The translations under genes were made by a program, and so were the position numbers. This document shows positions 1 through 64,000 of a stretch of DNA of 64,000 nt, one piece after another (positions within the stretch are counted from its first letter, which is position 1; each line of letters starts with the position of its first letter). This DNA comes from Phoronis australis (Eukaryota; Animalia; Phoronida): NCBI GenBank assembly GCA_002633005.1, contig NMRA01000159.1:175633-239632 (forward strand), written 5' to 3'. A model generated the notes under the pieces. That model was not told the origin of the DNA and made no database searches. It saw nothing but the letters and a program-made list of their open reading frames with translations.

Positions 1-2242
1 GAAAACTGAGACAGACGTTTCATATAATTAAGTTTTGTTCAAGATGTTACGATTGAGACCTGATTGCCCATTGAGTGTTATTTACACTGCTGCAATAAAA
101 CTACTTTTGGGAAAATGTGATGATCAAACCAGCTAACGACGTCGAGTCGAAACTGGCTGCCCGACACCTTCTCACTTCAAGCTCTATCAGTATCGTTCTC
201 AAGACGAAGACTTGAGAATAGACTCCTACGTCCCAGAGACAAATTAAAGGCGCAGAGCGTGTACTCCATTAACAGTTCAACACTTCTCCGTTCTTGCTCA
301 TCGATCAACTAAGCTACACGTTGGCAGATTTCAATGTCTGTACGCCATCTTGTTGAGGAGTCTTTCTGTTGTTCTTTCTCTGGAAATGCTTTACATCAAT
401 CCCGTCTTGTAGTGAAAATGATGTCAGAAAAAGACAATTTCCCCCAAGTACGAAATATCGTAGCACTCAGTTGACACCTCACAGTTGTGAACCTGCTGGG
501 GCCAATTACTGGAACTATTCACCCCTCTACTACATGAGTGGAATTCATTTGGACTGTTTACGATCGACATCAGCGCCTTGTTCCACAGCCCGACAAGTCA
601 GTAGAAGAGATGATCAACAAACGAGACAATGCATAAGGCAATGCACAGTTGTATGCACATAATGGTCATACTCAGTCTTTAGTATATATTTGAGTAAGAA
701 ATCTTGACTGAACAGTTCTTTCAAGAACGATTCATTGAACAGACGGCAGTTCTTCGTCAAGTAAAGATTCAAGTTTCAGTCTCAGTCTAGTCTTCAAGTT
801 TAGAGATTAGACCCTGGACCCTGAACTGTACAAACCTTGTTGTAAAAGAACGGCTGATTGAAGAATCGGTGAACAAACGACATTTTCTTTTAGGTGACGC
901 TCTGTTTCAAAGCAAGTATGCTGAATTCTAGAAATATATGAGATGAACTTTTGAGTCATTGTTCAGGTCATCGTGCCAACTAGGACATTGCCTGGTGGGT
1001 GTTATGTTGTTCTCTCGAGTCCAACTATTAAACAGGCTTCCCGACACCTCCTCGCTGCAAGCACTACAAAAGACAATTTAAGAGTGTAGTACGGCTCGCA
1101 GCAGGCAAAAATGCCCAGAGTGGTGATAAAACCAACGTCACCGATTTGAACCATACTATGCATTTTAGTTACCTTTGGTATGATAAACAAAACAGTAAAC
1201 TCCAATCTCATTTTACCTTGTTTAAGGGGAAGAAATCAGGGAGCCTCTATTTGGGGGTATACCATGCAATGAACTCACCGAATATGCCTTATTTGCACTG
1301 CACAATAAAAAATATCGGCGCACAAGATCATTATTTGGTTGTAATTTATAAATAAAGCAAGTCTTCGGCTTCACAAAGATGTTAAACAATACTCATTAAC
1401 TCTACCGCTAATTAAAAAATTTCAGGCATAAAGTATAGAGGGGTCAGAGGTTAACAAGGCATTGCAATTTCGCCACACTTTGAGCACGTATATCTCAGCT
1501 GTCACAACACTGATCAACACCAGACTTTTACACAAGACGTTTCTATCTTATTACTGTTGATTAATACAGTAAAATCTTCTGGCGCTGAGCATTTTATTAT
1601 AGGAATTGCAAGATTGCGACAACCACCTGAGTAGAAATTACCTTCAATACCGATACCTGTTTGGAACATTACAACACCAGTAAAGTGCATAGTTTTGATT
1701 CAAAAGTTGATTTATTAATATTTAGTTTAGTGTAATTAAGTCAGGTGCAATTGGTTAAGGTATTTTTCCTTTTTAATTAAAATTCCGCGTTTTTCGTGAA
1801 CCCAGTGTCCAACAACAGGTGTCACTTTAGTGGTGGCAAAATGGATGATCCTGACTTGCTGTGTTATTTGCTATTATGATGGAGTGTGATGAAGTGTGTG
1901 GAACCTCAAAACAATGTCCTCTGCACATGTGTGAAACCTTGATGCGGCATAAAGTGAGTACCAAACCACCACACCTACATACTGTGCGGCAACTGATTTT
2001 GGCGAGAGTCGGACAATTTATAAATGCGAAATGCGTGTTCACCGGACCCGTGTCACGCCTGTGTGACTGCGTCCAAGGCAAGGGCAAGACACCGGGCTCA
2101 TCTTGGAATTCTGTGGAAACCAGGTAGACTCTGCAAACACCCATTTCATTAGCGGTAGCTCGCGTGCCAAGCCTGAAGTGGGGATGCTGGTTGAAATGTC
2201 TAAAGTCAACTTACTTCCACAGGAACTCAACAGGTCAATGCA

Positions 2243-3086
2243 CATTGGCGGATTAAGGGGGGGGGCAGGGGGCCCGGCCCCCCCTCCTTGGCTACCGCAA
2301 AAAAATAAAACAGCAAGAGCGTAAGGAAATGTAGTTAAAATTATATGGATGAAACAAGATTTAAATGTGTGCAGTTTTAGTGTTTGGGGGGGGGGGAGGC
2401 TCAGATCCAATTTCAAGTGTCAAATTCGAAACACGGCGCATTCGTAACGACTGGCAGTAGCGCTGCGCACTACGACTCCGTTACCGTCGTCTGCTCCACT
2501 GAAAATGGAACCTGAGTGACAATGAAAAAACAGAAGCTGCTAGTAAGATGTGAATTTTAATCGAAGCCTTTGTGAATCACTCAGAAACTCGTAATTTTCT
2601 CTTTGTCAAGCCTTAACTTAACACGATTTCCAAAGCAATCCCGTCATTATTGCCAACACGAAAAACGGATTTGGTTTTTGGGCATTTGAAGACTATTTTA
2701 AATACAACAAATTTGTTAAGAACCGATTGCACAAAATATAAAACGTGTAATAAGCATTACAAAAAGAAGTAGGTTTCGCGCGCAAACGCTGTGGACCATA
2801 AACAAGTAGGTATCTTAGAATGAGATTAGTAGTAAAAATTGTGGTGGTGTAGTGGTAAAGCACGCGCGCACTAACCGCCAGGTCGTGAGTTCGAGTCTGT
2901 GGTACTTACTGTTTTTCTGTTTGACAGGTTCTCCGTGTTTTTTTTGTCTTTTTCTTGGATAATACTTCAGGAATCAAGGAAAATGCTTGATTTTTAGAGG
3001 AAAAAACAGAAAAATCTCCTAGGCGGGAGGGGAGCAAATCCGGACAAAATGTTGGCCCCCCTTGTGATATCCTAGATCCGCCACTG
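2243..3086 (-). mobile_element. Non-autonomous DNA transposon (MITE), CAGTGGCGGA-terminus family, copy 1
   Basis: Ends CATTGGCGGATTAAGGGG... and ...CCTAGATCCGCCACTG are imperfect inverted repeats; body aligns by eye with 12406-13101 and, inverted, with 25364-26370. No clear TSD at this copy. Confidence 0.8.
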
Positions 3087-5601
3087 TTGGCAATGGTACT
3101 GGTCATGTAATTGCAAAAAACTTCAGTGCTGTGGAAAATTACTAGTCTTTTACATTTCGCCTGTGTTGCCGAACACCCGACCAAACACAGCCGACTACGA
3201 TTAGCAGACGACGTACTTGCTGGAAGTAAAACATGCTGATTTTTATCCTCTGACACAGCGCCACCTATACTGAAAAGTAAAGTGGAAGCATGATGAGCGA
3301 CACACGGAATTCCGTGTATGGGTATCAATGCGCATGCTTGGTCGGAAATTTACCGATCACATCGCCACCACTTGCACACGCCTTCTATGCACTGTACTTG
3401 TTTAGGCTTAAGGCACTGGATCGGTGTTTCTTTTGTTTACTTCAATCACTGTGCCCGTTTTAATAAATTACAACTAATTAAGTCCGAGGTGGTCGCAAAA
3501 TTGCGAAACAGTAAACTGAAAGGGGTTTCCCAGATTTCAACCAGTGGGAACGACTGAGTGTTATGATGTCGGTTTCATTACTATAACCAATGAGAAGCCA
3601 TGTTAAACAACATTCCACAGTGCTACTTTTCGTAGCACCGTGAGAGAGTGTACTACGAGGTGTCGTTAGTAAATAATGACGTCACGGCTTATGCGTAAGA
3701 TCACACATATCGTTCATTGAAAATATACGGAGTTAGCGGTCCATGTACTATAGTCTGTGGTCTCAACAAGAGCCGTTTTCTGAGTTTCCTGAAGTTAAAA
3801 TTTGCCTTGTGTTTGGAAGTTTTTCCTTATACATGTATTTTGCCACTTTCTTGAGATTATTCTTATTTTACCTATCAGACTAGCTATCTGGCTTACTTTT
3901 TCCTTGGCGGTTAGGATATTAAACCGTGTGCCATAACACATTACAGCGTTCTTTCGTTCAGTAACTTTTCCAGACGTGAGGGGTGCTGAACGTGGGATAA
4001 CAGCTGGCTGTTTTGTTAACTGCCCAGCTCTGTCTTTTGTCCCGTATGATAACAAGCAGGCCAATTATCTCCCAGGCTTCAAAGGAAACGTATGGTGGTT
4101 GCACGCTATTACCGAACGCGATGAACACGGTCAAACCCAGTGCTTCCGTTTGGACAGAATAGATTGTCTTCACTTCTGTTGTAGTCGGGCAATTTTGGTG
4201 ATTCAAAAACGAAACATGATCACCATTTGACAAGAAATTCAGAAATTTTATTGATTTAAGCTCAAATATGTTATAACTTAACTTTCATTTTTGATAGCAC
4301 AGCCCAGTCAGGCTAGATACGATCTGATCGGAGATTAGAGCAAATATCGAACAAAAGAGCGCAGCCTCCCAACCATAAATGTCAGAATGGAGTCGTGTAA
4401 GATATTGGCTACGGGAGTAAACTTCCCAACTTGTTGTTTTGCTATAGAATTGAACAAGTTGGGAGCAACTGGATGTCGCCGTCTTGACGGCGAAATTAGA
4501 ATTACATAATAGATCGAAATGTGCTTAGGCATGTCGATATCGAAATCGTTTGCTCCTGCATCGAGTTCGATTATAATTCGATTAATCGTCCCACCGTTAT
4601 CAAAAGGCATTAGTTAATTTGAACAAGTCGATCGTTGCATGCGCCCCAGAATATGTTTAGCTAAAAAGCGTTGAAAGTGAAGTTCCATGGCCTACCGACT
4701 GGTGTATGAATTGAGTCAATTTCAAACCAAAGAAGAAATATTCAAGCTCTGATGGCATAATGTCATGACCCACCACCAGTTTCCGAACACTTTCTTGCTA
4801 TTTTCAGAAAATCACTTATTGTTGAATACCTGTCTTTGACTAAAGCGCAATGCTAAGCGGGTCAGGTGGTAATGGTACATTTGACATTGATTGCACTTGG
4901 TCAAAGAGCAATGATGAAAAAGTGACGCCTTGACAATTAACCTACAACGAATTTGATGAATATCAAACTCTGGTACCGATTTCACACGGAATCAAATAGG
5001 TTTGGTGTCGTTTTAACTCCATATCCTGAAGATTTTGGCGGAAATTAGTGACTTATATTTGCAGTTGTTCATTGGAAACTTCTTTACCTGTCGAGAAATT
5101 CAAACATTTATTGAATGAATCATTGCATAAGCATAATGGTGAATCCTTGCACGCATCGGAGCGGGAGGCTGGCCGTAGGCAATACAACAAAGGGCAAATA
5201 ACTCTCTGGAGACGGTTTGATCGAGAGAGCGGCGAAATATCTGGCTGAGTTGACGACACTTTTTTAGGAACCCCTTCCTGAGTTTGACCGTTCTGCCGTC
5301 TTAATTTTTGTCAACGTTAATGGCTATGACGTACAAAATTTGGTTGAGAGAACCAGTCATGCGGCAAACTACAGTGACCTCCACACAAAGTGTCCTTACT
5401 AACAGGAGTCAACACCATGCAGGCGAAATATGACTTCAAACAACGTAAAACCAAATGATCGCAAAATACTTGTATTTATGCTTAAAAACACAGAACTACA
5501 CTTCAAAATGTAAAAGTTCTGCAAATACTCCACGGCACATAAATTAGAATAATTATTCCCCCAACCGGTGCTTTAATTGTAGTAGAGTCCCAAGTGAACT
5601 C

Positions 5602-8600
5602 TCAGTCCTCTGGTGAGGGGGCGCAACACAAAAGGCGTCGCCACCAGGATAGTCTTTTCTCGTTGTTTGTTCGTGACGGAGACTTATTCTTACGATTTTT
5701 CTTTTGTTTCAGATACCCGTGATCGTCATCAGTATATTCTTTTCTCACGCTAACGCTTTCATTGTTGACAGAGGTGAGGTTGCCCATGCTGTCACCAGTA
5801 AAGTCATCGACACCTCCCTCGTTGCCATAAGAGGCATCGACAATGTCTCCATTGATAACGTCAGTTACAAGTCCGTAGTTGTCGTCTGTGCCACGATATT
5901 CCCGCACTTCATTCGTAAAAGAACTTCCAGATTCAGTTTCAATATTTGTATCGTGCCCTGTGTCACCATTTCCAAACAGAGTATCATGTCTTGGGACACC
6001 TCTACCTTGCGCAGTATCCTGCACAGGATCACCATTTCCATACGCAGTGTCATGTTCAGGGACAACATTTCCGTACGGAGTATTTTCGTTGAGATCACCT
6101 TGTTCATGTGGAATGCCGTTGTCATGATCGCCCTTGCCATACGGAGTATCTTGCTGGGTCTCACCGTTTTTATATGAAATGTCGTTGTCGGGGTCACCAT
6201 TTCTATACTGAGTATCACTGTGAAGACCGCTTTTTAAATACGGAGTATCATGCCATGGACCAATATTTCCTTTCGAAGTGTTAAGCTCAGGCTCACCATT
6301 ATCACATGGTGCCTCATGTATAGAATCACGGTTGTCGTGTGAAGCGTCGAACCCATAATCACTTCTTTCATATGTAATACCAGGTCTGAGATCAACCTCA
6401 TTACATGAATCGTCACGTTTGTCTTCATCATTTTCACCATGAGCATTGTTTCTGTCATTTACATTGAGAACAGCTTGTTCGTTTCCTTCGTCGCCACCTG
6501 CGCTATTTATCACCTGTCTAACAGTGCTATTTTTAATGTCACGAACGTACATGTCCATTCCATCGGTAACATCAGCAAGGCGTCCGTTCGTGCCCTCGGT
6601 GGCATCATGTATGCATCTTTCTCCGTTAGCAGTCGCGTCAGCAATGTGCTCAAGTCCTTGAACTGCAAGTATACCGTCTGTTTCCTCTTTATATTTCGCC
6701 TGCATGGCGCCAACCAAGTTGGCAATTTCACTGTTTGCATTGAAGTTGTTCTTCTGATTCAATGCGTTTTTGCTATCCACTGTAGCAGTAGGAACAATAC
6801 ATGGTTTGAGATTTGTTTCTGAATTGATGATTGCAGCTGCCGTAGTTTTCTGATGCCCTTGTGGTATTTCTGGGATGTCGTCGAGAATGTCTTCATTATA
6901 TTCACAGTGAACAGTTATGGTCTGTCCGTTTTCATCTACTTTAGTCAAAGTGATACTTGAATCTTCGTATTCTTCACTCAAGTCATCATCTTCAAAATCT
7001 CCCAGCATGACGGAAATTATTGCTGTTATAATGTCCAAGAGGTTCTCTGTGAAATCTACTATATGTCGCTTGATAATATTCACAAACGGTGATATATACG
7101 CCATTAGAAACATCATCAAGTCTGCTAATACCCTAATAGGTACTTTTACTGCCATATTCAAATATGAATTCTGACATCCTAGACCATCTTCTCCATACAG
7201 GGTATCATGTTCTGTGTCACCGTCTTTACACGGAATATCAATTAGTGTATCACCATTTCCACATGAAGTATCAAGTCTTGGATCACCTCTTCCACGCGAA
7301 GTATCCTTTACTGGATCACCATTATTATACACAGTGTCATTCTCAGGGACAACATTTCCATACCGAGTATCTTGCTGAGTCTGACTGTTTTTATATGAAA
7401 TGTCGTTGTCGGGATCACCATTTCTATACTGACTATAATTGTAACTATCTCCTTTTCGATACAGAGTATCATGCCATGGACCACTATTTCCTTTCGAAGT
7501 ATTATGCTCTGATTGACCATTATCACATGGTGCCTTAGGAATAGAAGCACGGTTGTCGTACGAAGTGTTGGACCCATGATCACTTCTTTCATATATAATA
7601 CCAGGTCTGAGATCGCCTTCATTATATAGATCGTCACGCTTGTCTTCATCATTTTCATCATGAACATTGTTTCTGCCATTTACATTGAGAACAGCTTGTT
7701 CGTTTCCTTCTTCGCCACCTGCACTATTTATCACCCGTCCAACAGTGCTATTTTTAATGTCACGTACGTATCTGTCCATTCCATTGGTAACATCAGTAAG
7801 GAGTCCGTTCGTGCCCCCGGTGGCATCAAGTATGCATCTTTCTCCGTTAGCAGTCGTGTCACCAATGTGTTCACCGTATTCATAAACAGTGTCATGGTCA
7901 AGGACAACATTGCCATACGGAGTATCTTGCTGGGTCTCACCGTTTTTACATGAAATGTCGTTGTCAGGATCACCATTTCTATGCTGACTATCAATGTATC
8001 TATCGCCCTTTCGATACGGATTATCATGCCATGAACCACTGTTTCCTTTCGAAGTATTATGGTCAGGGTCACCACTATCACATGGTGCCTCATGTATAGA
8101 AGCACGGTTGTCGTGTGAAGCGTCAGACCCATGATCACTTCTTTCATATATAATACCAGGTCTGGGATAACCCTCATTACATGGATCGTCACGCTTGTCT
8201 TCATCATTTTCATCATCAGCATTTTTTCTGTCATTTACATTGAAAATAGCTTGTTCGTTTCCTTCGTCGCCACCTGCGCTATTTATCACCCGTCCAACAG
8301 TGCTATTTTTAATGTCGCGTACGTACCTGTCCGTTCCATCGGTAACATCAGTGAGGCGGCCGTTCTTGCTCTCGGTGGCATCAAGTATGCATCTTTCTCC
8401 GTTAGCAGTCGCGTCAGCAATGCGTTCATCGTATTCATAAACAGTGTCATGCTCAAGGACAACATTGCCATACGGAGTATCTTGCTGGGTCTCACCGTTT
8501 TTACATGAAATGTCGTTGTCGGGATCACCATTTCTATGCTGACTATCAATGTAACTATCGCCCTTTCGATACGGAGCATCAAGCCATGAACCACTGTTTC

Positions 8601-9480
8601 CTTTCGAAGTATTAAAATCAGGGTCACCATTATCACATGGTGCATCATGTATAGAAGCACGGTTGTCGTGTGAAGCGCCAGACCCATAATCACTTCTTTC
8701 AATACCAGGTCTGAGATCACCCTCATTACATGAATCGTCACCCATGTCTTCATCATTTTCACCATGAGCATTGTTTCTGTCATTTATATTGAGAAAAGCT
8801 TGTTCGTTTCCTTCGTCGCCACCTGCGCTATTTATCACCCGTCCAACAGTGCTATTTTTAATGTCACGCGCGTACCTGTCCATTCCATCGGTAACATCAG
8901 TAAGGCGGCCGTTCGTGCCCTCGGTGGCATCAAGTATGCATCTTTCTCTGTTAGCAGTCGAGTCAGCAATGTGCTCCAGTCCTTGAACTGCAAGTATACC
9001 GTCTGTTTCCTCTTTATATTTTGCCTGAAGTTGCATCGCGCCAACCTCGTTGGCAATTTCACTGTTTTCATTTAAGTTGTTCTTCTGATTCAAAGTGCTT
9101 TTGCTATCCACTGTAGCAGTAGGAAAAATACATGGTTTGAGATTTGTTTCTGAATTGATGATTGCGGCTGCTGTAGTTTCCTGATGATCCTGTGGTATTT
9201 CTGACATGTCGTCGAGAATGTCTTCAATATATTCATAGTGAACCGTTTCTGTCTGCCCCTTTTCATCTACTTTAGTCAAAACGATACTTGAATCTTCATA
9301 TTCCTCGCTCAAGTCATCATCTTCAAAATCTCCCAGCGTGACGGAAATTATTTCTGTTGTAATGTCTAAGAGATTCTTTGTGATTGATAGTATATGTCGC
9401 TTGATAATATTCACAAACGCTGATATATACGCCATTAGAAAGACCATCAAGTCTACTAATACCCTGATGGGTACTGCCAT
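5602..9480 (-). CDS. Uncharacterised acidic (D/N/G/E-rich) internally repeated protein, about 1,292 aa, single ORF
   Basis: 3.9-kb uninterrupted ORF (track start 9486 is TTG; first ATG at 9480). Hydrophobic N-terminal segment repeated from a second ATG at 7155; repeat anchors at 7696, 8251 and 8800 (555 and 549 nt apart) plus a fourth at 6475; indels between copies keep the frame; basic/WWRRLLCC C-terminus. Confidence 0.8.
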   Translation of the reverse strand: MAVPIRVLVDLMVFLMAYISAFVNIIKRHILSITKNLLDITTEIISVTLGDFEDDDLSEEYEDSSIVLTKVDEKGQTETVHYEYIEDILDDMSEIPQDHQETTAAAIINSETNLKPCIFPTATVDSKSTLNQKNNLNENSEIANEVGAMQLQAKYKEETDGILAVQGLEHIADSTANRERCILDATEGTNGRLTDVTDGMDRYARDIKNSTVGRVINSAGGDEGNEQAFLNINDRNNAHGENDEDMGDDSCNEGDLRPGIERSDYGSGASHDNRASIHDAPCDNGDPDFNTSKGNSGSWLDAPYRKGDSYIDSQHRNGDPDNDISCKNGETQQDTPYGNVVLEHDTVYEYDERIADATANGERCILDATESKNGRLTDVTDGTDRYVRDIKNSTVGRVINSAGGDEGNEQAIFNVNDRKNADDENDEDKRDDPCNEGYPRPGIIYERSDHGSDASHDNRASIHEAPCDSGDPDHNTSKGNSGSWHDNPYRKGDRYIDSQHRNGDPDNDISCKNGETQQDTPYGNVVLDHDTVYEYGEHIGDTTANGERCILDATGGTNGLLTDVTNGMDRYVRDIKNSTVGRVINSAGGEEGNEQAVLNVNGRNNVHDENDEDKRDDLYNEGDLRPGIIYERSDHGSNTSYDNRASIPKAPCDNGQSEHNTSKGNSGPWHDTLYRKGDSYNYSQYRNGDPDNDISYKNSQTQQDTRYGNVVPENDTVYNNGDPVKDTSRGRGDPRLDTSCGNGDTLIDIPCKDGDTEHDTLYGEDGLGCQNSYLNMAVKVPIRVLADLMMFLMAYISPFVNIIKRHIVDFTENLLDIITAIISVMLGDFEDDDLSEEYEDSSITLTKVDENGQTITVHCEYNEDILDDIPEIPQGHQKTTAAAIINSETNLKPCIVPTATVDSKNALNQKNNFNANSEIANLVGAMQAKYKEETDGILAVQGLEHIADATANGERCIHDATEGTNGRLADVTDGMDMYVRDIKNSTVRQVINSAGGDEGNEQAVLNVNDRNNAHGENDEDKRDDSCNEVDLRPGITYERSDYGFDASHDNRDSIHEAPCDNGEPELNTSKGNIGPWHDTPYLKSGLHSDTQYRNGDPDNDISYKNGETQQDTPYGKGDHDNGIPHEQGDLNENTPYGNVVPEHDTAYGNGDPVQDTAQGRGVPRHDTLFGNGDTGHDTNIETESGSSFTNEVREYRGTDDNYGLVTDVINGDIVDASYGNEGGVDDFTGDSMGNLTSVNNESVSVRKEYTDDDHGYLKQKKNRKNKSPSRTNNEKRLSWWRRLLCCAPSPED

Positions 9481-9496
9481 ATTCAAATATGAATAA

Positions 9497-9521
9497 TGAC
9501 GTCATCAATACGTTGACGTCA
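9497..9521. promoter_or_regulatory. Two perfect CRE palindromes (TGACGTCA) just upstream of the repeat-protein ATG
   Basis: TGACGTCA at 9497-9504 and 9514-9521, 17-41 bp 5' of the minus-strand start codon. Function is inferred only. Confidence 0.4.
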
Positions 9522-10587
9522 CATACGCAATACACACTAATGAACTCGAGAGTGTGAAGCAATTTTGCGACAACGGCGAAATTTTATACTAGTAGACGTA
9601 ATGTTCAAAGAATCCACACTTTTAGTTTTAGGCGCTGTGTTTGGAAAATAAAGTGACTGCGCTTTTGACTGCATGCAAACAGCAACATATATAAGATAAT
9701 GATAAATTATGCATTCCGTTTCATGGCGATACAAAACCTTATACATTCTTAGGAAATTCACTCGGTTTGCCGTCCTTTGCATACCTTTAGGCAATAATTG
9801 TGCCAGCCTAAGTTGAATTCTGATCTATATCGTTATGGCAACTTTTAGATAATAACCTTTCGTGAAATGCAACATTTCACCCGTTTAGAACACGGAATTG
9901 AATAGTTTCATGAATCGAGAGAATATACTAAAATTTCTTAAAAAACAGTACTGCACGTGCTTGTTACTGGCAACTCACAGTGCTGAAAAAAATCCAGTAC
10001 CATTTAACATTCCGGCCAACCCGCGATCGAGAACGCCCGGAAGGCGATCGAGAACGAAATCTGGCGCCAGTAGCGAAGCCAGACAAGGTGTGTAAATTTG
10101 ATGAATTTTCGTTGCTTTTAGTTTCAACGTGAAAACAGAGACACGAGTTCAAGGCGTAACACATTGAGGAAGGACAGGTACAGGTTTGGCCATTGTCTGT
10201 TCCAATTATTGGAGAAAAGTTAAGTTAACCGATACCATTGCATGAGCGGAAGGTGATTTATACGTCATTTTGGCAAACTGCAGTCATTCTTGGCACTATA
10301 TCAATAAATTTGTCATGAATTTATGAAGAAGTGACGTCTGGAAATATAACGCAACGCTTGTTTTTCGTATTCTTGTCAGGATCTCTGAATTTCCAACAGT
10401 TTTCTGTTGAAAGAAGCGATCGAGAACGCAATGATAAGCAATCGGGAACGCATTGTGGTGTGTAGAACAATTATTAGCTTTTTATTTAGAAAACGTGAAG
10501 AAGGTTACAAAATAAGATTGGTGCATTTTGTGTCATTACTGTGTTACTGCCGTATCAAAACTAAACAACATAGCATATTACCATTAA

Positions 10588-12267
10588 AGGAGCATGCCAC
10601 CCAAAATCAACCTAATTTGTATCAATTTAGATCGAGTAGTTCTACTCGATAACGGCACGTACGGTTGCGTTACCTGACACCTGACGGCAGACGGAGGTGT
10701 TGAAATTATCCAGTGACGTAATCGGTTTCACTCGCAGTCTGTTCAGCAGTTCACAACATGGGTTCCTGGTGTCAGCTTATCGCTTGAAGTCATCGTTTAA
10801 CACCAATAAATCATCAAACTGCGATGTGAAACCATTAAAAATAAACCGAGTTCTTATAAAAACTTGTTGTTTTATCTCGCTCTGACGGATTTATTGGTAT
10901 TTGGACACACCGTAGCCTACAAAGTTCGGCAGGTCCGGCAATAAGGTCCGGCGTAGCAGGAGTTTGGGGTCTGTTCGGAGATAATTTCGAAGTATTTTCC
11001 GTGAGATACAGACAGGAGAACCTAGATCTGTGTTGTTTAGACTTGTGATTTTTTTAGTTTTAAACACAAAACGCTTGTTATCCTGGCCAGTGGCTCGGAG
11101 CCCGATCAAGCCCGTGGAGGCCGCCCGGATTGATTCGTTTGATCCCGGCCAGTGGCTCGGAAACTGATCAGACATCACGAAAATAAACCAGCCAAAGTTC
11201 AGTGGAAACTAAACTTCCAGTCAAGAAAATGCTACACTAGTGAGCCAAAGTAATGTGCACGTGATTATGTTGGTGAATTAGCCACGAAACTGCAAATCTA
11301 CTTACTGGTCGGGGGCCGCGAATTCACGTTCCGCTTTGGCCACAGCACCGTCAGAGCAGAAGTTGTACATTGACAATCATTATTTGAGTAATGTAAATGT
11401 AAATAAAGATTCCCTTAACACCTGCACGTGGGATGGAAATCGAGTTGTTTCACAACAGTTTCTGCCTGCAAACACTAAATTAGCATGAGCTTACACGGCC
11501 TCAGTGTCCCGTCAATTAGTTTTATTGCACTTAAAGCCGGTAAACGCAGTGATTTATCCATTGCTGGCTTTTCAAATCATTTGCACTCACGAACACTCCA
11601 AAGGCATCACAAATTGCATCTAATGAGACAGACTTTGTTTCAATTTTGTATAAGTATTGGTTAGGGTGAGAATAATTCATTTTGAAACAGAACCGTTCAG
11701 TACTAATTAACGCCAACATGGCAACTCGCAATCTCGACTTAGGACGGGATAGTCCCGACTTCGCAGGTGGATCGTTAAGTTTTACAGGCTATTGATTCGA
11801 ACAGGAATACAGTGATGAAGAAATATTAGAGAGGCGCCGTGAAAAAGCTCAGACAACGGAAAGTATGGAGTTATTTGGTAAGCCAGCATTCGTCAGGCAC
11901 TGTGGACGTCTGCAGGCCCGGGACAGACACGGAGATGTTTCACGGCCTCATACTTGCTATTTACAGCGTACATTTCATTTTTCACTACCATGAGCCACGT
12001 CCTAAGCATTTCGGACTCTCGAGGACGTAAAAAAAACGATATACCCGCTTTTCTCGCAGCTGCTTAGTTCGGACAAGCGGGAACGATGCACCGCAACATA
12101 GTGGCATTCACTCTGCATATGAACCACTGACGTCGCTAGCGCCGTTTCTCACCTTCCTCACAGGTTAACGCGACACCTCTTGGCAAGGTCGACCGTATGC
12201 GAGGCGATGTGGATATAGACCGATTAAGACGGCAAAAAAGACTAATTAAATCGGGTGGCATTCTCCT
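10588..12267. mobile_element. Kolobok-type non-autonomous DNA transposon
   Basis: TTAA on both flanks (10584-10587, 12268-12271); 15-bp TIRs AGGAGCATGCCACCC / GGGTGGCATTCTCCT with one mismatch. RR termini plus a TTAA TSD is the Kolobok signature. No transposase ORF recognised. Confidence 0.8.
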
Positions 12268-12405
12268 TTAAAGCGCCATGAGCACTACATGTACATCAAG
12301 CATACTATTTTAATTATAAATATTTTCACAAATGATTTTATTTTCATTTTAGGAAACAAGTTCACTGAAATTATTGTGAGGCGAGCTTCAACGAACATGT
12401 TACCC

Positions 12406-13101
12406 CATAGGCGGATTTAGGGGGGGACCCAGGGGGCCCACCCCCCCTTCTTGGCTGCCGGAAAAAAATAAAACAGCAAGAGCGTAGGGAAATGTTGAGT
12501 TAATTAATTAACCCCGGTAATTAACATTACACGGCGGAAACAAGATTTTAATGTGTGCAGTTTTAGTGTGTTGGGGGGAGGGGGGNCAAATTCGGAACAC
12601 GGCTCAATCGTAACAAAACTATGGCTAAGTATAGGCTCTCTCGCGTTATCCCAGGCGACCGGCAGTGGCGCTGGGCACTACGACTACGTTTCCGTCGTCT
12701 GCTTCACTGCGCAATGAAGAAAATTACTTAATTTTTTAAAGAAAATGGAATCGGAGTGACGATGAAAAAAAGAGGCTGCTGGTAAAATGTGAATTTTAAT
12801 CCAAGCCTCAGTGAATCACTCAGAAACTCATAATTATCTCTTTGTCAAACCTTAACTTCCAAAGCAATCGCGTCATTTAGTGCCAACGCAAAAAACGGAT
12901 TTGGTCTTTTGGGCAATTGAAGACTATTTTAAATACAACATATTTGTTACGAACCGATTGCACAAAGTATAAAAAGTGTAATTAATAAGCATTACAAAAA
13001 GAAGTAGGTTTCGCGCGCAAACGCTGTGGACCATAAACAAGTAGGTCTCTTATCATCAAATTTTGAGTGAAGTCGTGGTGGTGTAGTGGTAAAGTACACT
13101 C
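12406..13101 (-). mobile_element. MITE, CAGTGGCGGA-terminus family, copy 2 (truncated)
   Basis: Starts CATAGGCGGATTTAGGGGGGG, collinear with 2243-2887, and breaks off inside the tRNA-like segment before the B box. Confidence 0.8.
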
Positions 13102-14023
13102 GCTCTTTCCGCCAGGTCGTGCTCAGCCAAGACTAGCACTGACTCCTACTACATTTCACTCAAACGTTATGGTAAAATCTAAGTTATCACCAAACGGAGC
13201 TGTCATTTTATCCGATCACTTTTCTCATTGCAACCTAATTTGGGTTTTGAGCTTGTACAAACCCCAGGCTGGAGAACTGGATTGTCCCATGCTCATGACA
13301 ACAGAACTCACATTAGAAGCCTTGCGTCCTAATACATTTTTCTCAAGAGTTACGGTGAAATCTAGATTATGATCACACGTAGCAGCTACATGTAATTTTA
13401 TCGGCCATCTTAGATTCTGAAAATATCAAGACCCCGCCGTGGAGGCGGCGAGAGTAGTAACTCAGTCTCATGTGGATCAGCATCTGACTCATTCCAATAT
13501 TCAATGGTTCTGCCACTGAACATGAAAAAGAGGCCGACTATACGTCAGTTGCAACGTTTTTCTATTGCTAATAACGCGCCCAGAGTATACGACTTAGATA
13601 CTATCAATTGTACGATCTTTTATAAAAAGTCCACTGATCCAAGCTTGCATTTTACGCTCAGCCGCACTCAAGGAAAAACGTAACAGAACTGGGCGTTTAC
13701 CGAATATCGGCAGTTGATGAGAGGAATATCAACACCAATCTCTTTCAATAACTGGCATGAAGAATTCTTTAAACACAGAGGTCTTTGTGAGCTCCTTTGT
13801 TTGGCGCTCCATTGAATCATACTCGGCTTGAGCGAACAATGTCATACCAATCCCGACGACGGAGTCTTTTGTTTGCGAGGGTCGAGCAGGAGTGTCGCTA
13901 GTGCAAGTGTGTTGTGTGTTTAGCTGAACTGCACACAGGCGATAGACTGGTGATTCAAACCCAAAAAGCAGCGGTAATATGCTGAAGATGGGCACAGCAT
14001 AGTGACCTATCAAACCCAATGAA

Positions 14024-14114
14024 ATGGAAGCTTGGAGTAATAGACAAATTATCGGATTACTGGCTGTAATCGCCACGTATTGTGGAACAAACGGGGTTGC
14101 AAGTGTCATAACAG
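14024..14114 (+). CDS. Gene 1 exon 1, signal peptide
   Basis: MEAWSNRQIIGLLAVIATYCGTNGVASVIT, donor G|GTAAGA, phase 1 matches exon 2. Confidence 0.7.
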
Positions 14115-16431
14115 GTAAGAGACGAAGTCTAAACTTGACAACATTGTGACAAGGGTATACAGTGGTTATGATGACGCAGTCATTCTAAAACCTGTCGCGC
14201 GATTGAATATTAGATCTTCAGACGATACGTTTAATCGATCCTCTGGGGACTGAAACATGATTTGTATGAAAAATGGGCCTCGTTTCACACCTCAAGCTAA
14301 TATTGATTGTACTTTTACAAAAGAAGCCTACTACATGTATATGATACTGGGTCCAGGGGGTAGGGGCCGAGGGGTATGGTCCTCACCATCTGTTGGTTCA
14401 TTTGGTTGTTACTATAACTTTGGATTTGTGTGGCTGGTTGCATGTAACAATCCCAGATTGGGATTCAACTAAGGTCCCTAAATCTACTGCGTATTTTTGG
14501 ACTTGTGAAAACATCGATTGCCCTTTCTTGTATTGTTTTAGTTTCCTTATTAAGTCAACTTTTGACTTTAATACAAATCAAGAGTGAACTCTACCTTGAA
14601 TTGACAAAATTATCGAAAATAAGTAGGGATCTTTTCATGCAACACCCCCAATTTAAGGACCGGGTCCCTATTTATTTTCTTTGAACTCAGGGCTCAGTTT
14701 TTAGTTATATTATTAGAAAATGTCATTAATCAACAAGGAGTTCATAATAAAGATGGAATGATATAAAATATTGCATCTGTGAGTCCACAAAGACACAGAT
14801 ACGAAAAAAGATTTAGGGACTTTAGTTGAGTCCCTATTTGGGACTGTTTCATGCAACCGGCCACTGGTCTCCAAAGGAGTGATCGCCGACACACAACGCT
14901 GCAACAAAGTAAGTGTGCTTGGTTCAATAGTTAACGGTTTGAAGGATCCCTGTTATCATACACAGCTCGTGTAGGCTAAAGCGTAAGTTGAGGATTTTAG
15001 TGACATGTTAGTTACGCCAAGTGCGCCGTTTTGAACTGGTTGCGTTTTTCACGGCTCATAAGGAGAAAAGTATTACCCCCCCTACCCCTTGTAGAACCAT
15101 CAATCACAGACTCATTCTAGTGTTGAGCGGAAGATAGTAGTATTTTAAGGAGTGGAATCGATGATGCACCGATGCATTAATGAACATTACACTTGTGTAA
15201 AAATGTTGAATGACAGATAAGATATCCAAACACTGGTTACTATATCTACGTTTGACATGTTAGGTGGGGTAAAATTCGGTCAACCAGTCAAAACAATCGT
15301 GGGGAATTCGGACGAAACAAGAATTCGGGCCACACAGCACACACAAAAAATACGCGAAAAACAAGGCAGAAGCCACACCGGCGACAAAATGTGTAGAAAA
15401 TATATTTATAAGCAAGCATTGTTGGTTATTAGTACATGGCAAGCAACAGACTGCAGCCAAACTACGGTAAACGAGACGAGTTAAGATACAATAAGGTGTC
15501 AGTAATCCACGCAGAGTTGCAGTTAAAACTTTCAGTTACTCCAAAACCACCAGACACTTGTTGCAAGCAGTAGTAGTAGTGCGTTTATTTCGTATCGCAT
15601 AAACCACAAAATTAAAAATACAATATTGAATTGGGGAAGGCCTGGGAAGTACTTTTCCGCTAACCACAGGGCCACCCATATAGTAAACAAAGGATAATTA
15701 TAAACAAATAAGAGATGTACAGTGAATATGGCGAACAAATAAACAGACATGACAATGAAATTTTCACTCATGAACATATAAATATTATAAAAAGGTTAAA
15801 GAAGAATTAAATAAATAAGAGCAAATGATATATTATCGCAGCTGTATGACTAAATTCTTACGCAGAGTGGGAGATGGCAGGACCAAAATGCACGCGACAG
15901 CACTACCAGATAGCATAATAATGTCAAAGATGTCGATATATTTGGCCGAAGAAACGAAGTCTTCATTTGAATTTCATTGTTAGGAAAGCCTAATCTAAGA
16001 AACGTAAGACTCGATGATTTATTTTGGAAGTTTTGCGATCGAACGAGTCTTCAAACTTTTGATATTTGTAACCCTGAAAATCGTCACAGGTTACCACTAG
16101 GTTGCACCACGTTAACATGCGGAATTCATGAAAATCTCCAAGAAGAGTTTGAGAGGTCCCTTAACACCAAGTAACATTCGGTAACTCCCGGATGCCCAGG
16201 GTTTTAAATCGCCAAAATTTCCCTTTAAGAAAATGTCGCCACTCAACGTGCAAAATATCTGTAGAATAATTTAAAAAAATGAAAAAACTTGTGAGAAATT
16301 AATGCTTTCAGGAATTTTGATGCAGGCTGAAATTCAGAAAAAAGAAACAATACCATTCGAACCGAAACAGGAAGTTATGTTTCGGTGCATTTTAAGTAGA
16401 TTGGCAAATGTATACCACACACACGCACACG

Positions 16432-16463
<32 letters not shown>

Positions 16464-19400
16464 CACACACCAACCAGGTGATATAAACAGGTCGGTAGAC
16501 TGCCGTTATGGTGTGAAGCATACGGGAGAACTCTTACTACTCCATTACCGAGACTGGGGGCTTTGGGTCAGTGTCCCGTATAGCGACAGCGACTCACTTC
16601 ATTGACCGTAAAATGATAACCATATAGCGTAGTGGTGGCTTCTTGTAATTGTTCAGTTGATATTTATTGTGTTTGCGCTGAAAGCATAAAAATCGTGTAA
16701 TCGTCGTGATCTGAAATTTTATGAACTTCAGATCACTTCAAAACTGAGTAAGGAAAAAAACAAGACCAATTTTATACGAGTGGTCCATTTAACAATGTAA
16801 AGACAAAGGAGGACGTTTTTCAGTGTAGCGGTCGGCTCATCCTTATTGTAAATATTGCTCACGAATGTATAAACATTGAAATCATACGCGGGTTGGCTCA
16901 TGTAATAAACCAAAATCTAGCAACTAAAATAAAGATAAACACTGTCATCTTTCTCTAGGCTATTTGTTGTGTGTCTGTTTCAATCATACTATTTCGTGTT
17001 TTCTTTATCACTTTATATTCTCGTTTAACCTTTTCAGAATAGAATAAGGGAATGCGTACGCCTATTATCACAAAGAGGTCAATTCAAAATCGCGTGCCTG
17101 CTGTTTAAATAATCTGTATGACAAGGAAACGTTTCCCAACATTTTGGCAACAAAAGTCGCCACTTCCGTATGATACAGACTATAAGCTGTTAGCTATAGA
17201 TGCCATGTACTGATGAATACAGTATGTTTTCATTCCCAGGTGTCGAAGTAGAGGAAACTTATGCCAGCAGCAAAGACTTGTATCCTGAATCATTAGGTTA
17301 CGATGTAAGACTTGGGCGTGATGTCACAACGTTACGTCTCCGCCGGATGACGCGCCTGAGTACGAACTTGCCAGTGTACGTTTTTGAGAATGGTGCTCTC
17401 GTCCGGGTGGAGAAAGACCCAAAACAGGTACCAGTAAATTTATGATATATATTTGTTTCTGTCTAAAGTAAATAACAGCTTTGTAGAATAGTTTGAAAAT
17501 TCTTGGCGTAGACCACAGAATGTTTTCTCTGGCCAAACAACGTTAAAGCTGCAATGACAAAGGATGAATTACGTGATAAGGAATGAACTTCTGTTTCTAT
17601 GTTTTTCTTAATTGAATATGTCCTGCCTGTTATTAAGCAATAAGTGTTGGAAAAAATCTAGGTGTCAGCTCAGCTTGTATTGTCTAAGCACACACCTGGA
17701 CGTACTATTAAGAACAAGGGGCTGACCTAGGAAAACGAGTTGGTGGCGAGGTCATCGACCCCAATGCGCACCAGCAAAAATTGTTTACGTGTAATAGGAA
17801 ACGCTTTTACCAACACATGTTGACTTATATCTAGGGTGACAATTATTTATTGGGGACCATGGTCTCTACTGTACCCCTAAGATATCCATGACTGTCGCTA
17901 ATTACATCGTAAAAGGTTATTCTATGATTATGTTAACTTGTATAGTCACCAGAGGCTGTCTAGACCTGGCCAATAAATTTAGCTCGATTCCTTCCAGTAC
18001 ACAAACGCATAATTGTTAGAAAACTATCGAATTACATCGAGATTTGCAATGGCTGAAGCGCATGAAGTTCAAGGTGTAGGTGGAGAACTGCTGTCATGAT
18101 ATCGCTTTTGTGACATTGTAGAATTACGTCAGCTACCACGACGAGAGCCGCGGAGCATCAATAGTTGTGTCTGCGATCGAGAATAAGGAAGGAGTATGGG
18201 AGCGCACACTTGTAAGTACAATGAATGAATGGAAGATTATTTAAAGCTTCTATAAACCCATGTACTTTGCAGTTTTCATTTAGAGTACTTAAGTAGTTCC
18301 TGGTCACACTCTTTCACGTAATTGTTAGGGATTGCAGCAAAATATCTCACAGACCATATAGATTGCAAAACCCCTTCCGATAGCCGCTTTCTTCAAACAC
18401 CCCCACCCCCCGAGACAATTCCTGTAAGCCTTAATACTGGCCAAGCATACTGCCCCAATAAAAGGACAAAAACACACCAAAGATGGCGCACCTTCTCATT
18501 AGACCTACTCGACGTTGGTTACACATAAAGAAAAGAAAGTGGTCAGTGAAATATGCAAGCTGGATTAGCTCATTTTGACGCCACGTGAGTTACAGTGCTT
18601 TTAGCTTTCTCGTATTTGACGCAGCTGACTGAGCGCAGTAATCTAAGTCTGCGCCATGCCTATATCTACCGTCGGCCAACTGACTCCATAATATGGAAAG
18701 ACGAAATTGAACACCAGTTTTCGAATGTATGAAAGCTATACCCTGGATAGCAACAATCAAACCACACCGCTGCAGGTCACATTAATATTGTTTAACAACA
18801 ATCGAAGTTAACCAGTTTCATGCAACCCAGCCAAGTTTGTCTTTTATATTTTTTTTTGCTTTGCTTCAATGCAAACTTATTATAACTTGTGTATTTTACT
18901 CTGTGGTCAGGTACGTATTTGTTTGCGTGGCTGAATGTCTTATTATGACTCCTATTAGTGACCCAGGAATTAAAACTACAGTTTGTAGCTTGGGTCTAAG
19001 TTCAAGTGCCAGAATGGAAAATTCGTCTGCGTAAACCGTTTATCATCAGATAGTACTAAACTTGAACAGAAAGTCACAAAAGAGAGTGTAGTTAAAGGTC
19101 GTAGCTCAGACAGCGGGCACAAAATGAGAAGTGCAGGCTTAAACTTGATGATCCGGGCAGAAGAGGCACTTACTCCTCAAGACGACGTCCAAGGGCGTAA
19201 ATGCAGATGATGCGAAATGACACTAATGTGAACTCGGTGTTAATCAAAATGGCGGGAAAAAGCAGATTCATACTCTCAAAGCCAAAGAGAGACAACAAAT
19301 TACAGAAATGAAGTGGCAAATCTACAGAGAATAACCTTCGTGCTTCATCAAATGACATTTTAGAAAATAATTGTGAAAACGATGCAGTTAGTCTTAAAGT

Positions 19401-22400
19401 GTAGATGAAATTTTAAAATAGTGCTGTGAACGTGGTTCCATTCTTGTTAAGTCGGTTAAAAATACGACAATGACGACTTGTGGTTGACATTATCAAAGAT
19501 CGTTGAAGGGACATTAGCTTTATCTTTAGAACTGTTTTTACGTATTTTACTTTCAGAGAGGGACATTTTTAAGTAAAGGCCACCACGTCTCGATTTCTCA
19601 TCACGAAGATTTCACGTCAACGGATACACCAGGGACCTATCACGCTGAGATCATCACCTCGTACACGCCTTTAGACATGGCTGAGAAAGTAGCGCGTGGT
19701 TTTGACGAAACATTACTTCGTCGCTTGAAGCGTTCAGCGACAACTGATCAGCACTTTGTACAACTGTTACTCATGGTCGATTATTCACTTTACCAAAGGT
19801 TTGTGGAACTTAACAGATCGCCACGAAACGCTACACTATGAACGCATTCAAATGGTACCGAGTATTGTGAAAACACGGATCCACATGTAACGTGTATTCA
19901 TCCACCAAAATATCCCATCTTGTTGGACTGTGAAGTCAGAAATTCGATTTACTAGTATACCTTGCGCATTTCTGAAAAATGTTGTACCTGCGCACCTGAG
20001 AAATCTCGGATATTACGACTAGTGTAAGCAAATCTTCTGTGCTGTAATATTCCATTTCGGTATAACACAAAGCCCAATTCTGTGAAATTTGCCTACAAGG
20101 CTGCGCGTCGCGGGGTACGCCGCTTTAGTCCCCACAGTTGTACACAACTGTCGTGATGATCAGTATTTTTCATTAAAATAAATTTGTCATCGCCATTCTG
20201 ATGAGCTTAAAATTTTGTTGCTGCATAACAAGCTGCTATGCCCTAAAAACATGACCTTTTGAGCCGACTCCAAAGTATGTAAGCGGCCTTTTACTGTTGA
20301 GGCTCAACATTATATTACCGCACAGACAGGCCCTTTCATATTGACTTAACTCCGGTCTGAGGGGAGTGTCGACGTAAACAGCGCAGTTAACTGGATCGTT
20401 CATACTGGCTTCGGTAGTTAATGAACATCAAAATAAGCGGTTGCGTGCCGTTGTCGTCATCGAAGTTATCGCAAGGTAGCGTTGCACGCTAAGATTTTTT
20501 TCAATGTTTCAATTTGGAAATATTTACGTGTGCTAAGTGACATTAAACTTATTTTTAAATCGATTGGTTATTATTAGAGCAATATATAAGCAGCTATTAG
20601 TGACGGCACTACCTTGTAACTGTTGACGATAACAGTGACACCTGGCGATAACTTTTATTTGACCGGAGTTAAGCGTTCATACTGCACAGCAGCGTCGACG
20701 CAGCGGTCTTAAATCCACCTGTTAATTGGAGCTGTTAACTGCGATCCAGGCTGGAGTTAAGCGTTCATACTGACCGCAACTCCCCAAACCATCGACGCGT
20801 AGACGTTAGTATGAAAGGCTCTATAGACGTGTCGTGAATTGGGAAGTGTAATTATTTCACAGGTGACTATTACCGAAATTTGATACCAAAATTGTTTCAT
20901 GCAAAACGGCGTCTCGTTTAACTGAAGTAAGGCTTGGCGTACGATTCACCACTTTTGCCTTTTGTTGTTTTCTTTCCTGGTGCATGTGGAATTTTAACGC
21001 GGAATCAAACCCATGCTTTCTGTTGTGAACAATTTTTTCATAAAATCACAGGTTGTGTCGTGAATTGAACTGGACATTTCTTCTGAAGTCCTGGATTTAT
21101 CTCCCTTTTAGCTGAGGGAAAGTTTGCGGTCGAGCCTATGTGATTTCACTCAAAACTTGGTTTCTGACAGAAATCATGCGTTTAATCTACTGTAGGAAAT
21201 TCAACGAGGCTTGAACCCGGGTTGCACGAGCGACGGTCAAGCATGATCTAAACCATTCGGCCAAGAGGCAGTTGCCACTAGGCAAGCGGCTTAGAGAGGC
21301 TTTATCTGACTGTACATGTACGTGTCGTCACAACCGGAAGTCACGCTTCGCAACACTACTTCAATAAAATGTTCGGATTGTATTCTCTAAATTTGTGTTT
21401 TATCATAGTCATTACTATCGCGTAGTAATAGTATTATACTATTACTATTACTATAGTATCATTGATACTATAAATTTAATTGTCAAGTCAAGATTGCATA
21501 AAATTTCATAGAGTTCATTGAAATTTGCTTCTCTAATTTTCTTTTTGGTGCTGCGCAGCACTCTATTCCATTGTGCAGTGAGTACTATATAAGTGCTTGC
21601 AACAGAATATCTTTTAGCAAGGCCACGTGAAGTCGACATCTTTTTTCAACGTGAGGTCTGTTTCATAAAAAATGACTTGAAGACTTATTTTAGATTAGTA
21701 AAAAATCGTCTTACCACACAACTATATCTGAAAAATAACTCATCTCAACAAAAGAACATCGTCTCTGAAAATGCATACCTAACTCACTACTAGTTTCCCA
21801 CATAATTTTGTTGAACTCAAAGCTGTGATGTGCTAACAAAATACACGAAGAAAATTTTATTACGCAATTTTTAAGTGGGATTGTAAGCCAAAATAGTGAT
21901 TTTAGTCTTAAAGATGTATTTGCATGCTCCTAACTATGCTATTTGAAAATCATCAACACTAAACAAACTGCAGTTCTATTCATTGACAACTAAGAAAAAA
22001 AATCTGCAAATACGTGACCTTTGCACATAGCCTGCATCACGCAGTGATAATCACCAACAGCACGCCAAGATAATTACTGGCGGATCATTTAGACACAAAA
22101 ATCGTTCTTAAAACATTTGGCCATTTTCAACGTACACTGACAGCACAGCTTTGTATTGTTTGTCCAAGCAGTCACAAGGATAAGGAATTGGTGTGCAAGT
22201 TCCACTTTATGTCAGTTTTCCTGAAACAGATTAATGGATCACAGTGCAGGATAATCCCGATAACTAGTAGTGTAATGCGACTCTTGTAGGTTCTATAATC
22301 AAACAAATGGGTCCAGTCCGACGGAGAGGGAGAAGCAGACGATACCGATAATGGAGAGATATTACGCACAAGTGGCTAATGGGGTAAGATTAATAGTACG

Positions 22401-25400
22401 ACTGACCCAAGCGATGTAGCAACATTGGACAACGCAAGGATGTTACTGTTAAGGCAGTATGGGGCTTTTACGCAAGAAACAATACCCTTGTGTTTGTCAT
22501 TGCAGCACAATTACTGAACGGCGGCTTTCAAAAAAAAGACTTCCACGGAACTCTGCTTTATTCTCTTTCAAAGTTGAACAAACTTCTTGATAAAATCTTT
22601 AGCAGTTAATAGACGAGCCTTTGTTACATAAAATAGTGTTTTTGTCAGACTTCAATCGGAATTGAATGTAACACTAACTGTTTATGAGATTGCAAAGTGT
22701 TTCGATTTCGACGTAGTGCGTAGAGTGATACCTGCTGAGATTTTGCCGAGATGTGATGACCCGTTTTACTTGAGGCAAGTACGTTGTCTGTTCACTCACC
22801 TGAAACTGAGATTCGCATTGAAAGAGAGCGGTTCCTCCGTGCATTTCACAAGAATTCAAAGTTGCGAGTCTTTTGCCAATGGTCAACGGTTTAGCTTCAT
22901 TTGACAACTCCGACTTTTCTGTTGTAGATCAATCTCCGGTACAGGAATCTTAAAGAACAGTCACTGAAGATAGAGGTTGTGTTATCCGCTATTTATATTG
23001 CAAAGGTAACGAAGTGCAAACCAACATTACCCTGATTATTAATTAATTTAAGCTAACGAGTGACCGTGTTGATTTTGATGTTTTCTCAAACCAACTCTAA
23101 AGATGATTTCCTTTGTTTGGAGACATTCCACGGAGGTCTTTCCATTGTTCCATGCTGATTTCACTTCACGCTCGTTGTCTTTTGCACACTCTACTTAAGA
23201 CTTATACACATGTACCTAGCATAACGTTCATTGATACAACACTTGAGAACACTGGAATCAAAGCTTTACTCTGTCGTGAAGATTTTCATTCCGACTGGGT
23301 TTCGGAAGGTCTATATATCGCCATTGGCACACTCTTGCCAAAAATATGTGAAATATTCGGAAACTGGGACCATTTCACGATTAAGGTCGAAAATTTACTC
23401 ACACATGTGCAGAATCGTAATATCTGTCACTGAAAATGTTTAATAAACGTAAATTTCTCATTGCGTGTGTCTTGTAACGCAGCACAAGACCAGTCCAATG
23501 TCCAACTAACCATCTCGTTTTCCAGACGGCTGAGGAATCTTATTGGACGGAAAGTGCGGATGTGAAGAATGTCGTTGATGGCCAGACTGTCATCAACGCC
23601 ACTAGAGCCATGGAATACATACTTCAATGGAGCACAGACCCGAAAATTACAGCGTCTCTTCCTACTTTTGACCACGCCATGCTATTAACAGGGTAGGATC
23701 TTCTTGAAGTAAATTCTGAGACAAATACCGTACCGACATTCTACATTCTTACATAGTATTCAGCATAACGGGTTGCCAGAGCAAATTTAAGCATCACATT
23801 TATTACGGAGGGGTACAGCCACCAAAAGTAATTACGCCGTTGTAGTGCGAGTATTGTTAATGACTTGAAACGCTGGGGGATTTTTCAGGGTATGTGAAAA
23901 AGAGAAACTGTCCCCTCCACAAAAGCAGCTGAAAATAGCTATTAGTAGTTCGGCAAAAATTGTGAAAGGTCTGTTAATTATTAAAACAATTTGAATTAAC
24001 AATAATGCATAACGTTAATGAGTAAAGCTGTTCTGACCACCATTCTATAATCAGTCAACGATACGCAGACTAGCAGGCGTCGTGGACAGTTTTGGAAAGA
24101 CAAAGACGTTGCACATGTATGCGCAATGAACTGTGGGAAATGTGTAGTCAAAGCTATAAAAAGAGACGAGCGAAATGGTAACATAAATCGTGGATTTAAC
24201 TCTTCGAGAAACGACACGTTGCCGGGGAATGATGTACCCCACGAACCCTTAGTGGCGAATTAGTTCACTGCTTACCTTTTGCAGATACAACATATGGCGG
24301 GGCTACACGAACGGTAAAAAGAACACGGGAGTAGCCGGAAGCGCTGTCACGGGGGGAATGTGCACGAGCGAGAGTTACTCTATCAACGAAGACCCGGGAG
24401 CGTTCAAGACAATCGATACATGTACACACGAACTGGGCCACAGGTACGTCAAGTATCGTAAAAACTCATTTGTTTCAAACGAGTAGAATGCGTGTTTGGT
24501 GGAAGAGGAAGCCATTAAGCGTTGACGTCTCTTTACAACGTTCATTTTTAACAATGTCCGCCGGAGAGCTTCATGTCTGAGTAGTTCCGTAGTTTCAACA
24601 ATAAGTGAAATTGGTGGAAGGTAGGTTTTTACCAGGACGTGTGACTGTTGGAGTGGAGGCGTCTACACAGCTGTTTCAGCTGGGCGTCGGTAGAACGATG
24701 TTCGATTGGACGTCTTCACGGGGCTTGAGGTTAAGAGTTTCTAATTCCAAGCAGTGATCTGACGGCCTGTAGGTCGTTAACAAGATTTGTGACTATTATT
24801 GGAGCGGGTGTCGATAGAGGCCAACGATTTCAAAATTAGTAAAAAACATTCAGGATATCACATTCATAGCAGAATACTACAACGTTATTACCTCAGTTGT
24901 TTCGTCGAAAATACTCGGCGAAGTTATCAGAGTTTTGCTTTTAAAGGCTACAGAACAATAACTGCACGTGTACTGTGAGTCTCATGCTGAGCGTAAGGTA
25001 TGGGTTTCTATGGAAATAATATTCATAACGATGGTCTTGCGATTATTAATTATTACGAAGATCATGATCATGTCAGTGAAAACCATATCAATGGAAACAT
25101 GAACTAACTGCCACTGTCAAATTTTCCAGTCTTGGAGCTGTTCATGACGGGTCTGGTAACGGGTGTGACAGCAACGACCAGTATATCATGGCTGTTACTG
25201 AGTCGGCCACTGATATATCCACCTACAAGAATCGTTATTTATTCTCATCCTGCTCTGTCTCCAGCATGACAGCACTTATAAACAAGCTGAACAAGTAAGC
25301 TTTATCTGTTACGGTCACCAATATCGAACATTGGTACGCCAACCTCTGTCTCCATGCTGCCGGCAGTGGCGGATCTAGGATATCACAAGGGGGGGGGGCA

Positions 25401-28400
25401 ACATTTTCTCTGTAAACATTTGCTCAAAGCATGCGCATAGCACCGAATTGGGGGGGGAGGTCGGGAGGGGGGTTTGCCTCCTTCCCGCCCAGGCAATTTT
25501 TCTGTTTTTTTCATCTAAAAATCAAGCATTTTCCTTGATTCCTGAAGTATTATCCAAGAAAAAAGGCAAAAAAGCGGAGAAAGTGTCAAACAGGAAAAAC
25601 TGCAAGCGCCACAGACTCGAACTCACGACCTAGCGGATGGAGCGAGCGTGCTTTACCACTGCACCACAAAGATTTAACTCCTTAGTTGATACTAAGAGAC
25701 CTACTTGTTTATGGTCCACAGCTTTTGCGCGCGAAACCTTCTTTTTGTAATGCTTATTACATGTTTTATATTTTGTGCAATCATTTATATTTTGTGCAAT
25801 CAGTTCGTAACAAATTTGTTGTATTTAATATAGTCTTCAATTGCCCAAAAGACCAAATCCTTTTTGTGTTGGCAATAATGACGCGATTGCTTTGGAAATC
25901 GTCTTAAGTTAAGGTTTGACAAAGAGAGAATTATTAGTTTCTGAGTGATTCACTAAGGCTTCGATTAATATTGACATCTTACCAGCAGCTTCTGTTTTTT
26001 CATCATCACTCAGATTCCATTTTCTTTAAAAAATGAAGTAATTTTCTTCATTGCACAGTGGAGCAGACGACGGAAACGGAGTCGTAGTGCCCAGCGCCAC
26101 TGCCGGTCGCCTGAGATATCGCGGGAGAGCCGACACCTAGCCATAGTTCCGTTACGATTGCGCCGTGTTCCGAATTTGACACTTGAAATTGGATCTGAGC
26201 CTCCCCCCGCCCCCCAACACTAAAACTGCACACATTTAAATCTTGTTACAGCCGTATAATTTTAATTACCGGGGTTAATTAATAAACTCAACATTTCCCT
26301 ACGCTCTTGCTGTTATATTTTTTTGCGGCAGCCAAGGATGAGGGGCCCTGCCCCCCTAAATCCGTCTATGGCCGGAGATAAAGCAACCCACGGTAACTCT
26401 TATAAGTTAAATGCATTACGAGTACTGTTTAGTAGTATGATGATTACCATGGGACGCCTTGTTTCTCACTGTGGGGCGTTTCGAATGTTTTGATTTAGTA
26501 TGGCGATAGTGAATATTGAGTCGTGAAATAAGACTAGACGGTCAGCCCTTGTTATTTTCGGTGATAATACTGAGCTTGTATTAGGTGTTATACACGACGC
26601 AATTCGTCAACGTCGCATATCACATCTGACGCAGCCAAGTCAAGTTATTTTTTGAAATTCATACTGGTACGGGAATTGGGGATAGTTAGGCCTATAAAAG
26701 ATCTTTAACCCAGCCGCAGAGCGTCTAAAGCCGCGCACCGTACCAGTGACTGCTGGCAACTCACCGGGACTCAACTTTAACATCTTTCGCCGCAGAGATA
26801 ACAACTCTTGGGCTGTCTCCGGTGAGTCCATTCTTTGTTGAATGATGTTTAGATAAAAAACTTTAAGTTGGACATATTTGATCTGATGAATCAGAGCTCA
26901 ACAAAACTTGGTTCAATTCGGACCACCAGCAGCAAAGAAACTTGTTTTTACTGGCATGTCGAGATAAAAAGGATTGTCATAGCAGTTTCATTTTAAAACA
27001 ACAGCCAATGGCCACTGTCAACTGTTTTTCAGTGAAAACAAGAATTGTATGCTGAACAGCGCCACAAATTTGAATAACGAAACTTACTTCCAATACCTTA
27101 CGTCCGTTATGCCAGGACAGATGCTCTCTGTGCACGAGCAGTGTAGAAACATGTATGGCTCTGAGTCGTACTATTGTGGGGTAAGTTTAGAAGAAAGGCA
27201 ACTGGATCTTAGGTCTAAAGAGAACGTGGCTACCTTCACAACCTAGGTGTATTTCTATGCAAGAGAAATTTTCCTTTTAGACATGTTCTTCCCTTCACCC
27301 CATCGCATGAGAAAAACTCCTCCAAAATCGGAGTAGCAGAAGTTTCATTTTCAAGACGGTGAAATCATAGTGGACAACACATTGATTTCTATTTTTCCGG
27401 CATGTTACTCCGACGCTACTACTGGAAAGGTTAAATAAAGCATGCCTTTAGTTAACTACTTCTCATATTATCAAGAAGCATACAAACCAAACTAGACATA
27501 CCGCTCACAATATTCAACCCTACATGTCAACAAAATGGCGGATGAAAAGGTAATTTGAAACATTGACATAATTTTCTTTTGTATTTTGTGTTGAAAAAAG
27601 TACCGTTTATATGCTTTTGGAAGTTAAACAGTTGACAACATTTGGATAATACAGTTGTCCATTTATTGGGAAAATGAACCAAAATGACAATTCACAAGAC
27701 ATTAATTTATCGCATTTGAGCATACTTTTCAAAATTTGTAACTTGATAAATTTTGAGACAGATGATTTTTTCTATCATCAAGCATACTGGATTTCTTTTT
27801 TGAATTTGGTTTGACTTTAGACACTATTTGCCGATTTTTTTCAATCTCATTTTAGACAATGTAACCTTCCGTTTGATGTGTTTTTCAGAGAATGTAACTG
27901 TATAACAAATTTCACACACACTCGCACTCGCACTCGCACACACACACGTGCGCACCCACACACATTCATGCAGTCCGAAAAATCAGTTTTTCAACAAGCT
28001 CAACTTTGACGTATCGGAAGAAGGACCGACGAAATAGCCAATAGGTGATAATCTGTATCATGACGCTGGAAGCCGCAACATATTATCGCTCCACCAATTC
28101 TTCGCCATGACACAGGTCGTCATGTATTGGCTATTTCCCTTTTTCGAAAGTATGACGACACGTCAAAGATTTTGAACTCAAGATTAATTTCCGGCGTTGT
28201 CATTTGCTCAGGGTACGACACAGGAAAAGGTTTTGTGCAGAGAGATGCAGTGTTATAATCCGAAAACAAAAGCATGCGAACAGTACTCCGGCCTCAGAGC
28301 TGCACGCGGGACTACATGCGGCGATAGAAAGGTAAATATGTTCTCTGACTCCATTCTGGACCTGCTTCACAAAAATGGAAGCTTTGCGACGTTTTTACAG

Positions 28401-31400
28401 AGTCTAAACTAAACATATATCTTACAACTAGCAATGACTTAGGGTGCAAACTTCCGTATAGATTGTATCCAACACGTCATAAAGTCAACTTACGGTACTT
28501 TTAAATTAGTGAAATAAGCCACGGAAGTAGTTCTACAACTGTATTTTAATCACGCGCACAGAAATCAAATTCGACAGCTTCCAGAATTTTCATATCACCA
28601 GAGAACCGGTTGCTTGGAGTTGAGATTGCTATACAGTACACCCACTGAAACACTTCGTAACAATTTTAAAATTGCCACGTTATGTTGAAGAGAAAACAGA
28701 GTATTTCGCTACATCTCTACTGATAATTTAAAAATTACGAAATGTGCAGTAAACCCGCATCTTCTATCAAAACTGATTTGGGCCACGACTCTAAAAATTT
28801 CCTCAATTGGTTCTTTTTTGTTAAAAAATGATTTGAAGTTTTGAGAAGATCAAGCTTGTCTTTATTGCTTCAGACTCAGAGCATTACGATTTCCTGTCAC
28901 GGCGGGACAGTGTCAAATGCCACAACAATTTAGCCGTAACGAAAATTCCAGCGGCCATTTTATTGCAAAAAACTCTAATTCGAACAAAGAAAAAATGTCA
29001 TGGCGTCAATTTAGAATAACAAATGTGCCTGCGAAAAATGTTATTTTGGGCACCCGGTTATGAGTGCGTATTTTTACTTTTCGCTAAGTGCCAGTTGTAG
29101 TTATGTCAATGTACATGTATGTTTTGGCAACTGTTTCGGTGTTCCTCAGTAACTTTCGATTATGTGTCCTTATTTTTACTGTTCGCTAAGTGCCAGTTGG
29201 CGTTATGCCAACTCACGTGCATGTTTTGGTATCTGTTTCGGTGTTCCTCGGCAACTTCCGCTTTTACCTTTCAGTGGTGTATTGAGGGAGACTGTGTATG
29301 CGGATACGATGCACCCAGAGCTCCTGGTAGGTGGCATTGCTTCCTTTTTGCGTTAGAACCTATTCATTTATCAAGGCGTTCCATCGAAATTGGAACCCCG
29401 ATGTAAAACAGATATCCCAGAGTCGGAAACAGACTCCCGTACCTTCAGCTAACCAGCCCGAAAAAAATTAAAATGAACCCCGACCTTTAAAACAGGAACC
29501 CTGGAGATCGGGCAGGAAACACGGCATCGAAATACCACTCCCGCACTTTCTGTTAAGATTGCTTATCTCAAGAAAATAATACTTTAGTACGTTTAAAGTT
29601 CTTTGTGTTCATACGACCTATACCAAATTTACATTTTTATGAAAAAACAAATTTTTGCTATTTTACATAGTTGTGCTATGTTGTTTTACTATATGATAAG
29701 TTTAGACAACTTGTGACCGATTGGCGTTCTACCGTTATTCTGCTGCTAAAGTTGTGGTGCGATCTATTGCGTCGGCTTTCGGCACCATAAACTTTTTCGT
29801 CACCTATTGGGCAGTTTCTTTTTCCCCAATTCTTCAATCAGCTGTTCTTCTTCCACGAGGTTGCATACATGTAACAACAAATTATCGGAACTGGTTTCAT
29901 TTTTTACAAGCTTTTAGTGTTTTAATACCAACGAACCAAATTTCGGAGCAGTGATCCGCCAAAAAGAGTGTGACTGCGTTGAGTTCAGAATTATTCCGAT
30001 TCCAAATTCCGTTTTAATGATCAATGAGGAGTTGAAGGGCAAGAACGGTGAAATTGGAGACGGTGCAAGTCTTTTGAGTCGATTTCAGAATCCCTTGAAT
30101 TGCATACCTACTTCTGACATTCTTTAAAGTTAAAATTTAATTAAAATTGAACTATCATTGGTTCCAACGTGTGCAGTCTTGTCATTTACAAACCTCCAAA
30201 AATTTAATTAACGTTTCAATGAGGATAGAGAAGAAGAGATTATTCTTGACTTACAGAATACTAGAAGTATATATTGACATATCACCAAGATGGCTGCAAA
30301 GAGACAGGATAAGTCACGTGAGAACAGTCCTTTCCAACAGCATGTGGAACTTCAGTTCCAATAAACTTGGAAGTATACGGTGACTGCTGAAGGAGACTGC
30401 CTGATGTTTGCTCCTGACTTACCGTCATCGATAGAAAGCATGTACTAAATCTATTGATAGAGATGTAAATTTTAAAGCTATCCTGATACAGTCGCCATAG
30501 AAGCATACTTTTAATGGATATTTTCATTTTTAGCCACATGTACACACGGTGACTACCCAGCGAAGATATACTCCAACCAAAACTATAAGTGTCAGGACGC
30601 TGCTAAAGATCCGTCTCTGTGTTACCAAGAATACTTCAGGGACAAATGTTGCAAGTCGTGTCCCGAACAGTACGACGCATGCGCTTTGGAAGGTAAAGCC
30701 TGAAGACCTGGGTCGAGTTCAGTAACGCTAGTATCTTGCTAGATAACAAAAGTCTCGCGAGATTTTGCGAGATATCGCTGAGTGTTTTCAATGGAAACGC
30801 ATGGCTTTATCTAGATTTTCTTGACGCTATTGAGCTCAACCTGGTTACAGTAATGCATGTCCCAGCGTTGCCTTGAGTGCGCTCATGCCTTGTGTTCGAA
30901 AAGAATTTTCCACGACAGGCCTTCTTTTGAAATAAAAACCATGCTCTGACCGCGTCTATGAATGAATAAAATAGTCAATTACAGCCAATGGTTTGCCAAA
31001 AGTTGTTTATTCAAATCAAATCAGCTGCTGGGTTATCGTGTAAAAGCGACCATCATTTATTTTCCAGACTGTCGTTATGGCAATCTCAACCCAACATGTT
31101 CTACTTATAAATATGCAAACGTATGTCCTGACTCCTCAAACTGGGCAGCGTGCTGCAAGCTTTGTGAGACGGACATTGTTGCAAGTCGTGGTCTCGACAT
31201 GGCTGCCATCACCGCTTGCCGCAACCAGACCAAAGTAGTCGATGACAGTTATGAATGCGAAAACATAACTACTACCATTCCGCCGTCAACCACTACAGGA
31301 CCGTCAACTACACAGCTGGTACGCAATTGATTTAAACGGTTGTCTTTTACTATTTCTGAAATTTCATTGGGAATGTTTTTGTTGGTACACGGACGCAATT

Positions 31401-34400
31401 TATTTATTTGCTCATTAGTATTTAATAGAACCATTTATACTGATAGAATTTTTCCATATATCCGGGCGTAACCACATTTCCTCAACGTTATTTAGGAGAT
31501 TTTAAACCCTTTTGCTTACCATATTGGCCGTGGCCATGGACATTTGTGCGGAACTACGTTTCTATGGGATGCTTAGGCGCATGCACCAATATGAGAAACA
31601 CTTGGGTAAAAAAGGCGCCACAAAGGCACAACAATACACTAATATGTTGTTTATGAAAAACAAGTCAAATTTTGTAAAAGAAAATGAGTGTTCCCATAAT
31701 GCGAATTAATGTATGGGCCTATGCTTGGTACATTACCTGTGTTTAACTGGGAAACATAGACGCATGCGCCAATATGCTAACCACTTGGGTAAAAAAATGT
31801 CGCGGAAAAGGTATTTAGAATACGGCCCACGGATCTAAGGCGCGATAGTGGCTTTAATTGTGGTTGCACGACTGATTACAGTCAGTACCAAACAATACAA
31901 TGTCGGAACTCGTCATTTTAACTGAGCAGTCATGTTTCAGCCCACCACTAAAGTCCCCACGACGACCACAGCGCCTCCTACAACAACCACTGCACCTCCG
32001 TCGACAACAACAACAACAACAAGTGCTACGACGACACGCCCTCTGACAACAACAACAACAGCGCCCGAGACAACTCTGGCGTTATTACCTACAGCCACTC
32101 CGTATGACGGCACGTTGTTTTACACGAGAACCAGTGTACGTTGGGATGTTATAAACAACCAGGCTGCAACGTTTACGCAAGAATTGAAAGACTCAACTAG
32201 CACTCAATACAAACAAATGGAGACTGAAGTTTGTGCTCTGGTAAAGGCAGGCTTTGGCAGCTCACAGCCCATAAAAACTTGCAGCGCCAAGGGTTTTCGT
32301 TCTGGAAGCATCGTGTCTGATCTTGACCTGGGGTTTTCTGGTACGTCATCATTACTATAGAGTGCGTAGAGTTAGTTATTCGCGAGTTTGGCGAGATCGC
32401 GCCTTACCACGCAAAATCAGAGAGCGAAATGGAAATGTTTCCCCGAGTAAGCTCGTGCCCTTATAACAAAGACAAGCGAAATGGCCACCACTGAAGTGAT
32501 TGGACTGCGAGACAAGAATGTTGAATTATGGGAATAGACTCAATATGTCCATGATTTCCGGTGCGAGTGTCTCGCGAGTGTATTAATTACGTAACGTTCC
32601 TCTAATCAGGCTTGCACTTCACATGCTAAGTAATCGTGACCTATTCAAACAAGATGCGAAGAATAAATGATGTGCTATTGCTGGACGCGCATAAAACCTC
32701 AAGGGATTATTGCGCTTTTTAGAACTTTGCAAAATGTTACCCATGTCTGCATGCAATCAAGATAATAATGGAAAATTTGCAAACTTAGATTAAATCAAGC
32801 TCCATGGACATGCCTGTTTTTTTAAACTTCTGGTAATTAACAGCGGCGGATCAACGAGTTCGCGGATGAGAAGTTTACTCCCCCTGGCGGTGTCATCTTG
32901 TGCTGGGGATTTTTAAAGCTTCTTGAAGGGATTAAACTTGAACCTCCGGTCCCAGACACAGGGATAAGATAGATGACATGTCCCTAAAGATATGCAATGG
33001 CATTTATACACACAGTTCTGCACTCGCTCACTTTTTTGTTCATGTTCTGAATTTGTGTAACATTGCATTGCAGAGTCGGTGTCCCCTTCGACCGTGGAAT
33101 CTGCCATGAAGCAACCCTCCTTCTTTCCAAAAGGTTCAACTGCAACTACGCTTAGTGTCAGTAAGTTGACGTGATTGCTGGAATCTTGAGGCCTGTTTCA
33201 CGATTTAAGACTTAAGACAAGAATTTGGTCTTGCGTTCCCATTTCACAATTGCCGAAGAAGACTTAGCCAAGCAATAATGAGCGCATCACAGTCTACGAA
33301 TAATTTATGAACATTTTCCCTAGTAACCGCGTCATTTGTAAGTGTATTCTGAGACACTGCACCACATCTTTATCAGTGCTGTAGTCAGTGGTGATATAAG
33401 AGGTACAAGTAGGCTTCCAAAGACCACCGTATCACCTTGAGCACTGAACGGAAGTTACAATGCGTAGGCGCCACGTTCAAATGTCAAAAGGTGGTTGGCT
33501 GCGCCCACGTGCGCCTACGCTCCAATACAGCACTGATCGTTATGTGGAGTGTAATACCAAACTTCAGTCACTTTTCACGAGACAGACTCCTGGTGACTAG
33601 CTCTTCGTAACTGAGATTGTAACTCACCGATGTTCCTTTTGTTTCTGAGTGAATTCACCCACCATATCTACCCCTACAAGTGTTGTGTCAGCAGTATTAG
33701 GTAGAGAATCTAACCTGTGATTTGTTAGGTCCTTTTGAGGTCACAAGCAGCCTGATAGAATACCGAGCCAAATGACTAGTAGCCAGCAGGGAAGAGATAG
33801 CGCCCATCTTCATTTTGCTTGTATTTCCTTACCTCTAACTACCTTCATTAGCCGTCTGTGCACTCCTTAGTTGGTGGACGGCTTCTTTGGTTCAATAGAA
33901 CTCTACGTTCTATCGATGGTTCGATGTTTCTATGACAGTTTGTATGAGAGAAGTCGTTTTACACGGGAAAAACGGGAAAAATAATTTCCCCTAAACATTC
34001 AGAATATTAGGACAATATGGATTTTAGGGGAAATCGGCTGGCGAATAGTTTGATACTTTTAAAGTTGCTGAAGATTCATCTGCTAGACGTCATTTTCGAC
34101 CTCCTGCAATTTGCATTATTAGCAAACAACTTTCAATTTCCAGTCGTCTCGTGATAGAAAGTTCAACTATATTACATTAATTTTGACTTTTAGTGCGTAT
34201 TTAGTGTGCGAAATGTTTACCGTCAAACTCCAGTGTAGCATGAAACAAAACTTTATCAAATTGATTTTTGTTTTCCACCCAAAGCTGTTTGACACGATTT
34301 GAATTCAGTACAAGGCACGAATTATTTCTTAGCTGCGTTAAACGGAGCAGCGTATTGTTTGTCAAGAGTGATTCGACTCGTTCCCTTGAATACTCAACAG

Positions 34401-36741
34401 GGTACATACATGTAAGTTGGCGTGTACATTGAAAATGTATATATTTTTCACTAATACGTGTTTTAATAAATCAATTAAAAATCACAATCGGATATGGAAT
34501 TGAGCGTCAACTGTGTCCTTACATCCTTATAATCAACCCGAATATTTCAAACCTCTCCATGGGGACTTGGCGATAAACTGCAGAATTTTTAAGTAGGAAG
34601 GTATTCGAGAACAGGTCGTAGGCCCTATATTTATGCTATCGGTGCATGGATATCGCGGGGATAGTTTTGCTGTGGAATATTTCGGATGATACTTAACTCT
34701 TTAAACCGCGACAGTCAGCTAATGTAATTCTGGGCTCGGTCTCTAATCTTTGTACTCGAAACGAACTCGAAACTAATTTTGGCAATTTCTCTGCTCCTGT
34801 TGTGCGAACTTAAGATAATTGGTTATCAGTCTGTGCTCGAATACATTATAGTTTATGCATAGGAGTTTCTAGTTCAAGTTTGCCCTTGAAAACCTTTATA
34901 TTTGTGCTACAAACTTGAGTAAAATTTCGAAATTTCGAGTTCAAACTCGAACTTATTGCTTTAATATTGGGTTTACAAACTGTGAACTAAGGGCAATAAA
35001 TTATCTACGTAATCTATTGTGTACTCGAGCATAGAATAATAGACACATATCTTGAGTTCGCCCAAAAGTAGAGTAGAAAATGCCAAACCTAATTTCGAGT
35101 TCCATTTCGAGTAAAAGATTGGAGACCGGGCCCAGAGACACATTGCGAGCATGATGATGATTGTGGTGATGATAAAGGTGATTAATATTTATTATTTCAA
35201 TGGCGTAAATGGTAATCGAATTTCAGGTGACGTGAATGAATGCAGTGACAAAGCAACCAACGATTGTTCGGCATATTCGGCTTGCAATAATACTGGTGGC
35301 GGATACACCTGCACATGCTTGACCGGATATGACGACACGTCTATTGGCAATGACAAAGGACGAAGGTAATCTGAAAATGTTTCATACCCAATTTAGTCGT
35401 AAACTGATTTAGCATTTAATTTTCTAAAGAGGCATTTGAATTCCAATAAAATTATGATGTTTTCTCATTTTCATTTCTTATTTATTTGAACAAGTATGAT
35501 ACTCGTGTTGATACTGAGTCTAATGGTAGCCGGTATGATGTATTTGTTACAGGTGCTCGTTGCCATGCAACACTACCAGCTGTTCCGGATCAACTTCCGG
35601 AATTTGCCGCCCTAGTTTTGATGGTCCTTATGGTTGTCTGTGCAACCCTGGTTTTTCGTGAGTGTCACACAAACATAAATGTGAAAATTAATCGTTGTTG
35701 CAATTTAACTGTTGTGCCGGACGACCAGGAATGCCTGGAAGGTTATACATGCTACGTTTTCCAATCTGTGAACATGTGCAGTGAGGGCATTTGTCCTAAC
35801 ATGGTATATAAATCGTGCAATACGGTAGTTCTGCACGTGGTATATACCGCGTGCATTACGGTAGTCCTGCGTTCACCTGGAAACGTCTTCTCATAATAGT
35901 ATACTTCGTATAATAACATGGGCACTCGATGCAATTCCCTATTGTATTGTCATACCAAACACAGATTTGACGTATTAGGATTTAGGACAGCTACTAGGTC
36001 AGTTTGTAGTGATTTGCCTATTCTTAGTGTGGAACAGGTTTTAAAAAACTCTTTGTCTATTACGAGACATTCAAAGTTAATTTGACAAGTGTGGGTAACG
36101 AATCTGGATAGGAATTGAAGTGTTTTAGCTGAATACGACAACCAATCATGGTTATGTTTTTTAGAAATGAACCTATTGTGCAATTAAATTGTTACTGGGT
36201 CACCAAAAGGTGCTTTAATGTCGGTTACATGCGACTTGAGGAGAATTGAGGGCGCTCCCTGATGGTGATTTTCATTGCTCCTTTCAGAGGTGTACACTGC
36301 GAGTCCAACCTGAATGCACCAAAGGAGATGGAGTTCTGGCGAATTATTATCATCGCCGTGGCTATGGGCTTACTGGCCATATATCTCGCCATAGCTATAC
36401 CGTACATGATATACCAAATGCATAAATACCGTAACACAGATACGAGCGACGCCTACAGGCGAGCTCTTCAGCGACAAGATTCAAAGTCTACGTCAAGCAC
36501 AGTCGTCGGGAGGCGTTCACGGTCCAAACACAGTGACTCACGAAATCCCAGCCAATATATCCCGAGCCAATACATTCCACGATTGAACAGAGATGGTCCT
36601 TCAAAGCCTGATACTAGCAGGACTGCACGCGCCAACGCTGGCTTCGTCATGGATGCGTCGTCCGACCAAAGGTTGCAAATTCCGAGACCGGAAGTCAGGT
36701 CTTCTGCTGATAGAAGCACACTAACTGGATTTTCTATATGA
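14024..36741 (+). CDS. Membrane-anchored ADAMTS-like (M12B reprolysin) zinc metalloprotease with PLAC-like, mucin, SEA, EGF and TM domains; gene 1, 19 coding exons, about 1,062 aa
   Basis: GT-AG exons with compatible phases: 14024-14114, 17240-17427, 18122-18211, 19557-19798, 22290-22383, 22928-23005, 23526-23692, 24285-24443, 25130-25294, 27033-27180, 28212-28331, 29275-29326, 30534-30692, 31068-31318, 31941-32340, 33074-33160, 35227-35365, 35553-35657, 36288-36741 (total 3,189 nt, open). Motifs: RRLKR furin site, FDHAMLLTG, HELGHSLGAVHD, Met-turn YIMA, GTTCG..KWCIEGDC. Confidence 0.9.
14431..14863. mobile_element. Palindromic MITE (possibly PIF/Harbinger-like)
   Basis: About 55-bp imperfect TIRs: TGGCTGGTTGCATGTAACAATCCC...GTCCCTAAATCT versus AGATTTAGGGAC...GGGACTGTTTCATGCAACCGGCCA. 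Confidence 0.7.
16416..16470. repeat. (CA)n microsatellite
   Basis: Directly visible imperfect CA run. Confidence 0.95.
17240..17427 (+). CDS. Gene 1 exon 2, prodomain
   Basis: VEVEETYASSKDLYPESLGYDVRLGRDVTTLRLRR...PVYVFENG; 188 nt, same length as paralogous exon 40565-40752. Confidence 0.85.
18122..18211 (+). CDS. Gene 1 exon 3, prodomain
   Basis: NYVSYHDESRGASIVVSAIENKEGVWERTL; homologous to 41365-41454. Confidence 0.85.
19557..19798 (+). CDS. Gene 1 exon 4, furin site and start of catalytic domain
   Basis: RGTFLSKG...LLRRLKR|SATTDQHFVQLLLMVDYSLYQR. Confidence 0.9.
20328..20822. mobile_element. MITE with internal GTTCATACTG repeats
   Basis: Termini AGGCCCTTTCATATTGAC / GTTAGTATGAAAGGCTCT are imperfect inverted repeats; GTTCATACTG recurs three times internally. 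Confidence 0.6.
21205..21268 (-). mobile_element. tRNA-derived SINE head remnant or tRNA pseudogene
   Basis: Minus strand reads TGGCCGAATGG (A box) ... GGTTCAAGCC (B box); no acceptor stem can be formed. Confidence 0.45.
22290..22383 (+). CDS. Gene 1 exon 5, catalytic domain
   Basis: FYNQTNGSSPTEREKQTIPIMERYYAQVANG; homologous to 44651-44747. Confidence 0.9.
22928..23005 (+). CDS. Gene 1 exon 6, catalytic domain
   Basis: INLRYRNLKEQSLKIEVVLSAIYIAK; near-identical peptide at 46410-46487. Confidence 0.9.
23526..23692 (+). CDS. Gene 1 exon 7, catalytic domain
   Basis: TAEESYWTES...TASLPTFDHAMLLTG (reprolysin D-x-A-x-L-L-T motif). Confidence 0.92.
24285..24443 (+). CDS. Gene 1 exon 8, first half of zinc-binding motif
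   Basis: YNIWRG...VAGSAVTGGMCTSESYSINEDPGAFKTIDTCTHELGHS. Confidence 0.95.
25130..25294 (+). CDS. Gene 1 exon 9, third His and Met-turn
   Basis: LGAVHDGSGNGCDSNDQYIMA...FSSCS. Confidence 0.95.
25364..26370 (+). mobile_element. MITE, CAGTGGCGGA-terminus family, copy 3 (complete, 5-bp TSD)
   Basis: CAGTGGCGGATCTAGG...CCTAAATCCGTCTATG flanked by GCCGG on both sides; inverted copy of 2243-3086. Confidence 0.85.
27033..27180 (+). CDS. Gene 1 exon 10, end of catalytic and start of disintegrin-like domain
   Basis: ENKNCMLN...MPGQMLSVHEQCRNMYGSESYYCG (ADAMTS PGxxYxxxxQC pattern). Confidence 0.92.
28212..28331 (+). CDS. Gene 1 exon 11, disintegrin-like domain
   Basis: GTTQEKVLCREMQCYNPKTKACEQYSGLRAARGTTCGDRK. 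Confidence 0.92.
29071..29258. repeat. About 102-bp tandem duplication just upstream of the exon 12 acceptor
   Basis: TTCGCTAAGTGCCAGTTG...CTGTTTCGGTGTTCCTC occurs twice. Confidence 0.75.
29275..29326 (+). CDS. Gene 1 exon 12
   Basis: WCIEGDCVCGYDAPRAP; homologous to 60922-60973. Confidence 0.9.
30534..30692 (+). CDS. Gene 1 exon 13, PLAC-like six-Cys module 1
   Basis: TCTHGD...KCQDAAKDPSLCYQEYFRDKCCKSC; the CCxSC end fits a PLAC-type pattern. Confidence 0.88.
30708..30844. mobile_element. Short palindromic MITE
   Basis: GGGTCGAGTTCAGTAACG versus CGCTATTGAGCTCAACC inverted ends; the GTTCAGTA..CGCTAG motif is shared with 53962-54117. Confidence 0.45.
31068..31318 (+). CDS. Gene 1 exon 14, PLAC-like module 2 and start of stalk
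   Basis: DCRYGNLNPTC...VC...CCKLC...ITTTIPPSTTTGPSTTQL. Confidence 0.88.
31941..32340 (+). CDS. Gene 1 exon 15, Thr/Pro mucin stalk and SEA domain
   Basis: PTTKVPTTTTAPP... then FTQELKDSTSTQYKQMETEVC...GFRSGSIVSDLDLGF (SEA signature). Confidence 0.9.
33074..33160 (+). CDS. Gene 1 exon 16, end of SEA domain
   Basis: SVSPSTVESAMKQPSFFPKGSTATTLSV; CAG acceptor, A|GTAAGT donor, phase 1-1. Confidence 0.7.
34732..35133. mobile_element. Long-TIR palindromic MITE
   Basis: GGGCTCGGTCTCTAATCTTTGTACTCGAAACGAACTCGAAA... mirrors ...TTTCGAGTTCCATTTCGAGTAAAAGATTGGAGACCGGGCCC over roughly 100 bp. Confidence 0.8.
35227..35365 (+). CDS. Gene 1 exon 17, calcium-binding EGF
   Basis: DVNECSDKATNDCSAYSACNNTGGGYTCTCLTGY (D-x-N-E-C and C-x-N-x4-Y-x-C consensus). 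Confidence 0.92.
35553..35657 (+). CDS. Gene 1 exon 18, second EGF
   Basis: CSLPCNTTSCSGSTSGICRPSFDGPYGCLCNPGF, completed by SGVHCE across the next junction. Confidence 0.88.
36288..36741 (+). CDS. Gene 1 exon 19, transmembrane helix and cytoplasmic tail
   Basis: TM IIIIAVAMGLLAIYLAIAIPYMIY (36343-36414), then HKYR stop-transfer and a tail of about 108 aa ending TGFSI*. Confidence 0.9.
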
Positions 36742-37224
36742 CCTTGACTGTTCGAGAATTTTAGGTTGCACATTAGTAACCCATTTGAGTGCGTTCTTAA
36801 TGGACATGTCATTAATACTAATACGTCGTCTGTGATGTTTTTCTCCGCCCTACACACACAGAGTTTATTTACATGTCTTAGAACGAAATTTGATTGGTAA
36901 TACTTTATTGTGTAACAGAAGACAAGTGCAATTTTAGAACTAAAATGAAGATTGGCCTCTTTACATGTGCGAAGTTTGAAGTCGGCGCAGTCGCATTGGA
37001 CAAGAAATTTAACACGGAAAATAACCACATTGTATTTATGAAAAAGCGCTGGCTTTGTCTGAGGCCAGCAATAATTGTGGCCGGACGAGATTTGACTATT
37101 TGGGAATTCCGTATAGCAGTGCCCACTATGTCTGATTAACCAAGATATTCAGCTACCTCTGTTTACTATTCTAGTGATTTATGTGTAACTGCGTATGACG
37201 AAACCTGATTAGATCTCAGGAGTT

Positions 37225-37230
37225 AATAAA
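37225..37230 (+). terminator. Candidate polyadenylation signal of gene 1
   Basis: AATAAA about 480 nt after the stop, followed by a T/GT-rich tract. Confidence 0.5.
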
Positions 37231-39427
37231 AATGTACAATATAATTTGTTTTAACTATTTTTTGTTGTTTATTAATATCCGAGGCCTTAAGTTTTCTGGG
37301 AGACAAACTGAGTATGAAGAACATAATGAAATAATCAGACAACATAATCTGAAATCTCCCGTCATGACAGCTGACCATTAGCGGATATCACCATCAGAGT
37401 AACTACAGGTTGGATAACCCGCCATGACGGGTCTCGGAAAATGATACTCTTATGTCAGCACTTTTGGCGTGAGTGTAGGTTGGTTTTTCGAGCGACATTG
37501 GAAATTGTCTAGCACTTTCCTAGTGATGCCCTCAGCATTTCTGTCCACGATCACATCGGACGTGAAATGTGAAGGTCAGTCTGTCCTCGGTGATGTGGAA
37601 CAGTAACTGAGAGGCTCAGTCTGTCGCGACAACGACATAGGAGCGTGGAAGAAAAATCCAGAATAGTCTCATATAATTAACAAACAAGTTTCTAGACTTT
37701 TACACATACCATAGAATTGAAGGGTGTTGTTTGTCAATTCTATGATGTCTGCAATGCCATTTTATATAACGTTGAATAACCTGTAAGCGAGTGCTCAACT
37801 TTTTCTGAATTTGTCATTGATAGTAAAGTAATTTGATCTCAACTTGTTGTTTATTCAAACAAAAAGTGATATAAGCTAGGTTTATGGATAATTAAGACCA
37901 TGTTGAAAACAACAGTCCTGTTGAAGCCAGAACAGCTGCAAGGAAGCAATGTACCGTGAAGCAAATGACTCATTCAATGAACAGTTTAATCTGTCCGATA
38001 TTGGGCATGAAGTTCACGATACTGATGTTAATGTAATATTGCATGGCCAGGAAAGCAAACCTATCGACACGAGTGAAAGTTCAAGCATGAACTGCTGTTG
38101 AGAATGGGTCCTTTTTCTACTCTCACCCCGAGTTAGAGGAAGAGGCATGGCATACTGGAATGAATGGTTTCCTTCAGGACTACTAGAGGTCGTGATTTCG
38201 AGTCCCAGTTAGACACACTGCTTGACCCTTGAGTCGAGATTCTAGAACCTCAGCTCACTTTTTAATTAGATATTAATAAAGAATAAAAATGGATCGAGGT
38301 CATTAGTGATTTCGACCCACATGATCGGAGCCATCTCACGTCCTGTACAACGTGTACCAGATTGCCTGTAATTATTTTTTCATTAATACCTCCCCATTTT
38401 TTCCGTCACAAGCCGTAGTACCCAAGCAACATCCTTTCCAATTTCGTTTGGCGGATTTTCCATTTGAATGTACTTGTTTCCTAGCCCAACTTGAGGCAAA
38501 GCTGTACTACAATGTAAATACACAGTTTTGTACCGACGTAGGCAAATAACTGGCCAAATAAAATCTGACACTGCACTCTTCCTTGAGTAAACTAAATTTA
38601 CCCCTGTTGGAAAATTCTGCCGTTGTTCTGCTTCTAAAGTTAAAGAGCGATCTTATGCGTCAGCTTTCGGCGCCATAAAATATAGCGTCACCTATTGGCC
38701 AGTTTCGAGTCCTTTTTCACTGATTATTCAATCAACAGTTCTTCTTGCTTGAGGTTGGTGTACATGTCAAAAATATCGGAACTGGTTTCATTTCGTTAAA
38801 AGTTTTTAGCATTTTAATACCAGCTGCGAAACTGCCATCATCTCCCGAGCGATGTGGCGAAGAACTTAAGATATGGCGCGTGCGTGTGTCACAAGCCACT
38901 CATTTCTTTGTTACAACGGGCGGAGAATTACTCAAGAAAATGATGTTTATATTAGATTGATTTTCACTCAAACTGTTGTAAAGAGCAAGGTCGCTAGCTC
39001 TACTGACATGTTGACATAAGTTTCACGGCGAGGTGACGAGCATGACCTACCCGAGCTATGTGAAAATTCGGCGTCTAACGGACCTCAACACACAGTGGTA
39101 CTATAGTCTATGGTGGTACCTAGCTGTATTTGACCGCAGTCTTCATTCTGCTACATGTATCTGGCTGGCAACTTATTTCCCATCCAAAGCCAAAGTCCGA
39201 TATTCCCATCCAATTAACGTCCGAGTTGCCCATTCACTTATCAAGCCTGAGCTAAAACGTCACAGTTTATGCGGAAAACGAACGTTTTTGAGCTATGTCG
39301 TCGTAGAAATTCAAACACGTGAGACGATTTGCTCATAGAGAATTTTGTGTTCACCAAATCTAAGAATGTAGACGTTGAATTTTTGAGCAGCGCACATGCG
39401 TACGTGCGCACTAAAGACCGGGTCGAC

Positions 39428-39509
39428 ATGGAATACAATCGTGTCTACGAGGCCACAGTTCTATATGTGCTTAGCTGTCAGGTTGTTACCGGTGCTATAC
39501 AGAAACTGG
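39428..39509 (+). CDS. Gene 2 exon 1, probable signal peptide
   Basis: MEYNRVYEATVLYVLSCQVVTGAIQKL, donor G|GTAAGG, phase 1; weak hydrophobic core. Confidence 0.55.
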
Positions 39510-40085
39510 GTAAGGCAACCTGATTTTGCAAACACTATTGGCGAGTTTTGCATTAAACGAAATTGTTTATAAACTGTTAAATAGTAGGTCTACGTTGGAT
39601 ATTAGCAAGATACCTTTGTGTAACCGATAGCTAACTAGCTGTGAATGACTGAACTGCAAAATTCACATATGTGTGTGCTAGTGTGTGTGCGCGCGCGCTC
39701 GCGCGCGTGTTTGTGTTTGCGTGTGTGTAAGCATATACATGTATGTTATACAAACAAAGCTTCTTATCACTTGGTCAGTTGCTTTACCAATGTTCTGTTG
39801 AGTGTCGAACTTTGTTCTGAGGATACGAACGATCCGGAATAAAGATTGTTAACGACAAGTGTCGTGTATTCAGACAATTTTTCCATAAAACTTTCTCCCA
39901 AAGTACATGTATAGTTATGTATGTATGTAAATATGTATGTTTGTATGTATGTATGTTTGTATGTATGTATGTATGTATGTAAGTATGTATGTACATGTAT
40001 GTATGTAAGTATGTATGTATGTATGTATGTAAGTATGTATGTATGTATGCAAGTATATATGTATGTATGTATGTATGTAAGTATG

Positions 40086-40119
<34 letters not shown>

Positions 40120-43100
40120 TGCAAGTATGTATGTTTATATACACACATATACATATATGGATCTTCAAAGCTGGATGTACTCCTGGTTTTTACAAAAAAT
40201 AAAAAGTGTACACTTAGGGTTAAAAGCAATTTTTTTCACAAGTCATTTGATATCTGTATCATAACAATCAATATATTCGGGAACAGCCATCGAACATTCT
40301 GATCCGGCCCGGTGAGTGAAAAATATGTGAAGTGGTCGCGTTACAAAAAATATTCGTGAGTGTCTCTATTTGTTTTAATGGATTTCAGTTGAAGGAAGAA
40401 AGTTTAAAGATTTTGCTGGCATACAAAAATGCTTTTCATTTTGCATTACTATGTATGCTAACAGACGTGAGCTTGTGAAAACCGTGAAAAATGACAAAAT
40501 TTCGCTCTGGCTAAATTTCGGCCATATTGGTTTGCTCATCCTAATAATGCCGATAAACTTCCAGACGTTGATGTCGTTGAAGTGTACTCAAGCAGCAACA
40601 AGCAATATCCCGAGTTGGTAGTATACAACGTGACCCTGGATCATGACAGTATTGTCTTGCGTCTTCTACGCACAACACTGATCAGTGTGAGCCCGTCGGT
40701 ATACGTGTTAAAAGATGGCGCAATTGTTCCCCACGAGAAAAATCATAGACAGGTAGAAATAACAGGAAACGTGACCACCGACTTGTATTCGAGATTTGAA
40801 TCGAACATCGATCAATCACGCTGTGCAGTTTGATTGAAGTTGAAATTGACCGCGAGTTTACTGGTCAACTTTCGACTCCAGTCTCAGGTAGACCTCGGTG
40901 TACACAAACCCTGAGCTGCGTTCCGCAGACGCAAGAATTTTGTAAACAGAGTTAGCATGACACATGCATCGTGTTTAATGCATGGCAAAATTTGCGAAGC
41001 CTTGCTTTTTCGCGACTTCCTTGGGTTTACGGAAAACAGGCCAGATCCCAGCGAATTTGACCAGGCAAGGAAATTTTATTCTCTTGCAAATAAGATTTTC
41101 CCAAAACTAGTCTGATCAAGGTTAACGATGGAGCGACATCTCGAAGCTGGATTATATGCCATCTACATGTACTGCACCGTGCAGTAAAGTTTTATGGCAT
41201 TTTACTCCTAAAATGAACACTATTATGTTTACATAAAAGAATGGTTACAAATATCGTCAGTTTCCTATAAACGTTCTTGGTGTACGTAATGCATCAGCCT
41301 ACAAAACTGATAGGCTGACCTGTCTCTGCGCTCAGGGGTACATCAGTTTTCTTTCACTTTCTAGGAGTACGCGACATATCAGGACAGTGAAAATGACGCC
41401 TCAATGACCGTCTTCTCCTCCAAATTCGTCGGCGGCAAATGGCAGAGACACCTAGTGGGTATTTTATTGTAGAGACGTGACCAGTCCATTAAATTCAACC
41501 AATAAACGCTAAGTACACGTACATCTACTTTTTGTAACTACGTGATTATTCTTAAACTGTTGTCATGTCGCCGAAACTTTTCGTCATTGAAGACAAATGT
41601 CCAGAGGCAGTAAAAATATGCAACGCTATTAAGTTCCCTACATTCGGTCGAATTTCTGGCTGTGTTTTGAACTTCAGACTGAGATGTTTAGACTTATAAA
41701 AGGCGAGCGGTATTTTTCTCTTTTTCGCGTGGACTTTTTACACACAAGATGAGACGCCACATACAGGGCCATCCAGACGAAGTAAAAACGCGCTGTTAAG
41801 ATTTATAGTTCCGGTCGAACTTGTTGCTGCTTTTTCAATTTCAGGCTGGGACATTTATAAAAGGCAACCGGCACATGTCTCTTTTTCGCGCAGACGACAT
41901 AATCCACACAGAAGATGAGACGTCATCTACGGGACCAAACAATTACAAACTAGAGGTCGTTACACCATACACACCGACTAATAGAACTTCCACTGACGAG
42001 CCATCACCACACACCAGGTTACAAAAACGAGTGAAGCGACAGTTAGATGACGCACAGCACTTTATCGAACTTTTACTCGTTATCGACAATTCTCTCTATC
42101 GACGGTAACGTGATTCAGACGCCACTCGTTGCCTCCTTACACGAACTTATAAATCTCCAATTTATGAATAGGCTACTTCCGTCTGAATAGGGTGACTTTA
42201 CGCCATCAGCTTTTTCTCCAGTTCTTAGATAAATCTTTACTTTACTCCAGGACAGCACTTTGAATTCGAAAGACTTTAATTCCAAATTCCCCTAATCCCC
42301 TTACTGGTATTCGATACGAGCCTACTCAAAAGACGAACCTCCACATTGCGTTTGGAACATGTCACCCATTTTGCCGCATTCAAATCTCAACCAAGTGCGA
42401 ACGGTCAAAAATGTATGTTTTTGTACTTCAGTAACCTTTTGAATTGACCTATGTTAGCATTAGTCTCTACACTGACTTCCACCATATTAGTTTGAATTTT
42501 TATTTTCTTTACCGGTCCATGATCGGATGTACGGAAAATGTTTGGAACAAATACGTGTTTTTATTGTATGTACATGTAGTTGTATTTCACTAGTAAGTAT
42601 TTTATTCGTCCACACTTATTTCACATCAAGGAAACACGGCGCATTAAAATTGTCCTTCATACTGACCTAACACGGTTAGTTATTAGCAAGTCACCCAATA
42701 TCTCATGCCATGTGAGTGAAATCACGACCCCAAAAATATTATGTCTTGCCAAATAATCAAAATTTTACATCAACAACGCTAATATAATATACAGGAGAAG
42801 GTACATGTGAATAAGGGGATAGGTTTTGCTTAGGCCCTTAAAGCGGTTATGAAGCTGCATTTGATTTCAAAATCTAACCTTTGATTCACATCACTATCAG
42901 TTATGAAATAGGAAATTTCCCACGGAACACAGCCATATTTTCCTGTTCGACTAAAAAGAAAAGAACGAGACGTTTCATGGGTTTTTGTGACAAATTATCC
43001 ATTAGATCAAAAAGCGCCGTCAGGCACGTACAGGTGTTACGTATCTTATTCGACAAAAATTCGATCAAAAACAAACAAAAAAACGCTGTTGGGACGTCTT

Positions 43101-46100
43101 TGTTTTGTTACTGCTAACATTTCACATTTTAGCTTAAAGCTGGATGTTCCGCTTTTATCCGGAAATGCAGTTGTCCCATTTTTCATTCTCGAATGTTGTC
43201 CGCGACAACTATGCAACAGGTGGTCAAAGTAACATTGTCTGTTTTCCAGAGTCTACTTTCGTAAGTAACACAACAATAGCAAAAATTTGTTCTAGTATCT
43301 CTTGTCAACGCTAACATACACTGCATGTATTGAGATCATTAATTTTTACTTTCGGAGTTTATTTCTGAATTCCTAAACGAAGTCCCACAGTGCAACCAAT
43401 GTAACGAGCTATTAACAATACACTTCAAAGCTACATGGTAGATATTTGGCCATTTTTTGTCTATCGGAAATCTTCAAATTTCGGATAGATAGATAAATAG
43501 ATAGAGTAATTAGTTTGCCGAACTTGTGGAAATGTCGTTGCATCCTGAATTTTTACTGAATGTACATGTAATCATGTCAGCCTTTCTGCTGATTCACGTC
43601 CCTCACTCAGTCTGAATTCCGATCCTCACACGTTTTCGCAAGAAAGTTTGGGTCATTTTCCTCTCTGTCGGAAATAAGTACAGTACTTTTTCGTTGTCTG
43701 TGTCAGCTGTCTCTTCATCTGATGTCGAGTCGTCATTTTCAACCTTTAATGCAGCGCACAAACTTACTCCTTCCATCGCTCCGAGGGCTCTGAAGATCGA
43801 TGCTCTGCAGGTTTCACCGTGGCTAACATATTCAGTCGCTTACCAAAAGTATTTGTTGTATCATGTAAGCGTTGTCGTTGGAGACAATTTATCCTCTCTT
43901 AAAGGATTGTTACCCTTTGTAATTCTCATAAGTTCTCTTGCATCCATTGCATACTCGGTCGTCGTATTTCAATATCATAGTCCTTGTGTGTTGCTGGACT
44001 AACTTCATGGTGTTCTCGTTGTTCGTCGCCGTAGTTCCTGTGTATTGCTGCGTCACCTCCGTGGATGCCTGATCGCTGTGTTCTTCATCTCCCTCACCGA
44101 GAACACTGGGTGTACAGGTGTATTATCTTTTTGGTAACTTGTAGCGTTAGAAACATTAACTGGTTGGGATGCTAACCCGGCCAATCCACTGTCTCTCCAG
44201 AATGTCACCCCTCATTCCAGATCGTCACCTGTCTCGCCAGGTCCTCACTTCCCTTTCCAAATTGTCTAGCAGCCTATTTCTGGTTATCACTAGACCCTAT
44301 TCAGACGCGTATATTTATAAGAGGGTTCTCATGAGTTTTAAATCAGGCGTTCTGTGCCATGGGCCCGACCTATATGGCCTGTGCGCGTCCGATACTCTTC
44401 AGGTATCGGACCGCCTGTAGCGTTTTTTCTTTACGATTGGTGTGATTACCCTAACTAAGGACAACTGTTGTCTGAAATTTTATGCTAGCTACGTGAACGA
44501 TGTCTATTTGAGCTTGTTTCTCATGGTTGAATTCTGGTTTCGTAGGGCGACCTCCCACAGGCCATTGAAATGTGAGAGAACCAAGATTTGTAAAAAGATC
44601 TGAGGGCATTTCACTCGAAGATCCCATAAATTTCGTGTTTTTTTCAACAGGTGGTATAACAAGACCAATGTCACCAAAACGCAGAGCCAAAGGGAGAATG
44701 AAGCGCTTAAAAAGATGGAAATATATTATGCGCAAATAGCAAACGGGGTAAGTGAGGTGCTAGTAAAGTGTTAGAAATTTAAAGTTAGGAAGTCACTAAA
44801 CATTTGAAACTAAATTTGGATGAAGTATTATTTCACTTGATTCTCGCTGTGACTACGTCGTGGCTACATGGGATTTTTCCCATAGCAACATCTACAAAAA
44901 TAAGATAGTTAAGCTTTAATGAAAAATTTCCGCTGTATAAAGCTATCCGACCATCAGACATTGGATAGCGTAGCATACACGAATCACTGTGAACGCACTA
45001 CACAGATTTAGACCGAGACAGCTGCAGTTTGAGAGATAAATTTCAGATCGTCTTAACAGGTATAGCAAGTAAGACATTAGAGAGAATTTTCGCCACGGAA
45101 GAGTGGCTTTACGTTTTATTTGTGGTATCGTGGATGACAACATTAAGCCTGCCACGAAGTGGAAGTGTCCAGTGCCCCAGACACCAGGTGTCGCCACTCC
45201 ACCTTTTGCATCGTGTGCAGATCTTCTTGCTACTCCCTGTCTTGCCACGTTCTGTGCTGTTTCCTTACAAAGGCACTTCTTCTCATCTTTTGTCACCTGC
45301 TGAGTGATCTTGCAGTTAATGACTTATAAATTCAACTCAGCAAGTTCAGTCAAAACGGTAATCGCGTTTTTAGTTCATTATTTTGTCTTTTTCTTGGGTC
45401 AGCCATTTTGTCTTTACCATGGTTACAAGAATTATGGGTATTGTCTTATATGGTATCCTTTTTGCTATCCACCGAATAGTTATCCGAACCTTATCCAAAT
45501 TTTGTGCAACCCAAATTTACACGCCGGGTAATTATCTGGCGTGTAATGCAGCATGTAACTGGTTACGGGGGCTAGTTGATTTTGTCTCTCTAGGATACCG
45601 GGAATGTATGTGTGGCCATTCAGTGTATACACAAAATTCATATCTTGGGACTATGGAATGGAAGTGACTGGTGATTGTGTCACAAAAGTATATGCATGGG
45701 TGTTGCTAGTTGTTTGGAGGACATGCAGTATAGATTTCGCCCAAAACACACTAAAAATGTTATCCTTAAGTTTGGGAGGTGGAAGCCAAACCAATTTTAG
45801 GGCTTACGTGGATTAATTTTCTTCCGGTAGCCGATATCCAACAATGGATGTTTTGTGTTCACAAAAATCATGCAACGAATTTGCTGGAAAATTATCTCTC
45901 AAGCTTGGTTGATCATTGATGAAAATATACACTGAGGAGTTGAGAGTGTGTTTTCCATATCCTAAAGGTATACCGTACGAAACAGAAAGCACAGAGCTCA
46001 TGCAGACTGTATAAAATATGTTTGTGACTAACTTAAATCATTTGAATATATTTAGTCATGCATAATTGGGACGTACAACGTACTAAAGCTATACTCATGA

Positions 46101-49100
46101 CTAGAGCTCTAGTAAGGATTACAGGTTTAATCATTGACTAGAGCGTTAGTCATGACAGGAAATGTAGACAGTTAAGTCATAGACTAAGGGTTTAGTACGT
46201 CCCAATTATGTAAATGGAGTGACTAAAACGTGACTGAATCTATTTAAGTGCACTCACGCAAAGTCCCTGATAACATTTCAGTCATGACTAGAGTGGTTGT
46301 TAAAATATGACTAATAGGTGACAAATAGTTGAATAAAATGCACGTGACTGACATAAGGCAAGGGTTAAGTTACAGATTTTGACTCTCGTGAACTTTGTAT
46401 CTCTTACAGATAAACCTCTGGTACAGAAACCTCAAGAGACATTCTTTGAAACTCGAGGTTGTTCTCTCGGCCATCTACATCGCCAAGGTGATTACAGTCT
46501 TTCATATCGAGACTTGGCGTGCAGAATTAGGGACACTGTTGAACAGATTTCAGTCCTATGCCCTACTCGATACGTGTAAAAATTAAGTTGAGCCGTTCGT
46601 GTAATCGAAGTTAACATGCATAATATTGCATTCATGCCAAGTCACCCGAATACCTGCATACCCTTCTACAAATGTTGATGGCCACAGAAATGTTAGTCCA
46701 AACTTTGACCTTTTTCTCAAGGAATTCCTCTTAATCAATGTTAGCAATTTTTATGTATCGCTTACAAATCTTGTTGCTTCTGGTTTCAATATCTGTACAT
46801 GTTTTTGTTTTTAATATGTTCGTAATAGCATATCTAAATATTTGAATACTTACATTAGATATAGATATTAGTTACATGTACATGTATATAGTTCTATGTA
46901 TACTACTTTCATCTATGAGCTGTCTACAACCCTGATGTACAGTAATGCTTTGCTATTTCTGGGTTTGTCATTGTTTCCTTGTCTCGTTCTGTGTATTCTT
47001 CAATAAACATACATGTATATCACCTTAAAAACGAAACGCCAAACTATATATGTTAAGGCATGAGCTAATTTTAAACTAGCACGTACAACGTTGTAAGCCT
47101 TGAATCAGTGCTTTTTAGAAGAAAATACAAGCAAGAGTTTTAACACACGTCTCGTCAGATGGCTTGTTATATCAACAGTATTCCTTTCAAGACGCGAAAG
47201 GAATCGCTATGGACAGAATCCATGGACACCCTATCAGTTACACCGGGAAGAGCACGGAGGTTGCTGGATGCTGGGAATTCGTTGAATCACCTCGTAACGT
47301 GGATCAATAACAAGAATGTCACTGCATCGTTACCGACATTCGACCATGCCATGCTTTTGACGGGGTAAGAATACTGCAGAATTAAACACAAAGACTGACG
47401 CAAAGCTACATGCAATTGTCTGTTTACAGATTCAAATCGTTTAATATCCCGGACTACTTAGGTTTGTTCTCTCTCTGAGAAAGAGTTTCTGAGGTTGAGT
47501 ATTTTGATTAATTAATTTTCGTTATAGGTAGTGAGTAAAAAGACTACTTCTTATTAGAAATACAAACCGGCGTCGTTTATGAATTCGACACAGAGAAAAT
47601 TTCCAGCCTGACTGCTCTTCACTTTCACGAAATACGCTCTATTTTGCAACCGTTCATTCGAGGCGTATTTGTTTGTTCATGTTGGAAATAGTGTAAGAAT
47701 GCTCTCTCGGTCAGAAATATTTGATAAAATAGTTTGTCGCTTAAAGTTATAATTGTGGGCTACTAACTACAGTTGTATGCTAATATATAGCAGGAACTAT
47801 ACGACAATGCTATCTGAACAACATCTGCACTAAACAAAGTGCAGTTGCATTTGTTGACAACTTGTAAATGCAAAAACAAACAAAAAAAATCCTGCAAGTA
47901 GGGGAGCTTTGCACTATTGACGTACCTTGGGGGCTCACATAGCCCGCATCCTGCCGCACCAAGTCACGATACTTACTAGACACGGCTGAGCGATTTACGG
48001 CGGATCATTTTCAACACAAAAGTCGTTCGTAAAACATTTGGCCAATTTCAATATACTTGGTAGTCACATCGTCGCTATACATGTATGTTGTATTTTTAAC
48101 TAATTTGGCCAAGGAATGACAGAGACAAGGAACTTCCGCTTTAAGGGAAACTAAGTTCAGTTGTGCGCTCACGTGCTATCGCACTGCCGGTCACAGCGCA
48201 TGTATGGTGTGGAACAGCGTTCGGGAATTTTGATAGCCTCAATTTTCACCTCGGAGGTGTTTGATTATCTACGCAGGAATATACTCACTTCAAGAGGAAA
48301 TCTGTGACTACGATGATATCCTACGTGTATGAAAACATGAGCTATCCCATGCGGAGCATCCTGATCATTTCCATAGCACATGTTTCCGTCGTTATCTGCG
48401 CATGTGCGAACGTCGGTCACAAGGCTAATTTATTCCTCAATCTGAAAGTAACATCACGTGCCATTCTATTGACGTGAGTACATAACGGTCACCTCCGAGG
48501 GTAATTGAGGATCAACGAGAGTACCCTAAGTCTTCCAAATCGAAACTAAGCATCCGGAGCTCCTCGAGTACATTCACTGCCTCAAATTATTTCTTGGGAG
48601 TGTTTCATGTCTGCACACGGGTGAGCACCAATTACTACACTACAGCACTGGTAGATTATGTCTTCAGCCTAGCAGGTCTCAAAAGTACGTCGTACGCTAT
48701 GGCCATTATCAATCATTAGTCTGACTTCTGACTCCGTACTGTTTATTGTAATGGGGGAATCCCAGCTCATTCGACAACAATCTCCATTTTGAGCCACATG
48801 ACTTGTTGCAATGACTGAAGCTTGCACGTGCGCAGATATATGAAACACCTCCAAGGGACAGTGTTAGGCTACAAGAATGCCAGATGTGGCCAGCAATCGG
48901 CCTAACGCCAATGAGATCAGCAATAAAAGATGAGCAATTGCGTAATAGCTAAAAATAATTGACTATCTTTTGTCGTTTTAAGGTATGATTTATGGGATCT
49001 GATGATGGTGGCAGGCGATGAAGTTGCTGGGATGGCAATGATCAATAAAATGTGTTTTAGAGAAAGCGTGTCTATTGTGGAGGACCCGGGAGGTTTCGTT

Positions 49101-52100
49101 GCTATTCCCTCCTGCGTGCATGAACTCGCTCACAGGTAGGAATGAACTGGCTCTCGGGGATAATCGCCTGCTCGGTAAGCTGGTACTTGACTTCGGATAA
49201 ATGCTACGTGTTTATTCGTATCATTCTATGATAAATTGGACGTCATGTTGCTTGACGTATCACTAAAGTTTACATACCAATAATGATCTCACACGTCTTA
49301 TGGCGCTGTTCGGTTCCACTGTGACCCGACAATATTTTGTGAGCTCATGCTATCCACCTGGCCAATAATTTCATATATGTTTAGGAAATCCTTTTATTAA
49401 GGTGATGCTTCTTGCTACGGAACATAGGGCTTACGGTGGCAGTGGCGGATTGAGGGGGGAGGGGGGGGGGGCAAGGGGGCCATGNNNNNNNNNNNNNNNN
49501 NNNNNNNNNNNNNNNNNNNNNNNNNNNNNNNNNNNNNNNNNNNNNNNNNNNNNNNNNNNNNNNNNNNNNNNNNNNNNNNNNNNNNNNNNNNNNNNNNNNN
49601 AAGGGGGCCATGCCCCCTAAAATTCTCCCACATACCATTTGGCAATTCGGGGTGTGAATTGCATATGGGCACACCCAGGGGGACTCGGGGGCGAATGCAC
49701 AATGCACAGGCCTTGAACGAACCCCGTTTACCGTCCCTTTTTTAGTAATAAGGTCCACAAACCCAAAAATTCGAGACCACTGCCTCCCTACATTTGAGGC
49801 TGAGCCCGCATGTGGCGAAATTCTGTGCCCTGGCCCAAGAACTCAAAATCCTGGATCCGCCCCTGGGTGGTATCTTTGTTTAGTACAAACAAGGCCAGTT
49901 TAGAACTGTTATCATCGAAAATTTCTTCCGAACAAATATCGTCCATAATTTCGGAATATTTTGCGCTCCAAAGATTCTAAACATTGTCAAGTGGAGGATC
50001 ATCTGCTTGCTATTCAGCGATTCAGGAAGCCGGCGGTGGTTACTACCGCCGCCTAGCTGGCCGGCTTAACTCAAGGTCACCAAGACGCAGTATAACAATT
50101 ACGAAAGTTTACATTTCCTTAAATTATATACACACATGATAAAGCTCTGCCTGAGCTATAACGCGATTATGTACCTAGGGCTATGAATATAAAAAATATA
50201 TTTTTAACACTAGGCCGATGCCTTGAGAGAAGAGTCACAATTTTACTGTCATGACTTGATGGCGTACAATTGCTACAGACGTACAACATCAACCAATTAA
50301 TTCGTCAATAATTATCATATTGTAAATATTACATGTTTAAAACATCCTTAGTTCTGAAAAACAAGAGTTTTACCAAAATTCCAGAAATAAATATGCAATA
50401 ATGGAATATTCCATGTCTTTATTGGGTTATTAACTAATTAGTCAACTGAGTAACCTGTAGTTTTAATAATTAACATCAAAAAGGAATGAACCAGAGAGGC
50501 ACACAGTGTATAAATCACTAATTAAACCAACAGGAAAATAATTTCAACTATTCAAAAGATTGCTACCGGATATGGATCCTTCAAAGTTGCTGTGAAGAAT
50601 TAAGTCAGCGTTTCATCCAAAATTATGCAAGTTTATGTATTAATTGGACCGTTGGTTTCGCTTGGAACAAATACATTTTAGTAAAATTTCGAGATGCAAT
50701 GGCATTCACGAGAAACATGACAAACTACGTACTCCAACTATTTACGCAAAAAGTTGCAGATACTTGTTTTCCGAAAAATAAAAGAGACTTACACTTAATG
50801 CGTAGCTTTGAAATATTCTGTGGATAGCTTGCAACTTAAGACTTTACACAGAAATTTTAGTGATACGGACACATTAAGTGTGCGCCATTGTAAATTAGAG
50901 GCATTGGTACATTAGTTTAGGATTTCTGTTATGCCACACGAAAGAAAGTGAACCCTGGTTAACAAAAGTATTCATAACAAAGAAAACACTTGTTGAATAG
51001 TTATTAACATTAAAGAATGAAAAAACGGCACAAGTGAATTGAAAAGCAAACGTGCGGATGGAAACCAGGACATCTGGGTTCTTGCGAAAACGCAAGAGTA
51101 AAATTTTCGCCGCAACCCAAAACTCATTCTTGTCAACGAGAAATTACAGGAGCCGTACCACCCAACGAACACTGGACGAGTTGTTGTTCTATAGTCGAAC
51201 GGGAAATTGTGAACGCCGCAAAAGCCCATGAGCCTCGCCATTTTTTAGTCTAAACGGAAAATGGGACTATGCTGTGAGCTTTAGTCAGAAATGTTTCTCG
51301 GAGCGGCCTCTTCTTATCACGCCTATTGAGAATTTAAACAGCTGCTCAATAGAAAACTACATGTACATGTATACGTGCAATATTTTCTTTTACAAGTCTA
51401 GGGGCCTATCACGATGGGTTGCCTTATAATTTCTGCAACAGTCGTGACCGTTACGTCATGTCGGCGACACAGGGTCTTGCTACCTCCGACAACTACAAAA
51501 GGAAATTCACTTTTTCAACATGCTCCATTCGTTCGATGAAACATTTTATCGGCAACCTTAACTAGTAAGTAACTTTTAAAGTACTATATAGGGAGACGTA
51601 TTTTACTTATTAAATGTCAGTTATCAAAACATAATGTACCACAATTGGAGTTTAAACACCCCAAAAGCGCAAGAAGGTGTGCCCGACATTTTTTGATTTA
51701 GCATGCATCCGCTATGCATTCAAAATTGTAAATCAAATTAGTCCTCGCCAGGGAGGTGTTTGTAAGAGGTTTTTATGTTGCAATCACTACCATGACAATT
51801 TTTGCAAAGATGAACATGCTTTCGGTAAAAGTGTTAATGATATGTCAAACTTTTAAGGTGTTAACTTGAATTCATCCTTTACTGCAAGTCTATGAAAACT
51901 TCAACCCCTGGAAATGCTGAATGTTACTAAAGTACACTGCTTATTCTATTCGAAAAACCTGGCTTGAATTCTCAAGAGTCTAGGCTCAGACGGAATTTGT
52001 CGTTATACGCTCAGTCTATTTTTGTAGTCATATTTTTATTTGCAGAACTTGTATTCCTTGTACATGTACATGTGTAACCGGTCTATTGTTTACGAAGAGT

Positions 52101-55100
52101 GTGCACTCGAATCTACTTTTTGGCACCTTCTTACGCATTTATTTCCGCCACTGTTCCTTTTAATGGGCATGATAGTCCAACGTAGAGGAATATTTTTGTG
52201 ATTCACGTGGCTTGTGTCTTTAGACAGCTTGAGGTGCATAGGGCCGCCGTGATTGCCCGCCATCTGGCCTGATTGGTAGCCTTAATTCGAATCTCGTTCC
52301 ATGACATGCCAATAGAGAGGTGTTTAGATGTCACAATTCTTCTTCAATTTTCCAAAGTCAACATCGCTTTCGTCACCCTTGGGGGTTCCAGTTAAGGGCA
52401 AGCTTGGAGGTATTAGTATTGGGCTTTCGTAGCGTGTGTCCAATCCACCTCCATGTCCTCCTCTTGATGTGGATCTCTGTGGCTTCTTGGCTGGCCCCGT
52501 TCCACTCAGCTTCATTTGTCCCTCTGTCACACCACTTGATTTGCATGGTTTGCGAGGACATCTCTTTTATGAAAACTTGGACTTTGTTGTTGATGGATTT
52601 AGTAGCAAGTCGCCATGACACTAAGCCGTAAAGTAGGTGACTTGACATTTGAGTTGAAGATGTTGAATTTAGTTCTCATGGAGCATGTTTTTGATTTCCA
52701 AACGCATGGCGTGTGCTTGGAGGCCCTTCTTAATACGGGCCTTGATGTCTTCCTCTGTTCCGCTCTAATACTAATCAGATACATGTAGGCGAAGGACTGG
52801 ACATCTACTGTAGATCTTTCTCAGGCCACTGAGATGCTGTCACTTTGCCCAGTGTTTACGCACATCGTCTTGGTGTTCTCGGCGTTGATGTGAAAGCCAA
52901 CCTGTTTGTCTGCATCCGAGATCGCCAGAGTCTTACGTTGAGTGTCCTGTTGTCAGTGAGCTAGTAGGCAGAGGTCATCTGCATACTCTGAGTTGTCAGG
53001 GCAATTGTATACCAGTTGGTGGGACGGAGAATGCGGTGCGTATTTACTGTACATGTATGTTGCCAATTTCCAACACAAGCGTTTTGAGAGATATATGGAG
53101 AACTGCCCCTTCATGCTGTAAACATTTTCCGTGAATGGGACGGTGCGAGGAAACAGATCTGCAACAATGACTATAGTCGTGGTTTCAATGAAAACTGTTT
53201 CACCCAGGGTGTACTCTCCGATTATCACGCACGGGAATCAATAATTCAATGGTATATTCAAGATTACCATTATAAAGGTAAAAATTGGCAAAGAAATTAA
53301 TTTTAATATAAATATATGATGCCTTTGTACACTGTCTTGGCGATAAATATAGGTTATCCCACATACAAAGGAATACTACTGCCATATCCTAATGAGAATT
53401 TATTTCATTTGGGAATGTCACAACGAGACCGATGTTCGATTTGGACATTCCCAAATGAAATTAATCGAGATAGGATATCGCAGTGCTATTCCTATTTATT
53501 TAGGATAATCTTATTAACCCAAACATATGAACTTATTTGCATCTTCGCGGCGATATCTTGTTGCCATGGGCTTCGGTTTGTTGTTATATGCCATGCGCGG
53601 TTATTTATGAGCGACCGAGAAGTGTTGAATAAGTAGTAAAGTTTTATTTCACATTGAATTTATAAGAGTTTTGAGATATACAAGTTAAAGCACTGAACCA
53701 TTCAATAATACTAAACGTTCGCGGGAAACTTAGAAACAGTTCACCCGCGAAAATAAAAGTTGAAACATTAACTGAACAGTTGTGCAGCATTGTATCGTTT
53801 TAACTTCGATGATTTTTTTAGTTAACTTCGTTTCCTAGCTTCCGGAATGTAAATGCATATAGTAATAGATGTATTTTCCCGTGTTGACCAAAGCAATGAA
53901 AAGAACGGTGGCGCTTGAGCTGATTCGCAGAACTTAGGGGTAAGAACTCTATCGTAAAAAGCAGGCGTGCGTTCAGTAGACGCTAGGACCTACGCTAGGA
54001 CCTAGCTAAAAGCTAGTCAAAGTCACGTGTTCTCATTCAAAATGCACGGCAATATCTCACGTAATCTCGCGAAGTCTTGCCTTTTAGCGAGGTCCTAGCG
54101 TTACTGAACGGGAGGCAGATTTTACACTGCCAGCCAAGAAGAGTTGAGGAAAGCTGCGAGCAGACGATTGTGTCATTAAAAAACCCAATACTCGATATTA
54201 GGTCACAATTTCCTGTGAACACCTTAATTCTCAGTACAGATATATTGTACGCATCCATAAAAAGTTTCCGTAGGATTTATATTAGATTAACAGGTATGGC
54301 AGATTTTGTTGGCAGGGGACCGTGCGCTGACCTATTTAGGATGACTCAGATTGAAACCAGCGAGGTCAAAAAATAGCCCCCTGATTACCCTGCATCGGAA
54401 CTTTCATCGGTAAATCTTTACTGTTTTTAGAGCAGCAATACTGATCTTTCAAGAACAACGCCCTCTACCAATATTTTACGTAAGCCTAATGAATAAGGCA
54501 AAACATTTTTGGCGTTGTAAACGCCAATTTAAGGCCCCAGGAGAGTGCACAACAACGGTGAGTTACGCCCTATATACCGTTGTGCACGGATTGGCTCCAC
54601 TTACCCATATTTCACAGCTTATTATGGGTCATTGAATGCCCGTATTTACACATAGATGGGATACGTTGTATTATCTTGAATCTTTGGCTTGGACTGCCAC
54701 GTGAGTGCGAAGTCAAGGTGTTCAAAGAAGAGCAAATGTAGTAATTGTTTCCAACTAATGTCATCTTCCCACTTACTGTAAATGTGAAGAATAAAGTCAG
54801 CATGAGAATTGAAAACTGCAGAAAAATGTTACTTGTGTGTTAACATTTGCATGCATACAGACAGTGCAAAGACTTCTTCGAGTATTTCATAAATTGACTG
54901 CTACGTATTCTATGTTTCTGTCGTGCGCGAATGTTTTGGGTGGTCTCAGTTTTTGTAATTTTAAAACGGACAAAATTTGCGATGATGAACGCGACTTTTC
55001 TGTTCTAGTCGTAAAATGAACTGTTTGCTGGACAAGGCCACACACCTGAACAACGCGACGCACTTCCGGCAGCTGACGTCAGTTATGCCTGGTCAGATGT

Positions 55101-58100
55101 ACACTGTACACGAACAGTGCAAAGACTTACTAGGTCCTGAATCGTACTACACTGCGGTGAGTCTGCTACTTATCGTTTTATTTGGGCACTTGCGTCATTT
55201 AGCGAATGAAAACTATAATGTTTACCACTCGAGCGGCGCACGTTAGAGGGCTGATGGGGAGGGGGGGTGCTGCGCCGCCCATGGTCACATAGGTGGCGCA
55301 CCATAGGGGAGCTTGGGGAATATAGCCCTACTTATTTCAGTGCTGCGCTGCCCAATAGCCCCCACTTATTTCAGTGCTGCGCTGCCCATGCGCCACACAC
55401 GAACAATATACTATGGTTAGCCCATTTTCGTTATGTATTCCGTTATACATTTTTTAAATGTTCTTTTCATACTCTTTATGTAACGGTTTCTCCCCTTCTT
55501 CCAAAATTTGGGAGTTATCACGGAAATTGCCGTAGAGTCTCGTAACAGAGCATTGTATGTAATGCGGGATCCATTGCGTTTTCGGGTTTCTGTTCATATG
55601 TATGTCTGTATAAAGTGATGCACATTCGTTTAAAAATCGTTTAGGGCTCTATAGAGACCCAGGCACAACTTCTGAATTGTGTAAAATTTCGACCGTCAAT
55701 GCTGAACTAAATTGACACTGTCATAATTCAGAAGTTGTGTCAGTTTGGGCCGTTGTGTCAATTCTGACCTACCGTGCACGCTTTTTCAAAACAAGTGGAC
55801 TGTTAAAAATTCACAGTCCTCAGCCAAACCTTGCTCAGAATCTAGTTGAGCATTGAGACACTTTTTTAATGTTTATTACAAAATCTTCAATACAATGATT
55901 ATGCATAACCCAGAAAGCGCCAAGAGACATTATATCTGGGTTAAATAAATACAAAGAAATCTATATACAATTATTATATACAAATACATAAAATAAAAAA
56001 AACTCAAAAACGTGTATGGTACTGTGAATTTACAAATAAATACCCGTGGTTGACGTTTCATTTCGTGGTGGGGCACATTCAGGCTTGACCCTCATCAAGA
56101 GTGGAGGGTAAGCACCTCTGTACATGTAATGTGTTTCTTATAATCTTCAATTGGAAAACTCACCGGTGACGTCGTGATGACGGACTCCCCTCAATCGCTA
56201 TAGGCAGTAGGATTACATGTAGGTCTTTCGGCTTCACGAGTTACGGAGTAATGGAAACATCTCACCTTATTGCTAAAGCGATAATGCGTTAAGCATCTCG
56301 CATCACATTTGCTACAATTAGTACGAGCATTTTTGTCTCAAGAAGTCGGCTGACAATTATATATTCCGTTCTTTTCATTGTAGTGTGTTTCTTACGGTAC
56401 ATTTTGTGCTTGCCTAGAATGTCGACTTATCGAAAATTCGTGTGCCATGTAAATGCACTCACGTCACCTTACGTCACATCACGTGCATCGATTTCGCATA
56501 ACTCGCCAATCTTGACAAGCTTACTGGAAACCGTAAAAGGGTCAACGGTGGCAGCGCCTTTTGGGTCTTGATCACCATGGCAGCCTTTTGCCTTGTCTCT
56601 TGATCTGTTGAAATCCTACATGTAGTTTTATTCACTAGTAGGGCCTCTCGGAGCAAGGGGATATATGCTGGAAGATGTATTGTTTCGACCCGGTCAGAAA
56701 GAGAGTAATTCAACGAAGTTGGCTAGTTGCACGCGGAACAACATGCGGCGATAAGAAGGTGCCATTGACAGAGTTACTGCTTCTGTTAAGAACCTAGTTA
56801 AATCGACAATATTAATAGTTGGTAAACGAACGCTGATTCCAACGAGGGTAGGCAAGACCGTGATTGAAAGTGTGGGATTTTGTGTCGTGTGTATCACAAT
56901 TGAATTGTGCATCAAGTAATAAGCCGTAGGCCTACGCGTTGAAATTTTATTACGATCGCATGGACATTGGTTTGGTTTTAGTCAAAAGTCAGAATTCTGA
57001 TTACGAATATCCGTAAGTAAATGTTTTGTTTCAATCTAAAACCAGTTTTCGAATACTTCCATGTTGTGCAAATTTCACATGAAATGCAATTCGACTCTCC
57101 CACTCTATGACGCACGATCAACATCCGGATGTGTGATTTATGCCCTGCAACACTACGTGTACGTTGACTGTGTAGACAACGGCAAGGTAATAAAAAGCGC
57201 CAAAGTTTTTTAAAATGGTGCCTTTCTGCGCGTAGAAGTGAGCTTAATCTACGTGTACTTTTACTTAATCTACACGTACTTTTATTAAATTCACATACTC
57301 CAATCACACTCGTGCTCACAAATTAAGTGATTGAGAGCAAAACGATGATCGTTTAAGAGCTAAACGTTCGCGTAGGTTAAGTAAAAGAATGAGTAGATTA
57401 AGCAAAACTACGCGTAGATTAAGCAAATTTCAACGCGCAAAACGTAACTCGTTTAAGAACCTTTAAGCGCTTCACAAGCTAATGTTCTTCTCGCGGAAAT
57501 GCGTTCATGTTTATTTCTGATTGAGGCAATGCATGTACATGTATAAAAATGTAACACTGAAAGTCACAGCGGATAACAACGGGCGTGCTAAAGTTCTAAG
57601 AACAAGACAAATACCTGCCAACCCATTTCTATTGAAAAGAGGTAGGTTTGCGAACTGCTGAGCGCGTGTGCACACGCGTAGGATAGGGAATCCCCTCAAA
57701 AAATTTGAAAAAAATGAAGCAAAATGGTGCAATCTCCCTCACACAATTCGTTGAAAAATATTTGGAAATGAAAAAAAAATAATGTAAAAGATCAAAAGGT
57801 TTGAAATCATACCTCAGCCTCTACTGCCTTTAGATGCTTTGTTGAGCAGAATGGTGGCGTAATTTTCGAAGCACCCACCATGACGAAAGAATTGTTGATA
57901 TGCTTTTTAGTTTTTGACATAGAACACTTGCCGCCTAAATTTCTATGTTTTTTGACTATGGCGTGCAATGCCAAAAACTCCACCGTGGCTAACTGATAAG
58001 TCCGATGGGTAAATGCTACGATGTGCGTTTGTTTATCACCTAAACTAGAAGGTTTTACAAGCTAAGCAAACTAAACTTTCCCAAGGTGATTTAAACCTAC

Positions 58101-61100
58101 TTGCCCAACGCGTTATCCTTTTTTACTCTGATTACTCTGATGCTCTAATGGTGATCGTTTTACACATCGCTTGGATTTGCGTAACATTGACCAGGCAGAA
58201 AAGGATCCACCAGACGAAAATAAGTGTTTGATGGTGCCTTATTTTCTATAGGTTGGTATCTTAAAGGTTGCACAATGAGAACCAAGCTCCGACGAGATAA
58301 GAAATCAATTCTATATATCATCCGCCAGGTTGTGCATAATAATGGTTTCCAAATCATCCGTCTGACTTTGCTGAAGCTAGTTTTTATGCGCTCACATATC
58401 TATTTGTGGTCGCATATTGCCGTCATCTCGGTCTGGAAGTTCGGCGTCCGTCGTCCGGCGTCCTTAGCTGTATCTCCTAAACCCCTCACACGATTTTAAT
58501 GAGATTTAACAAATGTGTTTCTATAAAGCTGACGACGGTCGACGACGAATTTCGAACCTCTCCGGCAACCGGTGTGCCCCTAGTGGCAATTTTAGTTTTT
58601 TTACACGTACCTATGTATCTTCGGAGGTCCTCAACAGATTTTCATAAAATTCGGCAATTAGGCATCTGTTAGTGAGATGATGTAATCCTCCCGTTTTCGT
58701 ACGTATTCGAGTTACTTTATGCCACCTAGTGGCCAAATTTACTGTTTTCGAGTCTGTTTTTTGGCATCTGCCCCACTGTCAACCAAACCAGTCTATGAAT
58801 GATTGTGGAAATTGGCAGGTATGTTCCTAATGTGAAGAGGAGGGCTGACGATGACTTTCCTACGACCTCGACAACTGTGATGCCTCCCAGTTGCAGTTTT
58901 TTTTGTACGCCCATGGCTGTATCTCCTAAACACTTTTCAGGATCTTTATCAAAGTTAGCAGTGTATTTATATGAACGTGACAACAAACAACGACGACTTT
59001 CGAATGGATCGGAGTACCGGTGTGCCCCCTAGTGGCAATTTTACTTTTTAAATTTTACCTCTGTATCTTCAAAGGACCTCAACGGATTTTCATAAAATTT
59101 GGCAGATTGGCATTTATTAGTGAGCTCACGCTTTCCCCCGAATTTTGGTTTGATTTGTTGTAGTTTGCGCCACTTATTGGCCATTTTTTACAGTTTTCGA
59201 ATCTTCTTATTTGGCATCTGTCCTTCTATCAATCAAACCATTCTAGGGATGGTTGTGGAAATTGACATGTATGTTTCAAATGTGAAGAGGAAGCCTGATG
59301 ATGATTTTCCGACGACTTCCTCTACCGTGGCGCCTCTTAGTGACAGTTTCTCAGAATTTCCTTGACGGATTTTTATGAAATTTGGTAAATAGTTTTGATG
59401 ACAGGTACCAGCTTTCGGATGGATTTGACGTATTTTGCGTCATCTAGTGGCCATTTCTATATTCCAAATAAACACCCTCTGAGGCACACCTTTCGAGGTG
59501 CATTCATGGGTGCATTTCAACGCTCCGCGTTGTTCTTGTCGGAAAAACAGTAAAGCGATGTCACAGCGAAAAAATGAGCACAACGCATCTACTTTTTCCA
59601 ACAACACTTTTCTGATACCGTAGATGTGACATGTGAATGTGGAATACGTTGGCAATGATACAAATCGGTTGGCTACCTGGTACATCGGTAGAGTGGGTAG
59701 GTTAAAGACGTGCACAAATGAATTTTCCACCACAACAGTGTACCGTAATGACAAGATATTCTTCTGATCGCAACTTCTGTTTTCTGCGGTAGACCTACTG
59801 TTTCTTATTCGGAACACGTCCGGATATTTTTGTAGCCTCAAATGTTCCCTCGGGTGAACATTATCTGCTCATGTGCTAACTTCAGTCATTCCATACGGCC
59901 AATTATCCACCTGCTAGAATAGTCACATGACCGAAGTCCACACATGCACAGAGAACTTTCACTTGCGAATACTCGAGGTTTTCCGAATGACTCCATATTG
60001 GCTTTATTGCTTCGGCTATTCTTGCAACTTTCTTTCATATTAGGCTATCACTCACAAGATCTTTCACTATTCATAACTCTGTGTTACTCGTGGCCCAAGA
60101 TCCTACCGAAATTGAATAGAATTCAATCTATGGTCTTACCTCGCAAGTTGCTCTAGAGGTCCAACTCATTTTTGATATTTCATTTTCTGTTCTACGCGAG
60201 TACGCAGTCAAAATAAATCCTTTGATTTTGGTTCGACGATTTACGTGGGTGAATGGTTAACCTCATGCGCGCACGAGCCACCCTATTTGGCGAAGTGGGC
60301 AAAAAGGTCCGCCTCAGAGACACAAAAAGTCCGAAAAAGTAGAACACGAGACAAAAGTCCACTAAAAGGCAGGAACTACCAAAATACGGCGAATACACAA
60401 TTTATAGCTCTGAACGTACCCCGTTTTTTGGTAAAATGTCCACATGCTCAATAAATCAAGCCCTCATTTTATACTGGTTGCGCGCATGAACTTTACAAGC
60501 AGTTTGCACTTGATGACTCCATCGCCATAGCTACATGCACACGTTTAACACTTAATGCTGTATGTCGAGTTTGAGCTGGATTTTGTACATTGTAGGACAA
60601 GTAGGGGTCACCAAGTGCATGTATTGGGAACTCGTCTGCTTGATCTACTCAAGCACAAAGTCATAGACATCTACATTGTATCTACATGTAGAGTTGGTAC
60701 TTAAGTATAACATAAACTGCCAAGAAGAATTTCAAGTTCAAACATACGTCGAGACCAGGTGTTACTTAAACAAATTGTCGACCTGTTGGTTATTGCGCCG
60801 CCTATTTCAGAGATTCTCTCCAAAGTGTTCCCTTGTCCCACCAGATCAGTGAGACCAGCTCAACCTCGGCGCAGAGTTTTAGTGTCTCGATCGCTAAACT
60901 GTAACGCGATTGTGCTTTCAGTGGTGCATCGAAGGTGACTGCGTTTATGACTCGCAAGCTCCCAGAGCCCCTGGTAAATATAAAATCCTTCTTCTGTTAA
61001 TAGTAGTTTCGGCTGTATTTTCATCGGTAATGGAGATGGAGTACCTAAGTTAAAATATGGGGTAACCTAAACCATTACGTTAAGTTGGACTTCGTTGACA

Positions 61101-61935
61101 ACTCGGCAAATTTAGCCATAAGATTACAAAATTTCTGATTTCAACTCAGTAAAAGTACTATTTTTCTGAAAACGAAAGCCGAATTTATTACTAACGTTTT
61201 ATCAATCTGGCATTATTTGGGTCACGTGACCATGTCTGTTTGATACAATTTAGCAAACAAACATTTCAATAACATGATAAAATTTCATTTGATTTTAATG
61301 TCAAAGATGAGATCTCATCCTTGTTCGGCGTCAGCTGCTGTATTTCCAAAACCCTGAAGATGTTTAATATTTCAACGTTTTTCGTCATTTTATTGGTTGT
61401 GAGTTAAGCTTTGCTTTGCAAACCTCAACTTAAAAATTCACGTATGTCAGATAACGCCATCAGATAATACGAATCTTACTTACATGAATTGTACAAAATT
61501 TGATTTTTTGTATGAATTAGTGTTTATGGTATTAATACCTCTTGGAAAGCAGTACTATCACTGTAGGGGCCACCATCAATTTAAACATGATAATGAATAA
61601 ATAAATAAATAAAAGTGCCAAGATGAATAACAACAACAAAAATAACGCCAATAATAGTAATAGAAATAAACATTAATATAACTATGACAATAATGACAGT
61701 AATAGTAGCAGCAAGCTTATAACAATACACTGCATGTATTAACGATAAAAATGTAAGAAATTACACATCATTTCAGCTACATGTGTCTATGGCGACCAAA
61801 TCGGGATATTGTATAGCAACTCGAATTACACGTGTCAGTCTGCACACAACGTCCCTTCGCTGTGCTACATAGAGAGTTTTCAGGACAAGTGCTGCCGGAC
61901 TTGTGGCGCTCGTTACGATAATTGCTCTATAAAAA
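39428..61935 (+). CDS. ADAMTS-like (M12B) zinc metalloprotease, tandem paralogue; gene 2, 13 exons seen, 3'-incomplete
   Basis: Exons 39428-39509, 40565-40752, 41365-41454, 41845-42104, 44651-44747, 46410-46487, 47192-47364, 48983-49135, 51397-51564, 55009-55156, 56642-56758, 60922-60973, 61777-61935 give an open frame of 588 codons with the same intron phases as gene 1. KRVKR furin site, HELAHSLGAYHD, YVMS Met-turn. Confidence 0.9.
39916..40135. repeat. (TATG)n microsatellite
   Basis: About 220-bp imperfect TATG array; source of the spurious YIHT/MYVC ORFs. Confidence 0.97.
40565..40752 (+). CDS. Gene 2 exon 2, prodomain
   Basis: VDVVEVYSSSNKQYPELVVYNVTLDHDSIVLRLLR...SVYVLKDG. Confidence 0.85.
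41365..41454 (+). CDS. Gene 2 exon 3, prodomain
   Basis: EYATYQDSENDASMTVFSSKFVGGKWQRHL. Confidence 0.85.
41845..42104 (+). CDS. Gene 2 exon 4, furin site and start of catalytic domain
   Basis: AGTFIKG...QKRVKR|QLDDAQHFIELLLVIDNSLYRR. Confidence 0.9.
44651..44747 (+). CDS. Gene 2 exon 5
   Basis: WYNKTNVTKTQSQRENEALKKMEIYYAQIANG. Confidence 0.9.
46003..46269. mobile_element. Palindromic MITE-like repeat
   Basis: CATAATTGGGACGTAC (46061) versus GTACGTCCCAATTATG (46195) perfect inversion, with repeated GACTA/TAGTC motifs. Outer boundaries approximate. Confidence 0.55.
46410..46487 (+). CDS. Gene 2 exon 6
   Basis: INLWYRNLKRHSLKLEVVLSAIYIAK. Confidence 0.9.
47192..47364 (+). CDS. Gene 2 exon 7
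   Basis: TRKESLWTES...TASLPTFDHAMLLTG. Confidence 0.92.
48983..49135 (+). CDS. Gene 2 exon 8, first half of zinc-binding motif
   Basis: YDLWDLMMVAGDEVAGMAMINKMCFRESVSIVEDPGGFVAIPSCVHELAHS. Confidence 0.93.
49440..49865. mobile_element. MITE with CAGTGGCGGA / TCCGCCCCTG termini and 5-bp TSD
   Basis: Flanked by GGTGG on both sides; spans the assembly gap. Confidence 0.75.
49485..49600. other. Assembly gap (N run)
   Basis: 116 Ns; AAGGGGGCCATG lies on both sides, so the gap may be an unresolved overlap. Confidence 0.98.
51397..51564 (+). CDS. Gene 2 exon 9, third His and Met-turn
   Basis: LGAYHDGLPYNFCNSRDRYVMS...FTFSTCS. Confidence 0.93.
52218..52995 (-). mobile_element. 5'-truncated, frameshifted RTE-type LINE remnant
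   Basis: Minus-strand peptides EYADDLCLLAH (RT YADD), RTKFNIFNSNVKS, WRWIGHTLRK..ALNWNPQG, SWNEIRIKATNQARWRAITAALC, typical of the RTE-clade C-terminus; stops and frameshifts present. Confidence 0.88.
53962..54117. mobile_element. Short palindromic MITE
   Basis: CGTTCAGTAGACGCTAGGACCT versus AGGTCCTAGCGTTACTGAACG inverted ends. Confidence 0.65.
55009..55156 (+). CDS. Gene 2 exon 10
   Basis: RKMNCLLD...MPGQMYTVHEQCKDLLGPESYYTA. Confidence 0.92.
56642..56758 (+). CDS. Gene 2 exon 11, disintegrin-like domain
   Basis: GLSEQGDICWKMYCFDPVRKRVIQRSWLVARGTTCGDKK (absent from the ORF track). Confidence 0.88.
57195..57472. mobile_element. Palindromic MITE
   Basis: GCTTAATCTACGTGTA in the left arm mirrors TACGCGTAGATTAAGC in the right arm; AAGCGC/GCGCTT ends. 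Confidence 0.65.
58381..59539 (+). mobile_element. Helentron-associated non-autonomous element (HINE/DINE-1-like)
   Basis: 5' T-run plus ATGCGCTCACA...TGTGGTCGCAT hairpin, (CGTC)n microsatellite, tandem core repeats (about 450-bp period with about 150-bp subunits marked by CTAGTGGC), 3' palindrome CAACGC-TCC-GCGTTG then TTCTTGT. Confidence 0.8.
60922..60973 (+). CDS. Gene 2 exon 12
   Basis: WCIEGDCVYDSQAPRAP. Confidence 0.9.
61777..61935 (+). CDS. Gene 2 exon 13, PLAC-like module 1
   Basis: TCVYGD...TCQSAHNVPSLCYIESFQDKCCRTCGARYDNC; 159 nt, same length as the gene 1 exon. Confidence 0.9.
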
Positions 61936-63889
61936 GTAAGATAGAGAACGCAAATTACGTGAGTGTTACGTACTGTATTTTCCTATAGTGAGCCCGAGGG
62001 CTTGTATTCGGGAAATGCCGCATTTTTACCGTTCACCGCTCTTATATTTGGAAAAGAGAGAATTTAACGCAAAATATGTCACGGAATCGGAAAATTCGGC
62101 GGAATCCTTCTGAAGACAGAGTTGGGTGTATGATACCGTTAGTTAAGTTTATTTCCTAGAAACATGATATACATGTACTCGTATAGCATGTGTTGAGCTA
62201 AACATTCTCCTGCTCCTGAAGCCTCAAGGTTATGTCAAACCTTATTTCATGACCTCGTATCACTAAGTCAGACATCAAAACAATTATGAGATGTCCACCA
62301 GTAGAGGAACCGGAATATATTTTCGGTATATACACGTATAAAGCTCAGGAATTCCGAAAGTATGTTTGTGTTTCGACGGTGGACAGTGATAGCAAGCCGG
62401 GTTATCGCGAGTAGTTACTGCTGGTGATCGGCTTACGTATATGCGTGTACATGTGCTGCCACCATTGACATCTATCGGAGGCACAGACCCCTATTAAATT
62501 TCGACATTGGAACTGGGAAAATCGAGGCGGGGGAACACACAGATAGGGAAGAAAGGTACAGGGGAACATATATTGTTTTTGAACGGTGATTTTGTCGTAC
62601 TGAACGTCCGCGATAAACAATGATTAACGCCCGTGATGAGTTAATTTGTGAAATGAAACTCCCATTAATAGATCTAGAAAGATACAGTATCCCATTTCCA
62701 AAAGTTTGCACGGACTTCAACTACATTCTCATACTCCACAGGAAGTTTGCTTTCGACCTTGGGTTTAAAATTCATGCCATGCAAAATGGGTGGCCTCGGC
62801 TACTGACCAATTTTGTCGCCAGTAAAGCCGCAGGAAGATTGACGTTTTCATATGGAAATAAAGCCAAATTTCTGGAATATCTACAAACAGTTTCTATTTT
62901 TTTCGCCAAGTCGTTCTTATAACATTTTAACTTAAGTCGGAAAATTAAAGTTGAACACCAAAAATGAAGAAAATTCCTCGTGCAGTTTCGAGAGCAACAA
63001 CCCCACTACCCTCCTTCGAAATAAATCACAAGTATAACGCAAGCGCAAAAAATGAAGCTTGACCCTGTTGAAGTCTGGATTTTTAACTGCACGAGCAATT
63101 CACATTGAAATAAGAAGAATAATCCTTATGTTTTGAGCACAATTTCCTTTTTATAACTGTTTACTGCGTTGATCAGTTTTTTGTGTCATAGTTAAATCTT
63201 CACCGATTACAAAGTCGCCGGTTAAACATATTTTCAATTCAGAAAAAATCTCCGTGTTGTCGTTGTCAGAATTGTATTCTGTTGGTAACTCGATAAGTAT
63301 CATCTGAGTGACTAAATATTGGTGAAAAATATTGAATCGTACAGAATATTAGGCAGGAAAGATATCTCTAACTAAATTTGTCTGCATAATGTTGGAGAGC
63401 GGGGCGCACCATATTAACATAGGTGAGCCTCGCCGAACGGCGGCCGGCTGGCGGGGCTTCTATATTAATATGGGTGTCCTCGCCGGAAGGCTTCCGGAGA
63501 GTGGAGTCTGTACATGTCATTTTAATAAGAATGAGTCAATTTAAGCTGTTATAAACTTTTTAAACATGTAACGCATACCCCCTGTTGGCCAAGATGGCCG
63601 ACCCGATCCAAAGAAGTGACTCAAATTTCGCCACATAAGTTGAAATAACTTTGTGCTGCTTAACACGATTTTGATATTTTGTTGTGTGAAAAGCATTATT
63701 GGGGACAAATAAAACAAATAGAATAATAAATATTTTAAGTTGTATTGGGAATTTCAGGGTCACAGCTCTACAAATAAATATTTCAAAGAAGGAACCAGAT
63801 GAGTTCCTTAATTACAAGAGATAACACACACATTTCCGATACCCAAAGTGTAACTGAGTATCGGATACTAAGTGGCACAGGTTAGCATA

Positions 63890-64000
63890 GTACCAAATGG
63901 GTACATAATACCAAATGGGTATTGGCCGATTGCCTACCAACTGGGTCGAGCAAAGCGGCAAATTCAATAACAAGTACCAAGTGGGTACAAACTGCCAAAT
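63890..64000. repeat. Cluster of TACCAANTGGGT motifs, probable subterminal repeats of a DNA transposon cut by the window edge
   Basis: Motif occurs four times in about 100 bp. Confidence 0.5.

Follow-up and report, generated by a model that had tools for sequence, protein, structure and literature searches.

Can an ADAMTS-type protease be carried on the stem of a transmembrane (TM) mucin? This question is raised by a locus at positions 14024-36741 (forward strand) of a 64,000-nucleotide stretch of Phoronis australis DNA (contig NMRA01000159.1), hereafter the window. In reviews, members of the M12B clan are either ADAMs, which are anchored, or ADAMTSs, which are secreted (PMC4885070, in the portion available), and the window gene and its Lingula relatives have ADAMTS-type heads anchored by another route, a TM-mucin stem. 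On balance, we favor the view that the locus encodes a transcribed zinc protease of the MIG-17/ADAMTS type on a stem composed of a mucin stalk, a SEA domain, two EGF domains, and a TM helix, and that this protein is likely an active cell-surface protease whose release is predicted to be possible at a SEA joint that cleaves itself. In other words, a matrix-cutting enzyme that is normally free-floating is likely held at the cell surface, and it may be released when its stalk is pulled.

Gene structure, transcription, and relatives

All 19 exons of the gene model were located, and they form a coding sequence of 3,189 nt (1,062 aa) in which the only stop codon is the last codon. The 18 introns are all of the GT-AG type and consistent in phase. 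In the raw short reads of three RNA runs, which were taken by species label (X1, X2, and X3), each of the ten joints between exons 9 and 19 is present. Among the matches listed, which span exons 9-19, the reads in X1/X2/X3 number 11/3/2 for joint 9-10, 5/10/7 for 10-11, 11/12/5 for 11-12, 10/7/7 for 12-13, 16/12/2 for 13-14, 16/20/7 for 14-15, 33/10/11 for 15-16, 9/5/3 for 16-17, 8/10/4 for 17-18, and 17/8/11 for 18-19, with a single orientation throughout. Bins covering exons 2-9 carry RNA depth in this same orientation. Exon 1 (14024-14114), with the start codon and a signal-peptide-like N-terminus (aa 1-30), is predicted from sequence, and the RNA comparison covered exons 2 onward. Because the joints link exon 9 to exon 19, the exons for the protease and those for the anchor belong to one splice path, in agreement with the original prediction of one gene with a single phase-consistent frame; the short reads establish this splice chain, not a single full-length molecule. 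No joint of the gene was found in X4 (2015 contigs), and word-index searches with single exons gave no match (2 and 62 candidates, none of which passed), which is weak evidence.

A short secreted form was not seen in the RNA of runs X1-X3. Reads at 30717/30733 in intron 13 (3/8/28 in X1/X2/X3) resembled read-through into such an isoform. Viewed closely, their coverage is limited to ~30710-30743; the sequence flanking this interval on either side is foreign, and depth beyond it is zero. They are therefore attributed to another locus, and the secreted isoform was rejected.

Two Lingula anatina RefSeq entries, XP_023932197.1 (P0008, labeled 'mucin-5AC') and XP_013409946.1 (P0011, labeled 'uncharacterized'), are predicted protein models with the same domain order as the window protein from signal peptide to tail. 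The window head is 43% and 41% identical to those of P0008 and P0011, and the tail is 31% and 35% identical (E 7e-26 and 7e-30), respectively. P0008 differs in its stalk of 675 aa, and P0011 differs in having four PLAC-like modules rather than two, along with two CAP-containing repeats (two CAP domains). In an unrooted tree of nine rows, both proteins fall with the window genes on one side of a 99/99 branch. A first tree of 11 rows had split the tailed group, and its rotifer and nematode rows were dropped because of their long branches (5.1, 6.4). One of the nine matches in the homologue search, P0009, proved to be an unrelated protein of bacterial type and was also left out. A tandem paralog in the window (40565-61935, forward strand) has exons 2-13 intact (560 aa), is 48% identical to the window protein, and has an intact zinc motif. 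Its last exon in the window closes with a phase-1 donor, so the paralog continues past the window end.

Because the tail is homologous to that of the Lingula proteins, the protease-stem fusion predates a deep split and looks old. A JGI relative, P0013, has an anchor of a different kind, which suggests that tethering arose more than once. An origin by exon shuffling had been proposed but is not established, given the tail homology, a head-stalk junction that lies inside exon 14, and EGF domains that are not phase 1-1 cassettes. The architecture was also thought to be uncharacterized. Indeed, we found no description in the literature of a protease head on a mucin-SEA-EGF-EGF-TM stem, nor a study of either Lingula accession, but the architecture is already in RefSeq, unrecognized, in these two proteins. 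Database names such as 'mucin-5AC' conceal proteins of this protease-on-mucin-stem type. The idea that these are shell proteins was set aside, as neither accession occurs in the supplement of PMC13425148 (0 matches, versus 22 for a control accession).

The protease head

The prodomain is encoded by exons 2 (17240-17427) and 3 (18122-18211), which were assigned by the model, RNA depth, and homology to the paralog and Lingula proteins. It ends in exon 4 (19557-19798) at an RLKR furin-type site (19722-19733) that precedes the start of the catalytic domain, and RxKR occurs at the equivalent place in the paralog and both Lingula proteins. The prodomain has no Cys and hence no cysteine switch. Exons 5 (22290-22383), 6 (22928-23005), and 7 (23526-23692) encode the N-terminal part of the M12B catalytic domain, as judged by the model and homology. 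An intron splits the zinc motif HExxHxxGxxH (aa 365-375) between exons 8 (24285-24443) and 9 (25130-25294), and the motif is intact with its catalytic Glu. The Met-turn residue, Met390, lies 15 residues past the third His, and M12B Met-turns are placed 12-24 residues after the motif in the available text of PMC4885070. Exons 10, 11, and 12 (27033-27180, 28212-28331, and 29275-29326), connected by RNA joints, encode an ADAMTS disintegrin-like/cysteine-rich domain (aa ~452-522), for which exons 10 and 11 match Pfam ADAMTS_CR_2 (PF17771; E 1e-5 to 3e-5). Among the 14 queries of the exon-wise Pfam search, nine match an expected family. Exons 8 and 9 match Reprolysin below the cut-off as single exons, and whole Lingula homologues score above it; exons 2, 4, 7, and 14 have no match, and exon 19 has unrelated weak matches only. 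The zinc motif, Met390, and the ADAMTS_CR_2 matches confirm the anticipated intact reprolysin and ADAMTS-style disintegrin-like domains.

The head is ADAMTS-type, not ADAM-type. Over the catalytic and disintegrin-like domains, the best PDB sequence matches to the Lingula homologue head are vertebrate ADAMTS13, 1, 5, and 4 (E 2e-14 to 6e-6), compared with E 9e-5 for ADAM8. Its predicted fold best matches ADAMTS5, 1, and 4 (E 5e-17), although this fold and the SEA fold discussed below were both built on Lingula homologues and not on the window protein. Neither P0008 nor P0011 (at E 0.5) nor any of the 14 window exon queries matched the ADAM disintegrin or ADAM_CR domains. Unlike these vertebrate ADAMTSs, the window protein is membrane-anchored and has neither a spacer nor a TSP1 repeat. 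The WxxWxxC motif occurs 0 times, compared with three in the control P0018, and a profile search gave no TSP_1 match in P0008 or P0011. This lack of TSP1 repeats had been noted correctly, together with the statement that such repeats define ADAMTS proteases. The latter does not hold because TSP1-less kinds such as MIG-17 are known (PMC4856095, partial text; Atlas 0.94).

The head continues into exon 13 (30534-30692), a phase 1-1 exon present in RNA that encodes a first six-Cys PLAC-like module (aa 534-574). Exon 14 (31068-31318) encodes a second module (aa 586-617), a two-Cys linker, and the start of a Thr/Pro stalk. Against Pfam PLAC, exon 13 gives E 0.01 and 16.9 bits, below the cut-off of 26.4, and exon 14 gives no match; both modules are matched by a profile built from the repeat of this family itself (iE 6e-4).

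This layout of prodomain, furin site, zinc motif, ADAMTS disintegrin-like domain, and PLAC-like modules without TSP1 is that of nematode MIG-17, given as SS-Pro-MP-DI-PLAC in the accessible part of PMC4856095, a likeness that the original prediction overlooked. Both C. elegans MIG-17 and Drosophila Sona have a signal, a prodomain, an M12B domain, an ADAMTS disintegrin-like domain, and a PLAC or PLAC-like module, and lack TSP1 (PMC4856095 and PMC4989167, partial texts). An Atlas search with the Lingula head returned the MIG-17 cluster as its top match (0.94, 200 of 256 features). The likeness to MIG-17 consists of this match and the layout, as the tree rows include neither MIG-17 nor Sona. The MIG-17 prodomain is removed autocatalytically, whereas the window protein has a furin-type site. 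Furthermore, MIG-17 and Sona are secreted proteins that stop once the Cys-rich part is complete, whereas the window protein adds a stalk, a SEA domain, two EGFs, a TM helix, and a cytoplasmic tail. Thus, the new part relative to MIG-17-type proteases is the tail.

The mucin-like stem

The stalk (aa 651-722) is short, with 72 aa that are 56% Ser+Thr and 18% Pro, and is completed in exon 15 (31941-32340), which also encodes the first part of the SEA domain. Exon 16 (33074-33160), defined by the model and RNA, encodes the C-terminal part, and the domain spans aa ~725-832. Because exons 15-17 each encode a piece of it, two overlapping exon 15 queries match Pfam SEA below the cut-off (E 0.001-0.005). 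The window SEA alone aligns to those of P0008 and P0011 with scores of 112 and 95, and none of 1,000 shuffles reaches either. The P0011 SEA exceeds the Pfam cut-off (29.5 versus 26.4), and its predicted fold is SEA (pLDDT 71.6), with VIA Z 9.2-11.1 to the SEA domains of TMPRSS6 (the top match), MUC16, and GPR126. As judged by homology to this modeled domain, the window protein has a juxtamembrane SEA fold.

The hairpin Gly-Ser site (32304-32309, exon 15) sits at the beta2-beta3 turn in the P0011 model, and G-S-I is kept in all three tailed proteins (window, P0008, and P0011). The motifs, GSIVS in the window protein and GSIIA in Lingula, match the consensus G-S[V/I]VV except at its end. Two conserved Cys residues of the window SEA (766 and 782) are both N-terminal of the predicted cut. 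Because TMPRSS6 and MUC16 domains are among the best matches to the SEA fold, such a match does not establish cleavage. For MUC1-type SEA domains, cleavage and force-dependent parting are reported (PMC13643018 and PMC10556640, partial texts).

Exon 17 (35227-35365) encodes a calcium-binding EGF (Pfam EGF_CA, E 1.3e-9), and exon 18 (35553-35657) encodes a second EGF with a weak match, both with RNA support. Exon 19 (36288-36741; model and RNA) supplies the end of the second EGF, the TM helix, a Ser/Arg-rich cytoplasmic tail of 109 aa, and the stop codon. The one hydrophobic helix (36343-36411, about aa 931-953, KD19 2.96) lies on the spliced path, and this, the SEA homology, and the EGF_CA match uphold the proposed mucin-SEA-EGF-EGF-TM stem on a membrane-anchored ADAMTS-type protease. 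A C-terminal PDZ-type ending was discarded as a conserved feature because it is absent from the Lingula proteins.

An Atlas search with the tail matches SEA mucin clusters (Mucin-13, 0.90). Its order of Thr/Pro stalk, SEA, two EGFs, and TM resembles what we take to be the domain order of MUC13-type mucins. SEA-type TM mucins in general (MUC13, MUC3/17, and HEG1-like) share a Thr/Pro stalk, a SEA with the hairpin Gly-Ser, EGFs, a TM helix, and a tail, whereas the window protein is distinguished by its protease head and short stalk. The suggested MUC-type layout needs correction for MUC17, whose two EGFs flank the SEA (PMC13643018, partial text), whereas here both follow it.

Proposed surface action and its alternatives

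The exon chain 9-19, the intact zinc motif, the Met-turn, and the TM helix form the base of the scheme that we favor. The signal peptide and single TM would give a type I topology, and a furin-type convertase would cut off the Cys-free prodomain at RLKR. O-glycosylation may stiffen the 72-aa stalk and so raise the head above the membrane. The display in the glycocalyx that was originally suggested is a possibility, with the stalk being short. The SEA domain is predicted to self-cleave at Gly790-Ser791, like MUC1, to give a non-covalent two-chain protein whose chains would part at this site by force or shedding. The head might cut surface-coat proteins (mucus, cuticle, or matrix) beside the cell, perhaps with PLAC-like modules aiding substrate binding. 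Type II transmembrane serine proteases are functional analogues that also hold a protease at the surface over a SEA domain, but with the opposite topology. Meprin beta is a surface protease held over an EGF-TM segment. The catalytic domains of both are unrelated or distant to that of the window protein. If the 110-residue SEA domain self-cleaves, this would be a natural metalloprotease on a force-sensitive mucin joint. Only tentatively do we extend this to a lophotrochozoan subfamily of long standing, made up of ADAMTS-type proteases mounted on mucins, whose SEA would cleave itself and serve as a mechanical release catch. The enzyme would then be active in the glycocalyx until shear or binding freed it into mucus. 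If so, a mucin's breakaway joint would control the site of action of a matrix protease.

MIG-17 acts at basement membranes, and by analogy a basal role is possible for the window protein. Specifically, it could be an equivalent of MIG-17 that is tethered basally on cells that migrate or grow and remodels the basement membrane there, its SEA staying uncleaved and serving as a mere spacer. The MIG-17 layout of the head (Atlas; PMC4856095, partial text) and the imperfect SEA motif favor this proposal. However, we consider it unlikely because stalk-SEA-EGF-TM stems are most like those of apical mucins, the P0008 stalk is seemingly longer than a basal tether requires, and G-S-I is conserved in the SEA hairpin.

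Somewhat less likely again is an ectoenzyme of the gut or the feeding epithelium with a digestive or defensive function, directed at food or microbial proteins and not at the coat of the animal itself. Tandem duplication and the varied accessory domains of the family (e.g., the CAP domains of P0011) are consistent with this role, and the membrane-bound gut proteases meprin beta and enteropeptidase are precedents, but it has the same topology as the coat-cutting protease that we prefer and differs in substrate only.

It seems improbable that the protein is an ADAM-like sheddase that cuts membrane proteins nearby or the EGFs of its own stem, or a receptor that signals through its tail upon ectodomain loss. 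ADAM sheddases are also type I M12B proteases with EGF, TM, and tail (PMC4885070, partial text), and intramembrane cleavage of MUC1 is reported (PMC10556640, partial text). However, the window protein differs from ADAMs in its stalk, its SEA, and its Cys-free prodomain, and the head is of the other type. Moreover, the stalk keeps the active site far from juxtamembrane cut sites, and the cytoplasmic tails of the window protein, P0008, and P0011 align poorly. Finally, we give almost no credence to the idea that two adjacent genes, one for a membrane mucin and one for a protease that is secreted, were misjoined or are joined by rare read-through only. Six of nine family members lack a TM, and secreted forms are thus the norm; the RNA joints, moreover, are short reads. 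However, joint counts do not fall at the head-stalk boundary, introns 13 and 14 show no read-through beyond a pair of short, repeat-like stretches whose ends are loose on either side, exon 14 encodes the start of the stalk as well as the second PLAC-like module, and the fusion is common to two Lingula loci.

A single gene from protease to membrane anchor

The window is intron-rich, with a GC content of about 40%. The window gene (14024-36741, forward strand) comprises 19 exons, all 18 of whose introns are GT-AG with agreeing phases, and its spliced frame encodes 1,062 aa with no internal stops. The signal-like N-terminus of the protein is followed by a Cys-free prodomain terminating in RLKR (aa 179-182), a catalytic domain (HExxHxxGxxH at aa 365-375, Met390), an ADAMTS disintegrin-like domain (aa ~452-522), and two six-Cys modules (aa 534-574 and 586-617), which together form the head. 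The tail consists of a 72-aa stalk (56% Ser+Thr, 18% Pro), a SEA domain (aa ~725-832), a calcium-binding EGF and a second EGF, a single hydrophobic helix (aa ~931-953), and 109 C-terminal residues. A motif scan of the protein found no TSP1 motif.

The original prediction placed the protease and the SEA/EGF/TM exons in one gene, and RNA bears this out. Three raw-read runs assigned to the same species and belonging to a single study were mapped on 17150-37100, together with an older contig set; this stretch begins downstream of exon 1 (14024-14114). Each of the three raw runs contains reads across every one of the 10 predicted joints linking exon 9 through exon 19 (2-33 reads per joint), in one orientation throughout; the older contig set yielded no joints. 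Exons 2-9 carry depth in the same orientation, the joints among the matches listed being those of exons 9-19. Reads do not drop at the head-stalk boundary (16, 12, and 2 across the three runs at joint 13-14; 16, 20, and 7 at joint 14-15), and these short reads define one splice path joining the third zinc ligand to the TM. In a finer mapping, depth fell on exons 13 to 15 and otherwise just on two short patches within introns. A secreted isoform produced by read-through past exon 13 was considered and rejected because the patch reads continue into foreign sequence.

Exon shuffling had also been proposed as the origin of the gene. The gene structure does not establish this: phase 1-1 is confined to exons 13 and 16, the EGF exons are otherwise phased, and the head-stalk junction is internal to exon 14.

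Relatives in Lingula and the age of the fusion

Single-exon word-index searches returned no relatives. A two-row profile built from exon 13, run with HMMER against 1.84 billion representatives, gave nine matches, eight carrying the module and one unrelated; named carriers are Helobdella, Gigantopelta, and Lingula. Among them, the Lingula anatina protein P0008 (XP_023932197.1, labelled mucin-5AC) has the domain order of the window protein from end to end. Its head, used as a query, retrieved nine proteins from 5,061 candidates (size range 928-2,956 aa). The stalk-SEA-EGF-EGF-TM tail is present in two, P0008 itself and a second Lingula protein, P0011 (XP_013409946.1); one, the JGI protein P0013, also has a TM, but its juxtamembrane region is unrelated; and six lack a TM, including a nematode ADAMTS with TSP1 repeats. 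The window protein is 43% and 41% identical to P0008 and P0011, respectively, in the head, and 31% and 35% in the tail. The SEA domain alone outscores 1,000 of 1,000 shuffles in each comparison.

An unrooted, nine-row tree built on the catalytic plus disintegrin-like domains pairs the window gene with its tandem paralog (100/99) and places both on the same side of a 99/99 branch as P0008 and P0011. Adding two long-branch rows breaks up this window-Lingula group. Path lengths from the window genes to Lingula exceed two changes per column, long enough that the protease-mucin fusion looks old. The matches suggest a lophotrochozoan with kinship to brachiopods as the probable source animal.

The domain architecture is real, expressed, conserved, and assembled from known parts, and it is apparently undescribed so far. 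Full-text literature searching found no description of it among the matches listed, though one may exist in subscription papers, and no paper matched reprolysin, SEA domain, transmembrane, and EGF together. The terms 'ADAM' and 'protease' are absent from the main text of the Lingula genome paper (PMC4595640), as are both Lingula accessions from section 9 and the supplement of the 2026 Lingula shell proteome (PMC13425148).

P0011 has two near-identical CAP-containing repeats between protease head and SEA stem, and the stem therefore carries several extracellular tools. P0013 joins the same head to 17 CCxxC modules, but its juxtamembrane region and TM differ; membrane anchoring may have arisen in the protease family a second time, independently. 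The TM-less relatives P0012, P0014-P0016, and P0001 each contain 6-12 tandem six-Cys modules, mostly missed by Pfam; this module is a family-specific PLAC-like repeat.

Structural comparisons and a proposed function

Both structure models are of the Lingula homologues. The P0008 head (pLDDT 76.4) best matches ADAMTS5/1/4 (E 5e-17 to 3e-14), with snake-venom and ADAM domains ranking behind, and a PDB sequence search with the Lingula head agrees. The P0011 tail (pLDDT 71.6) shows strands and helices in the order of a SEA fold, and Gly-Ser lies at the strand 2-strand 3 turn. The top six VIA matches of this model all come from SEA-bearing entries (Z 9.2-11.1; rmsd 2.5-2.7 across 95-112 residues), and Foldseek matched MUC16 SEA and EGF arrays. 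The nearest Atlas entries are a MIG-17 cluster for the head (0.94) and SEA-mucin clusters including Mucin-13 for the tail (0.90-0.91). Among the matches listed for these part-protein queries, which covered large clusters only, no Atlas row combined reprolysin and SEA.

The window protein differs from canonical ADAMTS proteins (layout in PMC4349717) in having neither TSP1 nor spacer and from ADAMs in lacking their D/C domains. Its stem is of the kind found in SEA-type membrane mucins. The protein would work like a tethered version of MIG-17, whose layout is described as signal, prodomain, metalloprotease, disintegrin, and PLAC (PMC4856095); Sona has been described as closest in likeness to MIG-17 (PMC4989167). 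The catalytic residues are complete, and the furin-type site is shared by the window protein, its tandem paralog, P0008, and P0011. The protein would adopt a type I topology, with the prodomain, which lacks a cysteine switch, cut off at this site, and the stalk would carry glycans. SEA is predicted to cleave itself between Gly790 and Ser791, a step we favor only slightly because all three tailed proteins retain G-S-I yet end the motif differently from the G-S[V/I]VV consensus given in PMC13643018. In MUC1, such cleavage yields two chains separable by force (PMC13643018, PMC10556640). The protease probably acts by cleaving the surface coat locally, with release being optional. Rival proposals to this local role are a basal function like that of MIG-17, a digestive or defensive one, and, lastly, action as a sheddase.

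The tandem paralog and neighboring DNA

The tandem paralog (40565-61935, forward strand; 560 aa, 48% identical to the window protein) has an intact zinc motif and intact exons 2-13 with the intron phases of the window gene, and it leaves the window at a splice donor, with any tail lying past the window's end; its exon 1 was not found within the window. Inside one of its introns (~52093-53388, reverse strand) are short frames that we take to be fragments resembling LINE-type reverse transcriptase. A dispersed 700-900 bp repeat occurs in three copies, 75-83% alike (2243-3041, 12405-13121, and 25470-26371). Many RNA reads, in both orientations, map to the copy in intron 9 of the window gene (25470-26371) and likewise to a repeat at ~34732-35135. 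Finally, a stop-free 1,299-aa frame at 5602-9501 (reverse strand) is acidic and built of long internal repeats, and it ends in a basic-aromatic segment with two adjacent Cys, a possible membrane or lipidation signal.
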